Source: Arsenophonus sp. ET-KM2-MAG3 (GTDB taxonomy: Bacteria > Pseudomonadota > Gammaproteobacteria > Enterobacterales > Enterobacteriaceae). From it: DNA of 64,000 nt. The position numbers and the translations under genes were made by a program. This document shows, piece after piece, positions 1 through 64,000 of the stretch. The DNA is taken from assembly GCA_052174135.1 (NCBI GenBank), contig JBQMRZ010000004.1, positions 203,410 through 267,409 on the forward strand. Reading direction: 5' to 3'. Every line of letters begins with the position of its first letter. Position 1 is the first letter of the stretch. The notes under the pieces were generated by a model. That model made no database searches, was not told where the DNA came from, and saw nothing but the letters and a program-made list of their open reading frames with translations.

Positions 1-1
1 A

Positions 2-106
2 TCTATTACTGATCCTTGTTTAGGTTGGCATGACACTGAACACTTACTAATTATATTGGTTGAAGCTGTAAAACATCGTTTTTATAATTATAAAGAAAAA
101 TTTTAA
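2..106 (+). CDS. aroH: 3'-terminal fragment (truncated by the window edge) of class I DAHP synthase
   Basis: Frame 2 reads SITDPCLGWHDTEHLLIILVEAVKHRFYNYKEKF* with TAA at 104-106. It matches the conserved C-terminus of enterobacterial AroG/F/H and is closest to my recollection of AroH (..SITDPCLGWEDTERLV..AVDTRF). The paralogue assignment is tentative. Confidence 0.7.
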   Translation, partial: SITDPCLGWHDTEHLLIILVEAVKHRFYNYKEKF

Positions 107-3100
107 TAGTTATCAAGTTAATTATCAGAGTAAATTTTTTATTATTAATAATAATCTTCTCTAAAAAAAATTATTAAATTTTTAATAAAAATTTAATAAT
201 TTTAAATATTTTATGATTTTTTATTTAAAAATCATATTTTTTAATAATTGCATTTAAGATCTTATCTTATAATTTAAGTTTTAAAAAAATCTATTATTAA
301 TACTGAAAATACAGTAATAATATTAACTAGAGAGAATAAATGAAAATTGATTTTTTTACTATCCAGTAATAGTAAAACTACACTAGCAATATTATTTATA
401 TGAGTAAGTCAATATGATTTAATTAATTTTACAATACGAACAAGTAAGATTTTAATATTCTAAAATAATAGAAAATTTTCTATAAGATTATGAAAATTTT
501 TTTCTAAAAAATATTATGTTTTTATAAACATTTTAAATTTATGGTAATTATTTTTATTAAAATAAATGAATGTAAATAAAGTAAAACAATATATTAATAT
601 TAAAATTTATTTGTGATATATATAGAAAAATACTAAATAATAAAAATAGCTTATTTAAAATGGGTAAACTAATAATCAATAAATCAAGTATTTTTATAAA
701 ATAAATCAAACAATAAAAATATAGAAGATAGTGTATTTGTTTTGAAATTAAAAAATCCTTTATTGGTCATGCCGACAACTAAGAAAATTAGATTGTTTAA
801 TTTAAATAAAACTTAAATTAATCTCTATTGTGCGTTAAATTCGATAATAAAATTATTTATAACATTTTATATAATAAAGAATATTAAAGTAATTAATAAC
901 AAACTTAATGATAAACAAAAATCAAACTTATTAAAATATCAAAATATTAATGAATATAAATACTCTTATTTATACAACAAAATAAAGCAAATTATTTATT
1001 AATGTTATTTAAAATCTAATCTATGTAATAATTTAACTTAATGAATTTTATAAAATTCATTAAGTTTTAATAAATAATTGAAATTAATATAAGTCTATTA
1101 TTATTTTTTTAAGTTAATAGTGAATAAACTCATGAATATTTTTTTATTTTTTTTATTATTTTATGATAAATCATAAACGTATGTATAATCAGGTTATAAT
1201 TATGAGTCACTCATTTGTATTTCAAAGCATCATATGAAATTGGCAATTAAAATAATTATTTTATAAATATTTAGAATGATTTTAATATAATTTAGCATTA
1301 ATAATATTAATTATATCAAGTTTAGCGCTTTAATAAATAAATAATTTTTTAATACTAATGATGTTCAAAAAATCATTAGTTATTCATTCTTTATTAATTT
1401 GAATAATAAACGCAATATATTATATTGTCTACTTGACATAATAAATAATAATTTATTTATTTTTTATTTATTATTTATCTGATACACTATAGCTATAGTG
1501 TTTTATAAAAGATATTTTAAATTTAAAAGTATCAATGATATTGATAAAATATATAAAAATAATATCAAATATTTTTTAATAAAGAACCAATTATGTTGAT
1601 AGATAATAAAATGGAAAAATTAAAAATATGAATATAAACCTCATTAATCTAATAGTCATTAGATTACTAAATGTATATTTTAATCAATCCTTTAAAATAA
1701 TATATTTATGTAATTTTTCTATAAAATATAAAATAATATAATAAAATATACTCAAAATTATTCTATTTATAGTTATTTTATATATTTACTGCTATAATAA
1801 ATTATACAAAGAGTTGTCTTTTTATTAAAAAGAGTTTTATATTAAAAATATAGTATAATTTTAAATAGCATTAAGATCTTTTTTTTAAGAATATTTTTAA
1901 TTAATCATTCCATATAATTTAGAAGTTAATGTTATCTAACGTATATTTTAGATTAAATTATTTTAATATTAATCAAGTAGATATTTATTTATTTAATTAC
2001 TTAAATTTTTCTCTGCTTCAGCTAGATAAATATTTATACATTTTAAATATAAAAACATTAATATTCAGTATATATATAACTTATTTAATACTGAATTTCA
2101 ATGTTTGATTGAATCATAGATTATCTATTTTAATAAACAAAATAGATAAGTTCACGACTTGATTTTTTTTGTTGTATTAAAATTTTATAAACACTTAAAA
2201 TATTTTTTATTAAATAAGTTTTTTAGTATTTATTGATAACAAAAATTTTTTATTCAAAATTAAATTAACTAATAATATAACTTATCAATTATGGAATAAA
2301 AACAACTATATTTATAATTATTTATATAATATTAATCATCTTTTAATTTTGTTACTTATGCAAGAAAAACAGAGTGTAAAATAAATAATTATATTAAAAA
2401 TTTTACTTAATAAAATTATAAAATAATCAATTAGTTAATATTAATAATGAGTTTAAAATTATAATAAATTCTCAATAAATAATTAAGAATAATAATTATT
2501 ACTTGTCTTCTTATGAAAGAAAATCAATCTTCAAGGAAGATATGAGAAGATTTTAAATAAAAGCATTAAAGATATAAAAAGTTTAAATTTTAGAAAAGTG
2601 TATTACTTTATATATAGCATTTGATTATAAAGGTTATTTAATTAAAAATATTTGAGAATTAATTTATATAAATATAACCCTCTTATTGAATGTAAAATTG
2701 AATTTATTATAAAATACTAAAGTTAAAGTAAATAGAAAAACTCAAATAATGCAATAAAATAATTTATTATGTAAAATATAATTATCGTGAATTTTTAAAA
2801 ACTTATTTTTATTAACAAATAAATTTACAATTAGATAAAGAAGTATCATTAAAACTAGTTTTATCAAAATTTAGTAATAAGAATAAAGGATTCTAACAAA
2901 ATATAGATATTAATAATTAACATATGAAATAAAAAAAAAATATGAATTAGATTATTTATAATACAAACGTAACTCAAAAAAAATGAGTTATTTTAAATTA
3001 ATAAGAATCCTGGATATAAATTTTAAATATTTATTTTAAATAAAATAAATATTTTATTAAAGTGATCAATAATACTCAGTATAGTTTCATTACATTAGTT

Positions 3101-3684
3101 TAATATATTTAGTTCATCTAAATAAATTGGAAAATATTAAATCTATTAAGTTTTTTATATAAATGACAATATTTGTTATCTATAAAATAGTTAAATATAA
3201 ATATATTTACTAATCTTATACGTTAAATAAATCTATATATATTAATAAATATTATTTAGTTGATGTCTAAAAATCTTCATGGCAGAAAATTAAGGAATTC
3301 ACTATCATGAAATTAGAAATAATTAAATATATATAAATACTTATACTATTTTTTGTCAGTAATTACTTTTTACAGAAAACTTTTACTTGTTAATAGGTTA
3401 TAATTTATGATAAACTAAGTAAAAATTCTTATATTATAAGATAAATAAATTCAACTAATTTGTTTATTAAAATATTTCATTATAAATAGATTTGATTAAA
3501 ACTGTTTTTAATAAAAATTAAATTACTTATTAATGTTGATGATGAAAAACATAAATTTTATTTAATTTATTTAGTTTACTTGATAAATAATGAATCTTAT
3601 TTCTATAAACAAATAATGAATAATAAATAAAATAGTTGTATAAAAAATTTTTTTTTAACATTTATTTACTCTTGATAGTTATCT

Positions 3685-5262
3685 TTATTCCCATTCAATT
3701 GTTGCTGGGGGTTTGTTACTAATATCATAAACTACTCTAGAAATACCAGTAACTTCATTAATAATTCGACTTGAAACTAAATCAAGAAAATCATATGGCA
3801 AACGCGCCCAATTAGCAGTCATAAAATCAATGGTTTCGATAGCCCGTAGTGATATAACCCAGTCATATTTACGTTTATCTCCCATTACACCAACTGAGCG
3901 CACTGGTAAAAAAACTGTAAAAGCTTGACTAACTTTATAATAAAGATTAGCTTTATTTAATTCTTCAATAAAAATAGCATCTGCTTTACGTAATAAGTCA
4001 CAATAAGTTTTTTTTACTTCACCTAATATTCTCACACTAAAACCAGGTCCTGGAAATGGATGATGATATAGCATATCATAAGGAAACCCTAATTCTACAC
4101 CTACTTTACGTACTTCATCTTTAAATAATTCTTTTAATGGCTCAATTAATCCAAGTTTCATTTTTTTTGGTAATCCACCTACATTGTGGTGAGATTTAAT
4201 AGCATATGATTTACCTGTCTCTAAAACAGTAGATTCGATTATATCTGGATAAATGGTTCCTTGCGCTAACCATTTTACTTGCATTTGTTTAGCTGCTTCT
4301 TCATGAAATACTTCAATAAAAATACGTCCAATTGTTTTACGCTTTAATTCTGGTTCACTAATCCCCATCAATGCACTAAAAAAACGATCTTCGGCTGCTA
4401 TTTTAATAATATTAAAATTAAATTTAGTTGAAAATATAGCCATGATTTTCTGTACTTCATTTAATCGTAATAAACCATTATCAACAAAGATACAAATTAA
4501 TTGTTTACCAATAGCACGATTGAGTAATAGCGCAGTAACTGATGAATCAATACCACCTGATAGTCCTAAAATAACTTGATCGTTTCCAATCTGTTTTTTT
4601 AGGAGTTTTACTATATTTTCAATAATTAATTTAGTAGTCCAATGTGCTTTGCAGCCACAAATACTTAATACAAAATGTTGTAAAATTGTTATACCCTGAT
4701 GAGTATGTGTAACTTCAGGATGAAATTGAACTCCATAGAAATGTTTTTCTTCATTAGCTATTATCGCAAACGGACAACTATTAGTACTAGCTATAACATT
4801 AAAATCAATCGGTATAACAGTTACTTTATCACAGTGATTCATCCAAACATCAAGTAGTGGTTTACCGTCTTCACTTAATCTATCATAAATATCACGAAAT
4901 AATTCACAAGATTTTTGGATAAAGACTTGTGCGTAACCAAATTCTCTTTCATTAGATACTTCAACTTTCCCACCTAATTGAATAGACATAGTTTGCATAC
5001 CATAGCAAATACCTAGCACAGGAACACCGGCTTGAAAAACATATTCTGGTGCACGTGGGCTATTTTTTTTGGTAGTACTTTCTGGCCCACCAGAAAGTAT
5101 GATCCCATTTGGATTAAAGCGACGAATTTGTTCAGCGGAAATGTTCCACGCCCAAAGTTCACAATAAACTCCAATTTCACGGATACGACGAGCAATTAAT
5201 TGACTATATTGTGAACCAAAATTAAGAATTAAAATTCGGTATTGATAAATTTCAGTTGTCAT
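3685..5262 (-). CDS. guaA: GMP synthase (glutamine-hydrolysing)
   Basis: The 525-aa ORF is collinear with E. coli GuaA over its whole length ([11 protein letters not shown].., [17 protein letters not shown], ..KPPATIEWE*). It lies downstream of guaB, as in the guaBA operon. Confidence 0.97.
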
Positions 5263-5326
5263 CTAAAAAAAATTCCAAAAACAAACGATAATTTAAAGAT
5301 TTATATAAAAACTGATAAGATTGTCG

Positions 5327-6790
5327 TCAATCAAATCGATAATTTGGTGATTCTTTAGTAATCATAACGTCATGTACATGGCTTTCTTGGATGCCAGCAC
5401 TACTAATTCGTACAAATTCAGTTTTATTCCTTAATTCATCAATATTAGCGCAGCCAGTTAAGCCCATACAAGAACGAAGCCCACCCATTTGCTGATGAAC
5501 AACATTTTTTAATAATCCTTTGTAAGCAACCCGTCCTTCTATTCCCTCAGGAACTAATTTATCTATAGCATTATCGGTTTGAAAATAACGATCAGAAGAA
5601 CCTCCTTTTGACATTGCGCCTAATGATCCCATTCCGCGATAAGTTTTATAAGAACGTCCTTGAAAAAAAATTGTTTCTCCTGGTGACTCCTCAGTACCAG
5701 CAAACATCGATCCAACCATAACGCAAGAAGCCCCAGCAGCGAGTGCTTTAGCGATATCACCAGAAAATCGAATTCCCCCATCAGCAATTACTGGTATATT
5801 CATACCATTAAGAGCTTCAACTGCATCAGCAATAGCGGTAATCTGTGGTATACCAACGCCAGTAACAATTCGTGTTGTGCAGATAGAACCGGGACCAATA
5901 CCTACTTTTACTGCACTTGCGCCTGCTTTAGCTAAAGCTTTGGCGCCTTCAGCAGTTGCAACATTACCACCAATAATTGGCAAATCAGGATATTTTTCTC
6001 TAGTTTCACGAATACGATCTAAAATACCCTGCGAGTGCCCATGAGAAGAATCAATTAATAAAATATCAATCCCCGCCGCAACCAATGCTTCAATACGTGA
6101 TTTATTATTAGATCCAGCCCCAACAGCAGCGCCTACTCGTAAACGACCTTGTTCATCTTTACATGCATTTGGCTTACGTTCAGCTTTCTGGAAATCTTTT
6201 ACTGTAATCATACCAAACAGATGAAAATCATCATCAACCACTAATGCTTTTTCAATACGTCTTTCATGTAATTTTTGCAAAACTATATCACGAGATTCAC
6301 TTTCTTTAACAGTAACCAAATCAGATTTAACTGTCATAACTGCAGTAACTGGTTGATCTAAATCTGTTACAAAACGAATATCACGACCAGTAATGATACC
6401 AATTAATTCTTTATTGTTAACAACTGGATAGCCAGAAAAACCATTGCTTTTAGCCATCTCATAGACTTCACGAATTGTTGTTTCTGGTTTAACAGTAAGA
6501 GGATCAATAACAATGCCACTTTCATATTTTTTAACTCGTCGAACTTCTTTTGCATGATGCTCAACTGACATATTTTTATGAATGAAACCAATTCCTCCCT
6601 CTTGAGCCAATACAATAGCTAAATTTGATTCAGTTACTGTATCCATAGCAGCAGAAAGTATAGGAATAGTTAAACGAATGGTAGCAGTTAATTGAGTTGA
6701 TAAATCAGCAGTGTTAGGTAATACATTTGAATACGCTGGAACTAAAGATACATCATCAAATGTTAATGCTTCTTTTTTTATACGTAGCAT
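5327..6790 (-). CDS. guaB: IMP dehydrogenase
   Basis: The ORF is collinear with E. coli GuaB ([14 protein letters not shown].., CBS pair, [11 protein letters not shown] catalytic loop). I place the start at the second Met (6790) to match the E. coli N-terminus [14 protein letters not shown]. The ORF-track start at 6796 is the alternative. Confidence 0.96.
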
Positions 6791-6954
6791 AAGCAATATC
6801 TCAGTATACAGAGTTCGGAAAAAGATAAAATATTGCGAAAATAATATACATAATGAAATTTATTAACTCCAGTATTTTTCATTAAATTTTTTTTAAAAGA
6901 TAAAATACATAAACTTATATTAAATTTAAAATTTAGATGATTAATAATTAAATT

Positions 6955-8290
6955 TATGAAATTATAGATTTTTTTTAAAAAACTAAAATATAAAAATAAT
7001 ATATAGAATTTAATACATCTTTAATTTACAAAATATCTTTTGTTTGGTAACATATAAAATCTTTATATTTACTCTCAATAAAATCTTTTTTTATTCATTT
7101 AAAAAATTTTTATTAACATCTACATATATAAAAAATATTTTATGAAAAAGTACTATTAATGAAATCAATAATGTTATTTTTTATTTTATTTTTTAGTTAA
7201 GTATAACTCTGTAACTTTATAAGTCTACTCTTTATTTTCTCTTTCTATCACTTAATATAGATGATATAATTTTAATTTTATTTAAAAATAGATCCCATTA
7301 AAATATAAAATATCGTACTATAAATTTTTCTTTTTTTTATTAATGCTTATTTTTTTTGCATTAACTATAAAATTAATAATCTAAATAATAGAGTTATAAT
7401 GTTATTTTTTTATCTATCGTATTTTACAGATTATTGATAGCTAAGAGATACGATAAACATTAGCGCAAATAAATTAATATTTTTCTAATAAGATTGTCAA
7501 AAAAATAAATGATTATTTAACGGAATAAACATGACAATTATTAATTTTTAGAAAATTTTTTCGATAAAAATACTTTTATAATATTAAAATTTTAATTTTT
7601 TTATTTAATTAGAAACTGATTAAATTATCTCATAATAAAAACGTTATAAAAGTATATAAAATACAATAAACTTTTTAGAATTTTTATTCTATGTCTGATA
7701 GATTTCCTACAAAGTAGTTAGCTATTGATGTTTTATATATTTTTTTGATTAGTCAATTTATTGTAATTATACGATAATTATCGTATATAAATTTATATTT
7801 TTTTATAAATAAATAATCAATATAAATTGAATTTTTATAATAAATTAAAGCTAATATAGTGCACTTGGTATACTTAATTAAGTAATAGTATTTTTTAATA
7901 AATTTAATAAATAAAAATATACTTCTCTTTATAAAAAATATTTTTATTTTATTTATATGTATTTATAGAGATTTTTACTTACTATTTGTAGATTAAATTA
8001 TAGTATTATGTTAATAGTATTTATTTTACTATTATTATCCTTTTTATCAAACTTTTTCTATTAATTAATAAATACTTCTATCCGCATTCATGTTTTATTG
8101 CTAATTAAATTCTTTGAAAATTTATGAAAACTCATGATTTAGCAAATATATTTTATATCAAATGACAATATAAATCATTAATTAACATATTAAAATTAAA
8201 TTAATTAACTTGAGGCTATTAATTAATTATATATTAAAAATCCTCAAATTGATAAAGAAAATAGTCAAATTTTTTCTTATTAATTTAAAT
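6955..8290 (+). pseudogene. xseA: Eroded fossil of exodeoxyribonuclease VII large subunit; many in-frame stops
   Basis: xseA is the divergent neighbour of guaB in E. coli, and the 1.5-kb desert fits a promoter gap plus a 1.37-kb gene. Three anchors lie in one frame (position = 1 mod 3). 7042-7047 gtt tgg gives VW (V30 W31 of ..GQVWISGE..). 7096-7107 cat tta aaa aat gives HLKN, against GHWYFTLKD with a 4-codon loss. 7612-7620 gaa act gat gives ETD, against AVGHETD. Flanking residues differ by AT-ward single-nucleotide changes. Boundaries are approximate. Confidence 0.45.
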
Positions 8291-8297
8291 ATTATCC

Positions 8298-9428
8298 TCA
8301 TAATAATATTTTTTTCATAATTTCATGATAAATAAGGTATAATTTATTAAGATCAATAATATTAACACATTCATTTGGTTTATGAATAGTTTCATTTAAA
8401 AGGCCTAATTCAATAATTTGTGCACCCATTTTAGCAATAAAACGACCATCAGATATTCCACCATCTGTTGATAATTGAGGTTGATAATAACAATATTTTT
8501 CTATAGCCTCACTGACAATATTAAATAATTTACCTTTTTTTGTTAAAAATGGATGACCAAATAATGACCATTTAATTTTATAATTAAATTGATATTTTTT
8601 TAATATTTTTTCAACTTTTTGGCGAATTTGTTGATCGGTAAGTACATTACTAAAACGAAAATTAAATTGTATAATTAATTCACTAGGAATAATATTATTA
8701 GTATTATTATCAGAATTAATGTTGAAAATTTGCATACTTGTTGGAGAAAAAGAATGATTACCAATATCCCATTTTTTATTAATCAGTTCATTTAAAAAAG
8801 GTAATGAATTATGTATCGGGTTATTAGCTAAATATGGATAAGCAATATGTCCCTGAACTCCGCAAATCACCACTTTAGCTGTTAATGAGCCTCGACGCCC
8901 ATTTTTAATAATATCACCAAGCTTAATTTGACTAGACGGTTCACCTATTATACAGTAATCAATTTGTTCATTGCGTGCTATTAATTTATCAACAACTTTT
9001 GCTGTTCCGTTAATAGCTTTAGCTTCTTCATCAGAGGTGATCAAAAAAGCTAATCGACCGGTATGGTTAGGAAAATTGCTAATAAATTTTTCAGCGGCTA
9101 TAATCATTGCAGCAAGAGAACCTTTCATATCAACAGCTCCTCGACCATAAAGAAGTCCGTCATTTAATATTGGAGTAAAAGGCGGGTAATGCCAATCTTG
9201 AACTGCTCCTGCCGGAACAACATCTGTGTGCCCAGCAAAGGCTAATGTTTTGCCTTGTTTTCCATGAAGTGCCCATAAATTTGTAGTATTGTTAAATGAC
9301 ATAACTTCAATTGAAAAACCAAGTTTTTTTAATTTATTAATTAAAATAACTTGACAACCATAATCATTAGGGCTAACAGAGGGCAATTGAATTAGTTTTT
9401 TCGTGAGTTTAATAATAGGACAAATCAT
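8298..9428 (-). CDS. dapE: succinyl-diaminopimelate desuccinylase
   Basis: The 376-aa ORF is collinear with E. coli DapE (LAFAGHTDVVP, GRGAVDMKGSLAAM, LITSDEE, GRRGSL, GGISDGRFIA). Confidence 0.95.
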   Translation of the reverse strand: MICPIIKLTKKLIQLPSVSPNDYGCQVILINKLKKLGFSIEVMSFNNTTNLWALHGKQGKTLAFAGHTDVVPAGAVQDWHYPPFTPILNDGLLYGRGAVDMKGSLAAMIIAAEKFISNFPNHTGRLAFLITSDEEAKAINGTAKVVDKLIARNEQIDYCIIGEPSSQIKLGDIIKNGRRGSLTAKVVICGVQGHIAYPYLANNPIHNSLPFLNELINKKWDIGNHSFSPTSMQIFNINSDNNTNNIIPSELIIQFNFRFSNVLTDQQIRQKVEKILKKYQFNYKIKWSLFGHPFLTKKGKLFNIVSEAIEKYCYYQPQLSTDGGISDGRFIAKMGAQIIELGLLNETIHKPNECVNIIDLNKLYLIYHEIMKKILL

Positions 9429-9439
9429 AGTAGATCTCT

Positions 9440-9721
9440 TTGATTTATATATTATTAATTTTTATTAAAAAATTAATAATATAATAGTTATTTTGTAGTT
9501 ATCAAGCATGAATATTTAAAAAAATATTTGATATTTTATTTTTAATTTTTTATTTTTTTTAATGTTAAACTTATTAATAATATTTGTTTTTATTCGAAAT
9601 AAAATTTTTCAAGAAATTTAATATTTATTAGTTAAGATAAAAATCTACCTATATAAATATTTAAATGAAAACTAATAATATTATTCTTATAATTATTTTA
9701 TTTAAAAATAAAACAAGTCAT
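9440..9721 (-). pseudogene. yffB: Eroded fossil of ArsC-family protein YffB, the upstream operon partner of dapE in E. coli
   Basis: On the minus strand an ATG at 9721 reads MTCFIFK*NNYKNNIISFHLNIYIGRFLS*. The segment NNI-ISFHLNIYIG aligns with ANNIDYRFHDYRVDG of YffB: N, N, I, F, H and G are identical with one codon missing. About 10 N-terminal codons appear to be lost. The evidence is weak to moderate. Confidence 0.35.
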
Positions 9722-11898
9722 TTTAACTTTAATTTGTATTGTCTATTTTTAAATATGTTAAATTAATAAGTATTATATTTTTTTAAAATAAATTGGTTAA
9801 ATATTTTTTCAAATTTTTTATTTTTTAATAAAATACTAAATATTGTAGTATTATTTTATTTATAATAACTAGCTTTATATAAAAGATTTTTAGTAATTAT
9901 TTATGAATAAATTAATTTTATACATTACAATTAATTAAAGTTAACTGATGATTTTTTTAATAATTTTATATAATACAAATTACTTTATTTTTAATTTTAT
10001 AATCAAGATTTATTATTTTTATAAAAATATAGCATTTAAAATTTTATGGTTAATTTTTGAAAAATAGTTATTTATTTGTTCTTAATTTTAATTACAAAAA
10101 TATAACGAGAATTGATTGGTAAATTCAATTAACTAAAGAATAAAAAACTTAATAGATTTTTTGTTTTTTTTTAACTATTATTTAATTAATTTTAAAATTA
10201 AACACATAAATATTTATACATTTCTAAATTAATGATATTAATCTTCACATATAGATAATCTATTTAACAATAAACTCACGATATATAACCAAATTATCAA
10301 TTATTTATTTTATAAAAATACGAGTTATTCTAAGTTTTTTCGAAAAATTAGTTATTATTTGATATTAAGGATATTAGGTGGTATTTAAAAAATTTTTTAT
10401 AGTTAAATAAGGTATTTGTTTTTTTTAAAAAAAATTAAAACTGAATCAAACTATAATATATAGCTTATAAAATAAAAAAAACAAAAAAATAAAAAAAACA
10501 AAAAATATCATTATAATTTTAATTATTAAAGACCAATTACAGTTTATTTTTTTTTTGCTAATTTTATTAAAAATAAGACTAAAAATAAATTATTATAAAA
10601 ACATAAATTATGAATTATAAAATACCTTAATAAATAATATTTTTTTATTTAGAATTAAAACTCTAATATTTATTTTTTTCAAATTTATTGAATAATTGAT
10701 AGATAAAATAAAGTTCTTTTTTATGCTAGAATGATAATATCAATATAAAATTTATGATTTAAATAACATGAGAGAATTATTATTCTTAGATTGTATTAAC
10801 AATTTTTATAAGAATAAAACTATTTTGTTCTTTTTTTTTGATTTAATAATAAAACATAATTTGTTATAATCATTATTTAGTATAATAGTGTTCAATATTA
10901 TTAATATCTGAATTATCTAGTAAATCTTAGAAATATTAATGCTACATAAATAAATTTAATGAATTCATATTATTTACTTTCATAAAATATATTATCAATT
11001 ATTGATAATTCTTTATATTTTAGGTTAATGGTGTAATATATGAATTTTACTATATAACTAATTATAAGTGAAAAGTAGAATTGAAATATAGATACTTTAA
11101 AAAAAAATCCTTAGTCTCTTTTATTCTAAAAGAAACTTTATAAGAATATTGAGAATGATATAATAAATAATTAATATTTAGTACTAATTCACATAAAGCA
11201 TTTGATGAATAGTATTCGATAATTAATGAATTATATATTCTATATGTATTTAAAAAATACAAGATTTATTAATTGGATTAATTTATTAATTCTTTTAAAT
11301 AAACAAAAATGTGTTTTATAAAAAAATAGGTAATATTTTGATTTTTAAGTATTTTAATATAAATATATTCAATATTTTGTAAATTAATTCTATAATTATT
11401 TAATTGATATCTTTAGTTGAGATAAATAAAAATTAAAATTTTATTTTTTATCATGAAAATTTTATTTTCATGATAAAAATTTTTGACTAGTTTACATGTA
11501 GTAAAATACTCTAAATAATAATGATCATGATGTTGTAATTTTTTTTTTGAAAAAAAACTTGTTTTATTTTATTTTGATCAAATATATATTTGATATTCTG
11601 AGTAATTTAATTTTTTAATAAAAATATTATTAGCTAATATACCATAAAAAAGTAAATTATACTTAATTTTATAAAATATTATTTATAGTCTTAGTATCTA
11701 ATGAATTAATATCATAAAATTAAATATTTTGTCTATTATTATATTTTAATTTAATTAAATTAATTTGTTATTTTTTGTCATATATCTTTTTATTTAATTG
11801 ATTTTATAATTATATTTTAATCAAAAATTATTGATAATAAGATATAAATATATTTATATTTTATTTACAGTAAAGTGTTTATCAAAAAAAGTTATCTA

Positions 11899-12798
11899 TT
11901 AGCTAAATAAAGTAATTAATAATGGCGTTAATAAACTTAATACAAAACCATGTATAATAGCAGAAGGTATAATAGAAGCTCCTCCACTTTGTTGTAATAC
12001 AGGTAATGCAAAATCCATTGATGTTGAACCACAAATCCCCAATGCAGTAGATCGAAATTGATTAATAATAACAGGAATAAGCATGATAGCTAATAATTCA
12101 CGCATTAAGTCATTAAAGAAAGCAGTACTACCAATAACCGGTCCATAAACATCTGTGAGTACTATGCTAGTTAGAGAATACCAACCATAACCTGCTGCAA
12201 TTGATAACCCTATTTTTATGGGTAAATCTAATAAAAATGAAGCCAAAATACCACCAAGTAAGGCACTTATAGCAACAATTATTGCAATTATAGCTCCTCT
12301 AAAATTAATTAAAATTTGCTGAAGGTAGATTCCACTATTACGAAGATGACAACCAATTAATAATAATAAAAAAATAAGTATAATTTCAGAACTATTTCTT
12401 GCATAGGATAAAAATTGCCACTTTGTTAGTCCTAATAAGAAACCTAGCAATAACATACCACAAAGTGGTAGTAAACTTATAATCATTTTTAATCGAGATA
12501 ATGCTTTATTGGTTTTATATTTTGTGATTTTCCATGGAAAAAATTTATCTAATAACAATAAAGAAATAAGATTTGCAGTAAAAATGCAGAGAAAAAAAAC
12601 AATTGTATAAATAAAAATTGAAGTAAGATGAATGTTAATATTATCTAATAATGCCAATGTAATTCCCATTAAAAATAAAATTATGTAAACCATAATGCTT
12701 AACAAACAATCAACAACTATTAAAATTTTTTTATTTTTAAAGCAAAATAAATAACCTAATATTAACGGTAAAAGAATAATAAATAGTTTTGAATACAT
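11899..12798 (-). CDS. lysO: lysine exporter LysO (YbjE family inner-membrane protein)
   Basis: The 299-aa polytopic ORF has the same length as E. coli YbjE and is collinear with it (MYSKLFIILLPLILGYL.., GYGWYSLT, PVIGSTAFFNDLMRELLAIMLIP, STSMDFALPVLQ, IHGFVLSLL). Confidence 0.85.
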   Translation of the reverse strand: MYSKLFIILLPLILGYLFCFKNKKILIVVDCLLSIMVYIILFLMGITLALLDNINIHLTSIFIYTIVFFLCIFTANLISLLLLDKFFPWKITKYKTNKALSRLKMIISLLPLCGMLLLGFLLGLTKWQFLSYARNSSEIILIFLLLLIGCHLRNSGIYLQQILINFRGAIIAIIVAISALLGGILASFLLDLPIKIGLSIAAGYGWYSLTSIVLTDVYGPVIGSTAFFNDLMRELLAIMLIPVIINQFRSTALGICGSTSMDFALPVLQQSGGASIIPSAIIHGFVLSLLTPLLITLFS

Positions 12799-13854
12799 AG
12801 TTAATCCTTGTTATAAATAATGCTTTTATAGTGATGATTTTATATAAATAATATAAAAAATAGACAAAATAGTAAAAAATTTATTTAGATTAAGGGAGCG
12901 TAAAATCACAAAATAATGTTTAAATGTAATTTATTTTTAATAGGATTTTATTTATAAAAAATAAAATTTTTTATTTTCATGGAATTAATTACCTTTCATT
13001 AAAAAACAGAATCATAATATCATATTAATTACTGAATTTTCTTGATAACTCAAATTTATTAAATAAGTTAATTTTTATCATTCAAGCTATTAATTATATT
13101 AATTTAATGATCATAATAATAATTATTTAGATAATACTAATAAATAAATCAATACTTTATAACTAATTTTATTCCTTTTAAAAATTGAATAAACAGTTAT
13201 AAAATTAGTTACTTTAATTTATTATAAACATTATTGATTAAATGATATTAAGATATGAATGTATTTTCATTAAATGATTACATGAAAATAAAATTGATAT
13301 TTTTTTGTTATTGAGTAATTTTTAGATTAAAATAATTACTTCATTTAAAGTAATATAAATAAATAGATTTAGCAAATTATTGTTTCATATTTTAGAGCTG
13401 ACATTTAAGAAGCACTTTATTTTATGTTATAACAATTAAATTCTATGTATTTTTATACACATAATCTTATTGAATTTATTTTTAAATAATAAAATAAATT
13501 TTTTATAAATATTAATTAAAATATTAATAAAACATCTTATGAAGAAATTTATGATATATTGCATTGTATTAATTTAATAATTATTCTATTTTTTAGATCT
13601 CCATCAGAATATAAATGGTGTCTAATAATATCAATTATATTATAATAAGCATAAACAACGATATTATATTTAATTAAATGTTTAGTTTATTTTTATCACT
13701 TTGCAATTTAAAGTCAATTTTAAATTAATGAATTATATTAATTGACTTATTAATGATTACTAAAGTTCTAAAAAATTATTTATATTTTATTATATTTTTA
13801 AATTAATTTATTAAATTTTATTTTATAATCATAAGTTCAATATCAGCTTATTCC

Positions 13855-13897
13855 TTTTGTGCTATAGATATCTGTAACAGATATCTATAGCACAAAA
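13855..13897. repeat. Perfect 43-nt palindrome with 21-bp arms and a single central A
   Basis: The sequence is ttttgtgctatagatatctgt a acagatatctatagcacaaaa. All 21 pairs were checked base by base, and the arms contain 5 G:C pairs. T-rich sequence precedes it and an A-run follows it. It lies in the lysO-ybjG desert. Confidence 0.9.
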
Positions 13898-16339
13898 AAA
13901 AGTTAGAATAGAAAATATACTAGATTAGTAATCTATAAATCTTTATATCAATATTCCAGTAAAATAGTGTGTATATTCTACTTTTTATACAAGAATAATA
14001 TTAAATATAGAGTTTTATGAAACGGGATGAATATTATCCTAAATAATAATAAATAATGATTATTTTATTTGTTATTATTACTTCAAAAGTTATTTTTCTA
14101 TTTTATTATCTCTCATGAACATGAATATCAGAATATTTCAAATTATAAAACACAAAAAAATAAAATTAAAATGTTATCATCTTGCATTCATTTTGATAAA
14201 ATGGTTAAAAGATATGTTATTTTGACAATTTTATTATAAAATATTTAAAATAAATATAGTCATTAAAGGTTATTTTACTTATATGTAATAAAGTTTGATT
14301 ATAAGAAAATCATATATGTGTGAGTAAATTAGCGTTAATATACTATTAAAAAATTTTTATTTATTTAAATAAAATTAACATATCTGATATATTTCAGTGG
14401 TTTAAAAATAGAATTTTACTAAAAATAGTATTTTATCTATAAAAATTTTACATATTTGTACGGAAAATGAATTTAATAAAGATAATATTAAGATAAAATT
14501 ATTTATTTGAATAAATTTAAAATTTATATTGCTATTATCAAATATAATAGATCATTATATGATAATGAAAATTAAAAATTTTTTTATTATGTCTGATATC
14601 AATAATTAAATAGAGTGCTATAAGAAATAGAATAAATATAAGATATAATAAATTTTGTACTAAAATGACTCATAAAATACTTTTTGTTCCATTTACAATA
14701 AACATTTTATTTTTCATAAAGTACCAATTAATAATAAGTATTATTAAAATTTTTTTATTTATTGTAGCTTTAATTTTATGTTATCACTTAAATAAATTTA
14801 GATATGAGCTAAAAATCTTTCTCATAATAATTCGTGTTAATTAACGCTAACATAAATTATGTAAAATAATACAATACTAAAGCTTTATTGGTAGTGAGAA
14901 ACTTCTATTTCTATTATTCTTTCTTATTTCGATAATTGAATAATTAATTATCTATTTTTATATTTTAATTATCCCTTTATATTACATTTTATTATTTATT
15001 TTTAATAAAATAATTATCTTTAATTATTAAACTCTATAGTTCCTATTAAGATAAAACTTAAAACATAATTAAATATTAAAATTTTAATTTATATAAATAA
15101 AAGTGGATTTTTAATTTCTTAAAGAGAATAAATATAAATTGAGATATAAATACTATTATTACTTTCACTCAAAATAATTAATACTTTTTATTTAAATATT
15201 TAAAATATATGATAGTGATATTTGTTTTCTTTATTAAATAAATTATTTGCTGATAACATCAGTTTTTAAAAATCAATTAATTTTTATAAAAAATCGCTAT
15301 TTCAAATTTAAAAGTAAAACAAATTATATTTTTTTATTTCAATAATATTTAATTATTCATGATGGTTAAATAATTTGATTTATTTTAAAATAGATAATTA
15401 AGATTTTTAGATTTTTTATATTAACTAAGTTTTAATTATTTTCTTACCAATTAATTTAAAAAATTGAGATTAGATAAAATCTAAATCAAATAATATTAGT
15501 ATAATTGTTATTATAAATCAATTATAATAATAATTATTATGTATAAATATTTTTAATAAAATTAAATTATTGATTTAATATAGTTTTTTAAAACAAATTA
15601 ATAATATAAATATCTACTTATTTTTTAATTAATGAACAATATATTTATAATTATGTTAATTTTAAGATTAAATAAAAAATTTATTATCTTAAAATTAATT
15701 TAAACAAAATTATTCATCATTTAATTTAATTTATTGACTTTAAATCATAAATCAAAAAATATATTTTAAAAAATATATTTTAATAAAAGATAATAAATAA
15801 TAAATACCCTTAATTTATAATATTTTAAAAGTTATTTAGTTATTAAAAAATCTGATATTTTAAACTATGATCTATTTAAGATATCTTTTTATTCATTAAA
15901 ATCTAAGTAATCTTCTAGATTTAAGAATAATTTGATTTTTCACTTATATTGTTATTAATATTTATGAAAACAAAGATCATGATAATTACCATATTAATTT
16001 GTTACTCTTAATAACTGAAATAATTAAATTATCTTTAAATTAAATTACTTTTTAAGGATACCGATATATTATTTCTCTATTTAAAGAAATATTAAGAATA
16101 ATTTTGATTTTTTAATAGTTTTAATTAAATAAAATAATTTGAACATTAACATATAATTTCATTTGACTCTAAAGTACGAAGTAGATTTTTTTAAAGAAAT
16201 GATTAATAATATTATTTATATCTAATAAATGCAAAATTTTTATAAAATTTTTTTAAAATTACTTTACATTACATAAAATATTTATTTTTAATAATTTGAT
16301 ATACAATTATTATTGTAAAGATTTAATGAGGATTTTATT

Positions 16340-16951
16340 TTGTTAACCGATATTAATGTAAGTTTATTTAATTTTATTAATGCTAAATTAATTACATCTA
16401 TTAATATACTAATATTAGTGATTTTTTTAGCTAAATATCTTATTCTAGTATTTCCATTAATTAGCATTTTCTGCTGGTTTTGGGGATCATCTAAAAATTT
16501 AGTTTATCAAAGAGTGTTTGTTTTTAAAACTGCTCTTGCACTTATTATAGGGTTAGTTATTTCTTATTTTATTGGAGTATTTTTTCCTCAAGAGCGACCT
16601 TTTATATTAAGCAGGATAAGTCAATATTTTTTTCCTCATGCCCCGACAGCATCATTTCCTAGTAATCATGCTACTGTTTCTTTTATTTTTTCTTTTAGTT
16701 TTTTATTTTGGTTAAGGGCTTGGATTGGATTGTTATTATTTATACCAGCCTTAATGATTTCATGGGCTAGAATTTTTCTCGGAATACATTGGCCTTTAGA
16801 TATGGTAGGAGCATTCTTAGTTGCTATTACGGCTTGTGGATTTACTCAAATAATTTGGAAAATCGGTGCCTATAAATCTTTAATATATATTATAAAAGCT
16901 TATCAAATTTTATTTAATTCTTTAATTAAAAAGGGTTGGATAAAAAATTAA
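16340..16951 (+). CDS. ybjG: undecaprenyl-diphosphate phosphatase, PAP2 family
   Basis: The 203-aa ORF is collinear with E. coli YbjG (ML.N.N.SLF..INA.., PFPSNHATV / SWARIFLGIHWPLDM PAP2 motifs, ..KGWIKN*). It uses a TTG start at 16340, preceded by GAGGA at 16328-16332. Confidence 0.85.
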   Translation: MLTDINVSLFNFINAKLITSINILILVIFLAKYLILVFPLISIFCWFWGSSKNLVYQRVFVFKTALALIIGLVISYFIGVFFPQERPFILSRISQYFFPHAPTASFPSNHATVSFIFSFSFLFWLRAWIGLLLFIPALMISWARIFLGIHWPLDMVGAFLVAITACGFTQIIWKIGAYKSLIYIIKAYQILFNSLIKKGWIKN

Positions 16952-17323
16952 ACATTAAAATAATTTAAGTAAATTAAAGATTATTTTTAGCATAAAAATA
17001 AAAAATAATAAAAAATAAATTATTAATAAATATTAGTGATTAAAACTATTATAATTATTAATTAATTATTTATATTTTTATAAAAATCAATAAAAATCTT
17101 TTTATTAAAACAATTTTTAAATAAATTTTAATAAAGAAATATCCATTTTTAATAAAAACAAATAATTAAAATTAAATTTTAAACATAATTTGATAAGAAA
17201 ATCAAATTATAATATATTCTTACATAAGAATTTTTTTTTAAAAATTTTTTAATTACTTTATTTATATAAATCTTAATTATATTGATTGTTTTTATACATT
17301 AAATATTTATTGTTTTATTTTTT

Positions 17324-18646
17324 TTGGAGACTACCATGGATACAACTCGAGGTGATTCTATCACCTCCTCTCATATATATCATAGTGCAAAGGTTTGGCA
17401 AAAAAGCGATATAATTTGGGTATTAAGCTTATATGGTACTGCGATCGGTGCTGGTGTACTTTTTTTACCTATTAACGCTGGGATGAATGGTTTATTGCCA
17501 GTTATTTTAATGACGCTAATAGCATTTCCAATAATTTTTTTTTCTCACCAAGGTTTAACTCGTTTTGTATTATCTGGCTCAAAAATCAATGGTAATATTA
17601 CTGATGTTGTAGAGGAACATTTTGGTTATTCGGCAGGTAATTGGATTACAATATTTTATTTTTTTTCTATTTATCCTATTTTATTAGTATATAGCGTTTT
17701 TATTACCAATAATGTTGAAAATTTTATCGTTGAATTACTCGGATATAATGCTGAACCTCGTTGGTTATTAGCGCTCATTTTAGTTAGCGTTATTATGGCT
17801 ATCATTAGTTTTTGTGAAAAATATATAGTTAAAATAATGAGTATGTTAGCGTTTCCATTTATTGCGGTTTTAGTTATATTTTCATTTTATATGATCCCTT
17901 ATTGGCAGTTTGCTACATTAAAAACTCTTTCATTTTCAAATATTATTATGAATAACTCTGAAAATAATCAAAATATGTTAATTACAATTTGGTTAACTAT
18001 CCCTCTTATGGTCTTTGCATTTAATCACTCACCAATTATTTCCGCATTTGCGGTTTCAAATCGTAAAAAATACGGAGAATATGCCGATCAAAAATCTTCA
18101 AAAATTTTATTTTCAGCACATATTTTAATGGTGTTAACAGTAATGTTTTTTGTTTTTAGTTGTATATTTACCTTATCGCCTGCTGATTTATTAAAAGCAA
18201 AGGTAGAAAATATCAGTATTCTTGATTATTTATCTGGTTATTTTGATAAACTTTTTATTAAATATGCAGCTTCACTTATTGCTTTTATCGCAATTATAAA
18301 ATCATTTTTTGGACATTATCTCGGTGCTCGTGAAGGTTTTAATGGCATAATTAATCGTATTTATCGAATTAAAGGTAAAACAATTGATACTAAAAAATTA
18401 AATAAAATTACTGCAATTTTTATGTTAATTACTACATGGTTAGTAGCTACTTTAAATCCAAGTATTTTGACTATTATTGAAAGTTTAGGTGGACCTATTA
18501 TTGCTATTTTATTATTTTTAATTCCAATATACACAAATAGAAAAATACCTGCTATGCATAAGTATTTTAATTATATTACTAATACTTTTATGTTAATTAT
18601 TGGTATTATTGTTATTTCAGCTGCAATATATAAATTATTTATTTAA
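17324..18646 (+). CDS. sdaC: serine transporter, HAAAP family
   Basis: The ORF is collinear with E. coli SdaC (METT.., LSLYGTAIGAGVLFLPINAG, YFFSIYPILLVYSV, FNHSPIISAFAV, FGHYLGAREGFNG). The TTG at 17324 preserves the METT N-terminus. The alternative start is ATG 17336, with GGAG 5 nt upstream. Confidence 0.9.
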   Translation: METTMDTTRGDSITSSHIYHSAKVWQKSDIIWVLSLYGTAIGAGVLFLPINAGMNGLLPVILMTLIAFPIIFFSHQGLTRFVLSGSKINGNITDVVEEHFGYSAGNWITIFYFFSIYPILLVYSVFITNNVENFIVELLGYNAEPRWLLALILVSVIMAIISFCEKYIVKIMSMLAFPFIAVLVIFSFYMIPYWQFATLKTLSFSNIIMNNSENNQNMLITIWLTIPLMVFAFNHSPIISAFAVSNRKKYGEYADQKSSKILFSAHILMVLTVMFFVFSCIFTLSPADLLKAKVENISILDYLSGYFDKLFIKYAASLIAFIAIIKSFFGHYLGAREGFNGIINRIYRIKGKTIDTKKLNKITAIFMLITTWLVATLNPSILTIIESLGGPIIAILLFLIPIYTNRKIPAMHKYFNYITNTFMLIIGIIVISAAIYKLFI

Positions 18647-18659
18647 TAATTTATATATT

Positions 18660-20027
18660 ATGATAAACATTCATAATTAAATTAATTAAGCGCTTTAAAT
18701 ATCATAATTTCAAAATATTTCGATTAATTTATTAATAAGAATTATTTTTATTTTAAATAAAAAACTAAATAAAATACAAGTACTTATTAGAATATAAGTA
18801 ATTTTTTATTAATATTTTAAATTTAATTTAAATGAAGATAGTTATTTTATACTATTTAATTAATGAAAATTTAGAAATAATTTTTTATTAGCAATCTAAT
18901 CGAAAAGAGATAATGATTTTAGTAAAATATATTAATGTTAATATTTATGATTAATTATCTTTAAACTAGTAAATAACAAAAAATTAATATTTGTATTACT
19001 AAAGATATTATAGATTAACTAATAATTACATATTTCAATAAACATTGATTTTATATTTATTATTAGTAGTAATGTTAAATAAATTCAATGTTTATTGTTT
19101 TATTTTTTCTTGATTTATTAAAAATAATAAAATTATATGTATTTTTAAAATATGCGTTATTGTATTTTTATTATTTATTGGTCTAAAATAAAATGATTAA
19201 TATTTTATTAGCATTGATTAAGTAAACTAGATATTTTTATAGTATTAAATTTGATTAATATTTAAAATAAAAAATATCATAATTAATCAGTTATATTTTC
19301 ATATATATATATTATTCATCATCTAAGTATTATCTTATTACTATTTTTAAAATTTTTAAGTATATTAATTTAAGATTTAATAGCCATCCTAATAAACTTT
19401 AATTAAATGATAATAATTTGTTGATAGTATTCTATATAAATCTCACTTCTTTTTTTTTCGAACAACTAAAGTCTGATCATGTATAGTTTTATTATCAATA
19501 AAATTTATAATTATTTAATAATAAATCAATAATATAAATAATATTTATTTAAAAATAATAAAATTAATCAAATTAACTTAAGTAAAATTTAATTATAAAT
19601 AAATTATTTTAATTTTGTTTTAATTAATTTAACTAAAAATTCTATCCTTAATATTTATTTTCTGATCATAAAGTAAATTAAGATTATAGTTATAATTAAC
19701 AATTTTTCTTCAAAATAAAATAAATTTTACTTTTGTATTAATTGATTACATAAAAAAAGTATAAATATTCATTATAGTTAAATATTTTTAATATTTTGTT
19801 ACTTTTATGATTAAAGTTTTATTTAATGGAATAAAAATATAGATTAAATTGTTAACTATTAATTATAAGAGTAACAAAATTTTTTAGAAGCTATAAACTT
19901 AGATATTTATCTAAAAAAAATATTAATATATTAAGTTTAATAAATAATTAGACTCTCGTTCTGTAACATTACTTAATGTTTTATAGTATTTAAAATATAT
20001 ACATTAATAATGGGATTAACTATTTTT
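18660..20027 (+). pseudogene. sdaB: Eroded fossil of L-serine deaminase, the downstream partner of sdaC
   Basis: An ATG at 18660, 13 nt after the sdaC stop, opens a frame with no indel through at least codon 73. M1, I2, S15, R44, V47, Y50, I64 and N73 are identical to SdaB as recalled. The best block is 18786-18809, IRI*VIFY against TRVVVDVY. The frame contains many stops, and the 3' boundary is only a length extrapolation. Confidence 0.35.
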
Positions 20028-20779
20028 AAAAAAAAATAAGTTTTAAATTAAATTAATTAGCAATTAATTGTTAATTCAATAATAAATTTATTATATTATA
20101 TTTAAAATTAAATATAATAATTAATTTAAATTAGCAATAAATCATATGAAAATTATAAGCTTTAATTTTATCTAATATTAAAAATATAATTTAATTTTTA
20201 AGAGAAAATAAACCTATTATCTTATTTTTTTTAATAATTAAATTATATATTAAAATAAGTTAAAAACTTATAATATAAGATATATTAATAAAAGAATTTA
20301 GTTTATTTCAAATGAAATATATATAATATAAAAATATATTTTTAATATATCTAGTATTAAATTTAATTTGATTAAAATTAATATTAATTATTATAATTAC
20401 TAAATCTTTTAAAAAAAATATCTTTTTATAAATATTTATAAAAATAATTAACAATCTTTATTTTATAGTTATTTAATATAATTAATAGTAATAAGGAATA
20501 AATGTAGTATAACTTAATAAAGTTATTTGAATAAATATTTAATTAATCTTAAAGATTTATGATTAATTTATTATTTATTAAAATATAAATAAATTTATTC
20601 AAAAAAAAATAAATAAAAATTTAAACTAATTTCTAAAAAAATATTAAATTAAATCAAAATTCTATAAATAAAATTATTACTATAAAAACAGGTAATTAAT
20701 TAACTTTTAATTTAATAATAAGAAAATTAACTTACATTAAAAACCATAAAATAATAAGACTAAAATGGAACTAAAAGAA

Positions 20780-20824
20780 AAATTATTATTTTTATCTAAT
20801 ATGTATAGATAAAAATAATAATTT
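20780..20824. repeat. Perfect hairpin with a 19-bp stem and a 7-nt loop
   Basis: The sequence is aaattattatttttatcta atatgta tagataaaaataataattt. Arms are 20780-20798 and 20806-20824, checked base by base, with one C:G pair. Confidence 0.85.
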
Positions 20825-21390
20825 AATAAAAAAAAAATAAGAAATAAAAACATAGAAATTTTTGTTGCTAAGTAAATTTCATTGAAAATAATAATAATAT
20901 ATTTAAAATATTATATTTTTAATTAATTTTATTTTTAAAATATAAAATTTAATTAAAATTATAAATAATTAAATCTATTTAAGTTTAAAAATAATTAATT
21001 TATTTATATAATTTATATTTCTAAAAAAAATATTTTTTTTAATATAAATAAAATTTTAAATGTTGTAATAACAATTATTTTTTTTAAAAAATATAGTTTA
21101 ATTATAAATTTATAAATATAATTTATATATATAATATTGTGCTTATTAATATTTTATTATACTAATCATATAATTATTATTTTTATCTAAAATTAATTAA
21201 TAATTATATATTTAAAATAAAAAACTATTTTCTTTGTTAAATATTTAATCTAATTAAAATTTAATTAAATTAATCATTAATATTATTTTTTGTTTCAAAA
21301 ACTATTATTAATTATATTTGATATTCATTTCTATGAATAATATAATGATTTAAAATTATTCGAATAAATATACAAGTAGGATTTTAAATT

Positions 21391-22095
21391 ATGTCAGTAA
21401 CTAAACTGGTTTTAATGAGACATGGAGAAAGTGAATGGAATAAAGAAAACCGATTTACTGGCTGGGCTGATATTAAGCTTTCTGAAAAAGGCCATGAAGA
21501 AGCAAAAGCCGCAGGCCAGTTATTAAAAAAAGGGGGATTTATTTTTGATTATGCTTATACATCTGTTTTAAAACGTGCTATTCACACATTATGGAATATT
21601 TTAGATCAAATAGATCAACAATGGTTACCTGTTGAAAAAAATTGGCGACTAAATGAACGTCATTATGGAGCTCTACAAGGTTTAAATAAAATGAAAGCTA
21701 TGATAAAATATGGTGATGAACAAGTTAAATTATGGCGTCGTGGTTTTAAAAATAAACCGCCAGAACTAACTAAAAATGATCTTCGTTACTGTTGTAACGA
21801 TCTTCGTTATACAAATTTAAACCAATCAGATCTTCCTGTTTCTGAGAGTCTCGCTACAACAATTGAACGTGTGATTCCTTATTGGAATAAAGTAATTAAA
21901 CAAAGAGTTGCTAAAGGTGAAAAAGTAATTATTATTGCTCATGGTAATTCATTGCGAGCATTGGTAAAATATTTGGATAAAATCAGCGAAGAGGAAATCT
22001 TTAAACTTAATATTCCAACTGCTGTTCCAATCATCTATGAATTTGATGAAAATATAAAACCTATTAATCACTATTATTTTAATAATAAAATTTGA
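21391..22095 (+). CDS. gpmA: 2,3-bisphosphoglycerate-dependent phosphoglycerate mutase
   Basis: The 234-aa ORF is collinear with E. coli GpmA ([43 protein letters not shown]), with an AGGA Shine-Dalgarno. It lacks about 16 C-terminal residues relative to the 250-aa E. coli enzyme. Confidence 0.95.
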
Positions 22096-22729
22096 ATAAA
22101 TTTAAAGTTATTACTTTAAATCCTAAAGTAAAATATTTAAGTTTATCTAAATAAAAAAAATCACTTTTATTTTTATCAATCAATTAATTAAACCTTAAAG
22201 ATATACTTAAAAAATATCTATTGTGTTAATATTTTATTATATGTTAATAGATTACTTATATTTATTTCTATTTTTTTAAAAATATTTTAAAGTTCTATCA
22301 AAGGTAATAATTATTGTTTGTAACATACTATTTTTCATTAAAAAAACATTTCAATTGCTTAACTAGATATTTTTATACTTCATATCAATTTATATGATAA
22401 AAATCAATCTTTTTACATAAACTTAATTTTTATAAATTTTATAAAAATTTCTATATTTTATTAATCATTAGATAAACTTTTATTATAATATAATATATGT
22501 TAATTTTATTTATTAATAGTATTTATAATTATCGAATTTCTTCATTTAGTAACTGATAAAATAGGTATTTTAGTTCTATTAATTATGTATTAATGTCTAC
22601 TTTATTTTTTTTTAAACAAATTTTAAATTTATTTTAAAAACAATATTAATTACAATTAATAGTAAACTCAAAAATAATAGCGTTATATATGTGTTAATAA
22701 TTTTAATAATTTAATAGGATTTTTAACAT

Positions 22730-23911
22730 ATGAAAAGATAATTTTGCAATAAAAATCCATTAGCGATTTAATTTAAATTTTAATTTTTATCTATAGTTAA
22801 TAATTATTATTATAATAAATTAAAAATAGAATAACAGTAATTAAGAATTAATTATTTTATAAATTAAAATTTAATATATTAATTCATGAAATATTTAAAT
22901 AATCAAAGTATAAAGTAGCTTTATGTGTTTTTAAAATTTTTTTTAATATTTAAAAAAAATAGAATATAAGAACTTTTTTATTTATTTAAAATTTAATCGC
23001 TTCATTTTTATGAATCATTTTTATTTAACATATAACTTTTATCTAGAGATTCTCTTAAAATAATAAATAAATTTTTTATTTTAAGAGAATTATAAAAATA
23101 TAAATAGCAATTAATGCACTAAAATATAAATTATTTTATTTAGTTAAATACTATAAAATTATTCATTAAAGTATAGAATAACGACGATTTTTTAATATAA
23201 TAATTAAATATCTTTAAATTATTATAACTATACCATTATAGTATTAATTATAAAATCATCATTTTTTATTCAAAGAAATAAAATGGATTTGTTTTTATCT
23301 TTATTTTCGAGACAAAATACTTTATTAAGTTTTAATTTAATAATAAAATTAAATAATAGCGATAAATAAAATTATCATTATTTCAGAAAACTTTATTTTA
23401 ATAATCTCATTAATACGCATAATTTAAGTATTTAATTGTAAAAAAAAAATAATAATATCAATTTTAGAATTTAAATATACTCTCTTTAAAATCATTATTA
23501 ATAATTATTATATTTAATTTATTTTCTTATTTTTTATTTTTTTTTATTTAATAAATTTAAGTTATTTCATTACTATCTAAAAAAAACAATATATGTGAAT
23601 TCAGTAAAATCCATCTTTTCTTAAAGTTTATGCAATAGAAAATAATTTCTCTTCACATATTTGTTCTGATAAAAATCAGAGTTGAACCTTATCCAACTCT
23701 ACCAACAAAATAAATGTTAATATAAATGATAGCTATCCAATTTAGATGTTAATTACAAAATTTAGAAAATAACCTTTCTATATAAATTAATCATTAAAAA
23801 TGCTTTTGTATTCAATTTTACAATTGATATTATTTTTTGAATGTGAGATTTTAATTGTTTTAAAAAAAATCTAGTATATGTATACTAATTAATTCAGTTA
23901 TTTAAATAAAT
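22730..23911 (+). pseudogene. iscS: Eroded fossil of cysteine desulfurase IscS
   Basis: Three anchors lie in one frame. 23281-23316 reads KWICFYLYFRDK against KGIGA-LYVRRK (res 211-221). 23650-23670 reads SSHICSD against SSGSACTS (Cys328 loop). 23758-23781 reads KFRK*PFY against RFSLGRFT (res 354-361). A candidate start is ATG 22730 (MK.. with AGGA 11 nt upstream). The frame is full of stops, and the ends are approximate. Confidence 0.5.
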
Positions 23912-23927
23912 CTATTATTCTCATTTT

Positions 23928-24369
23928 ATGATAAAGAGTTTTTAATGATAAAAATAATTAATTTGATATAATTATATTTTTAATTAAAAGATAAAAAAAT
24001 CATTTTTCTTTTTAGGAACTTTTATACAAAATTCATTGCGATCTAAATAATTATTTAATTATTTCTTAATTAAAATATTATACTTTTTTTAAAATATTTA
24101 ATTTATTCAGAGTAACTTATAACTAACTATATCATTAAATTTTATATTATTAATTCAATTAATAATATAAAATAATTTGTTTTCATAAAATCAATTTTTT
24201 TATTTACTGTGCTTCTATTAATTAGAAACTATTATGAATAATAACTATATACTTAAAGTATAATATTAGATTAGAACAATATTTTATTTTTATACATTAA
24301 AACAAGAATTAAGATCCCTGATCTTTCCGTAACTTTATTTACTACTTATATACTTATAGATTAAAATAA
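23928..24369 (+). pseudogene. iscU: Eroded fossil of the Fe-S scaffold protein IscU
   Basis: An ATG at 23928 sits where iscU should follow iscS. The anchors are S4 (23937), G30 (gga at 24015, exactly the predicted position), C37-x-D39 (tgc gat at 24037-24042), Y61-C63-x-S65-I67 (tac tgt gct tct att at 24205-24219), I104-H105 (ata cat, then taa in place of Cys106, at 24292-24300), D112 (24313) and Y121 (24340). The stop at 24367-24369 is one codon from the expected position. There are multiple internal stops and an in-frame expansion of about 96 nt between C37 and C63. Confidence 0.55.
24139..24173. repeat. Perfect 35-nt palindrome with 17-bp arms around a central C
   Basis: The sequence is attttatattattaatt c aattaataatataaaat, checked base by base. 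It lies inside the length-expanded part of the iscU fossil. Confidence 0.85.
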
Positions 24370-27300
24370 TTTAAAAATTATGATTTAATCTTTTTAATTA
24401 AAATATTTTAATTTAAATAAACTAATTTCTTAAATTTTTTATATTTATTAAAATATTTATAATATTACCACTTATCGTTTATTAAGATCGGAAAGTTTAT
24501 TTATTCTATATTAACAATAACTACAATATTTCATGCTAATTGGTCAATATTATTGCTGTAATTTTATTTAATTTTACTGCACTATTTATTAGTAGTACCG
24601 TATTCATCTAAACATAAATAAAATTACTGTACTTTATATACATTGAAATAATAAATTTTATCTTAAAATTCTGATAATACAAACAAATTACTTTATTTTA
24701 TATATTTACTTTTTCCATATCATTATTTTAATTGCCATCAATATTTTATTTTTTATTAGTTGTTATATATATTAATTTACAAGTTATTTTTCTATAATAC
24801 TTTTTTCTACTTTATAATTAATAAAAAAATTAAAATATTTTTTCTATAATTATATTAAAAATATTCTTGTTATCTATCAATATATACTTATCTTGAAATA
24901 TTAATTAAAATCTTATTATTTTAATTAATTAAAGTCACTGAATTTAATGAAATTAATAACTATAATTTCGTATAAATAATTATACGAAATGATTATTTTA
25001 GTTGATAATTATTTATATTTTATATAGCATAATTTATTTTATTTCTTAATAATTAATTAACTCTTATAAGTATAAGGGTATCTTTTAGTATTTAATTATA
25101 TTATCTTATTTTTTATTAATATTCTATCTATTTAAAAAAAATAAATTTCAAATTAACAAAAAATTATCTAACTTAAAATTATTAATTTATATAAATACAT
25201 CTTTTAAAATTATTTTAAATTTAAATTAAATTTTAATCATATGTTAACAATTCATGTTGATAACATTACTTGATTAATATAATTAAATATAAAAAATTAT
25301 ATTTTAATCAACTAAATAATAATTATAAATTTCTATAATCTATAGAAATACAATCAATATTGTTAACCCACTAAAACTTACATATTTATCTTATGTAAAA
25401 CATTAATTTAATTAAACTTATCGTCTAATAAACCATTTATTAACCTTAATGATTTATTATTTATAATTAATAGTTATATTAGTATAACTTCATCTAATTT
25501 ATCTATTGTTCTATTTTTATTTGATATACTGTTTAATATGATCTTTACAATAAATCGCAAAATTGATTAATAAAATCATTATTTTAATATAAATGATTTA
25601 AATTTCATTATATGAGTAATTATTATTTTATATTTTTTAATAAAATATATTTTTACAACATTATTGTATTAAAATGGAATAACCTGAATGTTGTTATAAA
25701 CAATAAATTAAAATATTAAATAAATTCATGCATATTAAATGTTAATACAGTTTTTTTTAAAATATATAAATATTTATAGATTTATTAAAAATAACAAGAG
25801 AATAATTACTAATGTTTTAATTTTTTATAATTAAAGTAATAATATTAATTCATCGTTTTATAAAAATAAAAGATAAAAATATTCATATTTCTTTAAAAAT
25901 AGTAATTATAATAAAAAAATTAATTTTTAATATTTTTTATTATAACTTTTTCTAAAAATTCTATATATTAGAATAATTTTTATATTATAAAAAATCTAAT
26001 TTTTAGAATACCATAAAATCTGTATAATACAAATATTACTATTTAAAATATATTGTAAATAATAAATTCAATAATTGAATTACCTTAAATTATATTAATA
26101 CCATGTTTCTAACGAGCATTCAAATATATAATATAGAAAATTATAATACAAATAAAAAATAAATATATTACTTTATTATAATAAATTATTTCATTTAATT
26201 ATTGATGTATATAATCATATTTATATTTATATTTATACTATAATTACTTAATATTAACTATTTTAATTTATTTAAATAATAAATTAAAAACTATATTAGT
26301 ATATAATACTATTTATGATATAAAATTTCTACTAAAAATATTAATAGTTAAAATAACATTTTCCATTTATAGATATCAAAATGTCAATGATTTTAATTAA
26401 AAACACTAACTATAATTTATATTTTTTTTATATTAACTTATTACCCCCACAAAATGATCTATAAAATAATTAAGTGTGAGAAAAAATTTTATAAAATAAT
26501 TAAAAATTATATATCTTTTATACTTTATATTTCATTTATTGAACAATAAAGTTCTTTTTACATATATTTATAATATTTGTTATATATTTTATATTTTTTT
26601 ATTTTTATTTAGTTATAAACACTTTTTCTAACAGAATCCCTCTAATTTTAACTTAAAATAAACCTAGTGGATATTATTAGGTATAAAATCCATAGTAACA
26701 TACAGTTAAAAGTTCGAAATATATTATTAATATTTCAATTAGTAATAGTATAAAAAAAATAAAAATTATCATATAGTACATCAATTCAATTAATTAAATT
26801 TACTTTATTTTTATAAAATCATAATTTCATTCAAATAAATAAAGTTATCATAATTAATATCGAATAAACATTATTAAAAATTAATATAGTTTTAAATACT
26901 TATTATGCTTATTTTTAATTGTTATAATTTAATTAGATAATTTAAATATGAGAACTAATGTAATTAATTTTGTATTTTTTAAACAATAAAAAATACAATA
27001 CTAATTTTTATCAGTTATAATTTATTATTATATTAAAATTATCAGCTTTAAACAATTAAAGATTAAATTTTCACTAAATGTTTGATATCCATTTCAAGTA
27101 TTTTCTGCAATTCTCATAGAGATTTTTCACTATTGATAACTGATTTCTATTAAACCAATATTTTATATAATTAAAAAAATCACTTAAATTTTATAAATAA
27201 AAAAAATTACAAAAACTATAAAAAATTAAACTAGTTTAAAATAAAAAATAAGCTATATAATGATATTAATAAATTATCATAATACTGATTGTATAATTAT

Positions 27301-27700
27301 AATTATTAATTTTCATGAATAATAATGAAAATTTACTTATAGAAATTTCTAGATATACTATTTTCATATTAGAGACAATTTATTCTTATATTTAATTGAA
27401 AAAATAAATTGTTAATTTAAACTAAATCAATAACCATAAAAATATAGAGGTGATGCATTATAAACGCTTTAATATTAATTGAAAAAAATTTTTTATATAT
27501 TGATGTATTAAGAATCTATAAATTTAAATTAATTTATAATAATTAATGAGCTCAAAATAAAAAAAATTCCAGAAATTATTTTATTAATGAAATTTAATAA
27601 ACACAAATAATAATAAATTAAATTATTACTTATATAAAAATTTAAAATTATTTTAGTTATATTACTTGTTTATAGTGGAATATATTAATTTACAATAACT
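24370..27700 (+). pseudogene. Unresolved remainder of the isc operon fossil (iscA-hscB-hscA-fdx-iscX expected by synteny)
   Basis: The stretch has the expected length and position between the iscU fossil and pepB. Weak anchors only. ATG 24380 lies 11 nt after the iscU fossil stop, with 'cgt tta' (RL) plus Cys codons that could derive from IscA. 25353 reads INIVNPLKL against IDLGTTNSL of HscA. ATG 27453 with a GAGG Shine-Dalgarno reads MHYKRFNIN.., sharing M1, K4, Y16, L22 and M32 with IscX. Individual gene borders are not resolved. Confidence 0.3.
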
Positions 27701-27764
27701 TCTATTACTAATATCTGATATTTATCAATTATTTGATAAAAAATACGACAAACTAAGGCAAAAA

Positions 27765-29060
27765 ATGGAAAAACAAATTATGCAAATTTTGTTATCTTAT
27801 GAACCAGCAGCGCTTTGTTGGGGGAAAAATGCATTAATTAGTTATAGTGAAAAAGGAATTGTTATTCACGTGAACTCACAGGAAAAACTATATGAAATCC
27901 AAAGTGCAGGTCGTAAACTGGATAATCAAGGTATCCATCATGTCATATTAGCAGATAATAATTGGAATTTAGAAGAAAGTTGGGCATTTTGGCAAGGATT
28001 CAGATCGCCTAAGGGACCCCGCTCTATTGAATGGCCAAATTTATCTGAAAATGAAAAAAAGGAATTACAGTATCGCATACAAATTATTGATTGGGTACGC
28101 GATATTATTAATAAACCACCTGAAGAATTATCCCCTGAACAATTAGCACAGCACAGCGTTAATTTATTATATGAGACAATAAAAGATAATATTAATTATC
28201 GTATCATTAAGGGTGAAGAATTAGCAAAACAAAAGTATAATGGAATTTATATAATAGGTCGCGGTTCAACTCGCCCTCCTGCATTATTAGTTTTAGATTA
28301 TAATCCAGCTCGAAATTTAAAAGAACCAGTATTTGCTTGTTTAGTAGGAAAAGGTGTTACGTTCGATTCTGGCGGTTATAGTATAAAACCATCTTCATCA
28401 ATGAATTCAATGAAAGCAGATATGGGAGGAGCCGCTATACTAACTGGAGCATTAGCATTAGCAATAAGTCGAGGTTTAAAACAACGAGTAAAACTTTTTC
28501 TCTGTATTGCCGATAATATGATAAGCGGTAATGCATTTAAATTAGGTGATATTATTCACTACCGTAATGGTAAATCTGTTGAAATTATGAATACAGATGC
28601 AGAAGGAAGACTTATTTTAGCGGATGGATTAATCGATGCTTCTAAAGAAAATCCAGAATTAATTATTGATGCTGCAACACTAACAGGTGCAGCTAAAATA
28701 GCAGTAGGTAATGATTATCATTCTGTATTAAGTTTTGATGACAAATTAGTAGCTAAATTGATGTTTTCATCAGAAATAGAAAATGAACTTTTTTGGCGTT
28801 TACCTTTAGCAGAATTTCATCGTCGTCAATTACCTTCTATGTTTGCAGATATAAATAATATTTCGTTAAATTCTCATACTGCTGGTGCTAGTATAGCTGC
28901 TGCTTTTTTATCATATTTTGTTGAAAATTATTATAATGGATGGCTTCATATCGATTGCTCAGCTATTTATCATAAATCTTCTATGGATTTATGGGCAGAA
29001 GGTGCAACCGGTATTGGCGTCAGAACTATTGCTAATTTATTGCTGAAAAAATCAAAGTAA
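27765..29060 (+). CDS. pepB: aminopeptidase B (M17 family)
   Basis: The 431-aa ORF is collinear with E. coli PepB ([57 protein letters not shown]). Confidence 0.95.
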
Positions 29061-29821
29061 ATATTATTTGTATCTTATTTGCACAGAAATTATTTTCTTT
29101 GAACATAATTAACTAACAAGATTACATTAGTTATAAAATAATCTAAAATAATAGTAAATAAAATGAATAAATTTAATAACTAAAATAATGATTTCATTAA
29201 TAATTGAGAATATAATTAAATTAATCATACATAAATCTTGCTACAAGCATTAATTATTTAATATATTTTTAAATCATAGAAGAAAATATGAAGAATTTTT
29301 ATTATTATATTATAACGCTAAATTATGATTATTATTTTAGAAATTAACATTAAATATAAATAATGATAATAATTAATTTTATAATCAAAATAACATTTTT
29401 ATCTTAAAAATAATAAATTAATTATTTTTCTTTGAAATCTAATTTCATACATGAGCATGAATGATTTAAATTAAACTATATACATACATATATAATTATT
29501 TAATTGATATAAAAACTACATAATACTTTTGTTATTGAAATTGTTAGATTTCATTATATTATTTATTGTTATATGATTTATATCCAGTGATTTTATTAAT
29601 TAATTTGTAATTAAATTTATTATTTTTTAAATTATATAAAATATATTTTTTAATGAAAATTAAAAAATTAAAAAAAATCTTCTCAAGAGTGTAATTGAAT
29701 TTTTAATATTTATAGTAATTGGTTATTTTATTTTAATAAAAAATAATAAATTTCGCAGATGTAACAGATGAAAATATATGATAAAACGTTGTCATAAAAA
29801 TGACAACTAAGAGGATTTTTA

Positions 29822-30247
29822 ATGACTATACAACGTACTTTTTCTATTATCAAGCCAAACGCTATTAAAAAAAATTTAATTGGTGAAATTTATGGTCGCT
29901 TTGAAAAAGCTGGATTCAAAATAATTGCTGCTAAAATGATACATTTAAGCTATGAAAAAGCCGAATTTTTTTATATTGAGCACAAAGATAAACCATTTTT
30001 TAATGGGTTAATCGAATTTATGACTTCATTACCAGTTATGTTGCAAGTTTTAACTGGAAAAAATGTTATACAACGTTATCGTGATTTAATGGGAGCAACG
30101 GATCCATATAAAGCGTCAGCAGGAACATTACGCGCGGATTATGCGGATAGTTTTACTGAAAATGCAGTGCATGGTTCAGATTCGATTAAATCCGCAGAAA
30201 GAGAAATTTCTTTTTTCTTTAATGATAATGAAATTTGTTCGCGTTAG
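29822..30247 (+). CDS. ndk: nucleoside diphosphate kinase
   Basis: The 141-aa ORF ([11 protein letters not shown].., [16 protein letters not shown]) has an AAGAGGA Shine-Dalgarno. Confidence 0.97.
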
Positions 30248-30296
30248 TAAACAAATTATAGTTTTTATTAGAAAAATATAAGAAGGAAGTAATATA

Positions 30297-31466
30297 ATGT
30301 TTTTTTTTAAAACAAAAGGTCAATATTTGCCTTCTTTTTCTACTATAAATAAATCAATAAAAATTAATTTATTAGATATGGATCTTAAACAGATGCAGCA
30401 ATTTTTTAGTGGTATTGGAGAAAAACCTTTTCGAGCTAATCAGGTAATGAAATGGATTTATCATCATTTTTGTGATGATTTTGATATGATGACAGATGTT
30501 AATAAAGTGCTTCGTGCTAAATTGAAGAAAATTTCTGAAATTCGAGCACCTGAAATTATACAAGAACAGAATTCTATTGATGGTACAATAAAATGGGCAA
30601 TAAGAGTAGGTGATCAACAAATCGAGACAGTTTATATTCCTGAAAATAATAGAGCTACGCTTTGCGTCTCTTCTCAAGTTGGCTGCGCGCTTGCATGTAA
30701 ATTTTGTTCAACTGCCAAACAAGGCTTTAATCGTAATTTACATGTTTCAGAAATCATAGGTCAAGTATGGCTTGTTGCTAAAATTATTAGTTCTTTAAAG
30801 TCTAGCGATCGACGACCAATTACTAATATTGTAATGATGGGAATGGGAGAACCACTATTAAATTTAAATAATGTTGTTCCGGCGATGAAAATTATGATGG
30901 ATGACTTTGGTTTTGGATTATCAAAACGACGAGTAACTTTATCAACCTCTGGTATTGTACCTGCACTTAATAAATTAGGTGATATGATTGATGTTGCTTT
31001 AGCTATCTCTTTACATGCACCAACTAACGAAATTCGTGACGACATTGTACCTATTAATAAAAAATATAATATTGAAACTTTTCTAGCTAGTGTTCGACAT
31101 TATCTAACTAAATCTAATGCAAATCAGGGGCATGTTACCGTTGAGTATGTTATGTTAAATGGTATAAATGATAGTATTAAACACGCACATCAATTAGCAG
31201 AATGTCTTAAGGATACGCCTAGTAAAATTAATTTGATTCCTTGGAATAAAATTCCTTTTTCGCCTTATAGGTGCAGTTCTAATAGCTGTATTGATCGTTT
31301 TTCAAAAATATTAATGAAATATGGATTTACTACTATTGTACGTAAAACTCGTGGCGATGATATTAATGCAGCTTGCGGTCAATTAATAGGTGATGTTATT
31401 GATCGAACAAAACAAACTTTTAAAAAACATCTTACGGCCAAACAAATTAAAATTAAAATAATCTAA
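30297..31466 (+). CDS. rlmN: 23S rRNA/tRNA m2A methyltransferase, radical SAM
   Basis: The ORF is collinear with E. coli RlmN ([30 protein letters not shown] radical-SAM CxxxCxx[21 protein letters not shown]). Confidence 0.95.
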
Positions 31467-32061
31467 TTTTTATAATATAAAAAATTAGATACAACGATAT
31501 ATGGTATTATAAGATCTATAAAAAGAGTAATATGATAAAATATTTATCACTAATATTCTATTATTAGAAGGTTTATTACTTTGATGTAACGTTATTAATA
31601 AAAAATTGATATTATATTTGTAATGTTGGATATAATTAGATATTTTTTTATTTATCAAAAAATCTCAGCAAAATGTAGTATTTGTTTTTTTTAAAAAAAA
31701 TCATGTGATAATATATCAAAATAGAATCCTAATATAGGAATATTGATCATTATATAAAAGCAAATAATGTAATCAATTGACTAGCAATAATATTAAAATA
31801 TTTTAATGGTACAATTCGTTCAAATAGTAATTAATAATATGAATATATGATACATTAATTAAACTTTTATGCATTTAAATCATATTTTAAAATGATTAAA
31901 TTGATGGAAGAGAAAGAACATAGTTGGTTTAATCCTAAAAATATTTCAAAAAAATAAATAAGAAATATTATCGGTATGAAGGTTTTTTTATTAACTTATT
32001 GATAGATTGAGTTCTTTTAAAAACCTTCATAATGTTAAAACTTTAAAAAATATCCCCGCGA

Positions 32062-33051
32062 ATGAATAGCAACCATAAAACAGAAAAAATAGAAATTACC
32101 GTTGGTCAACGTTTATTAGAAGCACGAACAATGCTTAATCTTTCTAGAGAAATTATTGCGGAAAGACTTTGCTTAAAAATATGTACGATACGTGAAATAG
32201 AAGAGGACAATAGCTCTAATAATGTTGATCCAACTTTTTTACGTGGTTATATTCGCTCTTATGCAAAGTTAGTAAAAATTCCAGAAAAAGAAATTCTTGA
32301 ATTATTAGATAAATATACACCAGCAAAAATAGTAGTAGTTTCTCCCATGCAAAGTTATTCATTAGGGAAAATACATAAAAAATGGGAAAATTGGATAATG
32401 AAATTTACATGGTTAATTATCATTATCTGTATAATAATGGTAGGTGTTTGGTGGTTTGAAGACTATAAAGCACAAAAGCAAGAAATTCTCACTATGTCTG
32501 AACAAATTCAATCGAATACTACTCATACTCAATTACCAATAGAGCTTTTTTCTTCTACTTTCAAAAAAATAATTAAAACTGAACAAAATAATTTAAATGT
32601 ATTACAAGAAAAAACTAATATGAAATTATTAACTTCTAAAGTAGTAAAAAATAATAATACAAATATTAATGTTGAATCAATAATAAATCCAGAAAAAATA
32701 AAAACAACATCATCATTGAATAAGATAACTAATATTAATGGTGATATAAAATGGAATGCAGCAGAAGGGATTCCTATTAATAATAATATTTTTAATATAA
32801 AATATGTCAATGAAGTTGTAGTAAACTTTAAAGGAGAATGTTGGCTGGAAGTTCGTAATGATAAAGATAAGATTTTATTTAGTGGCATTAAAAATTTAGG
32901 TCAGACACTCGAATTAAATGGCGAACTCTCTTATCGTTTTAATATTGGTATACCCGCTCACATAACTTTGTTATTTAGAGGTAATTATGTTGATCTAAAT
33001 CGTTTTATTAAAGCTAATCGACCAGCTAATTTTAAATTACCAAGATTATAA
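32062..33051 (+). CDS. rodZ: cytoskeleton protein RodZ
   Basis: It has an N-terminal HTH (GQRLLEARTMLNLSREIIAERLCLK..IREIEED), FLRGYIRSYAKLV, a transmembrane segment, and a C-terminal domain (..VNFKGECWLEV.., FIKANRPA). The central linker is low-complexity and N/K-rich. It sits in the conserved rlmN-rodZ-ispG context. Confidence 0.9.
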   Translation: MNSNHKTEKIEITVGQRLLEARTMLNLSREIIAERLCLKICTIREIEEDNSSNNVDPTFLRGYIRSYAKLVKIPEKEILELLDKYTPAKIVVVSPMQSYSLGKIHKKWENWIMKFTWLIIIICIIMVGVWWFEDYKAQKQEILTMSEQIQSNTTHTQLPIELFSSTFKKIIKTEQNNLNVLQEKTNMKLLTSKVVKNNNTNINVESIINPEKIKTTSSLNKITNINGDIKWNAAEGIPINNNIFNIKYVNEVVVNFKGECWLEVRNDKDKILFSGIKNLGQTLELNGELSYRFNIGIPAHITLLFRGNYVDLNRFIKANRPANFKLPRL

Positions 33052-33106
33052 ATGAATGTTTTAGAATATAACATCTATAAATAAATATAAATTTTGAATA
33101 AATAAG

Positions 33107-33135
33107 AAACCATCGTGAATTCGATGGTTTTAATT
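33107..33135 (+). terminator. Putative intrinsic terminator or attenuator between rodZ and ispG
   Basis: The hairpin aaaccatcg tgaatt cgatggttt has a 9-bp stem with 4 G:C pairs and a 6-nt loop, and runs into TTTT. It lies 55 nt after the rodZ stop and is one of the few G+C-containing hairpins located just downstream of an intact gene. Confidence 0.45.
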
Positions 33136-33187
33136 GTAGAGATAGCTTAAATTATTAAATATTGATGTTATAGTGGAGTAAAAGTAT

Positions 33188-34327
33188 ATGTATAAACAAT
33201 CACTCATAAAAAGGCATAAATCAACATGTATTTATGTCGGCAATGTTCCTATTGGAAATGGTTCACCAATAACAGTACAATCTATGACGAATACGAGGAC
33301 AACAAATGTTTCAGCAACAGTTAAACAAATTAAATCTTTAGAACGAATTGGAGTTGACATTGTACGTATTTCCATACCGACAATGGATGCAGCTGAAGCA
33401 TTTAAACTGATTAAACAACAAGTTAAAGTTCCTATTATTGCTGATATTCACTTTGATTATCGTATCGCATTAAAAGCCGCTAAATATGGTGCAGATTGTT
33501 TACGCATTAATCCAGGTAATATTGGTAATGAAGAACGTATTCGTCAAGTTGTTGATTGTGCACGTGATAAAAATATCCCTATTCGAATTGGTATTAACAG
33601 TGGTTCACTAGAAAAAAATATTCTAGAAAAATATGGTAAAGTTACACCGGCAGCTTTAGTTGAATCAGCTATGCGGCATGTTAATATACTAGATAGATTA
33701 AATTTTGATCAGTTTAAAATCAGCGTTAAAGCTTCGGATGTTTTTTTAACTGTAGATGCTTATCGTTTATTAGCTGGTAAAATTGATCAACCGTTACATT
33801 TAGGTATTACAGAAGCTGGTGGATTACGTGTTGGTTCAATAAAATCTGCTATTGGACTAGGAATATTATTATCCGAAGGTATTGGTGATACATTGCGTAT
33901 TTCATTAGCCGCTGATCCTATTGAAGAGGTTAAAGTTGGTTTTGATATCTTAAAATCATTACGCATTCGCTCACGAGGTATTAATTTTATTGCTTGCCCA
34001 ACCTGCTCGCGCCAAGAATTTAATGTTATTGATACTGTTAATATATTAGAAGATCGATTAAAAGATATTATTACTCCAATGGATGTTTCAATTATTGGTT
34101 GTGTTGTTAATGGTCCAGGTGAAGCGAAAGTTTCTACTATTGGTGTAACAGGGGCAAGGGTAAATAGTGGATTTTATGAAGATGGTATTCGTCAAAAAGA
34201 ACGTTTAAATAATGCTAATATAATAGATCAATTAGAAACTAAAATTCGAGCAAAAGCTAGTATATTAGATAAAAATCAGAGGATTAATGTTGAAGAGCTA
34301 GATAAATCATTTAATAAAATTAGCTAA
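33188..34327 (+). CDS. ispG: 4-hydroxy-3-methylbut-2-enyl diphosphate synthase
   Basis: The 379-aa ORF is about 80 % collinear with E. coli IspG by eye ([44 protein letters not shown]). Confidence 0.97.
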
Positions 34328-34428
34328 ATAATAGCTATTTGATTAGTTAATTTTGTTTATAGATTGCACTCTATTAATATTTTCTTTTATAATTTACATT
34401 ATGATAGATTTTAAAATAGAGAAATAAT

Positions 34429-35706
34429 GTGAGTAAAAATATACAATCTATTCGTGGTATGAATGATTGTTTTCTTCAAGATATTCAATTCTTCCAAAAA
34501 ATTGAAAATAAATTAAAACAAATCATCACTAGTTATGGTTTTAGTGAAATACGTACACCTATTGTAGAGAAAAATTCATTATTTTCTCGAGCGATCGGTG
34601 AAATCACTGATGTAATTCAAAAAGAAATGTACACATTTAATGATCGAGATGGTGATATCTTAACATTGCGTCCAGAGAATACAGCTGGTTGTGTAAGGGC
34701 TGGAATTGAACATGGTTTATTGTATAATCAACAACAACGTATCTGGTATTTAGGCCCGATGTTTCGTTATGAGCGACCACAAAAAGGACGTTATCGTCAA
34801 TTTCATCAGTTAGGTGTTGAAGTTTTTGGTTTAACTGGACCAGATATTGATGTTGAACTCATTATTATAATAAATCGTTGTTGGCGAGAGTTGGGAATCT
34901 CTAAACATATCTCACTAGAAATAAACTCTATTGGCTCATTAGAAACTAGAATAAAATACAAACACGCTTTAGTAGCTTTTTTGCAGAAATATCAAGATAA
35001 ATTTGATGAAGATTATCGATATCGTCTTTCAACTAATCCATTGCGTATCCTTGATTCAAAAAATCCTGACATACAAAAATTGCTTAATAATGCTCCGTTA
35101 TTTTCTGATTATCTTGATAATGATTCTAAAGAACATTTTTCTAGATTTTGTAAATCACTCGATATAGTAGGTATTCAGTATCGAATTAATCAACATTTAG
35201 TTCGTGGTTTAGATTATTATAATCGCACTGTATTTGAGTGGACTACCTATAAATTAGGGGCACAAGGTACAGTATGTGCTGGTGGACGTTATGATGGACT
35301 CGTGGAACAACTTGGCGGAAGAGCTACCTCAGCAGTAGGGTTTGCGATTGGAATAGAACGAATAGTATTATTGATTAAGCAAATCAACCCGGATTTTATT
35401 GTTAAATGTACATTAGTTGATATTTATTTAATAGCTTCTAGTGTAATAAATCAACAAACAATATTATTATTAGCAGAAAAAATTCGTGATCAGATGCCAA
35501 CTTTAAAATTAATGACTCACCATGGTGGTGGTGATTTTAAAAAACAATTAGCGCAAGCTTATAAATATCAGGCAAAATTTGTTTTAATTTTAGATGAAAA
35601 TAAATGTCAATTTGATGAGGTTATAATAAAAAATTTACGAACTGGTGACCAAGAAAAAATTTCTCAACAGAATATTTTTATGCGCTTGACTGAAATTTTA
35701 GAATAA
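34429..35706 (+). CDS. hisS: histidine--tRNA ligase
   Basis: With a GTG start, the ORF is collinear with E. coli HisS ([52 protein letters not shown]). Confidence 0.95.
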
Positions 35707-35716
35707 TGGAAACTTT

Positions 35717-36340
35717 ATGGAAAATTATACCATTGAAAACGAGAAAATAAGTTCTATCAAACGTTTTTTTATTAAAAATAGTAAAATATTAATAATATTA
35801 TTAATTATTGGAGCTAGTATTATTGTTACTTGGAATTATTGGCAATCATATCAAGAAAATAATTTTAAAAAAAGTGCCAAATCTTTTGAGAAGATTTCTT
35901 CTCAATTACAACAAATAAGTTCAAAACAAACTCTAATGGCTGCCGAACAATTTGCTAATGAAACAAATAACATATATGGAGTGTTAGTTAGTATTAAACT
36001 AGCTAAAATTTTAGTTGAAAAAAATGATATTATTTATGCAGAAAATATTTTGTTAAGAGCATTAGCAGTAACAAAATCAGATAATCTTAAAGATTTAATC
36101 AATATTAGATTAGCGCGTTTACAATTAGCTTTAAATAAAATAGATCAAGTTTTAATTTCTTTGAGTCAAATAAATAATCAAGGATTGGACATGATCATTG
36201 AAGATATTCGTGGTGATCTTTTATTAAAAAAAGGTGATATCAATGGCGCTCGTTTAGCTTATTCTAATGGAATAAAATCAAGTGGAGATAAAATGATGAA
36301 GACAATATTAAAATTAAAAATTAATAGCTTACCAAACTGA
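35717..36340 (+). CDS. yfgM: ancillary SecYEG translocon subunit YfgM (UPF0070, TPR-like)
   Basis: The 207-aa ORF has an N-terminal transmembrane segment and is collinear with E. coli YfgM (..VKRFF..N, RLARLQL, DIRGDLLLKKGD, KINSL). It sits in the conserved hisS-yfgM-bamB-der context. Confidence 0.85.
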   Translation: MENYTIENEKISSIKRFFIKNSKILIILLIIGASIIVTWNYWQSYQENNFKKSAKSFEKISSQLQQISSKQTLMAAEQFANETNNIYGVLVSIKLAKILVEKNDIIYAENILLRALAVTKSDNLKDLINIRLARLQLALNKIDQVLISLSQINNQGLDMIIEDIRGDLLLKKGDINGARLAYSNGIKSSGDKMMKTILKLKINSLPN

Positions 36341-36354
36341 GGAAAATATAAAAA

Positions 36355-37533
36355 ATGCATTTTAGTAGAACGTTCTTAATTTCTTTTTTAATTTTGACGT
36401 TATTAATAGGATGTTCAACAGAAAAAGATTTTATAATGACACCACTTTTACCTAAAATAAATAATCAATTTACACCTTCTATTATCTGGCATCACTCAAT
36501 AGGAAATGGTAGTGGAAAATATTATTCTCAACTTTCACCAATCTATAATGATTCTATTGTTTATGCAGCAGATCGTAAAGGAATAGTAAAATCAATGGAT
36601 GCTACTTCAGGCAAAATATTATGGTCAATTAATTTATCAGAACAGATTGGTTTTTTGAAAGTTAATTTATCAACGGTGCTTTCTAGCGGATTAACGATTT
36701 CAGGAGATAAACTTTATATAGGAACAGAAATTGGTAAAGTTATTGCATTAAGTAAGATCAACGGGAAAATTATATGGGAAAAAGATGTTGCAGGAGAAGT
36801 GCTTTCCCAACCGGTAGTTAGTGATGGCATTTTATTGGTACATACAAGTAATGGTGTATTACAAGCGCTAGATTCACAAACCGGACAGAATAAATGGAAT
36901 ATTAATTTAGATATTTCAACGTTATCGATAAGAGGAAAATCAACGCCAGCTATCGCATATGGGATTGTAATTATTGGTAGTGATACCGGCCGTATTACTG
37001 CTATAATGCTTGATCAAGGACAGATTATTTGGCAACAATATATTTCTAAAATTTATGGTATAACTGAAATCGACCGTTTACATGATATTGATATAACGCC
37101 GGTTATTGATATCAATTCAGGTACTATTTTTGTTATTGCATATAATGGTGATTTAGTTGCAATTGATATACATTCCAGCAAAATTATATGGAAATGTAGC
37201 ATAGGATCAGTTAATAATATTATTATTTCTAATAATATTATTTATTTAGTTGATCAAAATAATTACATGCTGGCAATTTATAAAAACAATGGTGTTATCT
37301 TATGGACTCAAAATGCTTTATCAGATCGTAATTTAACCGCACCGATTATTTACGATGGTTACTTAGTGGTTGGTGATCAAAATGGTTATCTTTATTGGTT
37401 AAATATACACAATGGTCGATTTGTAGCATATAATAAACTTGATAATTCAGGATTACATAGTCGCCCAGTTATTGCTGGAGACAAATTGCTTATTCAGTCA
37501 AAAAATGGAACCATATACTTAATTAAACGTTAA
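36355..37533 (+). CDS. bamB: outer-membrane protein assembly factor BamB (lipoprotein)
   Basis: It has a lipobox LLIGC|S and is collinear with E. coli BamB (VYAADRKG, VAGEVLSQPVVSDG, GQIIWQQ, EIDRLHDID, DGRFVA). Confidence 0.92.
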   Translation: MHFSRTFLISFLILTLLIGCSTEKDFIMTPLLPKINNQFTPSIIWHHSIGNGSGKYYSQLSPIYNDSIVYAADRKGIVKSMDATSGKILWSINLSEQIGFLKVNLSTVLSSGLTISGDKLYIGTEIGKVIALSKINGKIIWEKDVAGEVLSQPVVSDGILLVHTSNGVLQALDSQTGQNKWNINLDISTLSIRGKSTPAIAYGIVIIGSDTGRITAIMLDQGQIIWQQYISKIYGITEIDRLHDIDITPVIDINSGTIFVIAYNGDLVAIDIHSSKIIWKCSIGSVNNIIISNNIIYLVDQNNYMLAIYKNNGVILWTQNALSDRNLTAPIIYDGYLVVGDQNGYLYWLNIHNGRFVAYNKLDNSGLHSRPVIAGDKLLIQSKNGTIYLIKR

Positions 37534-37662
37534 TTTTTTTGATATTTTTATTTTTCATTTAGAATTAATTAGCTGTAATTTTCTGAGATCATTTTATTTT
37601 TTTTGTGTTCTTAAGATTGAAATCAGAATATCGATTCTAATTTTTATGAGGCACCTTAAAAT

Positions 37663-39144
37663 ATGATACCTATTATCGCACTAATAGGTCGCCAAAATGT
37701 AGGAAAATCTACATTGTTTAACCGATTAACTCGAAGTAGGGATGCATTAGTTGCTGATTTTCCTGGTTTAACGCGTGATAGAAAATATGGTAAAGCAAAG
37801 TTTGAAGAACAAGAATTTATTATTATTGATACAGGTGGTATTAATGATTCAGAAGATGGGATAAAAATCAATATAACTTCTCAATCTTTATGTGCCATTA
37901 AAGAAGCAGATATTATTTTTTTTATTGTTGATGTTAAGTTTGGATTGATGCCAGCAGATTATGTGATTGTTAAGTATTTACGAAATTGCATGAAGGATAT
38001 TTACTTACTAGCAAATAAAATTGATGATTTAGATATTAATATAGCATTAAGCGATTTTTATAAACTTGGTATCAAAGATATTTATCCTATTACAGCATCT
38101 CATGGTCAAGGTGTTGATACGCTAATTGAGAAAATAATATCTTTTTATTCTATTAAAAAATCTACAAATAATATAGAATTATTAAAAAAAGAGACTAATG
38201 TAAATTATTGGTCTAGTAAAAAAAAGAAAATAATGCTTAAAAATTCTGAAAAGGAACCTTTTGATTCGCGTTCATTACCAATTAAGCTAGCTATTATTGG
38301 ACAGCCAAATGTCGGTAAATCGACATTAAGCAATTACATATTAAGAGAAGAACGGTTAGTTGTTTATGATATACCAGGTACAACTCGTGATAGTATTTAT
38401 ATTCCTATGGAGCGGGATGGATATAAATATGTATTAATTGATACTGCTGGTGTTCGTAAAAAAAGAAAAATAACTGAAATTGTTGAAAAATTTTCAGTAA
38501 TAAAAACACTGAAATCAATTGAAGACGCTAATATTGTTTTACTTCTTATTGATGCTAAACAAGGAATTTCTGATCAAGATTTATCATTATTAAGATTTAT
38601 TTTAAATGCTGGACGTTCCTTGGTAATTATAATTAATAAGTGGGATAATATATCAGAAGAAAACCGTCAATCAATAAAAAATACATTAGAATTACGATTA
38701 GGTTTTATTGATTTTATAAAAATTCACTTTATTTCAGCATTATATGGTGTTGGTGTTAATAGCTTATTTAAGTCTATTCATGAAGCTTATGAGTCAGCAA
38801 CGCGACTAATTGGTACATCATTGTTAATGCGTATTATGAAAAAAGCAGAAGAAGAAAATCTACCTCCATTGATACGAGGTCGTAGAATAAAAATGAAATA
38901 TGCTCATGTCGGTGGTTATAATCCACCTATTATAGTTATTCATGGTAATCAAGTTACTGATTTACCTAATTCTTATAAACGTTATTTAATAAACTATTTT
39001 CGATATAAATTAAAGATTATAGGGACACCAATTCGTATTCAATTTAAAGAAAGCGATAATCCTTATACCAATAAAAAAAATAAATTAACACTACCACATT
39101 TACGTAAACGTAAATGTTTAATAAAAAGTATAAAAAAACGTTAA
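37663..39144 (+). CDS. der: ribosome-associated GTPase Der (EngA), tandem GTPase domains
   Basis: It has two P-loops ([18 protein letters not shown]), DTAG, NKxD motifs, a KH-like C-terminus and a basic tail, and is collinear with E. coli Der. Confidence 0.95.
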
Positions 39145-39180
39145 TAAAGACTATATGTTTAAAAATAAATATTTTGATAT

Positions 39181-40089
39181 TTAAATCCAGTCTTTTTCAA
39201 TTAAAAATTGACTATAAAGTCTTTCTTCATCTGAATTAGATTCAGGATGATAGCTATATTCCCAGCGTACTAGTGGTGGTAGAGACATTAAAATTGATTC
39301 TATTCTACCATCAGTCTCTAGACCAAATAAAGTTCCTCGATCGTATATTAAATTAAATTCTGCATAACGTCCTCGGCGATATAATTGAAATTCTCGTTCA
39401 CGTTTGCCCCAAGTTGTCCCTTTTCTTTTTTCAACGATTGGTAAATATGCATTAAGAAAACCATTACCTACGTCTTTTGTAAATTGAAAGCAATTAGCAA
39501 AATCTGGTTGGTTTAAATTATCAAAAAAAAGACCGCCGATTCCACGAGGCTCATTTCGATGTTTGATGTAAAAATAACGATCGCACCATTTTTTATAATT
39601 TGGATAAATTTCTTTTCCATAAGGTAAACATAAAGATCGCGCAGTTTCATGCCAGTGAATGATATCCGTTTCAAATGCATAATATGGAGTCAAATCAAAT
39701 CCACCGCCAAACCACCATATTGTCGGACTATCTCTTTTTTCTGCAATGAAAAAACGAACATTTACATGAGCTGTTGGAATATAAGGATTAAGTGGATGAG
39801 TAACCAAAGAAACACCCATTGCTTGATAACGATATTCTATTAATAATGGACGATTTTCTGTAGCAGTAGCGGGTAATTTATCACCACTTACATGTGAAAA
39901 ATTAACACCAGTTTGCTCAAAAATTTTTCCATGTTTTAATACACGACTACGACCTCCTCCTTTTTGTTTATGTTGCCAGTTATGTTCTATAAATTTTTCT
40001 TTATTATCAATATATTCAAGTTGTTGAGAGAGTTTATCTTGCAAGCTGAGAAAAAATGTTTTTACTGTATTAATGTTAGGTATATTCAT
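39181..40089 (-). CDS. hemF: oxygen-dependent coproporphyrinogen-III oxidase
   Basis: The 302-aa ORF is collinear with E. coli HemF ([54 protein letters not shown]). Confidence 0.95.
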
Positions 40090-40092
40090 GAT

Positions 40093-41006
40093 ATTAATTT
40101 TAATTATTACTAGATTAACATTTAATTATACACTTAATATTATTTGAGTTCATTTTATTATTGAGTAAGTTTATTAACATGAGAATAATAATATCAAAAT
40201 ATTAAATATCATAATTTACTGATATTGATAATAATAAAATACATACTTTAATTAAGTAAATTTATTATTTTTATAAAATTTTTTATAATTATAAACATAT
40301 AGTTGATGATCTAATTATTAGTTAGTAAAATTAACTATAATCAATCAATTTAGATTAATTATAAATATTTATATCTATTTTTACATTCATATTAATTTAA
40401 TATAGTTCTGATATTATTTAATGATATTATTATTTTTTTTTGATAAATTTTAATTATTTGAAAAAAAAATGGAAAATAATGTTAAAAAATAAAATTTTTA
40501 ATTTAATTTGAAAACAAATAGTTTAATTATAGACATAATAAATTATTTAATTTTTTAATCATTTATTCAACATAAGTAAAATTTTAAGACTACTATTAAC
40601 ATGTTATTTATTTTATTTTATTTTATTATCATTATTCTTATTTAAATAAAAAAATGAGAATTATTTGATTTATCTATAGAATATAAAAAAAAATAAAAAA
40701 TATTTCAATAAAGTTATTTGATTTTAAATAAACATTTATATTATTAAAGATTTATAAATTAATAAAAAATAAATAGATATTTTCTGATAGTAATATTAAA
40801 TTTGAGATATTACGGATTTGATTTTTTAGTAACTAAAATACGAAATAAAATTATCTGTATAATAATTAGAAAATATGATAATTATCAAAGCTATATTTAT
40901 TATTTACTTATTTAATTTTATAAAATTTAATTTTATGATAAAAATATAAATATACTAATGAGTTACTAAAAAATCAATTTGATAAAAAAAGTTTTTAATA
41001 AACCAT
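40093..41006 (-). pseudogene. amiA: Eroded fossil of N-acetylmuramoyl-L-alanine amidase AmiA, the upstream operon partner of hemF
   Basis: Two minus-strand anchors share a frame. 40818-40807 aat ccg taa tat reads NP*Y against DPGH (res 62-65). 40602-40579 atg tta ata gta gtc tta aaa ttt reads MLIVVLKF against MSIHADGF (res 130-137). ATG 41006 (MVY*KLF against MSTFKPL) lies 5 nt from the predicted start. The frame is stop-riddled. Confidence 0.4.
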
Positions 41007-41272
41007 ATGCGCTTTAAGTATATAAAAAGAATGATGTCGTTATTTATGTACGTAAAAGGTTCATGAAGAGTTCTAGTAAAAAAATATTAATTTATATTAA
41101 ATAATTAGTTGATAATTTAGATTTTTATACACTGATTAATTTAATTAATTGAATGAATTAATACTTTTTATATAAAATTTTATTAATTTATTTTTTATTT
41201 CAGTTTTATTTAAAATTATAAAATATTTAAAAATTTTTTAATAAAATTTTATAGTTAATAAAAAATATATCA

Positions 41273-41338
41273 AGCATTAATAACCTAACATCCGATCAAA
41301 AAATAAATTTTTTGATCGGATGTTAGGTTATTAATGCT
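41273..41338. repeat. Perfect 66-nt inverted repeat with 32-bp arms and a 2-nt spacer
   Basis: The sequence is agcattaataacctaacatccgatcaaaaaat aa attttttgatcggatgttaggttattaatgct. All 32 pairs were checked base by base, and the arms contain 9 G:C pairs. It is by far the longest perfect hairpin in the window. Confidence 0.95.
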
Positions 41339-42082
41339 ATTTTATTTTAAAATATAAAGTTTATATAAAAATTAATATACTTTTTTAAAGTACATAAATA
41401 ACCGACACAAATATTAAATAATATAAGGGATAAAAAGGCAAATCATTTTTGAAAATTTACAAAATATATACTAAGAAAATATTTATTACTTTTATTTAAA
41501 ATTAATAAATAATTTTATTATAAATTATATTTTTCTTTGATTTAAATATATTATTTATTATTTTGATGATAATTAAAATTATTATTAATATTTAGTCCTA
41601 TAAGTCATTAATGTTAATTAATCAAGAAAGTGAATAATATTATCTAACAATTTAGAAAAATATTTAACTTATTAAAAAAATCTTATTTTATAATATAAAA
41701 ATAAATTATTGATTTTTAATCAAAGTAATATTTTATAAATTTATTAAAAAATAATAATTTATATTAATTATTTTAAAGTTATTATTTTTTATTTTTAAAT
41801 AAAATACATAGGTAAATAGAAACAATTTAATTTCAATTAATTTATTAATCATATTACATACTATTAGCTAACATAAAAAGTTAATCAAAATAGGAATTAT
41901 AAAAATATAGATAAAACTAAAAAATAATCAATAATCTCTATGAACAATCAGTGACAATAAAGAGCTGTTATTTTATTATTTAAATAAAAATAAAATTGAT
42001 TACACTATAAATTTATCTTATTAAAATCAATTAATATTAATGTAAAAATTACATTAATAATTATGATATTTTAAATAAATAT

Positions 42083-42125
42083 TTGCTAAAATTATTAATA
42101 CTTTTAGTATTAATAATTTTAGCAA
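42083..42125. repeat. Perfect hairpin with a 20-bp stem and a 3-nt loop
   Basis: The sequence is ttgctaaaattattaatact ttt agtattaataattttagcaa, checked base by base. It lies 0.75 kb from the 32-bp hairpin, in the same desert. Confidence 0.9.
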
Positions 42126-42405
42126 TAATAGTAAACTACTAAATAGAATTCTCTCAATTAATGATAAAATAAACAAAACAATAAATAAGAAAGCATATGT
42201 AATCTTGCACTATGAATAAAATCTTTATATGGAAGTAAGTAAAATTAATTAATTTAATAATTATTAATTTATGTTATAAAAACATAAATTTTGGCACATC
42301 CATCAGATAATTAGTATAACTAATTATTTTTTATTAAAAGTGACTATAATTATAAGAAAATTGGTGATTTTAGTTAATACTTACAATTAATATATAAAAA
42401 TTTTA

Positions 42406-42910
42406 TATTTATAATCTATATGATAATAATCTCATTTATAATGTAAAAATTAATCAGTTTAGCTAATTTTTATTTTATTTATCATAAATGATTATAGATA
42501 TTAATATTAATTTTTTATTTTTCTTATAATAAGAATAAATAATATTTTAAATATTAAATCATTTTTTATAATTTTTTTTACCTTCTTTTCTTAAATACTA
42601 GAATTCTCCATTATTTAATTTAACAATATTAGTATCAAAATAAATAAATAATTTAATAACACTATATAGTTTAATAGAAAATTTTTAGTTTATTTTTAAA
42701 ATTTTATTAATAATATTCAACCTGAAAATAATTTCATTACTAGTAAGATTAATAAAAACATAATCATTAATAATTTTTAGTAAAATAACAGCTAAAACAT
42801 ATTTTATGTTAATAAATTTATCCAAAATCTTTGTAATAATATTAATATTGGATATCATCTTAATATACTTAAAGTTAATAATTCCGATTTATTAAGTAAG
42901 GGGGGTTCAT
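42406..42910 (-). pseudogene. crr: Eroded fossil of PTS glucose-specific EIIA component (Crr)
   Basis: It lies immediately downstream of ptsI on the same strand, with an ATG at 42910. From gga at 42885-42883 (G19) one frame runs to the end with these collinear matches. GIIN..NI..F matches G19, I21, N33, I34 and F42. 42729-42715 reads IFRLN against IFETN (both catalytic His residues lost). 42639-42601 reads FDTNIVKLNNGEF against FGIDTVELKGEGF. 42585-42580 reads EG against E110 G111. 42468-42415 reads KLAKLINFYIINEIIII* against ELIKLSGSVTVGETPVIR. There are several in-frame stops. Total length is about 505 nt, against a 510-nt intact gene. Confidence 0.6.
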
Positions 42911-42971
42911 TGATTTTCTCTAAACTATTTTTCTTATTTAGTTAAAAATTTATTGATAGTTTTAACATTTT

Positions 42972-44681
42972 TTAAAGTAAACGTTTAAGTGAATTCATTA
43001 ATTCTTTTGTTGTTGGTTGATTAAGAGCTTGTTCTGCTATTTTTTTTGCATCATTAAAATTTGAATTTCGAATAATTTTTTTAATAGTTGGGATTAAAAT
43101 AGCACTCATACTAAATTCATCTAATCCCATACCAAGTAATAATAGAGTAGCACGTTCATCACAAGCAAGTTCACCACACATACCCGTCCATTTGCCTTCA
43201 GCATGTGAAGCATCAATAACTTGTTTAATGAGTTTTAATACTGAAGGAGACATTGGATTATAAAGATGAGAAATTAAATTATTTCTGCGATCAACAGCTA
43301 AAGTATATTGTGTTAAATCATTAGTTCCAATACTAAAAAAATCGACTTCTTTAGCTAAATAATGAGCAATAACAGCAGCTGCTGGTGTTTCAATCATTAC
43401 TCCAACCTCAATCGATTGATCAAAAAAATATTTTTCTTTAATTAACTGTTTTTTTAATATTGTTAACTCTTCTTTCAAAGAATGAATTTCTTCTACAGAA
43501 ATAACCATTGGAAACATAATACGTAAATTACCAAAAACAGAGGCTCTTAAAATAGCTCGTAATTGAGCATGAAGAATTTCTTTACGATCAAGAGAAATAC
43601 GAATTGCTCGCCAGCCAAGAAAAGGATTTTCTTCTTTCGGTAAATTCATATAAGGAAGATTTTTATCGCCACCAATATCTATAGTACGAATAATAACAGT
43701 TTGCGGGTTCATGGATTCAGCAACTATTTTATAAGTCTGAAATTGTTCTTCTTCGCTAGGAAATTCGTTTCGATCCATAAATAAAAATTCAGTACGATAT
43801 AATCCTATCCCTTTAGCACCATTACGTTTAGCAACTTCTATATCACGTACAGTCCCAATATTTGCACAAACTTCAACTTGATGACCATCTAAAGTGATAG
43901 CTTGTAAATCTTTTAATTTTATAAGTGTTTTTTTTTCACGCAAATATTTTTCTTTAATTTGTTTAAATTTATTAATTTGATTTTCAGAAGGATTCTGATA
44001 AATATTATTATTAATTGCATCTAAAATAATATAATCATTTTCTTGAATATTTTTAGTTGCATTATTTACACCAACAATAGCTGGAATTTCTAATGATCTA
44101 GCCATAATTGAAGTATGAGAAGTACGCCCACCTAAATCTGTAATAAAACCAAGAACTTTTTTTAAGTTTAATTGTGCTGTTTCAGATGGAGTAAGATCTG
44201 CTGCAACTAAAATGATTTCTTCTGTAATTGAATTAAAATCAATAATAGGTAACCCTAAAATATTTTTTAGTAAACGTTTACCAATATCTTTGATATCAGC
44301 AGAACGCTCTTTAAGGTATTCGTTATTTAATTCTTCTAATATTCTTGTATGGCTTTTAATCACTTTTTCTGCTGCTGCATCAGCAGTTTTATACTCTTTT
44401 TTTATAAAATAAAGAATTTCATTTTCAAGTTCTTCATCTTCAAGAAGCATTATATGTCCTTCAAATATTTTTGCTTTTTCTTCACCAATATTTTTTTTTG
44501 TAATTTTTTTTATCTTTTTTAATTGCTCTATTGTTTTTTTTTGTCCAACAATAAAACGGTTAATTTCGTTCTTAATTTGATCATCAGAAATTTTCTTTTG
44601 ATTAATGATAATTGGTATTTCTTTTAAAATTAATACCTTCCCAAAAGTAATACCTGGCGATACTGAAATTCCTGAAATCAT
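42972..44681 (-). CDS. ptsI: PTS enzyme I (phosphoenolpyruvate-protein phosphotransferase)
   Basis: The ORF is collinear with E. coli PtsI from MISGI.. ([21 protein letters not shown] with the active-site His, [32 protein letters not shown]). The start is set at the internal Met (44681), preceded by AAGGAAAC. The ORF-track start at 44708 adds 9 non-homologous residues. Confidence 0.95.
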
Positions 44682-44822
44682 AAATGTTTCCTTACTGCTA
44701 AAATACAAAAAATAGTTAATATAGAAAACTATGAATTTAATACTTATGATTTAATAGATATCTATAAATAGAGAGGTATCTAAAAATAAATAGAATATAA
44801 ATATTATATTTCTTATATGTTA

Positions 44823-45080
44823 TTATTCTAATTTAACTATTAACTTTACTAAATGTTCTACTGCTTTCTGTTCATCTTCACCTTCTGCAGAGATAATAAT
44901 AACAGCTCCTTTAGTTAAGCCGAGTGTTTGTAATTTAAATAGACTTTTTGCGCTCACAGATTCATTGTTATATATAAGCATAATTTCAGAAGAAAAACTT
45001 TTTGCTTCTTTGACAAATTGAGCTGCTGGTCGCGTATGAAAGCCATTAGGTGTAGCAATAGTGACTTCTTTTTGGAACAT
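44823..45080 (-). CDS. ptsH: phosphocarrier protein HPr
   Basis: The 85-aa ORF reads [42 protein letters not shown] and includes the His15 and Ser46 regions. Confidence 0.97.
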
Positions 45081-45202
45081 ATTATTTTCCTCAATAAACT
45101 AAATATTTTTATTAGTAAATCCAAAATATTTTAGCTTAAATAATTTAAATTTGCGTATTACTTTTTAGTAAAAACAAAAGAAAAACACTTTGATTTCATT
45201 AT

Positions 45203-46171
45203 CAATCATAAACCTTATATATATCAATACTAAAATTGGACATGATAATTTTCTTAATTTATATTTTATATATAAATTTTCATTGTTTTTTATTCTTCTT
45301 ATTAATTTAAATTTTCTAAATAATTAATCGCTTAGATAATAAACTTATTTTTAAAAAAATATATTAATCTTAACATACACTAAACTTTGATTTAATCAGA
45401 TTAAAATACTTATTAATTTACGTTACTAGCAAAAAAAATAAAGTTATATTTAATAATGATTTTATTAGGAAAATGTAAAAATAACTAAAATATTATTTTG
45501 TTATATTAATATTACTGTTAATTTTATCTCTATATTAATTATAATGTCTAACTATATACAAGAGAAAATATTTTCTTCATACATTTTGTTTTTTTAAAAA
45601 AATTATATAATAAATTAACTAGTTATTTTTATTTTATTAATTTAACAAAATTATACTCTTTATTTTCACTGGAAATATTTTGTCTTGTTTGAACATTCCG
45701 ATCAACTTTGTAATATTTTAAGTGGTAATTAAAGAAAAAATACAGTAATATACTCTGATTACTAGTATAAAAAATAAAGTAATTTAATCCTATTATTACT
45801 GTGAAACAGTTATGAATAAAATCCTTGTGTAACGATACTTTATTTTATTTTAGTTAATCATTAAATTTTCTTAACTATATTTAATAGTCAGTACTATTTA
45901 TTTTTACTAACGTAAAATAATGATATGAAAGAGATAGTTAACTTAAAAAGAATTTTTAATAAGATTTATTAAATTATAAAATAAGCCTATTTATCTTATA
46001 GTTTTAATATTACAGCAATTAAATTTTTAACGATATTATCGAATATTTATTTAGACTCTAAAGTAATAATTTGCCATTTAAATCTAATAATTTTAATTAT
46101 TTTAATAAAGTTAGGGGATAATAGGGGGGGTCTTATTTTTTTTTTGCTTACTTTTAAGAAAATTTGATCAT
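45203..46171 (-). pseudogene. cysK: Eroded fossil of cysteine synthase A
   Basis: cysK is the upstream neighbour of ptsH in E. coli. An ATG at 46171 (minus strand) opens a frame that stays in register with CysK, with no net indel, for at least 286 codons. At identical codon numbers M1, K3, P16, L20, L29, K42 (the PLP lysine), I45, I50, L65, S70, L88, I98, R101, K102, V176, V185, A281 (gcg) and E286 are the same. More than 20 in-frame stops fall within the first 106 codons. Confidence 0.55.
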
Positions 46172-49100
46172 AATTTACATAAATAAATATTTTTTTTATG
46201 ATAATTAATATTATAAGTTATCTTATATACTCAAATAGTATTTTATTGCCTTAAACACTTCTTCTTTATATATTCCACTAAAATATTATAGCTATTAATT
46301 TTTATAAAAATTTTAATTATATTTTTAAAAGAAAAGCTTTGTTTGTTATAAATTTTGAATCTGTAAAAATGCACTATATAAATAATTATATAAGAATAAT
46401 CATCAATAATAATCATTATTTAATTGTTGTATAATTAAAAGTATAAATGCATATCAGTAATGATATCTCAGGCTTACACATTTAAAGATATTAATAACAT
46501 TGATTTTTTGTTAATAATCTTACAAAGTAATTATTTAAAATAATAATTACTTTGTTTAATTAAGAAGTGTAAGAATTAATAAATACATCATATATCAACA
46601 TAATAACAATTTGATTTTTTATATTTTTAATAAACGGGGGATTATTTATCATAAATAAATTGATATTATTAATTATATCTAGAAAAGCTTTTAGAAGCTA
46701 TTATTATATAGTGAAATCCTAAGAGGATTGTTATAATAAAATGTGACCTATAATTAAGTATCATTAATTTTATAATATCAATTATTATTTTATAATTTTA
46801 TTGAATATATACTCTATAAAAAGATTATTAATACAAATTCTTCAATAAATATACAAAATATACAATGAAAAAATTTTAAACGATTAATTTTAAACTTCTT
46901 GATAAAAGCACTAGAACGCTAAATTAAGCTTATATTTTTAGAAAAATGAAAATTTTTAATAAAAAACTATTTCAGTATATAAAGCTAATAATATTATTTA
47001 AAAAAAATTATTCATAATAAATATGCTTATTAATAAAGTTAATAAGAATTTTTTAATAAATTATTTTTTTTAAATAACTCACTTATACACTAAAATAGAT
47101 TATAGGGTAACTTAAAATACTTAAATAAATAATTTTGATAGAAAATTTCTAAAATTTATAATTTTAATTTGTAAAGAATTATCTGATTAATCATTATTTT
47201 TTATATAGTACTTTTATGCAAACTATATTAATGTAATGAAAAAAAAGAAGTTAATGAGGGATTATTAATATAAAAGTTAAATAAATTATTTAATATTCTT
47301 TTCTAATATTTCTTTTAGTTGCTTTTATATTAAAAATTAAAACTTTTAAAATAAATAAAATATTATCTAAATCAATAACGGATATTAATTTGAATAAAAG
47401 TATGAGCGATAACTACGCTTAGGAAATTAAAAAAAGAATATTAAAAATATTGATTGTAGTAAATATATAAAACAAAAGTAATTAGAAATATCATATGGTA
47501 AATAATAAATAAATAAATAATATGATAAATTTCATTAATTTGATAAATATCAAATATTTTTGTAAACTGTAATGTTTATATTTTATGATAAAAATCAAAA
47601 AATTATTATTAATAATAAACATTATTTATAAAAAATAAAATATAGAATATTAATAATGTTAATAAAAATTAAAAATAATCTTTTAATTAAAATACAAAAT
47701 TTTTTAAAAAAAAAGATAAATAATCTAGTTAAATTATAATAAAAATTAAATTATATATTATAAAATAATTATAATATTTATTTTTTTTGGTTTTATAGAT
47801 TCAATTAATTTGAAATAAATTTATTTTGTTGTTTTTAATTTATGCTAATATTTAGCGGTATTTAATAAATTAGTGGTATATCTAGCTTGGTGTCTATCGA
47901 TTATAGACTATAAAATAATTATACTTAAAATATTAAAAAATATTATTAATAAGTAGGATTATCAATTATATACTTCATTAAAGTATTAAGGTTTTAATAA
48001 AATTGATTGTTAAATCCTCCTTTTTTAATAGAAACAACATTTCTACATAAATTACAATAATCGCTAAATTTGATAGTTAATATTAAAAAATAAACTTTAT
48101 AATTTATTTAATTAATTGTAATTTTAATAAAAAAATTACTAACTGTTATTATTAATATTAATTTGTAAATTCAAATATAACATAAGTTATTTTAGTATTA
48201 AACATTAAAAATAGTGCTAACAAATACACATTATAATAAAATTATTAAAACTTTTATTATCAAAGTTTATTAGTAACGTTAATACTAAATAATCTTCTTT
48301 TTTATTTGTTATTTTAGTAATATGCTAATTTTGATAAATCGATATTATATATGTTTATTATTATAATATTTTAATAGAATTTTAAAATAAACATCAAGTA
48401 TATTTAGTGTATATAAAATATTATTAGCATAAAATGTAAATATTAATAGTCGATAATATAAATTATTACTTATCAATTTATTTTAAAAATCTTCCTAAAG
48501 GTATTAAATTTTGTTCTTATTGTAACTTTAAAATTCTGAACAATAAAATGATCAATTATATTCTGTTCAAATAAGATCTAACTAATTGTATTTTAAAATT
48601 AATAAAATTTTTTTTAACTATCTTGTTATTAAATTTTATTATCATTAAATCTTAAAACATTAAATATATTAAAATATCTTAAGCTAAAACTTTAAAATAA
48701 TTTAATATTTGCAGATTAAATTAGTGATACATAAGTTTTATATCTCATAAAAACAAATAAGTGTTATTACTTAGATGATTAAAAGTATTATATAGATAAT
48801 AGAATATTTTTTAATGAAGCGCTAGAAAATTTTAATAATACCTAAACTTCTCTTTTTTATGTATTTCCGATTAATTTATTATTTTATACATACAGATTAC
48901 TAATTTTTTATTAAAATATAAAAATTATTAATTATAATATTGTAAAATACAAGATAATGCATAAATCTTGTCTTTTTATTACTTATTAATACATTAATCA
49001 ATGTATTAATAAGTAGATTTTTATAGCCTAAAAATAAATAACTTGATATTCAATGTTCCTCATAATAAGTACTTATTAGATATCATTTTACGTATATGAA

Positions 49101-50859
49101 AATATCAAAATCTAGATATATTAAAATAACAAACAATTAAAGGATAAATATAACTACTTTATTTTATATTTGGAAAGCTCTATTATTAATTAATTTTGTT
49201 CTTTAATAAAAAAATCTTTATTAAAAAGATATCAAATACTTATATGTAAAAAAAGAAATCTTTTAAGTATTTATACTATTTTAATACCATTACAAGTAAT
49301 CAAAAAAAAAATAAAAATTTGTTGTTTAACTAAAAAGTTAATTGAGGATTCAATCTCATATTAATTATAAGTATTAAATTAATATATACTAAAAAGTCAA
49401 TAACTACCCTCTTAGATAAATATATAAATACTTATAAGATGAAAATCAGCTAGTTATTTATTTTTTATTTTACTTTTAGTAAAATAAAAAATAATTTTAT
49501 TCAAGATATGAAAACTGATGAAATAATAAGCGTTTGATTTATTAAAGATGCCTCTTTAATATAAAATTAAATCTGTTAATTTCTATTAAAATAGACAATA
49601 AACTATTCTAATTTAAATTTTCTCTTTTTTTAAGAAACATGTATTATAAATAGATATTAAGTTTTACTTATCAGTTATTTATTAAATAAATGATAATATT
49701 GAATTTTACTTACTTTTATTTTAAGAGAATAGATATCACAGGCAATAAAACACTACATTAAAATTAATTGTTATTTAATAAGAAATAATAAAAATATTTT
49801 TTTAAATTAATGTAATTTTAAAAAATTCAACTTAATGTTTTATTGAAAAATTTAATATATTTTATTAATTCCTATATAATCATTAATTAATTAATAACAT
49901 TATACAGCATTATCAATTATTATGAAATTTAACTATCAGAAGTACTTTTATAAAAATACTTAGATTTATAGCCACTAATTTTCAATATAGGAGAAATAAA
50001 TTATTTTTTGTAAAAAGATAGTGTCGATTTATTACAAATTTTTAACACAATAACTCTTCTTAAAATATTAGCCACTGATATTGGATTAAATTCCTATAAT
50101 GTCATTTATTACTTGTAATAATTTAAAAATTAATTAACTTTTTGATTTTTTTTAGTTATGAACTTTAATGATATTAAAGATATATATATTAAAATAAATA
50201 ATAATTTTATTGAAATATTTAAAGGCATTAATTTAAATAAAAAAGCTTTATTTATAATAATAAAGTATAATGGTTTAAATACTCTATAATTCAAACCCAT
50301 GCTGAATAACGTTATTTTAACATTAGTAAATTAAATAAATTAGATAACGTAATATCATTTATACTTATACTTATACTTATTCAAGTATATTATCATTAAT
50401 AATTAAATTATTAACTATCTGTAATTATTAACATATTATTAGATTTAGAGTAAATAAAAAAATAACATATATAATAAAAAATTATAATTTTCGTATTATA
50501 TAATAAAGTGATAAAATAAAGAATAGAATAATTGCTTACATTAATTATATTCTAAGATGTTTTTATAATTTAATATAAAATTAATAATATTAAAGTATAT
50601 ATTTATTACTAATGAGCATTAAATTTACAAAATTTATATTTTATTAAAATCAAGCTTTATAAAAATTTATAATCTAATAAAATTTAAGCGATATTTGATG
50701 AGTTTTAATTCATATATCTAAAATATCATTTACCATCAGATTATTTTTTGTGTAATTAAAAATTAAATTATTGTAGTCACTCAGAGTCCTAATGTTAAAT
50801 CTTAATTAGATATATAATTATACTGATAATTTAATTATAAATAATAATGAGGATAAATA

Positions 50860-51948
50860 ATGAGTCAGATATATAATTTTAGCGCAGGCCCGGCTATGTT
50901 GCCGGTAGAAGTTTTGCGTCGCGCACAGAAAGAACTCTGTAATTGGAATAAAATGGGTGTTTCAGTTATGGAAATAAGTCATCGTAGTGAAGCATTTTTA
51001 GAAATGGCAAGAGAAGCTAAACAAAATTTACGTGAATTACTAAAAATACCTGATAACTATAAAATTCTTTTTTGTCACGGGGGGGCTAGAAACCAATTTT
51101 CCGCAATACCATTAAATTTATTTCGAGTTAATGAAATTGTAGACTATATTATAAGCGGATATTGGGGTAAAGCTGCCGCACAAGAAGCAGAAAAATATTG
51201 TATTGTTAATAAAATTAATATTCGACTAGAAAAAACAACTTGCTTAAGTATACAACCAATGGATCAATGGTTATTAACAGCAAATTCTAAATATATTCAT
51301 TATTGCCCAAATGAGACAGCTGATGGCATTTTAATTCAATCATCACCTGATTTTTCATTAGATAAAATTGTTATTGCTGATTATTCATCAGCAATCTTAT
51401 CTCAGCCACTCGATGTGAGTTCTTTTGGTGTTATTTATGCTAGCGCACAAAAAAACATTGGCCCGGCTGGGATTACCTTAGTTATTATTCGTGAAGATTT
51501 ATTAGAGCGAGAAAGAAAAAAAATTCCATCTACTCTTAATTATACTATATTAGCTAAAAATGACTCATTGTATAATACACCGCCGATTTTTGCTTGGTAT
51601 TTATCAGGTATGGTTTTTAAATGGTTAAAAGAACAAGGTGGTTTACAGGAATTCAAAAAACGAAATCAAGAAAAAGCTCGTTTACTGTATGATTTTATTG
51701 ATGATAACAAGTTTTATGTTAATCGAATTGATCCAGTTAATCGTTCAGTAATGAATATTACATTTCAAATATTAAAACCTAATTTAGATAATCAATTTAT
51801 AAAAGAAGCAGAGCAAAATGGATTACTTTTTCTAAAGGGACATAAAGCGATAGGTGGCATGCGCGCTTCAATTTATAATGCTATGCCATTATCTGGCGTA
51901 TATAAACTAATTGATTTTATGATAGATTTTAAACATCAGTATAAATAA
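50860..51948 (+). CDS. serC: phosphoserine/phosphohydroxythreonine aminotransferase
   Basis: The 362-aa ORF is collinear with E. coli SerC ([50 protein letters not shown]), with an AGGA Shine-Dalgarno. Confidence 0.95.
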
Positions 51949-52064
51949 ATTAAATATTTTTTTTAAGTTAGCAAATTTAATTATATTACTATTTAACTCA
52001 TTAAATCATCATAAATTATCTAAATAATTTATTTAATTTATTTATTATAAAGAATTTATCATTA

Positions 52065-53351
52065 ATGCAAGCCATAACAATACAACCAATCTCTTACATT
52101 GAAGGTACAATTAATCTTCTTGGCTCAAAAAGTATTTCTAATCGAGTATTATTATTAGCTGCATTAGCACAAGGTAAAACTACACTAACCAATCTTCTCG
52201 CTAGTGAGGACATTCGTTATATGCTTAATGCTTTAACAATATTAGGCATTGAATATCAATTATCTAATAATCTCACAACATGCACTGTAAAAGGCCTAGG
52301 GCACTGCTTTAATTATAAAAAAGGTTTAGAGATATTTCTTGGTAATACTGGTACAGCTATGAGATCATTAAGTGCTATTCTAGCATTAGCTGACAATGAT
52401 ATTATCTTAACTGGAGAGCAAAGAATGAAAGAACGCCCCATTGCTCATCTCATTAATGCACTTCAAGAGGGCGGTGCAAATATTGAATATCTTAACAAAC
52501 AAGGTTATCCGCCAATAAGAATAAAAGGTGGTTTTGTTGGTGGTTACATTACAATAGATGGAAGCGTTTCTAGTCAGTTTTTAACTGCACTTTTAATGAC
52601 TTCACCTTTAGCTCCTAGAGATACGATTATTCAGATAAAAGGAAGGCTTGTTTCTAAACCTTATATTGACATTACTATTGCATTAATGCGTAGTTTTGGC
52701 ATTGAAGTAATAAATCAATATTATTATCGTTTTCATATTAAAGGCAAACAACAATATATTTCACCAAAGAATTATCTTGTGGAAGGTGATGCCTCTTCAG
52801 CATCTTATTTTTTAGCTGCTGCAGCAATTAAAGGTGGTAAAGTTAAAGTAACAGGTATTAATAAGTATAGCTTACAAGGTGATACGCAATTTTCTTTTAT
52901 ACTTGAAAAAATGGGAGCTAAAATACATTGGGGTAAAGATTTCATTGAATGTCAAAGAGGTGATAAGTTGATTGGCATTGATATGGATATGAATGCGATC
53001 CCAGATGCAGCAATGACGATTGCAATTTTAGCTCTATTTGCTAAAGGAAAAACAATTATTCGTAATATTTATAACTGGCGTGTAAAAGAAAGTGATAGAT
53101 TAACTGCGCTAGCAACTGAATTATCAAAAGTTGGTGCTACCATAGAAGAGGGATATGACTATATTTGTATTTTTCCACCAAAATTATTAAAGTATGCTAA
53201 AATAGCAACTTACAATGATCATCGTATAGCAATGTGTTTTTCACTTGTTGCTTTATCAGATACTCCAATCACTATTTTAGATCCAAATTGTATAACTAAA
53301 ACTTTCCCAGACTATTTTAATCAGCTAAAAAAAATAAGTTATCGATATTAG
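52065..53351 (+). CDS. aroA: 3-phosphoshikimate 1-carboxyvinyltransferase (EPSP synthase)
   Basis: The 428-aa ORF is collinear with E. coli AroA ([71 protein letters not shown]). Confidence 0.95.
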
Positions 53352-53528
53352 AATTTATTAGAAAAATTAATATGATACTAAACTATAAATATTATAATTG
53401 ATATGTTAAATTCTATTTAAATATTTCTTTATTTTTATTAAAATAAAAGATTATATATAATAAGGTATTTATTTTCTTGATAGGAAAGTATTTGCTAAAA
53501 ATATAATCCTATTAAAAGGAAAAATATA

Positions 53529-54206
53529 ATGGTAATCTTACCAACTGTTATTACAATTGATGGGCCAAGTGGCGCTGGGAAAGGTACATTATCTCAAGCA
53601 TTGGCAAATAAACTTGGTTGGCAATTACTTGATTCTGGCGCAATTTATCGTGTTCTAGCTTTATCAACATTATATTATCATGTTGACGTGATGTCTGAAA
53701 AAGCATTACTTTCATTGGCTAGTAATCTTGATGTTTTTTTTAAAATAAGAAAAAAAAAATTAATTGTTATGTTCGAGGGGGAAGATGTCAGTAATAAAAT
53801 TCGTAGTGAAGTTATTGGTAATAAAGCATCGCTTATAGCGACTTTCCCTCAAGTTAGGAAAGCTTTGTTACATCGACAAAGAGCTTTTAGGACTAACCCA
53901 GGATTAATTACTGATGGTCGTGATATGGCAACAGTAGTCTTTCCAGATGCACAAATAAAAATTTTTCTTGATGCTAAGCCTGAAGAACGTGCTCGTAGAC
54001 GAATGCAGCAACTACAAAAAAGGGGCTTTAACGTTAAATCAAGTGATATTTTATTTAATATTAAAAAACGTGATTACCGTGATCACAATAGAGTAATTTC
54101 ACCATTAGTACCTGCAAAAAATTCTTTGATTTTAGATTCAACAAAATTATCTATTGAAAAAGTTATTGAGCAAGTATTTACATATATAAAAAAAAATATA
54201 TATTAA
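53529..54206 (+). CDS. cmk: cytidylate kinase
   Basis: The 225-aa ORF contains [21 protein letters not shown] and [15 protein letters not shown]. Confidence 0.95.
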
Positions 54207-54387
54207 CTGTATAATATATTTAATATAAACATATAATAAATAAATACACTTAGTTGATGTATTTAAGTTTATAATCAGTTAAGTAAACCCTTGTAATAAG
54301 GAGTGTTGAGAGGTATCTAAAATAACCCATATTTATAGCAGGATGTTGAAATTTGAGGTTAAATTAAAAATTTGAAGATCTTATACT
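54207..54387 (+). promoter_or_regulatory. rpsA leader / translation-initiation region
   Basis: This 181-nt gap is visibly more complex and G+C-richer than the deserts (..cccttgtaataaggagtgttgagaggtatc..gcaggatgttgaaatttgaggt..). There is no strong Shine-Dalgarno at the ATG, only GAAG about 10 nt upstream. In E. coli, rpsA is translated from a structured, Shine-Dalgarno-poor, autoregulated leader. The function here is inferred and the fold was not computed. Confidence 0.4.
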
Positions 54388-56067
54388 ATGACAGAATCAT
54401 TTGCTCAACTCTTTGAAGAATCTTTACAGAGTATTGAGACCCGTCCAGGGGCTATTGTGCGTGGTGTTATTGTTGCTATCGACAAAGATATTGTATTAGT
54501 TGATGCTGGTCTGAAATCAGAATCAGCGATTCCAGTAGAACAATTTAAAAATGTATACGGTGAGTTAGAAATTCAGGTTAGTGATGAAATCGATGTTGCT
54601 TTAGATGCAGTAGAAGATGGTTTTGGTGAAACCATTCTATCTCGTGAAAAAGCAAAGCGTCATGAAGCTTGGTTGATGCTAGAAAAAGCTTATGAAGATA
54701 TCGAAACAGTTATAGGTATTATTAATGGTAAGGTAAAAGGTGGTTTTACAGTAGAATTAAATGGTATTCGTGCGTTTTTACCTGGATCACTAGTTGATAT
54801 TCGCCCAGTTCGTGATACAACTCACCTTGAAGATAAAGAACTTGAGTTTAAAGTTATCAAGCTTGATCAGAAGCGCAATAATGTTGTTGTTTCACGTCGT
54901 GCTGTTATTGAGTCTGAAAGTAGTGCAGAACGTGATTATTTATTAGAAAACTTGCAAGAAGGAATGAAAGTTAAAGGTATTGTTAAGAATTTAACTGATT
55001 ATGGTGCATTTGTTGATCTTGGAGGTGTTGATGGGTTATTACATATTACTGATATGGCTTGGAAACGTGTTAAACATCCAAGTGAAATTGTCAATGTTGG
55101 TGATGAAATAAATATTATAGTATTGAAGTTTGATCGTGATCGTATGCGCGTATCTTTAGGTCTCAAGCAGCTTGAAGAAGATCCATGGGCTGCTATTGCT
55201 AAACGTTATCCAGAAGGAATTAAGTTGACAGGGCGAGTAACTAACCTTACTGATTATGGTTGTTTTGTTGAAATTGAAGAAGGTGTTGAAGGTTTGGTAC
55301 ACGTTTCTGAAATGGACTGGACTAATAAAAATATTCATCCATCTAAAGTTGTTAATATTAGTGATGTTGTTGAAGTTATGGTATTAGATATTGATGAAGA
55401 ACGACGTCGCATATCATTAGGTTTGAAGCAATGTAAAGTAAATCCATGGCAACAATTTGCAGAAACGCATAATAAAAATGATCGCGTTGAAGGTAAAATA
55501 AAATCCATTACTGATTTTGGTATCTTTATCGGTTTACAAGGATGTATTGATGGTTTGGTTCATCTTTCTGATATTTCTTGGAAGGTCTCAGGAGAAGAGG
55601 CTGTTCAAGAATATAAAAAAGGCGATGAAATTACTGCTGTTGTATTACAAGTTGATGCTGAACGTGAACGTATTTCTTTAGGTATTAAACAGTTAACAGA
55701 AGATCCATTTGATAATTATCTATCTACTCATAAGAAAGGTGTTATCGTTACAGGTAAAGTGATTTTTCTTGATTCAAAAGGGGCAACGATTGAGTTAGAT
55801 ACTGGGATTGAAGGTTATTTGCGTATACCTGAAATCTTACGTGATCAGATAAAAGACAAAAATATTACTAAAGTATTAAATATTGGTGACAAAGTTGAAG
55901 TTAAATATACTAGTGTTGATCGCAAAAATCGTATTATTATTTTGTCTTTTTGTGAAAAAGATGAAGCAGATGATAAAGATACAATTACTTCTTTAAATAA
56001 GCAAGAAGATGCTAATTTTACAACTAGTACTATGGCTGAAGCATTCAAAGCTGCTAAAGGTGAATAA
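54388..56067 (+). CDS. rpsA: 30S ribosomal protein S1
   Basis: The 559-aa ORF has six S1 repeats and is nearly identical to E. coli RpsA over long stretches ([13 protein letters not shown].., [20 protein letters not shown]). Confidence 0.97.
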
Positions 56068-56125
56068 TTCAGTTAATCATTGGGACAAAATGCTACCTTG
56101 TAATAATAGTTTAGATGGAGATACT

Positions 56126-56410
56126 ATGACTAGATCCAAATTAATTGAAAAACTTATTAATCAATTAGCTTATATACCATCAAAATTCATTGAAAAAGCA
56201 GTGAAAGAAATACTTGATCACATGGTAATAACTCTTTCTAATGGAGAACGTATTGAAATCCGTGGATTTGGCAGTTTTTCTCTTCATTACCGTTCCTCGC
56301 GTATTGGCCGTAATCCAAAAAATGGTAATAAAGTTTATTTAAAAGGAAAACAAGTTCCTCATTTTAAGCCAGGTAAAGAATTACGTGATCGCGTTAATAT
56401 TTATGCATAA
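56126..56410 (+). CDS. ihfB: integration host factor subunit beta
   Basis: The 94-aa product from the internal Met ([10 protein letters not shown].., [39 protein letters not shown]) is preceded by GGAG at 56117-56120. The ORF-track extension from 56009 overlaps the rpsA 3' end and is non-homologous. Confidence 0.95.
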
Positions 56411-56438
56411 AAGAATTAATAGATTTAATTTATTTATT

Positions 56439-56490
56439 CCATTAATATGGTGTCTCAATAAGACACCATATTAATGGTAATAGTTTTTTT
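56439..56490 (+). terminator. Rho-independent terminator of cmk-rpsA-ihfB
   Basis: The hairpin ccattaatatggtgtct caata agacaccatattaatgg has a perfect 17-bp stem and a 5-nt loop. It is followed by taatagTTTTTTT and begins 29 nt after the ihfB stop. Confidence 0.8.
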
Positions 56491-56664
56491 ATTTTTAATA
56501 ATAGTTATTATAACAATAGTTCTCATTATAGATAATGAGTATAAATATTAATTTAAAATAAGAGAATATAATGCTAGAATTATCACCTTTAATTTTTAAT
56601 ATTAATTATTTAATAAACTACTTTAATTATAATTAATTATTATATGTTATTTTTTGTTATTTAT

Positions 56665-56709
56665 ATTAATATTAAATTTATTACTAATAGTAATAAATTT
56701 AATATTAAT
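56665..56709. repeat. Perfect 45-nt palindrome with 22-bp arms around a central A
   Basis: The sequence is attaatattaaatttattacta a tagtaataaatttaatattaat, checked base by base. It lies 175 nt downstream of the ihfB terminator, at the start of the ihfB-msbA desert. Confidence 0.9.
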
Positions 56710-58652
56710 GCTTATAAAGATCTTTTTAAAAATAAAAAATATTAAGTAAATAAGAGTAATGTTATGTAGACTATATTAAACTAGGTTAGTAACTAAAGTA
56801 TTAGTTTAGAATAAGATAACTTTGTTTTATAAATAAATTTTTTTAGTTAATTAAAACTTATGCATAATTTATTAAATCACGGTAATTTAATTTGTAATTT
56901 TATGATATAAATAAATATTTATTAGAAATCTTTTTTTAAAATAATTTCATTAATTAATAAGATGATAAATAAATGTGTTAATTATGAAGTAATTTTATGC
57001 TTTAATATTCTGAAAATATTCATTATTGGAATTAGTATTGATATAACAATTATAACAAAAAATAAATATTACGCATTTAATAACTATCTTAAATTTATAT
57101 ATTAGAATAGCTTATTTATTTTTATTTATTTTGTTTAATAGAATTTAATTTTTGTTATTTCTATTTATTTAAATTAATAATATATCGTTAAAATAAGCTA
57201 TATTTATTTTATCATTATACCTTTTTTTATATTTAGTAAAAATATTTACTTTATTTTATCAAATAGAGTATCATTCTAAGTATTATTTAATTTTAATACT
57301 TTAACTTCCTGTATTAATATTTATTAATAAATTTTAGTTTTTAAAATTTTTTTTTATTAAATTAATATCTTATTTTTTTTAATCAATTATAGAGATTAAG
57401 CGTATCTAGCTATATTTAATTATATAGTTAGATATTTTTAGTCATTTATAATTCAAAATGCTTATTTTAATAGTTCCAATTTAATAAATTTTACTTAAAT
57501 AAATTGTTAATATTATTTTTTTTTGATTAATTTATGCTTGCGATATCAACTAAGTTTATTTATAAAAATTCCATTAATTATAGTTTTATATATTTATATT
57601 TTAAATATGAAACATAAAGTTATCATTTGATATATTAATCACTAATAAAAACTTTATTTTAATAAATTTATCGCTAACTAATATTAATTATAGAATATTT
57701 ATTTAATACTAATTATTTTTAAATTATTAAAATTTGACTAAATGAATTATTATATAATAATGGTTATTGTTGGTTTATTTATTATTAAAAATTGATATTT
57801 TTTTTTAAAATATTAGGTGATGCTACTTATAATATAAAAATTTTTATTTTTTTTTAAATTAATCATTTTAGATATAGAATATAGATAAATAATTATTATT
57901 AAAGAACATAAAAAATGTTTATTTATCACATTAATATTTCATTCAAAGTATTACTAGAAATACTATTTTCTTTATCTATAACAATATTTATCTTTTAATA
58001 GCTGAAAGATTATATTTAATTATAATTTATATTAGTTATATTGATGATCTAACTAATTTGCTGTTAAACTATTATTAATTAATAATTAAAATATTTTTGA
58101 TAAATTTTTTACTATATAAACATTTATTAAAAATAGCAGAAATTATACCTTAAGTATTATAAACAAATAACTCTAATCAAAAATAATCACATAATAATAA
58201 ATTATTTGCAATAAAAATTAATGATAACTATCATTCAATTATTTTATGTATAGAAATTAAAAAAGATAAGAAGGAATTTATTCATTTATTAATAACAGAT
58301 TTACCGAACAATTTATTATGAATCCATTACTATGGTAACAATATTTAGTCAAAACTGATTTTATTCAAGCAATTAAATTATAATATTTATTTATTTACGT
58401 TGTTTTATAGCTACGTAATGAATACTCACTTTCTGATAAAATATATAATTGATAGGTTAATTTTAATGTAAATTAGTTAATTATAATAAAATTAAGATAG
58501 ATTATAGCGTAATTCTGTTTTAATTTTTATTAAAATAATAAGTTATAGATAAGAGGTTTATTCTTTTTTGTATCACCACCAGTTTGTTATTTAGATATTT
58601 CCTTAGTAAAATAAATAGTTTATTTTCATCGGTATTTAACAAGATAATGATA

Positions 58653-60398
58653 ATGAATGATAAAGATCTATCTACATGGCAAACATTTCGCCGACTATGG
58701 CCAATGATTTTACCATTTAAATTAGGATTAAGTGTAGCTGCTGTTGCATTAATTATTAACGCTACAGCTGATGCATTCATGATCTCATTATTAAAACCTT
58801 TGCTTGATGAAGGTTTCGGTAAAACTGAAAATAGTACATTAAAATGTTTACCTATCGCTATACTTGGATTAATGTTAATAAGAGGAATATCGAGTTTTAT
58901 TTCTAATTATTGCATTGCATGGGTTTCTGGTAAAGTAGTAATGAATATGCGTAGACGTTTATTTAGTCATATGATGGGGATGCCTGTTGCTTTTTTTGAC
59001 AAACAATCAACAGGAACCTTACTTTCTCGTATTACTTATGACTCAGAACAAGTCGCCTCATCTTCATCTAGTGCTTTAATTACTATTGTTAGAGAGAGCG
59101 CTTATATTATAGGTTTATTTGGGCTTATGTTTTATTATAGTTGGCAACTTTCACTTATATTAATTGTAATCGCACCTATTGTTGCGTTAACTATACGCTC
59201 AGTTTCCAAACACTTTAGGAGTATTAGTAAAAGCATGCAAACTGGTATGGGACAAGTAACAGCTAGTGCGGAACAGATGTTAAAGGGTCATAAGGAAGTT
59301 TTAATTTTTGGAGGTCAAAAAGTTGAAACTGAGCGTTTTAGTAAAGTAAGTAATCATATGCGGCGACAGACAATGAAAATGGTAACAGCATCTTCGATTT
59401 CTGATCCAATTATTCAATTGATCGCATCTTTAGCATTAGCATTTACGCTTTATATCGCAAGTTTTCCTGAAGTTATGCAAACATTGACAGTAGGAACTAT
59501 TGGTGTTGTTTTTTCATCCATGTTTGCATTAATGCGCCCTTTAAAATCATTAACAAATGTTAATGCACAATTTCAGCGAGGTATGGCTGCGTGTCAAACA
59601 TTGTTTACAATTCTAGATATGGAGAAGGAAAAAGATGAAGGTAAATTAACATTAAAAAAAGCTAAAGGTAAAATAGAATTTAAAGATGTTACCTTTAAAT
59701 ATCCAACAAAAGAGCATCCTGCATTACATAATATTTGTTTTAAAATTCCTGCTGGAAAATCAATTGCTTTAGTTGGACGATCAGGTTCAGGAAAATCAAC
59801 TATTGCAAATTTAATTACACGTTTTTATGAAATTAACAAAGGACAAATATTACTTGATGATCGTGATTTACGTGAATATACTTTAACATCTTTACGTAGC
59901 CAAATTGCTCTTGTTTCTCAACATGTTTATCTTTTTAATGATACTATTGCAAATAATATTGCTTATGCAACAACCGATGGTCGTTTTAGGCGAAAAGCAA
60001 CTGAAAAAGCTGCTAAAATGGCTTATGCGATGGATTTTATTCAAAAATTAGATAATGGATTAGATACTATTATTGGTGAAAATGGCGTGATGCTTTCTGG
60101 AGGACAACGCCAGCGAATTGCCATCGCACGTGCTTTATTATATAACTCATCTATATTAATTCTTGATGAAGCTACATCTGCACTTGATACTGAATCAGAG
60201 AGAGCTATTCAAGCAGCATTAGATGAATTACAAAAAAATCGAACTTCTATTATTATTGCTCATCGTCTTTCAACAATAGAGAATGCAGATGAAATTTTGT
60301 TTATTCAAGATGGTAAAATTATTGAACGAGGAGACCATCAAACTTTACTTAAGTTTGATGGGGCGTACGCTCAGCTTTATAGTATGCAATTTAAATAA
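58653..60398 (+). CDS. msbA: lipid A export ATP-binding/permease protein (lipid flippase)
   Basis: The ORF is collinear with E. coli MsbA from [17 protein letters not shown].. (Walker [10 protein letters not shown], signature LSGGQRQR, Walker [13 protein letters not shown]). The start is set at 58653, with 58647 also possible. The ORF-track start at 58584 adds non-homologous residues. Confidence 0.95.
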
Positions 60399-61390
60399 TG
60401 ATTGAAAAAATATGGTTAGGTTATTCATGTCTATATCTTTTCCTTTTACCATTATCGATATTTTATGGTATAGTTGTTGGATTAAGACGACTTTGTTATA
60501 ATTTAGAAATCTTTTCTAGTTGGAAGTCACCAATACCCGTTGTTGTTGTGGGTAATTTAACTGTTGGTGGTAATGGTAAAACACCAGTTGTTATTTGGTT
60601 GGTTGAACAACTCTTATTAAGAGGTTATCGTGTTGGTGTTGTATCCCGTGGTTATGGTGGTAAAGCGACTTCTTATCCGTTACTAGTAGATAAAAATATA
60701 TCAATAAATGAAAGTGGTGATGAACCTGCTTTAATTTATCATCGAACTGGAGTACCGATAGCAGTTGCTCCTAAACGAGTAGAAGCAGTTAAAATGCTTC
60801 TCAAACAAAAAAAATTAAATATTATTATTACTGATGATGGTCTTCAGCATTACATCCTTCAAAGGGATTTTGAGATTATTGTTATTGATGGTATCTTACG
60901 TTTTGGTAATGGTTGGTTATTACCTGCTGGTCCCTTACGTGAATGTAAATATCGTTTAAATACTGTTAATATTATTATTACCAATGGCGGTATAGCTGAG
61001 TATGGTGAAATTGGTATGCAGTTAATCGGTGATATTGCCATAAATATGTTAACTGGTGAAAAAAGATTTGTTTGTGAATTAAAACAAATTGTTGCAATTG
61101 CAGGGATTGCACATCCATTACGTTTTTTTTCAAGTCTTGAGCAAAAAGGAATTTTCTTAACTTCAACACATGCTTTTTCTGATCATCAACATTATAAGCT
61201 TTCTAAATTAAAAAATTTAGTGACTGATCATGAATCATTATTAATGACTGAAAAAGATGCAATAAAATGTTTTCATTTTGCTCAATCAAACTGGTGGTAT
61301 TTACCAATAAACGCTAATTTTTCAAAGTTAGATACAGAAAAAATACTTTCAGCTATTACTGGATTAATAAAATTTAATAAAAAAACTTAA
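60398..61390 (+). CDS. lpxK: tetraacyldisaccharide 4'-kinase
   Basis: The 330-aa ORF reads MIEKIW.., [34 protein letters not shown]. Its ATG overlaps the msbA TAA in the sequence TAATG at 60396-60400. Confidence 0.93.
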
Positions 61391-62034
61391 AATAAAGAAA
61401 ATTTAATTAAAAATCTAAAAAATATCTTAAATGATATTGTATATTAATTATTATGGATTTTGTTTAATGGATTTTAATAATTAAAAATTTAATTTTTTCA
61501 AAATTACTTGATATTTAAATAAATTCTAGATAATATAATTAATATCATTAATTATAGACTTTTAATGTGAAATATACTTCCATTAAATTAATTATATTAA
61601 AAAAATAGTTTTTCTTGAAGATCAAATAAAATATGAAGAGTAAAGAAAAGAATTCTCACCTATTAATTTAAAAATTTTTTAAAATTAAAAATATAAATAA
61701 GTATATAAAATAACTTTATATGAACTAGTTATCATTTTTTTATCTTTTTGATAAATAATAAATAATATATTTATATTGATTATCAAATATTTTGCAAATA
61801 ACAATAAATAAATAATTAAAAAATAATATAATATTGAATTTTAAACTTAATGTTTAAATTAATATTATTTAATCACTAGTTTTTATTATTTAAATATTTT
61901 AAGATCTACTTTTTAGGTGTTGTTGTGATTTAGTAGATTTTTGATAAATATGTTTTATAGCGGATATTAAATTAACGATAATAGATATTTATGTTATTCT
62001 ACTTGAATTATAAACTACTTTTAATGAGAAAAAT

Positions 62035-62214
62035 ATGGATTATCGTTTACTTGATATTATTGCTTGTCCTATTTGTCATGGAAAACTTATTTTTGATAAA
62101 CAAAATTTAGAACTTATTTGTAAATTTGATCATATTGCTTATCCAGTTCGTAATAACATACCTGTATTATTAAGAGAAGAAGCTCGACAGTTCCCCTTAA
62201 ATGAAGAAAAATAA
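62035..62214 (+). CDS. ycaR: Trm112-family small zinc-ribbon protein (UPF0434)
   Basis: This 59-aa ORF is absent from the supplied track because it is under 60 aa. It reads [59 protein letters not shown], against E. coli YcaR MDHRLLEIIACPVCNGKL..ELICK.D..AFP.R.GIPVLL. It sits in the conserved position upstream of kdsB. Confidence 0.85.
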
Positions 62215-62215
62215 T

Positions 62216-62971
62216 ATGTTTACAGTAATCATTCCTGCTCGTTTTACTTCTAAACGTTTACTTGGTAAACCATTAGTTGATATTCATGGAAAACCTATGA
62301 TTATTAGAGTGATGGAAAAAGCAATAATGTCCGGTGCAACGCGCGTTATTGTTGCTACCGACCATCAGGCAATATTTGATACAGTAAAAGCGGCTAATGG
62401 TGAAGTATATATGACTAGTGTTGATCATAAATCAGGCACTGAACGATTAGCAGAGCTTATTGAAAAATATAAATTTCCTGATGAAGAAATTATTATCAAT
62501 GTTCAAGGTGATGAACCTTTAATTCCACCAGAAATAATTAATCAATTAGCTAATAATCTTTCATTAAATAACGTTAATATGGCGACATTAGCTACTCCTA
62601 TAAATAGTCAAAATGAAGTATTTAATCCAAATATTGTAAAAGTAGTGATAGATAAACAGAGTAATGCTTTATATTTTTCTAGGGCTTCTATTCCATGGGA
62701 ACGTGATCGATTTTTAATAACTAAAACAGAAATTTTGAAATATTTTTTACGTCATATAGGTATTTATGCTTATCGTGCTCATTTTATTCGTCGTTATATT
62801 CAATGGTCAATAAGTCCATTAGAAAAGATAGAAATGCTTGAGCAGTTGCGCGTACTATGGCACGGCGAAAAAATTCATGTTGCTTTAGCGCTCAAAACAC
62901 CAGGATTAGGAGTGGATAATCAACAGGATCTTAATGTAATTCGTAGTAATATCTTAGCTGATAAAAATTAA
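62216..62971 (+). CDS. kdsB: 3-deoxy-manno-octulosonate cytidylyltransferase (CMP-KDO synthetase)
   Basis: The ORF is collinear with E. coli KdsB from [10 protein letters not shown].. ([45 protein letters not shown]). The start is set at 62216 to match the homologue. ATG 62201, overlapping ycaR by 14 nt, is the alternative. Confidence 0.93.
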
Positions 62972-64000
62972 AATTATATTATTTTTTTAAAAAAAATTGC
63001 TCTATTAGATAGAATCGAGTATTAGAGATTAAATATTATCAACGTTATTGATAGATATAATAAGCAAACAAATTCATACTAATTACATTTAAATATCAAA
63101 AAAATAAATTGATAAGAAAATTTCTTGAAAAATTACAATGTTAAAGTTATGATAAATTGATTTATATATAAAATAATTATTTTGTATATTTTAAAAATAA
63201 AGAATTTTTTAATATGTACTATATAGTTACTTAAAATCGCTGATAAAAGTTGACCAAAATGATTTTATTTTAAAAATATTTTTTATTTTTTTTTTTAATT
63301 TAGTGAAAGTTGTTTTTTAATATTCTTAACTTTAATTTTAACTTTATTTCTACCTTAATTTTATTTATTATATTACGATCATTATCGTAACTAAAGTTAC
63401 TTTAATATTCAGATATTAAAAATAAAAGAAATACATTTTCATCATATAAGCAAATTATTATAAATAAGAATAATGTTTATTTTTTATTTTAGGATTATAG
63501 GTAATTTTTTATTATTTAAATGCATGGAATATATTAATGTCTATTAAGTTATTTTAATAATATAAAATTCATAGTACTCTTTAATTTTAAATTCTTTTAT
63601 AGAAAAAATTTATCTAAAATAGATATGAGTTTAATAACAAACCTATTTAATTAAATTAAAAAAATAATATTTATCGTTGTTTTTAGTAATTAATTATTAA
63701 AATTGTATTTTTAAAATAAATAATTTTATATCATATTGCAATCTTAATGACATTACAGATAAGTTTGTAAACATAAAAAATATTGTGTAGATATAACTAA
63801 ATAAAAAAATGTTTAGCTATTATTTAGTGAAATTTAACTTTTATTTAAGTTATTATTCAGTAGTATGTTAAAGATATTTAATATGAAAATATGAAGAATG
63901 TTTTTAAGACAATTTACTTTATAGGATATTAAATTATTGTTCATTATATTTAGAAAAATGGTTAAATTTTTCATATTTCATTCAAGAGATATTGTTTAAT

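Follow-up and report, generated by a model that had tools for sequence, protein, structure and literature searches.

What do the long gene-free tracts of this Arsenophonus genome contain? The window (the whole stretch of DNA that was analyzed, 64,000 nucleotides) encodes 29 genes and includes 13 blocks, 0.6-5.8 kb long, that carry no gene (threshold 500 bp). Summed over all intervals of at least 150 bp, the non-genic DNA totals 34.1 kb. These deserts have a GC content of 13.5%, versus about 30% in the genes (range 24-37%), and the original prediction described them correctly in this respect. GuaB, PepB, and SdaC each have a 100% identical counterpart in Arsenophonus sp. ET-DL9/ET-LJ4-MAG3, and PtsI comparisons place the window lineage nearer to the ET-YP4 and ER-HX2 MAGs than to Arsenophonus CJ. 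The genomes compared are MAGs, and a literature search found no publication on ET-YP4 or ER-HX2. We conclude that the deserts, at least in part, are very probably neutrally decaying pseudogenes of a recently host-restricted symbiont, placed as are the corresponding genes of intact Arsenophonus.

We searched the deserts with a decay-aware, frameshift-tolerant aligner, using reversed proteins, shuffled proteins, and dinucleotide-shuffled deserts as nulls. The reference set was small, with 214 proteins from E. coli and about 45 from Arsenophonus. The model was tuned on crr, and that tuning is independent of all remaining fossils. Plain tblastn on the deserts recovered crr as the sole fossil (E 2.6e-8); the decay-aware aligner assigns about 6 kb (17-18%) of the desert to fossils. 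In an unbiased scan of all deserts with the E. coli proteins, 9 of 5564 scores exceeded the reversed-protein decoy maximum of 30.6 bits, and five of these nine belong to syntenic neighbors (ycaO, crr, focA, ycaI, ypeA). Arsenophonus references gave higher scores and additional fossils. The recovered set includes crr, ypeA, yfeY, cysM, ycaO, focA, ycaI, and iscX, together with half of fdx, the first part of sdaB, and the last part of cysK, as well as herA-like, trypsin-like, and ABC-like genes. At the detected fossils the real deserts directly outscore dinucleotide-shuffled copies (z 6.7-48), and the null maximum was 29.3 bits in 2418 shuffles.

The crr fossil (42407..42849, minus strand) aligns over codons 20-169 under the decay model (97.8 bits, z 48 against the dinucleotide-shuffled desert). 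A nucleotide alignment reaching upstream of 42849 gives 507 nt, versus 510 nt in A. nilaparvatae, and has 196 mismatches, 4 insertions, and 6 deletions relative to intact crr. A real crr fossil of nearly kept length had been predicted and is confirmed. The same desert region contains, all on the plus strand, an acetyltransferase fossil, ypeA (40720..41125, codons 10-143, 55.3 bits, z 17; 406 versus 402 nt, 6 small indels, 12 stops), yfeY codons 113-198 (41389..41647, 34.8 bits, z 10.7), and cysM codons 17-144 (41875..42264, 35.0 bits, z 9.3). About 374 nt of the yfeY N-terminal part and spacer is deleted, and that part was silent in the search. The C-terminal half of cysM (about 425 nt) is deleted as well, leaving 140 nt before the crr stop versus about 565 expected.

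In A. nilaparvatae the order is ptsI-crr-cysM-yfeY-ypeA-hemF-der, the same as that of the window fossils. The fossil order follows intact Arsenophonus genomes rather than E. coli, the frame from which lost neighbors had been predicted. An amiA fossil expected before hemF was not detected (z <=1.1); there is no amiA beside hemF in A. nilaparvatae, and the expectation disappears because the order is that of Arsenophonus. For cysK, 286 codons had been described as in register. We recovered codons 270-313 (45453..45584, minus strand, 36.6 bits, z 8.6-9.1), but on the same diagonal codons 1-269 score no better than chance (-92 versus -95 +/- 15 on random diagonals; 13/269 identities), and no signal for them was found on or off it. 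The stated length of 177 nt for the aroA-cmk gap is correct.

Further fossils lie between positions 362 and 1601. A HerA/DUF87-like ATPase gene has left two plus-strand remnants, an N-terminal one (362..466, aa 8-42, 31.9 bits, z 9.7, 0/200 shuffles) and a C-terminal one (609..884, aa 404-495, 41.0 bits versus the null maximum, z 12.1 against the dinucleotide-shuffled desert; 276 versus 276 nt, 4 small indels, 5 stops), with about 940 nt absent between them. In A. nasoniae the HerA-like gene sits between the DAHP synthase gene and guaA, in the order guaA-LPMO-trypsin-herA-DAHP synthase. A trypsin-like serine protease fossil (995..1601, minus strand) is syntenic with A. nasoniae and consists of aa 120-249 at 1389..995 (54.0 bits, z 15.3) and aa 34-88 at 1601..1441 (24.7 bits, z 6.2).

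The guaB-dapE gap gave no fossil signal as a whole with the decay-aware aligner. The xseA fossil predicted beside guaB is absent from the results (z <=0.6). In Phlomobacter about 2.5 kb separates the start of guaB from the distal end of xseA; in the Arsenophonus synteny frame a full-length xseA is impossible here because the gap is only 1.5 kb. For the predicted yffB (ArsC-family) fossil there is a weak candidate immediately upstream of dapE (9555..9638, minus strand, 18.4 bits), which reaches z 4.0 (0/200) only when the search is confined to 470 nt where the gene is expected; over the whole desert z is 1.2-2.0. Its position agrees with the yffB-dapE arrangement of Phlomobacter. Nearby on the minus strand are an ABC-transporter ATPase fossil (9824..10207, ArtP-like aa 107-230, 40.0 bits, z 12.6; 384 versus 372 nt, 10 small indels, 13 stops) and a possible ArtQ-like ABC permease fossil (10441..10638, aa 65-130, 31.8 bits, z 7.6), a tentative call given the hydrophobic, low-complexity match. 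After sdaC, sdaB codons 17-98 are preserved (18845..19100, plus strand, 44.8 bits, z 16.5 with an Arsenophonus SdaB reference), but codons 99-455 are not detectable (z 1.4); the order in another Arsenophonus is ybjG-sdaC-sdaB.

An isc operon fossil before pepB was borne out only at its distal end. The iscX fossil is full length (27366..27607, plus strand, codons 1-81, 48.6 bits, z 18.7-20.8; 242 versus 243 nt, 1 frameshift, 5 stops) and is also detectable in an ER-lineage relative (31.1 bits). Codons 52-105 of fdx (27205..27362, plus strand) score 20.0 bits in a restricted search (z 4.8, 0/200) and only z 1.8-1.9 in the whole-desert search; its end is 1 nt away from where the iscX anchor would place it. 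Searches for iscR, iscS, iscU, iscA, hscB, and hscA were silent (z <=2.1) even with Arsenophonus references, and silent in the relative too. GC skew in the gpmA-pepB desert indicates minus-strand ancestry rather than isc. The skew at 22-27 kb (-0.11 to -0.31) resembles that of minus-strand genes, and a candidate coding-like stretch on the minus strand (24455..24745), probably a pseudogene remnant, draws 28-34-bit matches from unrelated proteins in a single frame. By its length, the 761-nt pepB-ndk spacer (29061..29821, plus strand) is collinear with an 862-nt spacer that holds a truncated sseB in intact Arsenophonus (isc-pepB-sseB'-ndk). It is therefore no large-deletion scar, and the supposed loss of sseA, yfhM, and pbpC falls away because the gene order is that of Arsenophonus. 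Scores with Arsenophonus SseB (z 3.2-3.8, 1/100) hint at an SseB remnant within the spacer.

Three more fossils were found at focA, ycaO, and ycaI. The focA fossil (47041..47478, minus strand, codons 49-194, 52.8 bits, z 17.5) has 438 versus 438 nt, with 2 frameshifts and 11 stops. The ycaO fossil (47847..49611, minus strand) has codons 235-572 at 48866..47847 (87.4 bits, z 31.6; 1020 versus 1014 nt, 14 small indels, 27 stops) and codons 13-68 at 49611..49448 (25.4 bits, z 4.4). A comEC-like gene, ycaI, is represented by codons 617-725 (58193..58518, plus strand, 33.7 bits, z 6.7) and a weaker middle segment, codons 217-250, at 57056-57157 (z 3.2, 3/200).

These results bear on the reading from which the search started, in which complete fossils of the neighbors expected from E. 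coli order make up the deserts, collinear, nearly free of indels, and each readable for hundreds of codons without a change of frame. The crr length agrees with this reading, as do the positions of iscX, the C-terminus of cysK, and the N-terminus of sdaB; it is largely refuted at four of the seven named loci and we consider it very unlikely. Within the fossils, 5165 nt align to 5130 nt of reference, a net change of +0.7%, so the predicted tiny net length change is upheld, with larger losses (0.4-0.9 kb) present as discrete deletions. The fossils are not "almost indel-free" or in one frame: these 5165 nt contain 69 indel events, including 37 frameshifts, or an indel about once per 75 nt and a frameshift about once per 140 nt (about 47 codons).

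AT-ward point substitution does dominate the decay. Relative to intact Arsenophonus genes, 789 of 1207 differences (65%) are GC-to-AT, and we directly observe a spectrum with G->A at 0.56 and C->T at 0.54, such that only about 19% of G/C sites survive. Fossil GC has dropped from 0.35-0.40 to 0.12-0.16. All three codon positions are equally decayed (nucleotide identity 0.51, 0.58, and 0.59 at positions 1, 2, and 3). We propose that inactivated genes were driven to about 13% GC mainly by G->A and C->T transitions, with G->T and C->A transversions as a secondary process; together these account for the stop codons throughout the fossils. Indels of 1-5 nt have built up at roughly one per 20-30 observed substitutions, and bulk DNA is lost via occasional deletions of 0.4-0.9 kb, sometimes larger.

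We polarized about 130 indel events on MAFFT alignments of AT-rich DNA. The window lineage has 22 deletions (46 nt) and 10 insertions (18 nt), a net of -28 nt over about 6.4 kb. Its sister ET-YP4 has 76 deletions (1022 nt) and 24 insertions (46 nt), a net of -976 nt; the two lineages differ by 1083 mismatches in this comparison. Small indels almost cancel in the window lineage, so surviving fossil segments keep their ancestral length. The predicted weakness of small-deletion bias stands for net length, but a mild deletion excess persists, about 2:1 in events. The 2001 deletional-bias model of Mira, Ochman and Moran reportedly predicts net shrinkage via small deletions; the sister lineage fits this classical pattern, unlike the window lineage.

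The sister contrast also bears on the idea that the deserts are kept as functional DNA (regulatory, structural, or nucleoid-organizing) and hence not deleted. They persist in at least three related lineages, and the window lineage is almost without net loss. However, about 35% of these deserts is gone from the sister MAG, including the ycaO fossil in a clean 3.7-kb deletion that left flanking gene order intact, and desert identity between the sisters is 76-85%, below the roughly 89% of gene-dominated stretches. With equal codon-position decay and no tRNA genes or Rfam matches found, a functional role is extremely improbable.

Most of the desert could instead be AT-rich filler (slippage, small duplications, unidentifiable insertions) with islands of true remnants, which we regard as unlikely. 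The assigned fraction is small, insertions are nearly as frequent as deletions within fossils, and a stretch of about 820 nt separating guaA from the trypsin-like fossil has no A. nasoniae counterpart. The tract at 19.5-21.4 kb, low-complexity, 8% GC, and rich in short tandem duplications, may be slippage-grown filler rather than fossil sequence. Against filler generally, desert intervals do not exceed the ancestral gene-bearing ones (2882 versus 3720 nt, 761 versus 862 nt), no repeat families, dispersed or mobile-element, were found in the deserts, polarized insertions in the window lineage are few and at most 5 nt, and a fossil was usually found wherever a suitable reference existed beside an intact anchor gene. 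The pseudogene reading does face the silence of expected sequences that are strongly conserved, namely iscS, iscU, hscA, and cysK codons 1-269, for which crr-level preservation would give >100 bits. With these and the guaB-dapE gap silent, the predicted generality across deserts does not hold at present, and the remaining ~82% may share the gene-fossil origin.

Such decay was called unusual for bacteria, which is overstated. Serratia symbiotica SCc, which lives as a co-obligate partner in the aphid Cinara cedri, has a coding density of 38.7% and intergenic regions averaging 1.7 kb, lower in GC than genes and without coding-region homology by BLASTX, Pfam, or Rfam, which its authors read as ancient genes eroded via gradual pseudogene degradation (Lamelas et al. 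2011, PMC3213167). It too is a recently host-restricted enterobacterial symbiont with long low-GC intergenic regions; unlike there, part of the window desert becomes assignable once a decay-aware model is combined with close references, the genus is Arsenophonus, and desert GC is well below the roughly 26.5% of SCc. Arsenophonus CJ, co-obligate in the aphid Ceratovacuna japonica, shares the genus, extreme AT richness, and low coding density (18.5% GC, 59.9% coding), read as ongoing genomic erosion; its genome is smaller and denser than that of the window lineage (853 kb, only 11 pseudogenes annotated, desert content and indel spectrum unreported; Yorimoto et al. 2022, PMC9672956). S. symbiotica SsCs of Cinara strobi has "genomic wastelands" in a large genome of about 26% coding density, mainly pseudogenes and unrecognizable non-coding DNA (Manzano-Marin et al. 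2018, PMC6125246). It still has 40% GC and many pseudogenes recognizable by ordinary BLASTX and synteny, whereas the window desert composition has been driven almost to equilibrium. As in the pseudogene-rich reduced genome of Mycobacterium leprae and the non-coding DNA of Rickettsia prowazekii, genes appear to have been inactivated one by one and then slowly eroded, the non-coding fraction being interpreted as degraded genes (review, PMC3899985). The window is thus a good example of an already known process, in which symbiont deserts hold readable gene wrecks. The low rate of DNA loss may reflect the replication and repair machinery of this lineage.

The window contains 29 genes: DAHP synthase (end), guaA, guaB, dapE, a Lys_export gene, ybjG, sdaC, gpmA, pepB, ndk, rlmN, rodZ, ispG, hisS, yfgM, bamB, der, hemF, ptsI, ptsH, serC, aroA, cmk, rpsA, ihfB, msbA, lpxK, ycaR, and kdsB, in that order. 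Non-genic DNA totals 34.1 kb (all intervals of at least 150 bp) and includes 13 gene-free blocks of at least 500 bp, each 0.6–5.8 kb long. These deserts have a GC content of 13.5% (A 0.432, T 0.433, G 0.068, C 0.067), versus 24–37% for the genes; the gene count, ORF-free blocks, and low GC had been described correctly in the original prediction. ARAGORN found no tRNA or tmRNA genes in the window, and no Rfam family matched it at gathering thresholds. GuaB, PepB, and SdaC match proteins of Arsenophonus sp. ET-DL9-MAG3 and ET-LJ4-MAG3 at 100% identity, and GuaB is 90% identical to that of Arsenophonus nasoniae. An assignment to Serratia symbiotica SCc or SsCs was rejected, first by GC content and then by protein identity. 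Deserts also occur in ET-YP4-MAG3 (PtsI 92% identical), which serves as the sister lineage, and in the more distant ER-HX2-MAG3 (2.03-Mb chromosome, PtsI 79% identical, deserts of 10–14% GC). A literature search found no papers naming these Arsenophonus MAGs.

Low-density symbiont genomes are commonly described as holding “ancient genes eroded beyond recognition”. Serratia symbiotica SCc is 38.7% coding, with intergenic regions read as eroded genes, in which no homology traces were found (PMC3213167), S. symbiotica SsCs has “genomic wastelands” (PMC6125246), and Arsenophonus CJ is 59.9% coding with 18.5% GC (PMC9672956). M. leprae and R. prowazekii are among the genomes whose intergenic DNA is read as eroded genes (PMC3899985). 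Long, AT-shifted intergenic regions read as eroded genes are already known, and the window is a further case. It adds a demonstration that a mutation-aware model still reads some of the record at 13% GC, along with a measured neutral spectrum and a lineage contrast in DNA loss.

Plain tblastn (BLOSUM62, masking and composition adjustment off; also with word size 2 and E ≤ 50) gave one desert match, crr at 42574–42861 (E 2.6e-8), and zero matches for the other six gene fossils named from E. coli synteny (xseA, yffB, sdaB, the isc operon, amiA, and cysK). Because tblastn recovers crr alone, we built a decay-aware scoring of amino acid to decayed codon, using an HKY model (kappa 6, equilibrium GC 5%, t 0.3; parameters tuned on crr only) and E. 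coli codon usage. The model also mixes the ancestral residue via BLOSUM, with a floored mismatch penalty, and the local protein-to-DNA alignment permits +/-1 frameshifts as well as insertion or loss of whole codons. Scores were calibrated against proteins in reversed or shuffled form and against dinucleotide-shuffled deserts; with Arsenophonus-type references the null maximum was 29.3 bits (2418 shuffles). Fifteen segments lie above the maxima for shuffled and reversed proteins, at z 6.7–48 against dinucleotide-shuffled deserts, and in these the deserts score better than their shuffled copies. Including segments from searches restricted to the expected place, fossils total ~6 kb, or 17–18% of the desert DNA. 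Gene similarity beyond chance was found for this ~6 kb and not for the remaining ~82% of the desert. For the fossils given below with both bit score and z, the bit scores were obtained with references from Arsenophonus relatives, and the z values against dinucleotide-shuffled deserts.

Among the seven named fossils, crr is present where it was expected, sdaB, cysK, and isc persist there as fragments, yffB is weak, and xseA and amiA are not recovered. The crr fossil (42849–42407, minus strand; 97.8 bits, z 48) is followed towards hemF by cysM codons 17–144 (41875–42264, plus; 35.0 bits, z 9.3), yfeY codons 113–198 (41389–41647, plus; 34.8 bits, z 10.7), and ypeA (40720–41125, plus; 55.3 bits, z 17), consistent with the A. 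nilaparvatae order ligA-zipA-cysZ-cysK-ptsH-ptsI-crr-cysM-yfeY-ypeA-(647 bp)-hemF-der-bamB. There is zero signal for amiA, and in A. nilaparvatae the ypeA-hemF interval contains no amiA ORF. The spacer there is 604 bp in the window and 647 bp in A. nilaparvatae (14801–15447 of that locus), where it has 26% GC and no ORF within a 38%-GC genome; it may itself be the remains of a gene that decayed earlier, amiA being one possibility. A tblastn search of this A. nilaparvatae spacer with E. coli AmiA gave nothing significant. G7 and C6 homopolymer runs are seen within the 13%-GC deserts, at 46107–46176 and ~42900: AGGGGATAATAGGGGGGGTC and, where the crr fossil starts, AACCCCCCTTAC. Relative to the intact gene, the C-run is inserted sequence.

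For cysK, the C-terminus was recovered (codons 270–313; 45584–45453, minus; 36.6 bits, z 8.6), and the 286 codons claimed to be in register were not: on the extended diagonal, codons 1–269 show 13/269 identities and score -92 bits, close to the -95 +/- 15 of random diagonals. Beyond this fossil, the ~1.2 kb at 45585–46765, up to the expected end of focA, is negative for the cysK N-terminus, cysZ, pflB, pflA, dmsA, and ycaK. It is probably the junction of a rearrangement that put ptsH-cysK beside focA-ycaO-serC. Restricted searches in the expected place detected the ycaO N-terminus (z 4.4) and a middle segment of ycaI (z 3.2). Zero signal was found for pflB, pflA, cysZ, dmsA, ycaK, and ycaP across the unassigned parts of the ptsH-serC desert.

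The sdaB fossil is confined to the first ~100 codons (codons 17–98; 18845–19100, plus; 44.8 bits, z 16.5), without the remainder. From the isc operon, iscX (27366–27607, plus; 48.6 bits, z 21) and half of fdx (codons 52–105; 27205–27362, plus; z 4.8, restricted search) were found, with iscR, iscS, iscU, iscA, hscB, and hscA at z ≤ 2.1 with Arsenophonus references. In the ER-lineage and ET-YP4 relatives, the sole isc gene detected is iscX, in the ER lineage alone, where a 10-kb desert lies upstream of pepB. Another Arsenophonus has the order trmJ-iscRSUA-hscBA-fdx-iscX-pepB-sseB'(144 aa)-ndk-rlmN. The intact Arsenophonus pepB-ndk spacer is already just 862 bp (761 bp in the window), so the argument from lost E. 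coli neighbors is wrong for this gap.

The yffB position was right and its signal is weak (codons 58–86; 9638–9555, minus; z 4.0, restricted search). An ABC ATPase (10207–9824, minus; 40.0 bits, z 12.6) and, tentatively, an ABC permease-like gene (10638–10441, minus; 31.8 bits, z 7.6) lie nearby, and another Arsenophonus assembly has the order lysO-artPIQM-ybjN-ybjC-grxA-ybjG-sdaC-sdaB. No xseA fossil was found beside guaB (z ≤ 0.6). In Ca. Phlomobacter (dapE-yffB-gerE-maeB...xseA-orf-guaB), ~2.5 kb separate the guaB start from the far end of xseA, versus a guaB-dapE space of 1.5 kb in the window, and dapE is inverted relative to guaB between the two. The desert beyond the DAHP synthase gene holds a HerA-like C-terminus (609–884, plus; 41.0 bits, z 12) and a trypsin-like gene (1389–995, minus; 54.0 bits, z 15); restricted searches added the HerA N-terminus (362–466, plus; z 9.7) and an N-terminal part of the trypsin (minus; z 6.2). 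The A. nasoniae order is guaB-guaA-LPMO-trypsin-HerA-DAHP synthase. LPMO, maeB, a GerE-family regulator, ycaQ, ycbJ, trmJ, suhB, zipA, and ligA gave zero signal where each was expected.

Fossil order and strand agree with A. nilaparvatae, A. nasoniae, Ca. Phlomobacter, and the two further Arsenophonus assemblies. The synteny of the window is of Arsenophonus type, not that of E. coli, and E. coli gene order guides poorly in this Arsenophonus. A DAHP synthase gene of the aroG/F/H family reaches into the window with its final ~26 codons (positions 1–85; tblastn E 1.5e-4). An intact copy of this gene adjoins the guaA-side desert, likewise in A. nasoniae and Phlomobacter, and a marginal aroG-like match lies beside gpmA (28 bits, z 2.7). 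In the window, lysO, dapE, and guaBA are on the strand opposite to ybjG and sdaC; in an intact Arsenophonus, lysO, ybjG, and sdaC share a strand. The guaB contig of ET-DL9-MAG3 begins at the equivalent of window ~14458, within the desert at 12799–16339, and around this point lies an inversion breakpoint or else a join made in assembly. At 13849–13884 the same desert has a relatively GC-rich island, formed by the nearly perfect inverted repeat GTGCTATAGATATCTGT / ACAGATATCTATAGCAC with a run of eight A after it.

We also ran an unbiased scan of each desert on both strands with 214 E. coli proteins drawn from six regions of the chromosome (reversed-protein decoy maximum 30.6 bits). Nine of the 5564 protein-by-desert scores exceeded this maximum, five of them from syntenic neighbors: ycaO (87.4 bits), crr (83.6), focA (52.8), ycaI (33.7), and ypeA (33.6). 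Another is the non-syntenic yfeY in the ihfB-msbA desert (33.3 bits). The other three share one hot spot, 24455–24745 on the minus strand, where a single frame draws 28–34-bit alignments from the unrelated yfgM, iscU, guaB, and eutD. GC skew over 22–27 kb is -0.11 to -0.31, like minus-strand genes, and the hot spot is probably a minus-strand gene fossil. At 13% GC, fossils recognized by eye have to be checked against calibrated nulls.

We obtained the substitution spectrum from 2736 nt of fossils aligned with intact Arsenophonus genes. Nucleotide identity is 55.9% and equal across codon positions (0.51/0.58/0.59 for positions 1/2/3), which shows that the fossils have decayed neutrally. Their GC is 0.12–0.16, versus 0.35–0.40 in the references. 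Change rates are 0.56 for G->A, 0.54 for C->T, 0.19 for G->T, and 0.26 for C->A; 78% of A/T sites are unchanged. G/C sites survive at 16–22% (about 19%) and are near-saturated, which dates the decay. With GC-to-AT changes making up 65% of the differences, this spectrum bears out the AT-ward pattern described earlier. The deserts are not “almost indel-free”, as had been proposed: 69 small indel events separate 5165 nt of fossil from 5130 nt of reference, and 37 of them are +/-1 frameshifts (~1/140 nt), so the fossils do not read in one frame. Up to 28 in-frame stops occur per fossil. The net change is +35 nt (+0.7%), and because insertions and deletions nearly cancel, spacing seems conserved though no single frame persists. 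The crr nucleotide alignment has 196 mismatches, 4 insertions (+9 nt), and 6 deletions (-12 nt). By similarity (~6 kb), position and strand, broken frame, and neutral decay with composition at its mutational extreme, the fossils are eroded pseudogene tracts of a reductively evolving endosymbiont. The observation behind the original prediction is confirmed in part and its interpretation partly supported.

Geometry indicates larger deletions of ~940 nt in the HerA-like gene, ~374 nt in the yfeY N-terminus and spacer, and ~425 nt in the C-terminal half of cysM. The hemF-ptsI interval is 2882 nt in the window versus 3720 nt in A. nilaparvatae. For DAHP synthase-guaA the lengths are 3600 nt versus 3794 nt in A. 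nasoniae, a near-equality that is partly coincidence, since the ~940-nt loss is offset by ~820 nt without counterpart in A. nasoniae.

An origin of the deserts as repeat-, IS-, or prophage-derived junk is ruled out, as they contain no dispersed repeat families or mobile-element genes. Self-comparison of the deserts gave merely low-complexity AT-rich matches and palindromic self-matches, and their tandem repeats are short (2–8 copies). There is a modest probability that a minority of the unassigned sequence is filler grown by slippage, an origin favored by the 19.5–21.4 kb stretch at ~8% GC, which is rich in tandem duplications. That region (19500–21390; many short duplications of period 20–35 and 2–3.6 copies) looks like slippage-grown low-complexity DNA and not a gene fossil.

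The window is collinear with ET-YP4 over two stretches, rodZ–msbA and ybjG–der. Their deserts are mostly 83–85% identical (range 75–85%) in pairwise and 76–81% in four-way alignments, and gene-dominated stretches are ~89% identical. Matched intervals total 20,975 nt in the window versus 13,583 nt in the sister. One clean 3.7-kb sister deletion removed the ycaO and focA fossils (window 46356–50028 versus ~8341–8355 of the sister locus), traces of which persist in the more distant ER-HX2 genome. Retention of the deserts for some function is unlikely given such sister deletions and the neutral decay. In the sister, aroA (5043–6334 of its locus) is split into three ORFs and the window orthologue (52065–53351, 428 aa) is intact; the split looks like a recent, lineage-specific pseudogenisation.

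Indels were polarised with two outgroups (an ER-lineage locus and an intact Arsenophonus locus) in five intervals covering ~6.4 kb of window DNA, with 1083 mismatches between window and sister. Deserts differing by kilobases (e.g., gpmA-pepB) were excluded, since global alignment splits large deletions into small gaps. The counts are small and rest on alignments of AT-rich MAG sequence: 22 deletions (46 nt, each ≤12 nt) and 10 insertions (18 nt) in the window lineage, a net loss of 28 nt, versus 76 deletions (1022 nt, up to 177 nt) and 24 insertions (46 nt) in the sister. On these small, alignment-dependent counts, the window lineage appears to have a mild deletion bias, as deletions outnumber insertions 22 to 10, and negligible DNA loss; on the same basis, ET-YP4 has a clear deletional bias of the classical kind. 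A stronger reading, which we regard as doubtful, is that the ET-DL9/ET-LJ4 lineage has nearly ceased losing neutral DNA (~0.05 nt/substitution) and that ET-YP4, from the same already-decayed deserts, loses ~35x more.

Simple mutation-aware alignment still reads part of the eroded-gene record in the window and measures directly the spectrum of substitutions and indels in neutral DNA of an uncultivable symbiont. The sister contrast in DNA loss, for which genome-wide confirmation is still needed, bears on the universality and speed of deletional bias in bacteria. If the contrast is real and genome-wide, ET-DL9/ET-LJ4 versus ET-YP4 would be a natural experiment for the genetic determinant of bacterial deletional bias, which might be a replication, repair, or recombination gene that differs between them, and it could still be read from the retained deserts which genes the free-living ancestor had and in what order.

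Follow-up and report, generated by a model that had tools for sequence, protein, structure and literature searches.

An ORF-free stretch upstream of pepB in a cicada Arsenophonus as a probable composite of decaying genes from two ancestral neighbourhoods

What fills the 5,669 bp between gpmA and pepB in Arsenophonus sp. ET-KM2-MAG3? In the window, the 64-kb stretch of DNA analysed here, no open reading frame at positions 22096–27764 upstream of pepB, be it on the plus or the minus strand, exceeds 35 aa; an earlier note made from the sequence had described them as ORF-free. That note took the desert for a fossil iscRSUA-hscBA-fdx-iscX operon, and in E. coli and A. nasoniae isc is indeed found ahead of pepB and on its strand. 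The analysis presented here leads to a different answer: the desert very probably combines decaying pseudogenes of two ancestral neighbourhoods, joined by a chromosomal rearrangement, and has no function of its own.

The desert and its flanks

The desert has a GC content of about 13%. An independent Logan assembly reproduces it with 100% identity and the ET-DL9 assemblies with 99.3%, so it is not an assembly artefact. Both flanking genes are intact and lie on the plus strand. On the right, pepB (27765–29060; NCBIfam PRK05015, 700 bits) is followed by ndk, rlmN, rodZ, ispG and hisS. On the left, where the isc synteny assumed by the note would place trmJ or suhB, gpmA is found (21391–22095; NCBIfam PRK14115, 391.6 bits), whose product shares 99% identity with GpmA of Arsenophonus sp. 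ET-DL9-MAG3. The suhB/trmJ upstream boundary seen in relatives is absent here; suhB', trmJ' and iscR' are located at a separate locus together with iscS.

Relics of aroG, pnuC and nadA beside gpmA

The ancestral order at gpmA is preserved in A. apicola and E. coli K-12, where cydAB-ybgE-ybgC-tolQRAB-pal-cpoB-(tRNA)-nadA-pnuC-aroG / gpmA is found and where aroG, pnuC and nadA adjoin gpmA and point towards it. By sequence comparison, the left ~1.8–2.1 kb of the desert is shown to be these ancestral gpmA neighbours, eroded aroG, pnuC and nadA on the minus strand. The desert DNA reaches a chain score of 140.5 against the gpmA-side order of A. apicola (null 65.2 ± 7.4), and seven of the eight top Smith-Waterman hits are collinear with the order running from gpmA through aroG, pnuC and nadA towards tol. 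The sub-block 22096–23900 is collinear with A. apicola L083 10754–14200 at z = 14 over shuffled controls, a value to be read with the distance of the reference genomes and the imperfection of shuffles as a null for AT-rich DNA in mind. Order and relative orientation beside gpmA in A. apicola and E. coli match the relics at 22224–23872; the genes are intact there, whereas here the DNA is 53–78% identical and carries many stops and frameshifts.

The aroG relic (Phe-sensitive DAHP synthase), including its 5' end and upstream region, occupies 22224–23072 on the minus strand and chains to L083 10894–11926 at 53–67% identity. Residues 194–325 of AroG align to 22609–22224 with 13 stops and 4 frameshifts, the motifs FLSVTK..S.I.NT and IDF.H.N being retained, and the frameshift-aware score is significant with both the A. 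apicola (z = 4.1) and the E. coli query (z = 4.0). Next on the minus strand follow the aroG-pnuC spacer and the pnuC relic (23114–23386), whose collinear segments match L083 11963–11983 (90%), 12211–12338 (57%) and 12400–12473 (78%). In addition, tblastn places PnuC residues 57–118 weakly at 23504–23352. At the protein level the frameshift-aware test of PnuC was not significant, so pnuC is assigned from DNA. The nadA relic (quinolinate synthase; 23387–23872, minus strand) is found at both levels: the DNA matches L083 12783–13051 and 13414–13588 (41 and 33 bits), and frameshift-aware alignment recovers NadA residues 153–236 at 23708–23447 (z = 8.6) and 89–124 at 23872–23768 (z = 3.0), with z = 3.1 for the E. 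coli query. The 5' part of nadA probably continues to about 24140. The scores of NadA, AroG and, as described below, Fdx in the desert exceed those that these proteins reach in nine further deserts within the window.

The same arrangement is shared by the ER lineage, where the interval measures 17.6 kb and contains the same aroG-pnuC-nadA relics (z = 7.1), and by ET-YP4, where it measures 3.5 kb. Identity between the desert and ET-YP4 is about 77% throughout, with large indels.

Remnants of fdx and iscX beside pepB

Within the desert, isc-derived DNA is confined to 27314–27610 on the plus strand, followed by the spacer to pepB. AT-aware Smith-Waterman alignment identifies the 3' end of fdx (codons 89–111 and the stop) at 27314–27382, in agreement with tblastn (69% for Fdx 93–105) and with the frameshift-aware Fdx score (z = 5.9). 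An iscX relic with a stop at its fourth codon lies at 27411–27610, where it aligns base by base to A. nasoniae iscX (L003 9636–9836) and where the IscX alignment ends at residue 66, position 27607. As a whole, 27314–27758 matches A. nasoniae L003 9538–9988 with 91 bits and 65% identity over 444 bp. The note had judged 27453 compatible with iscX, and a true iscX relic is indeed present; the ATG at 27453 exists, but the Shine-Dalgarno motif and ATG (27446–27455) fall at about codons 12–16 of the relic rather than at its start, and the frame opened there runs for 9 codons.

To the left, fdx homology stops abruptly at 27314 and its extension scores 0, and this edge is likely a rearrangement or deletion junction. 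To the right, the iscX-pepB spacer (27611–27764, plus strand) forms a well-conserved block in 9-sequence and pairwise alignments across Arsenophonus and presumably carries the promoter and 5' UTR of pepB; a promoter scan returned 8 sites, against 7.6 expected by chance.

Origin of the middle block

Between the two sets of relics lie 3.1 kb of unassigned eroded DNA (24201–27313), which make up 55% of the desert. No significant match was obtained for this block against isc, tol-pal, cyd, the ER-lineage desert, plasmids, phages or Rfam. Against tol-pal, ybgC and cyd the DNA reaches z = 1.6–2.4, none of the Tol-Pal proteins is significant in frameshift-aware alignment, and neither the ancestral tRNA cluster nor tol-pal is detectable in the desert. 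Marginal collinear DNA matches are found for pal at 24555–24622 (23 bits) and for tolQ at 27042–27145 (30 bits). The GC skew of the block is -0.249 (C>G, p = 6e-7), the sign expected for minus-strand genes and opposite to that of verified isc relics (+0.17, +0.15 and +0.06). Synteny expectation and skew, the two grounds for an assignment here, suggest that the middle 3.1 kb is probably what is left of additional, earlier-decayed genes of the minus strand, with the ancestral cpoB-pal-tol run beyond nadA as the most likely source.

The block might instead represent hscA and the fdx 5' part, now unrecognisable and continuous with the fdx remnant, which would move the junction from near 27300 to near 24200. 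It physically adjoins fdx', neither hscA nor the fdx 5' part is found at the iscS locus (z = 2.4), and the HscA score of 52 (z = 1.9) is marginally higher than in other deserts (at most 49). However, fdx homology would hardly be expected to end with zero extension next to 444 bp at 65% identity, since genes of one operon should decay together, as they do in the sister lineages L008 and L009; with the opposite skew and the collinear tolQ match, this leaves the alternative unlikely. Foreign or mobile DNA, as the remnant of an IS element, a prophage or a plasmid lodged between the relic sets, would explain why no homology to the expected chromosomal neighbours is detected, but the plasmid and phage matches are weak, composition-driven and to AT-rich records (67–69%, E 1e-4 to 1e-5), the composition equals that of other deserts in the window, and part of the block is common to ET-YP4 at neutral divergence, so that such an origin is highly improbable. 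Even less credit is due to the idea that the desert is retained for a hidden small protein, sRNA or regulatory region. Spacer conservation and the 99–100% identity between strains could be cited for it, yet no Rfam family (E<=1) and no tRNA was detected in the desert, its longest ORF has 35 aa, its length is 3.5, 5.7 or 17.6 kb depending on the lineage, with large indels and the uniform divergence from ET-YP4 expected under neutrality, and the strain identity reflects recent divergence, genes being equally identical.

The fate of the isc operon

An intact iscS of 405 aa, with PLP-lysine and active-site Cys motifs retained, is present at another locus. In ET-DL9 it is flanked by trmJ'-iscR' (z = 28) and iscU'-hscB' (z = 26.5) fossils, and an identical IscS occurs in the window's own sequencing sample (SRR34985939). 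The operon was thus split rather than inactivated as a block in place. In this lineage iscS survives; judged from the window (fdx', iscX') and the iscS locus (iscU', hscB'), the scaffold, the co-chaperone, ferredoxin and iscX appear dead.

The peptide strings that the note had read as IscS anchors (KWICFYLYFRDK at 23281, SSHICSD at 23650 and KFRK*PFY at 23758) are located there in one frame, but frameshift-aware IscS scores 45 against a null of 47.8 ± 4.8, other deserts reach 66, and the strings fall within the pnuC and nadA relics of the other strand; the DNA that had been taken for the IscS active site belongs to the nadA relic. For IscU, the ATG at 23928 exists, but its frame stops at codon 6 and the score of 35 compares with a null of 33.8 ± 3.3 and with up to 41 in other deserts.

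The same method, which also recovers the fossils at the iscS locus and detects L090 as a positive control, found true isc fossils in the cicada Arsenophonus PLAkaem-MAG3 (L009, z = 46) and SUIform-MAG3 (L008, z = 22), which likewise have AT-rich, ORF-free DNA upstream of pepB and have kept iscS while iscU, iscA, hscB, hscA, fdx and iscX are dead. There, however, the fossil keeps its collinearity and is easy to detect, with suhB-iscS still upstream, whereas in the window the fdx 3' end and iscX stand alone beside pepB and the DNA upstream comes from the gpmA neighbourhood. A plus-strand collinear isc fossil spanning the whole 5.7 kb was rejected as scarcely credible: the length is close to that of the 5.8-kb A. 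nasoniae operon, the fdx'/iscX' relic is genuine, IscS-like strings occur at roughly the right spacing and sister lineages hold such fossils, but the left flank is gpmA, the DNA chain against trmJ..fdx scores 49.4 (null 51.8 ± 6.4, z = -0.4), frameshift-aware IscR, IscS, IscU, IscA, HscB and HscA yield z = -0.6 to 1.9 and none of them matched the desert in tblastn, the supposed IscS region aligns significantly to pnuC/nadA in minus-strand orientation, the skew has the wrong sign, and iscS with trmJ', iscR', iscU' and hscB' resides elsewhere. Both the lack of significant alignment to these six proteins and the significant alignment to other genes are outcomes that the note itself had named as refuting its reading. 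What stands of that reading is that an isc remnant abuts pepB and that the ISC machinery is largely dead; the desert as a whole operon does not.

The composite origin would be explained by a rearrangement in the ancestor of this cicada-Arsenophonus lineage, which we infer from two junction products. It would have brought the gpmA side and the pepB side together at about 27150–27314 and split the isc operon, leaving the fdx 3' end and iscX with pepB and iscS with trmJ', iscR', iscU' and hscB' elsewhere. Neither reciprocal partner (the tolQ 5'/ybgC side or the hscA-fdx 5' side) was detected, L090 11651–13215 reaching z = 2.4. By now, AT-biased mutation would have saturated the middle block and deletions would have shortened it, while fdx', iscX' and the spacer may have been kept in part because deletions there would damage pepB expression signals.

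No suf genes occur in the 64-kb window. IspG and RlmN, both 4Fe-4S enzymes, are kept, and of ISC only IscS; if SUF were absent, clusters would have to be assembled by some other route, such as assembly without a scaffold, or with the help of a co-symbiont or of factors from the host, a scenario to which we give little weight. The ydiK-aroH neighbourhood, in which suf lies in E. coli, is situated to the left of the window.

Implications for genome erosion

The locus corrects a false lead, in which a synteny guess from pepB to isc and short peptides picked by hand from 13%-GC DNA were misleading. Chained AT-aware alignment, run alongside positive controls, can be used again to name and date relics in extreme-AT genomes. 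Serratia symbiotica of Lachninae aphids and Sodalis-allied symbionts have pseudogene-rich genomes of low coding density. The desert is ordinary symbiont genome erosion, one more instance of the large AT-rich stretches of eroded genes, the rearranged gene order and the shrinkage by deletion seen in recently host-restricted insect symbionts, from which it differs in nothing essential. Within the genus, the Arsenophonus of Ceratovacuna japonica likewise has a pseudogene-rich genome of low coding density (PMC9672956), and cicada Arsenophonus are vertically transmitted (PMC12627099).

Taken together, the locus records routine losses: aroG is lost while aroH is kept, pnuC and nadA are lost, Tol-Pal is probably lost, ISC has been dismantled to iscS alone, and a rearrangement has split an operon. 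Several cicada Arsenophonus lineages have retained iscS alone, and the desert varies in length among lineages, which makes these loci modestly useful data points, and the series of 17.6, 5.7 and 3.5 kb of homologous desert could calibrate the rate of deletion against substitution in symbiont DNA.

The gene-free interval between gpmA and pepB

The desert between gpmA and pepB (window 22096–27764), which the earlier note had called ORF-free, is devoid of any ORF longer than 35 aa. An independent assembly contains it with 100% identity, its identity to the related strain ET-DL9 is 99.3%, and exact copies of window proteins are found in the ET-DL9 assembly and in the Logan assemblies of SRR34985939-41. 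GpmA is 99% identical to its ET-DL9-MAG3 counterpart, and PepB is 90% identical to that of Arsenophonus sp. ET-YP4-MAG3. The related MAGs JBHEQS and JBHEQT represent vertically transmitted Arsenophonus hosted by platypleurine cicadas (PMC12627099).

Genes of the window have about 30% GC and the gene-free stretches between them 10–16%, and by our own sum over the listed ORFs the coding share of the window is about 45%; a tRNA search of the whole 64 kb returned no tRNA gene. Nine more gene-free stretches of 0.7–6 kb and 10–16% GC occur in the window (e.g., 44750–50800, 12850–16300, 40150–42900 and 18700–21350) and are presumably further eroded genes. Elsewhere in the window, the ihfB ORF (56009–56410, plus strand) carries a 39-residue N-terminal extension overlapping the end of rpsA; since the family match is limited to residues 40–132, the real start is probably internal to the listed ORF.

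Downstream of the desert, the order pepB, ndk, rlmN, rodZ, ispG, hisS matches that of E. coli. The gene upstream is gpmA rather than trmJ or suhB, so that a synteny break must fall somewhere within the desert.

Remnants of the isc operon

Arsenophonus nasoniae carries an intact trmJ-iscRSUA-hscBA-fdx-iscX-pepB locus, with which the desert was compared using our own Smith-Waterman aligner and a log-odds matrix that favours retained G/C and discounts A/T matches. The sole strong alignment joins window 27314–27758 to A. nasoniae 9538–9988 (444 bp, 65% identity, 91 bits) and comprises codons 89–111 and the stop of an fdx relic (27314–27382), an iscX relic with a stop at codon 4 (27411–27610) and the iscX-pepB spacer, in which a promoter scan was uninformative in such AT-rich DNA. 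Leftward extension anchored at the left edge of this alignment scored zero. The remaining 5.2 kb of the desert reached 22.4 bits against trmJ to fdx, with shuffles at 20–25, and a chained alignment of the desert with the same genes that allowed long jumps scored 49.4 against a null of 51.8±6.4.

Searches by tblastn with the Isc proteins of E. coli and A. nasoniae returned only Fdx residues 93–105 at 27324–27362, and in frameshift-aware protein-to-DNA alignment with shuffled controls Fdx reached z=5.9 and the IscX alignment stopped exactly at 27607. The earlier note had read the entire desert as a fossil iscRSUA-hscBA-fdx-iscX operon; in the same alignments IscR, IscS, IscU, IscA, HscB and HscA remained at z values of −0.6 to 1.9, and other deserts of the window gave equal or higher scores with the same Isc proteins. 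An 'ancestralised' sequence, built from the window and ET-YP4 with G/C preferred where they differ, did not increase the isc signal. Permissive blastn (+1/−1) was discarded, since all sequences aligned to all others at about 58%, driven by composition. The strings and ATGs on which the fossil-operon reading had been built do lie exactly where they were quoted, but the supposed IscS anchors at 23281, 23650 and 23758 fall in pnuC and nadA relics (see below), and the Shine-Dalgarno plus ATG at 27453 regarded as compatible with iscX (AGAGGTGATG) is internal to the iscX relic and opens an ORF of only 9 codons.

Genuine fossil isc operons are recovered by the same chain method in two reference loci of cicada Arsenophonus, PLAkaem-MAG3 (L009 6969–10000) and SUIform-MAG3 (L008 5189–10000), where 3–5 kb without ORFs separate an intact iscS from pepB. 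These stretches contain collinear iscU-iscA-hscB-hscA-fdx fossils, scoring z=46 in the former and z=22 in the latter, the full order behind iscS being iscU-iscA-hscB-hscA-fdx-iscX, which shows that such an operon is easily detected at 16–19% GC. The window holds no fossil isc operon of this kind.

Retention of iscS at a second locus

A search for IscS identified intact proteins in ET-DL9 and ET-YP4. The ET-DL9 protein aligns gap-free with E. coli IscS at 75% identity and keeps the PLP-lysine and SSGSACTS motifs. A contig from sample SRR34985939, where the exact PepB of the window also occurs, encodes an identical protein. The locus reads nadE, glyA, split suhB, iscS, 2 kb, serS. A trmJ'-iscR' fossil (z=28) fills the gap upstream of iscS, and an iscU'-(iscA')-hscB' fossil (z=26.5) occupies the first 430 bp on the downstream side, which indicates that the isc operon was split; the rest of the iscS-serS gap has no assignable match (z=2.4). 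In ET-DL9 and ET-YP4, suhB consists of two ORFs of 149 and 82–88 aa (L089 7959–8764; L093 8432–9237; L096 559–1355) and has likely either become a pseudogene recently or undergone a frameshift.

Of the operon, only iscS has been retained; hscA and the 5' part of fdx are lost or unrecognisable. Decay of the ISC system, as proposed earlier, holds for the scaffold, co-chaperone, ferredoxin and IscX, which are dead; its placement in the desert and its inactivation as a block do not hold, given the split operon and the intact iscS elsewhere. As iscS is also intact beside the isc fossils of PLAkaem-MAG3 and SUIform-MAG3, iscS-only retention recurs in several lineages.

Relics of aroG, pnuC and nadA

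In Arsenophonus apicola, the genes that come after gpmA form an opposite-strand run of aroG, pnuC, (nadA), cpoB, pal, tolB, tolA, tolR, tolQ, ybgC, ybgE and cyd, and the order next to gpmA in E. coli is the same. Seven of the eight best Smith-Waterman matches between the desert and this region of A. apicola are collinear, with a chain score of 140.5 (null 65.2±7.4) and a signal located in 22096–23900 (z=14). The chain maps minus-strand relics of aroG to about 22224–23072, of pnuC to about 23177–23386 and of nadA to 23387–23872. Frameshift-aware protein scores on this strand were z=8.6 and 3.0 for NadA, 4.1 for A. apicola AroG, 4.0 for E. coli AroG and 3.1 for E. coli NadA, and conserved strings are still legible (among them FLSVTK..S.I.NT, IDF.H.N, RF..T.KI).

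An aroG-like C-terminus at window 2–79 was considered as a conflict with the loss of aroG. It belongs to aroH, which encodes the paralogous, Trp-sensitive DAHP synthase; the window begins inside this gene, whose 3' end occupies positions 1–105 (plus strand), so that the loss of aroG is not contradicted. In ET-DL9, aroH is intact (355 aa; L102 14357–15424) and followed by a ydiK-like AI-2E transporter gene. Leftward extension beyond the window, toward a possible suf locus, reached these two genes, a neighbourhood that leads to the suf operon in E. coli; within the 64-kb window no suf gene is present.

The middle block

For the block at 24201–27313, tol-pal, CpoB, YbgC, YbgE and CydAB proteins and DNA gave no significant match, and plasmid, phage and Rfam searches returned compositional matches or none. 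Two marginal matches, both collinear, were seen: 23 bits for pal, and 30 bits for tolQ at 27042–27145. An AroH-like plus-strand frameshifted alignment at 25212–25531 (score 59, 30/117 identical, z=6.4 against shuffles) was rejected as noise, because another desert gave 57, AroG did not co-score and conserved motifs are absent. The block has a GC skew of −0.249 (152 G, 253 C, p=6e-7), and the absolute skew is at most 0.10 in the other nine gene-free stretches. Since coding strands are G-rich in this genome and verified relics have skews of +0.17, +0.15 and +0.06 (isc) and −0.13 (minus strand), we infer from the sign of the skew that the block is older minus-strand gene debris, most simply a continuation of the ancestral gpmA-side run.

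With A. apicola TolB as query, no ET- or ER-lineage protein was among the best 120 homologues, which did include NC- and NEOnobi-lineage cicada Arsenophonus. Tol-Pal may have been lost in this lineage, a reading that is suggestive only. Among envelope genes, the window has intact copies of msbA, lpxK, kdsB and bamB (58584–62971 and 36355–37533).

History of the interval

The gpmA-desert-pepB arrangement is also found in ET-YP4, with a desert of 3.47 kb that shares about 77% identity over the blocks that align, and lacks counterparts of two large window blocks. In the ER lineage of cicada Arsenophonus (CP198938/CP198939; 2.0 Mb, 20% GC), the interval spans 17.6 kb (L097 10715–20714 and L011 2434–10000), is essentially ORF-free and contains the same aroG-pnuC-nadA relics (z=7.1), with no isc similarity beyond fdx' and iscX'; compared with it, the middle block of the 5.67-kb desert gives no match and is saturated (z=−0.2). 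The shared arrangement implies that the junction probably predates the ET-ER split, the length of the interval having since been altered by indels.

Taken together, the desert is a graveyard of pseudogenes of composite origin: about 5% of it derives from isc and about one third from aroG-pnuC-nadA on the other strand, and the remainder has no significant match. It represents ordinary symbiont genome erosion and is of low general interest. The intervals of 17.6, 5.67 and 3.47 kb in the ER lineage, the window and ET-YP4 form a natural series for deletion versus substitution in dead DNA.

Follow-up and report, generated by a model that had tools for sequence, protein, structure and literature searches.

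How does a perfect 66-nt inverted repeat come to stand in the non-coding DNA of a reduced bacterial genome, and does it serve any function there? The question was raised by positions 41273-41338 of the window, by which we mean the whole 64-kb stretch of DNA that was analysed. The genome is that of a reduced, AT-rich Arsenophonus endosymbiont, an insect symbiont whose HemF is 91% identical to that of Arsenophonus sp. ET-YP4-MAG3 and approximately 80% identical to those of A. nasoniae and Ca. Phlomobacter. The window has a G+C content of 21% and is approximately 45% coding, and its gene deserts have a G+C content of approximately 13%. An earlier inspection of this DNA (the original prediction) had singled out the repeat as a non-genic palindrome with perfect 32-bp arms, far beyond chance expectation and the strongest non-genic signal in the window.

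The description of the repeat proved to be accurate. The arms are complementary at 32 of 32 pairs, nine of them G:C, around a 2-nt centre, and the palindrome has a G+C content of 28% compared to 13% in its surroundings. Given the base composition of the surrounding spacer, a palindrome with 32-bp arms is expected approximately 4e-8 times per window, and arms of at least 18 nt occurred in 0 of 60 composition-preserving shuffles of the window, which bears out the claim that chance is an insufficient explanation. Folded as RNA, the palindrome region gives -47.2 kcal/mol, compared to -9.4 +/- 2.2 kcal/mol in shuffled sequences (z = -17.5), and the opposite strand forms one uninterrupted hairpin as well (-46.7 kcal/mol, compared to approximately -10 kcal/mol when shuffled; z = -12.3). 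The repeat is the longest perfect palindrome of the window, but it is not alone, being one of 23 with arms of at least 12 nt.

It was reasonable to consider, as the original prediction had done, that such a structure might have arisen in sequencing or assembly, from a collapsed junction, for example, or from a fold-back read that is chimeric. Short-k assemblies do break at the palindrome, and the orientation of its centre is not the same in all assemblies. However, the full palindrome, with identical arms and the same flanks, is found in 3 of 3 strain assemblies from different samples: the strain of the window (W), strain A (GCA_052174155.1; loci L001 and L014) and strain B (GCA_052174175.1; locus L015). 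The divergence is approximately 0.5% of sites between W and the other two, and 0.24% between A and B; proteins near-identical to those of the window carry the names ET-LJ4-MAG3 and ET-DL9-MAG3. W is base-identical to the Logan contigs of SRR34985939, and strain B is identical to those of SRR34985941. In both runs the Logan k=31 contigs reach 41302 from the hemF side and 41309 from the ptsI side and then stop, having covered exactly 30 nt (k-1) of either arm; this is where a de Bruijn graph with k=31 must break at a genuine 32-nt inverted repeat. Shorter neighbouring palindromes are recovered base-for-base within independent Logan contigs, and the sequence on either side of the palindrome is collinear with that of the sister genome and of the outgroups described below. 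The palindrome is genuine, and on this evidence an artefact is scarcely credible.

The genomic setting had been described as a possible rearrangement junction, on the grounds that the repeat seemed to lie between fossils of amiA and crr. The order of genes is hisS-yfgM-bamB-der on the plus strand, followed by hemF (minus strand, 39181-40089), a 2882-nt spacer, and ptsI and ptsH, both on the minus strand. The palindrome lies upstream of hemF at a distance of 1184 nt, and 1634 nt from ptsI, past the ptsI stop and beyond the crr fossil. In A. nasoniae the genes ptsI-crr-cysM-DUF1131(yfeY)-ypeA-hemF, in which ypeA encodes a GNAT acetyltransferase, are contained within 3.7 kb, and the locus in the window is collinear with the order ptsH-ptsI-crr-cysM-yfeY-ypeA-hemF of free-living Arsenophonus. 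The predicted crr fossil was readily recovered with the A. nasoniae protein (Table 1). The short anchor from the ypeA-yfeY spacer also matches A. nasoniae (L009) and an Arsenophonus contig (L010), in agreement with the multiple alignment, and the probable ypeA remnant is collinear with this anchor, both showing the same offset of 780 nt with respect to A. nasoniae. The 2.9-kb hemF-ptsI spacer thus consists of the decayed, collinear remains of crr, cysM, yfeY and ypeA, and the site of the palindrome corresponds to the former intergenic spacer between ypeA and yfeY, itself decayed.

Table 1. Features of the hemF-ptsI spacer and perfect palindromes of the window (window coordinates)
Feature	Position	Strand	Evidence or remarks
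Probable ypeA (GNAT acetyltransferase) remnant	40874-40912	+	Weak tblastn match, E = 0.09; recurs at the homologous place in the sister
ypeA-yfeY (DUF1131) spacer anchor	41165-41195	.	blastn-short, 29/31 to Phlomobacter (L008), E = 2e-8
Left arm, AGCATTAATAACCTAACATCCGATCAAAAAAT	41273-41304	.	Derived inverted copy; exact reverse complement of 41307-41338
Central dinucleotide, aa	41305-41306	.	Spacer between the arms; flipped between strains
Right arm, ATTTTTTGATCGGATGTTAGGTTATTAATGCT	41307-41338	.	Ancestral arm, template; aligns with the sister (L005) and three outgroups
Perfect palindrome, 20-nt arms, 3-nt loop, same spacer	42083-42125	.	Within a 66-nt segment missing in the sister
crr pseudogene remnant	42565-42852	-	tblastn with A. 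nasoniae Crr, 36% over 98 aa, E = 1.3e-12
Perfect palindrome, 22-nt arms, non-coding	56665-56709	.	Palindrome census
Perfect palindrome, 21-nt arms, non-coding	13855-13897	.	Identity to sister: left arm 13/21, right arm 9/21 with gaps
Perfect palindrome, 19-nt arms	20780-20824	.	Identity to sister: right arm 14/19; left arm 3/19, in a 20-nt gap
Perfect palindrome, 17-nt arms, shared with the sister (older)	24139-24173	.	Arms 15/17 and 16/17 identical to sister
Further perfect palindromes	167-203; 1035-1066		Palindrome census examples

The amiA fossil fared differently. A tblastn search of the window spacer with Klebsiella AmiA gave a best E of 7, the same search of the sister spacer and of the A. 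nasoniae ypeA-hemF gap gave nothing, and neither did a Pfam search of the three minus-strand frames of 40090-41272. No amiA is called upstream of hemF in A. nasoniae or in the whole interval of the Logan Arsenophonus contig, and it is likewise absent from the fetched part of the Phlomobacter interval (DUF1131-ypeA-hemF). Given that the locus is collinear with that of free-living Arsenophonus, A. nasoniae included, the palindrome does not lie at a rearrangement junction. Elsewhere in the window, a 299-aa open reading frame at 11899-12798 has no NCBIfam match at E <= 1e-20, and its sister orthologue carries the Pfam domain PF03956 (Lys_export).

A comparison of orthologous loci, which the original prediction had proposed as a check, indicated which of the two arms is old. 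The sister symbiont was GCA_052174195.1 (L005), and the outgroups were A. nasoniae (L009), Phlomobacter (L008) and Arsenophonus (L010). The sister locus was reached via GpmA; the SdaC homologues listed included no sister orthologue of approximately 90% identity, and a HemF search of genome contigs for other Arsenophonus symbionts returned only distant Enterobacterales and other gammaproteobacteria, among them the source of the Klebsiella AmiA. The sister has the same synteny, its spacer is 80% identical to that of the window, and the flanks of the palindrome, at approximately 80%, are as similar as the rest of the spacer. At the site of the palindrome, however, the sister has a single arm homologue, AATATTATTTATCTAATATTTTATTAAA, and is 36 nt shorter. 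In the five-way alignment, in which both flanks are aligned, neither the sister nor any of the 3 outgroups has the 36-nt segment, which comprises the centre and the second arm; the gap corresponds approximately to window positions 41275-41310, its boundaries being ambiguous by a few nucleotides, and this single contiguous gap is sufficient to account for all local differences from the sister.

The two arms differ accordingly in their identity to the sister, which is 18/32 for the right arm and 2/32 for the left arm, the latter falling in the gap. The right arm also aligns with the ypeA-yfeY spacer of the three outgroups, which share only approximately 50% identity with it. Its differences from the sister are mostly C-to-T decay in the sister, and the loss there of eight of the nine right-arm G/C sites is expected, because over the spacer as a whole the sister retains no more than 73 of 299 window G/C sites. 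Since the sister and all three outgroups lack the 36-nt segment, the left arm is derived, an inverted copy of the ancestral right arm. It formed before the split of strains W, A and B and after the split from the sister, from which non-coding DNA is 20% diverged, and the perfection of the arms bounds the change since formation to less than approximately 4.7% per site. One of the options put forward originally, that the repeat is very young, fits these data. At the homologous spot (L005 9075-9100) the sister has a perfect 11-bp palindrome of its own, TATTTTATTAA-ac-TTAATAAAATA, the right arm of which differs from both the window and the outgroups, and the site may be a recurrent hotspot of template switching in both lineages.

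The opposite polarity was also considered, in which the palindrome is ancestral, the sister deleted one arm, and the window lineage kept the arms perfect by continual arm-to-arm homogenisation. Palindromes are known hotspots of deletion, homogenisation of the arms of inverted repeats has been documented (PMC5941160; PMC8604942), and an alternative alignment with three gaps relates the sister's 11-bp palindrome to the inner stem, as its decayed homologue. The outgroups argue against that alignment, and since the 36 nt are missing from all three of them as well, independent and identical deletions would be needed; the one-gap alignment is the more parsimonious, with equal or better identity, and without homogenisation the probability that the arms would still be perfect is approximately 0.002 over approximately 10% change per site. 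We consider an ancestral palindrome very unlikely, and still more improbable that the palindrome was inserted as a mobile or repeated palindromic element. Like REP/BIME sequences, Rickettsia palindromic elements (RPEs) and MITEs, the repeat is short, intergenic and palindromic, and its G+C content stands out from that of its surroundings. Unlike them it is single-copy, without family members, and one of its arms is native, being homologous to unique ancestral sequence. No further copy of an arm was found in the window with up to 3 mismatches allowed, or in the window and 17 fetched loci with up to 7, and an exact scan of 185,579 GTDB species-representative genomes for the 23-nt core of the arm gave 0 matches; the diverged copies that would mark an ordinary repeated element, for which the original prediction had suggested a search, were thus not found in any of these. 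The flanks, TATATCA and ATTTTAT, contain no direct repeat that could represent a target-site duplication.

The remaining alternative is that the hairpin is functional and maintained by selection, whether as a bidirectional terminator, a protein-binding dyad, or a site of replication or recombination, all of which had been suggested; a candidate role for a terminator would be to insulate hemF from ptsHI read-through. As in rho-independent terminators, a stem with G:C pairs is followed by T-rich sequence, in this case on both strands, and a simple terminator scan flags both. The stems of intrinsic terminators, however, are roughly 5-14 bp in length, and a 32-bp stem with a loop of 2-4 nt is far beyond such dimensions; the scan flags the inner 20 pairs of the stem, and T-runs are ubiquitous at 87% A+T. 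Unlike a terminator, moreover, the palindrome lies more than 1 kb from the flanking genes amid pseudogene debris and not at the 3' end of any transcription unit, arose by insertion, and is not conserved in orthologous loci, the sister retaining the same genes without the second arm. An ancestral terminator might have served as a seed, and the ypeA-yfeY spacers of A. nasoniae and Phlomobacter, inspected by eye, gave no convincing hairpin.

That the arms are identical in three strains might be taken as a sign of selection, but only 0.3-0.6 differences are expected in the 64 arm sites among W, A and B, and therefore the identity carries no weight. The marked excess of perfect over imperfect palindromes, discussed below, is also in favour of function, whereas the presence of many similar palindromes scattered through the gene deserts is not. 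An Rfam scan of the whole window at the gathering score gave 0 matches, an ARAGORN scan of the window for tRNA and tmRNA gave none, and a promoter scan found 56 promoter-like sites compared to 49 expected, which is uninformative at this composition. With regard to replication, the cumulative GC skew has its minimum near 26-28 kb (window 22000-28000), not at the palindrome, and rises afterwards; this minimum could represent a replication-related strand switch or simply gene orientation. Far from genes, absent from the sister and one of many, the palindrome gives no support to the functional suggestions, and we regard them as unlikely. A different palindrome, at 56439-56477, has a 17-bp stem with 6 G:C pairs and follows ihfB at a distance of 29 nt; in contrast to the rest, it has the position that a genuine intrinsic terminator would have.

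In our judgement the palindrome is probably a recent, lineage-specific inverted duplication produced by template switching in junk DNA, and not a working signal; most likely it is functionless, and its perfection most likely reflects its youth. In the ancestor from which strains W, A and B descend, the nascent strand would have just copied the sequence now at 41307-41338 when it switched template, either folding back on itself or jumping to the opposite strand, would then have copied approximately 32 nt backwards, and would have returned to the original template, during replication or repair. A single event of this kind would yield both the 36-nt insertion and a perfect hairpin with 32-bp arms, in what would have been neutrally decaying DNA left over from the ypeA-yfeY spacer, in the interval from hemF to ptsI. 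A possible seed (ATCAA..TTGAT) and a possible return microhomology (CT/GCT) can be discerned at the switch points, the boundaries of which are ambiguous by a few nucleotides, and the proposed event does not account in detail for the additional A/T bases of the centre (AAAT-nn-ATTT). Fold-back repair of a break would give a product identical to that of a template switch in replication.

Quasipalindrome-templated mutations were reportedly described by Ripley in 1982. In E. coli, work from the Lovett laboratory found that such mutations "universally perfect the palindromic sequence" (PMC6357072), template-switch mutations have been described by Loytynoja & Goldman (2017; PMC5453318), and the creation of a perfect hairpin in one event by Monttinen & Loytynoja (2022; PMC8794818). 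As in these systems, a one-step reverse-complement copy of adjacent sequence accounts for a perfect hairpin here, the event shows up, in comparison with close relatives, as an indel or a cluster of mutations, and it may have nucleated at a short pre-existing inverted repeat, possibly the ATCAA..TTGAT pair. In contrast to the published cases, the tract is long (approximately 32-36 nt) and resulted in a net insertion, the DNA is apparently functionless endosymbiont sequence and not an RNA gene or a reporter, and the local density of similar products is very high. A literature search on palindromes in Arsenophonus returned nothing relevant.

The strains provide a further observation on the hairpin itself. 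Within the 66 nt they differ only in the central dinucleotide: W has AA there and both A (L014) and B (L015) have TT, so that the spacer is exactly inverted, and the arms show 0 differences. The pattern, in which A and B agree and both differ from W, fits the relationships of the strains, and the flip is the only clean inversion among the multi-nucleotide substitutions between them. The flip was seen in assemblies, and given that the Logan contigs end before the centre it could be a choice made by the assembler. If real, a later template switch across the hairpin may have re-copied the arms and so inverted the centre, and the suggestion in the original prediction of templated copying within the hairpin is consistent with the flip.

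In AT-rich organelle spacers, hairpin-loop 'flip-flop' inversions are known in which a small loop flips between close relatives, and the palindrome resembles these in its small loop, perfect inverted repeats and AT-rich non-coding setting, the difference being that it resides in a bacterial endosymbiont chromosome. Intermolecular template switching has been documented to invert spacers and to homogenise arms, and in yeast inversions of 2-5-nt spacers with perfect arms have been described (Abraham & Hazkani-Covo 2021; PMC8604942); in proteobacteria, inverted repeats have been proposed to undergo repeated homogenisation of their arms (Lavi et al. 2018; PMC5941160). Like the yeast inversions, the palindrome combines identical arms with a 2-nt spacer that is the exact reverse complement (AA vs TT), here as read from assemblies, and unlike the published cases its arms are three times longer.

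Is this palindrome an isolated accident? A census of perfect palindromes with loops of at most 8 nt indicated that it is not. The 23 with arms of at least 12 nt compare with 2.4-2.8 expected; with arms of at least 16 nt there are 13 (0-0.07 expected), and with arms of at least 20 nt there are 4 (0 expected). The sister loci have the same excess, with 4 palindromes with arms of at least 16 nt in 21 kb, while the loci of free-living relatives contain none with arms of at least 14 nt. Although 45% of the window is coding, 15 of its 16 palindromes with arms of at least 14 nt lie wholly in non-coding DNA, most of them at a distance of hundreds to thousands of nucleotides from any gene; palindromes with such arms have a density of approximately one per 2.2 kb of non-coding DNA. 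The 66-nt palindrome is thus most likely the largest product of a process that scatters perfect, short-looped palindromes in non-coding DNA.

Comparison with the sister symbiont indicates that this population turns over. The positions of the palindromes mostly differ between the two, and for several palindromes one arm is conserved across species and the other coincides with a cluster of differences or an indel, as in the sister palindromes at 9866-9906 (cross-species arm identities of 19/20 and 12/20) and 8828-8869 (19/20 and 15/20). The palindrome at 24139-24173, in a segment that is 75% identical to the sister overall, is still perfect in the window. Between strains, the palindrome at 42083, which is reproduced in an independent Logan contig (L004), is one pair longer in W than in A and B, and that at 49458 shows slippage of a T in strain B; therefore palindromes here both grow and decay. 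The latter is one of two perfect palindromes (48980-49015 and 49458-49494) in a segment of approximately 3.7 kb, 46356-50028, that is non-coding and is missing from the sister (L005), whose flanking blocks directly adjoin each other. In the sister, Logan k=31 contigs (L006 and L007) end at zero-loop palindromes (L005 8302-8333 and 9198-9223).

Perfect palindromes outnumber near-perfect ones by 16 to 2; with arms of at least 18 nt the ratio of perfect to one-mismatch palindromes is 6 to 1, which would suggest maintenance but is not significant (approximately p = 0.06, binomial estimate). The dominance of perfect palindromes is the single observation not obviously predicted by plain birth and decay; it is compatible with rapid turnover or with repeated homogenisation of arms, and the 16:2 ratio, together with the still-perfect palindrome at 24139, hints at active maintenance or selection as opposed to plain birth and decay. 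It is possible, although we hold this tentatively and with some doubt, that the lineage has an unusually active template-switch regime, in which palindromes in pseudogene-derived DNA are continuously created, re-perfected and flipped, and the 16:2 ratio would then reflect homogenisation and not youth alone. In that case gene conversion within hairpins would be a major force of mutation in this decaying genome, and the 66-nt palindrome the most extreme of its present products. Loss of nucleases is a possible cause of such a regime: RecBCD, ExoI, ExoVII and SbcCD normally abort template-switch events or destroy hairpins, and these could be the ones lost.

By itself the palindrome would matter little, as a by-product of mutation and not a signal. 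It is nonetheless useful as a clean case from nature, with outgroups to give the polarity, in which a long perfect hairpin was apparently made in one step from non-hairpin DNA; this process has been put forward as a source of new RNA stems and dyad binding sites. The wider excess of palindromes, with its turnover between sisters and one flipped centre, may be the more interesting lead: if confirmed genome-wide, it would provide a natural system for measuring template-switch rates and could connect these rates with the repair genes that are lost as genomes shrink. As a practical matter, such palindromes fragment k=31 assemblies at predictable positions.

Other clustered differences between the strains were examined as candidate template-switch events and rejected, as they proved to be homopolymer or microsatellite length changes or scattered substitutions. 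Length changes in microsatellites and homopolymers were seen at 50381, 40628, 47517-47520 and 46130-46145; the repeat types that change in length include an ATAAGT hexamer, an AATAA pentamer, and A-, T- and C-runs. These changes point to frequent replication slippage in the non-coding DNA.

Follow-up and report, generated by a model that had tools for sequence, protein, structure and literature searches.

In Escherichia coli, and more broadly in the Enterobacterales and the Morganellaceae, the genes for HPr (ptsH), Enzyme I (EI; ptsI) and EIIA-Glc (crr) lie together as ptsHI-crr, and EI and HPr usually serve to phosphorylate an EII that has an EIIA domain of its own (ManXYZ, NagE, MtlA and others). 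Among insect symbionts, Serratia symbiotica from Cinara cedri is a familiar example of a gene-poor, junk-rich genome whose long AT-rich spacers are the remains of dead genes. Sugar uptake in Buchnera aphidicola relies on a minimal phosphotransferase system (PTS) that includes PtsH and PtsI; Crr and PtsG (and MtlA) are kept together with PtsHI in the Buchnera of Acyrthosiphon, Schizaphis and Baizongia, and PtsG, Crr, PtsHI and MtlA are all lost in the Buchnera of Cinara cedri (PMC3246468). Plant-pathogenic strains encode several phosphotransferase systems (PMC12090721), and the PTS goes unmentioned in the Arsenophonus genome papers PMC6167482 and PMC10654098. In the literature, we found no mention of the ET-YP4 or ER-HX2 MAGs with which we compare our locus below.

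Here we analyze a 64,000-nt stretch of Arsenophonus sp. ET-KM2-MAG3 (hereafter the window) that carries intact ptsH and ptsI genes and the remains of crr. Gene order and orientation are as in the ptsHI-crr of E. coli, the Enterobacterales and the Morganellaceae, the gap between ptsI and crr is 61 nt (40 nt in E. coli, 48-54 nt in Arsenophonus relatives), and identity to the E. coli proteins is 70% for PtsI and 76% for HPr. Unlike in the Enterobacterales operon, the third gene is dead here, and the flanking cysK, pdxK and cysM have been erased beyond recognition. The window also departs from the all-or-none pattern of Buchnera, having lost crr alone and retained ptsHI. With Serratia symbiotica of Cinara cedri, which belongs to another lineage, it shares a low coding density and long AT-rich spacers, but the crr fossil described here can be read over its full length, and a sister genome allows it to be dated. 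A further parallel comes from the Arsenophonus symbiont of the whitefly Aleurodicus dispersus (ARAD; L005), where crr is likewise broken at this position behind intact ptsH and ptsI, although as the product of an independent and younger event.

Genomic setting and the state of ptsH and ptsI

The window is about 44.5% coding, with a GC content of 13-15% in its long spacers and 22-34% in gene-bearing stretches. Its intact genes include guaA, guaB, dapE, a lysO-like gene, ybjG, a serine/threonine transporter gene, gpmA, pepB and ndk; rlmN, rodZ, ispG, hisS, a yfgM-like gene, bamB, der and hemF, along with ptsI and ptsH themselves; and serC, aroA, cmk, rpsA, an IHF/HU-family gene, an msbA-like gene, lpxK and kdsB. 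Around ptsI, the genes follow the same order as in Arsenophonus sp. ET-YP4-MAG3 (L001), the closest relative in our comparison, and the spacer upstream of ptsH holds 3.7 kb (46357-50027) that are absent from that genome. The interval between ptsI and hemF measures 2882 nt in the window, 2366 nt in ET-YP4-MAG3 and 3720 nt in A. nilaparvatae, whose interval contains four live genes.

Within this neighborhood the crr fossil is the best-preserved dead gene. Of the neighbors that ptsHI-crr has in A. nilaparvatae or E. coli, a ypeA-like acetyltransferase gene alone has left a trace in the window, on the plus strand and oriented as expected, with scores of 50-61 and an end near 40906-40912; searches with the frameshift-aware aligner for fossils of cysK, cysZ, zipA, ligA, pdxK, cysM, amiA and yfeY returned noise-level scores of 39 or less. 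A promoter scan gave promoter-like sites at chance level, with no terminator-like signal and nothing useful near the fossil, and an Rfam scan of the whole window returned no RNA family.

Both general PTS genes are complete. ptsH (44823-45080, minus strand) encodes an 85-aa HPr that keeps His15 and Ser46, and ptsI (42972-44681, minus strand) encodes a 569-aa EI that starts with MISGIS and keeps His189 and Cys502; alignment to the E. coli proteins shows that N12 and R17 of HPr and R296, R332, E431, N454 and D455 of EI are conserved as well. PtsI matches the NCBIfam profile NF008382 with 1016.8 bits (cut-off 824) over positions 1-567 of 575, and HPr covers positions 1-85 of 85 in NF008104 with 150.8 bits, just under the equivalog cut-off of 153, and matches TIGR01003 with 94.4 bits (cut-off 47.9). 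The first-pass annotation of this DNA had called both genes intact, and their full length, family-profile matches and complete set of catalytic residues bear this out. In the ORF listing, the ptsI frame extends 5' to a TTG at 44708; since the ptsI of relatives also begins with MISGIS, this upstream start is not needed.

Substitution patterns indicate that the two genes are not only complete but constrained. Between the window and ET-YP4-MAG3, ptsI has a dN of 0.038 and a dS of 0.178 (omega 0.21), made up of 49.5 nonsynonymous differences over 1351 sites and 56.5 synonymous differences over 356 sites (binomial P = 4e-13 against neutrality), and ptsH has an omega of 0.115 with a dS of 0.31. For ptsHI, omega lies at 0.12-0.23 in comparisons with ER-HX2-MAG3 (L004) and with two further related loci (L077 and L003). 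PtsI identity is 92% to ET-YP4-MAG3 and 79-83% to other Arsenophonus and Phlomobacter genomes. Judged by these ratios, ptsH and ptsI are under purifying selection relative to ET-YP4-MAG3, with the proviso that omega is an average over the entire period after the two lineages separated, so that a very recent relaxation would escape detection.

The crr fossil

On the 3' side of ptsI and on the same minus strand, the 61-nt spacer (42911-42971), in which DNA alignment reveals a degraded ribosome-binding site (AGAG, compared with GGAG in relatives), leads into a 507-nt crr (EIIA-Glc) pseudogene (42404-42910) that is recovered by tblastn, frameshift-aware alignment, Pfam and DNA alignment alike. The start ATG is still present at 42910-42908, with 61 nt between it and the ptsI stop, the old stop codon lies at 42406-42404, and the DNA aligns base for base with the crr of L003, L007 and L077. 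The first-pass annotation had described a fossil of ancestral length, which the 507 nt confirm when set against 504-510 nt for intact orthologues (DNA alignment, three Arsenophonus genomes), and the boundary that it placed at 42406 was right.

The identity of the fossil was established with Crr proteins from related Arsenophonus and Phlomobacter loci as queries (the E. coli Crr sequence matched that of locus L069 at 100%). Across the 64-kb window, tblastn gave one match only, at 42849-42565 over residues 20-116 (36% identity, E = 4.5e-11 with composition correction), with the next best at E = 0.77; a weak match inside bamB (36697-36888) proved to be an artefact that is gone under composition correction. 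A custom three-frame aligner permitting frameshifts carried the alignment as far as 42419, which corresponds to residue 165 of 169, and the resulting score of 152 lies far above the null from 72 equally AT-rich spacer segments of the same window (25.9 ± 3.3, maximum 39; z of about 38). The C-terminal 58 residues alone scored 52, compared with 19.4 ± 2.8 in a null of 244 (maximum 30) and with 20.0 ± 3.1 in 200 Markov resamples of the same segment (maximum 32). In the read-through translation of the fossil, the sole Pfam family is PF00358 (PTS_EIIA_1; E = 9.7e-5, 22.5 bits); the score does not reach the gathering threshold of 27.2, which is no surprise for a wrecked gene, and by this profile comparison the match shows descent from the EIIA-Glc family, not a scoring member of it. 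Over 13,373 nt that include the fossil, the window agrees without a mismatch with an independent Logan assembly of run SRR34985939.

The damage is extensive. Five in-register stops interrupt the fossil, at codons 15 (42862), 76 (42687-42685), 105 (42600), 129 (42526) and 166 (42418), and nine indels, most of them frame-shifting, add 9 nt in five small insertions and remove 10 nt in four small deletions; the net length change is about -3 nt. Two of the replaced codons once encoded the active-site histidine (His75) and the phospho-accepting histidine (His90) of EIIA-Glc in E. coli numbering: the His75 codon (His76 counting Met; 42685-42687, minus strand) is now the stop TAA, a change common to ET-YP4-MAG3, and the His90 codon (His91 counting Met; 42640-42642, minus strand) is now TAT (Tyr). 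An uninterrupted frame of about 167-169 codons no longer exists, 52 of 170 codons still give the amino acid of A. nilaparvatae Crr, and the GC content of 13.6% sits with the spacers (12.6-15%) rather than with ptsI (28%) or ptsH (32%). With these lesions, EIIA-Glc cannot be made from this locus.

Several stops and the replacement of both catalytic histidines had already been reported in the first-pass annotation, in agreement with the lesions above, but the single frame that it traced from G19 to the C-terminus does not hold up: only residues from about 16 to 116 share one frame, and the C-terminal third, NEIIII included, needs four frameshifts (near 42576, 42548, 42514 and 42476; three +1 and one -1). 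The matches that it listed between FDTNIVKLNNGEF and FGIDTVELKGEGF, at EG, and between NEIIII and GET(V/P)I were correctly identified, whereas IFRLN had been mispaired with IFETN; it aligns instead with I(V/L)APVD (residues 60-65), and the counterpart of IFETN in the fossil is ILKIN, followed by the stop.

The ORF listing also contains a residual 57-aa frame (42685-42858, minus strand) that corresponds to Crr residues from about 17 to 75 and ends at the His75 stop. A gene caller predicts it as a gene. We reject it as a functional ORF, given that it has no Pfam match and is not conserved in ET-YP4-MAG3, where stops and indels break the register.

Timing of the loss of crr

Downstream of ptsI in ET-YP4-MAG3 and ER-HX2-MAG3 there is no protein-level match to Crr, and in both genomes the DNA at this position aligns with the crr fossil of the window. 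We made these comparisons with MAFFT alignments and strict blastn, as low-stringency blastn against ET-YP4-MAG3 yields AT-rich noise. The window and ET-YP4-MAG3 fossils are 80% identical over 476 aligned positions, a Jukes-Cantor (JC) distance of 0.23 that falls between the dS values of ptsI (0.18) and ptsH (0.31), and the distance to the ER-HX2-MAG3 fossil is 0.46, compared with a dS of 0.49-0.56. Divergence close to the synonymous rate, a non-coding-like GC content and disabling lesions together are what is found in a neutrally evolving pseudogene.

Several of the lesions are held in common. The window and ET-YP4-MAG3 fossils both have the TAA at His75 and in-register stops at codon 105 and codon 166. 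They also share two or three indels, which fall in A/T runs that can be aligned in more than one way. Because the two fossils have diverged at the neutral rate and have these lesions in common, crr was dead before the window and ET-YP4-MAG3 split, and a single inactivation before that split is the simplest reading of the aligned fossils. ER-HX2-MAG3 also has the stop at codon 166, and at the His75 codon it has TAT, which could be a step between CAT and TAA; crr was probably inactivated before ER-HX2-MAG3 branched off.

A neighbor-joining tree of PtsI, which represents one protein and in which long-branch attraction among AT-rich genomes is possible, pairs the window and ET-YP4 at a bootstrap of 100 and places ER-HX2 next to this pair at 95, so that all three genomes carrying this fossil fall together, as sister to two louse-fly-type symbionts with intact crr. 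ARAD lies elsewhere in the tree, grouping with A. nilaparvatae and Phlomobacter, both of which have intact crr. Its own crr is frameshifted beside intact ptsH and ptsI, retains 67% nucleotide identity to intact crr (tblastn E = 6e-19), and has lesions that differ from those of the window. The ARAD pseudogene is therefore separate and younger, and loss of crr with retention of ptsHI has occurred at least twice in the clade. The other three crr fossils are 459-485 nt long; as they are shorter and deletion evidently occurs in the clade, the exact length kept in the window is partly luck.

Enzyme I and HPr without Crr

We consider it likely, with a probability of roughly 0.8, that crr is a dead relic and that EI and HPr are maintained by selection for phosphotransfer to a partner other than Crr, likely an EII with its own EIIA. 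The ancestral ptsH-ptsI-crr operon has lost its third gene alone, and crr has drifted neutrally until its base composition equalled that of the surrounding junk DNA; under this reading, EI and HPr would still carry out PEP-dependent phosphotransfer. The likeliest partner would be a sugar-specific EII such as ManXYZ, or a fused EIICBA such as NagE or MtlA, which would supply sugar phosphate to a retained glycolysis; gpmA is kept in the window. Since ptsH and ptsI have remained under selection since crr died, the job of EI and HPr does not need Crr. The fructose PTS brings its own HPr-like domain, and as HPr itself is constrained here, a fructose system alone is an insufficient explanation. The first-pass annotation likewise proposed that EI and HPr serve another EII with its own EIIA domain, or a regulatory role, and took PtsG-type uptake and EIIA-Glc-based catabolite control to be lost. 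The EIIA domain of NagE can replace Crr towards PtsG in E. coli, so that loss of crr alone proves neither the loss of ptsG nor that of cAMP-CRP control.

The 64-kb window contains neither an EII gene nor a recognizable EII fossil; E. coli ManX, ManY, ManZ, NagE, PtsG and MurP gave no match to it at E ≤ 1, and the 6-kb flanks of 80 related ptsI loci hold no EII genes. When E. coli ManX was compared with a protein database, the 120 best matches were all from Enterobacteriaceae at 92-99% identity, a set in which diverged symbiont orthologues could not surface.

The absence of EII genes and fossils from the window is also what would be expected if EI and HPr were kept without any EII, as a stub with a regulatory or metabolic role, for instance through binding of HPr or EI to metabolic enzymes or through EI-mediated exchange between pyruvate and PEP. 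Such a stub would account equally for the constraint on ptsHI, and EI is reported to support reverse flux from pyruvate to PEP in E. coli (PMC5290146). The window is a small sample of a genome of about 1 Mb, though, which weakens the argument from missing EII genes. To our knowledge, other reduced insect symbionts with ptsHI also retain at least one EII, and genome reduction usually removes the regulatory targets of HPr at an early stage; we therefore regard an EII-less role as unlikely. Its extension to the whole group, in which the window, ET-YP4, ER-HX2 and, independently, ARAD would all possess a permease-free EI-HPr module for PEP/pyruvate balance or regulation, seems to us about as unlikely. 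Massive decay of the genome, with 44.5% coding content and adjoining genes erased, could instead suggest that the whole operon is on its way out, with ptsH and ptsI no longer needed and merely not yet hit. We hold this to be very unlikely, as neither gene is truncated or lacks a catalytic residue, omega stayed at 0.12-0.21 while the neighboring crr fossil diverged by 0.23 substitutions per site, and both genes are also intact in ET-YP4-MAG3, ER-HX2-MAG3 and ARAD, in each case after crr was lost.

Two further readings concern the fossil itself. As the data come from 64 kb of the genome, a functional crr could lie elsewhere, with the fossil as the remnant of a relocated gene; but the window has no second crr match, the fossil stands at the ancestral operon position, three related genomes carry a fossil at the same place, and duplication and relocation are rare in reduced symbionts, all of which make relocation highly improbable. 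Three-frame translations of DNA with 13.6% GC look alike, and similarity to Crr might be a chance product of an AT-rich sequence whose translation is rich in I, K, N and L. This is scarcely credible and we reject it, given the composition-corrected E value of 4.5e-11, the z of about 38 against spacers of the same composition, the correct position, orientation and length, and PTS_EIIA_1 as the sole family match.

The decay of crr beside live ptsHI is a new instance of a known event and belongs to ordinary endosymbiont gene decay. Retention of the general PTS proteins with loss of one sugar-specific component is an expected pattern and carries little weight alone; the value of this locus is as a clean, datable example, with a fossil that is legible from its start codon to its old stop and lesions that are common to a sister genome. 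The fossil can also serve to gauge, locally, how fast neutral substitutions and indels accumulate in this genome. For the symbiont itself, the loss constrains which sugars are taken from the host, with no Crr-dependent permeases (PtsG, TreB, MalX, MurP) at its disposal unless another EIIA substitutes.

Gene remnants and spurious candidates around the crr fossil

Within the crr fossil, the EIIA-Glc pseudogene at 42404-42910 (-), a gene caller reports a 57-aa open reading frame (42685-42858, - strand; L081 11824-11997) without a Pfam family. We rejected this frame as a gene, as it is simply a segment of the fossil running from an internal ATG to the stop that replaces the catalytic His75. The N-terminal part of Crr also gives a weak tblastn hit to 36697-36888 (+), inside bamB (E ~1e-4 without composition correction). 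This hit was likewise discarded as a compositional artefact, since it disappeared when the correction was applied.

The interval between the crr fossil and hemF probably holds a further remnant, a ypeA-like acetyltransferase fossil at ~40700-40912 (+), to judge from frameshift-aware alignment scores of 61 against the A. nilaparvatae protein and 50 against E. coli YpeA (background <=39). The orientation of this stretch matches expectation.

Spacers and comparison with the sister genome

Coding sequence makes up only ~44.5% of the 64-kb window, with spacers of 2-6 kb at 12-15% GC lying between genes of 22-34% GC, and no tRNA or other Rfam family was found anywhere in it. The intergenic gap between ptsH and ptsI (44682-44822) measures 141 nt, compared with ~143 nt at the ptsI locus of the closest relative, Arsenophonus sp. 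ET-YP4-MAG3 (L001), and 44 nt in E. coli.

In alignment, the ptsH-serC spacer of ET-YP4-MAG3 matches only the two ends of its counterpart in the window (45081-46356 and 50028-50859, ~80% identity), leaving 3.7 kb of AT-rich non-coding DNA at 46357-50027, in which no gene fossil is recognisable, without a counterpart. This difference is either a large deletion in ET-YP4-MAG3 or an insertion in the window. The two assembled sequences also differ at aroA (EPSP synthase), which is intact in the window (52065-53351, + strand, 428 aa), whereas at L001 1043-2334 its ends are matched by only two open reading frames of 100 and 124 aa, suggesting that the gene is broken there or that this MAG contains errors.

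A separate crr pseudogene in the ARAD symbiont

The Arsenophonus symbiont of Aleurodicus dispersus (strain ARAD) also carries a crr pseudogene adjoining intact ptsH and ptsI (L005, its ptsI locus, 7775-8300), with lesions comprising stops, a 30-nt deletion, frameshifts and replacement of His75 by Asn. This pseudogene is independent of the one in the window, and younger.
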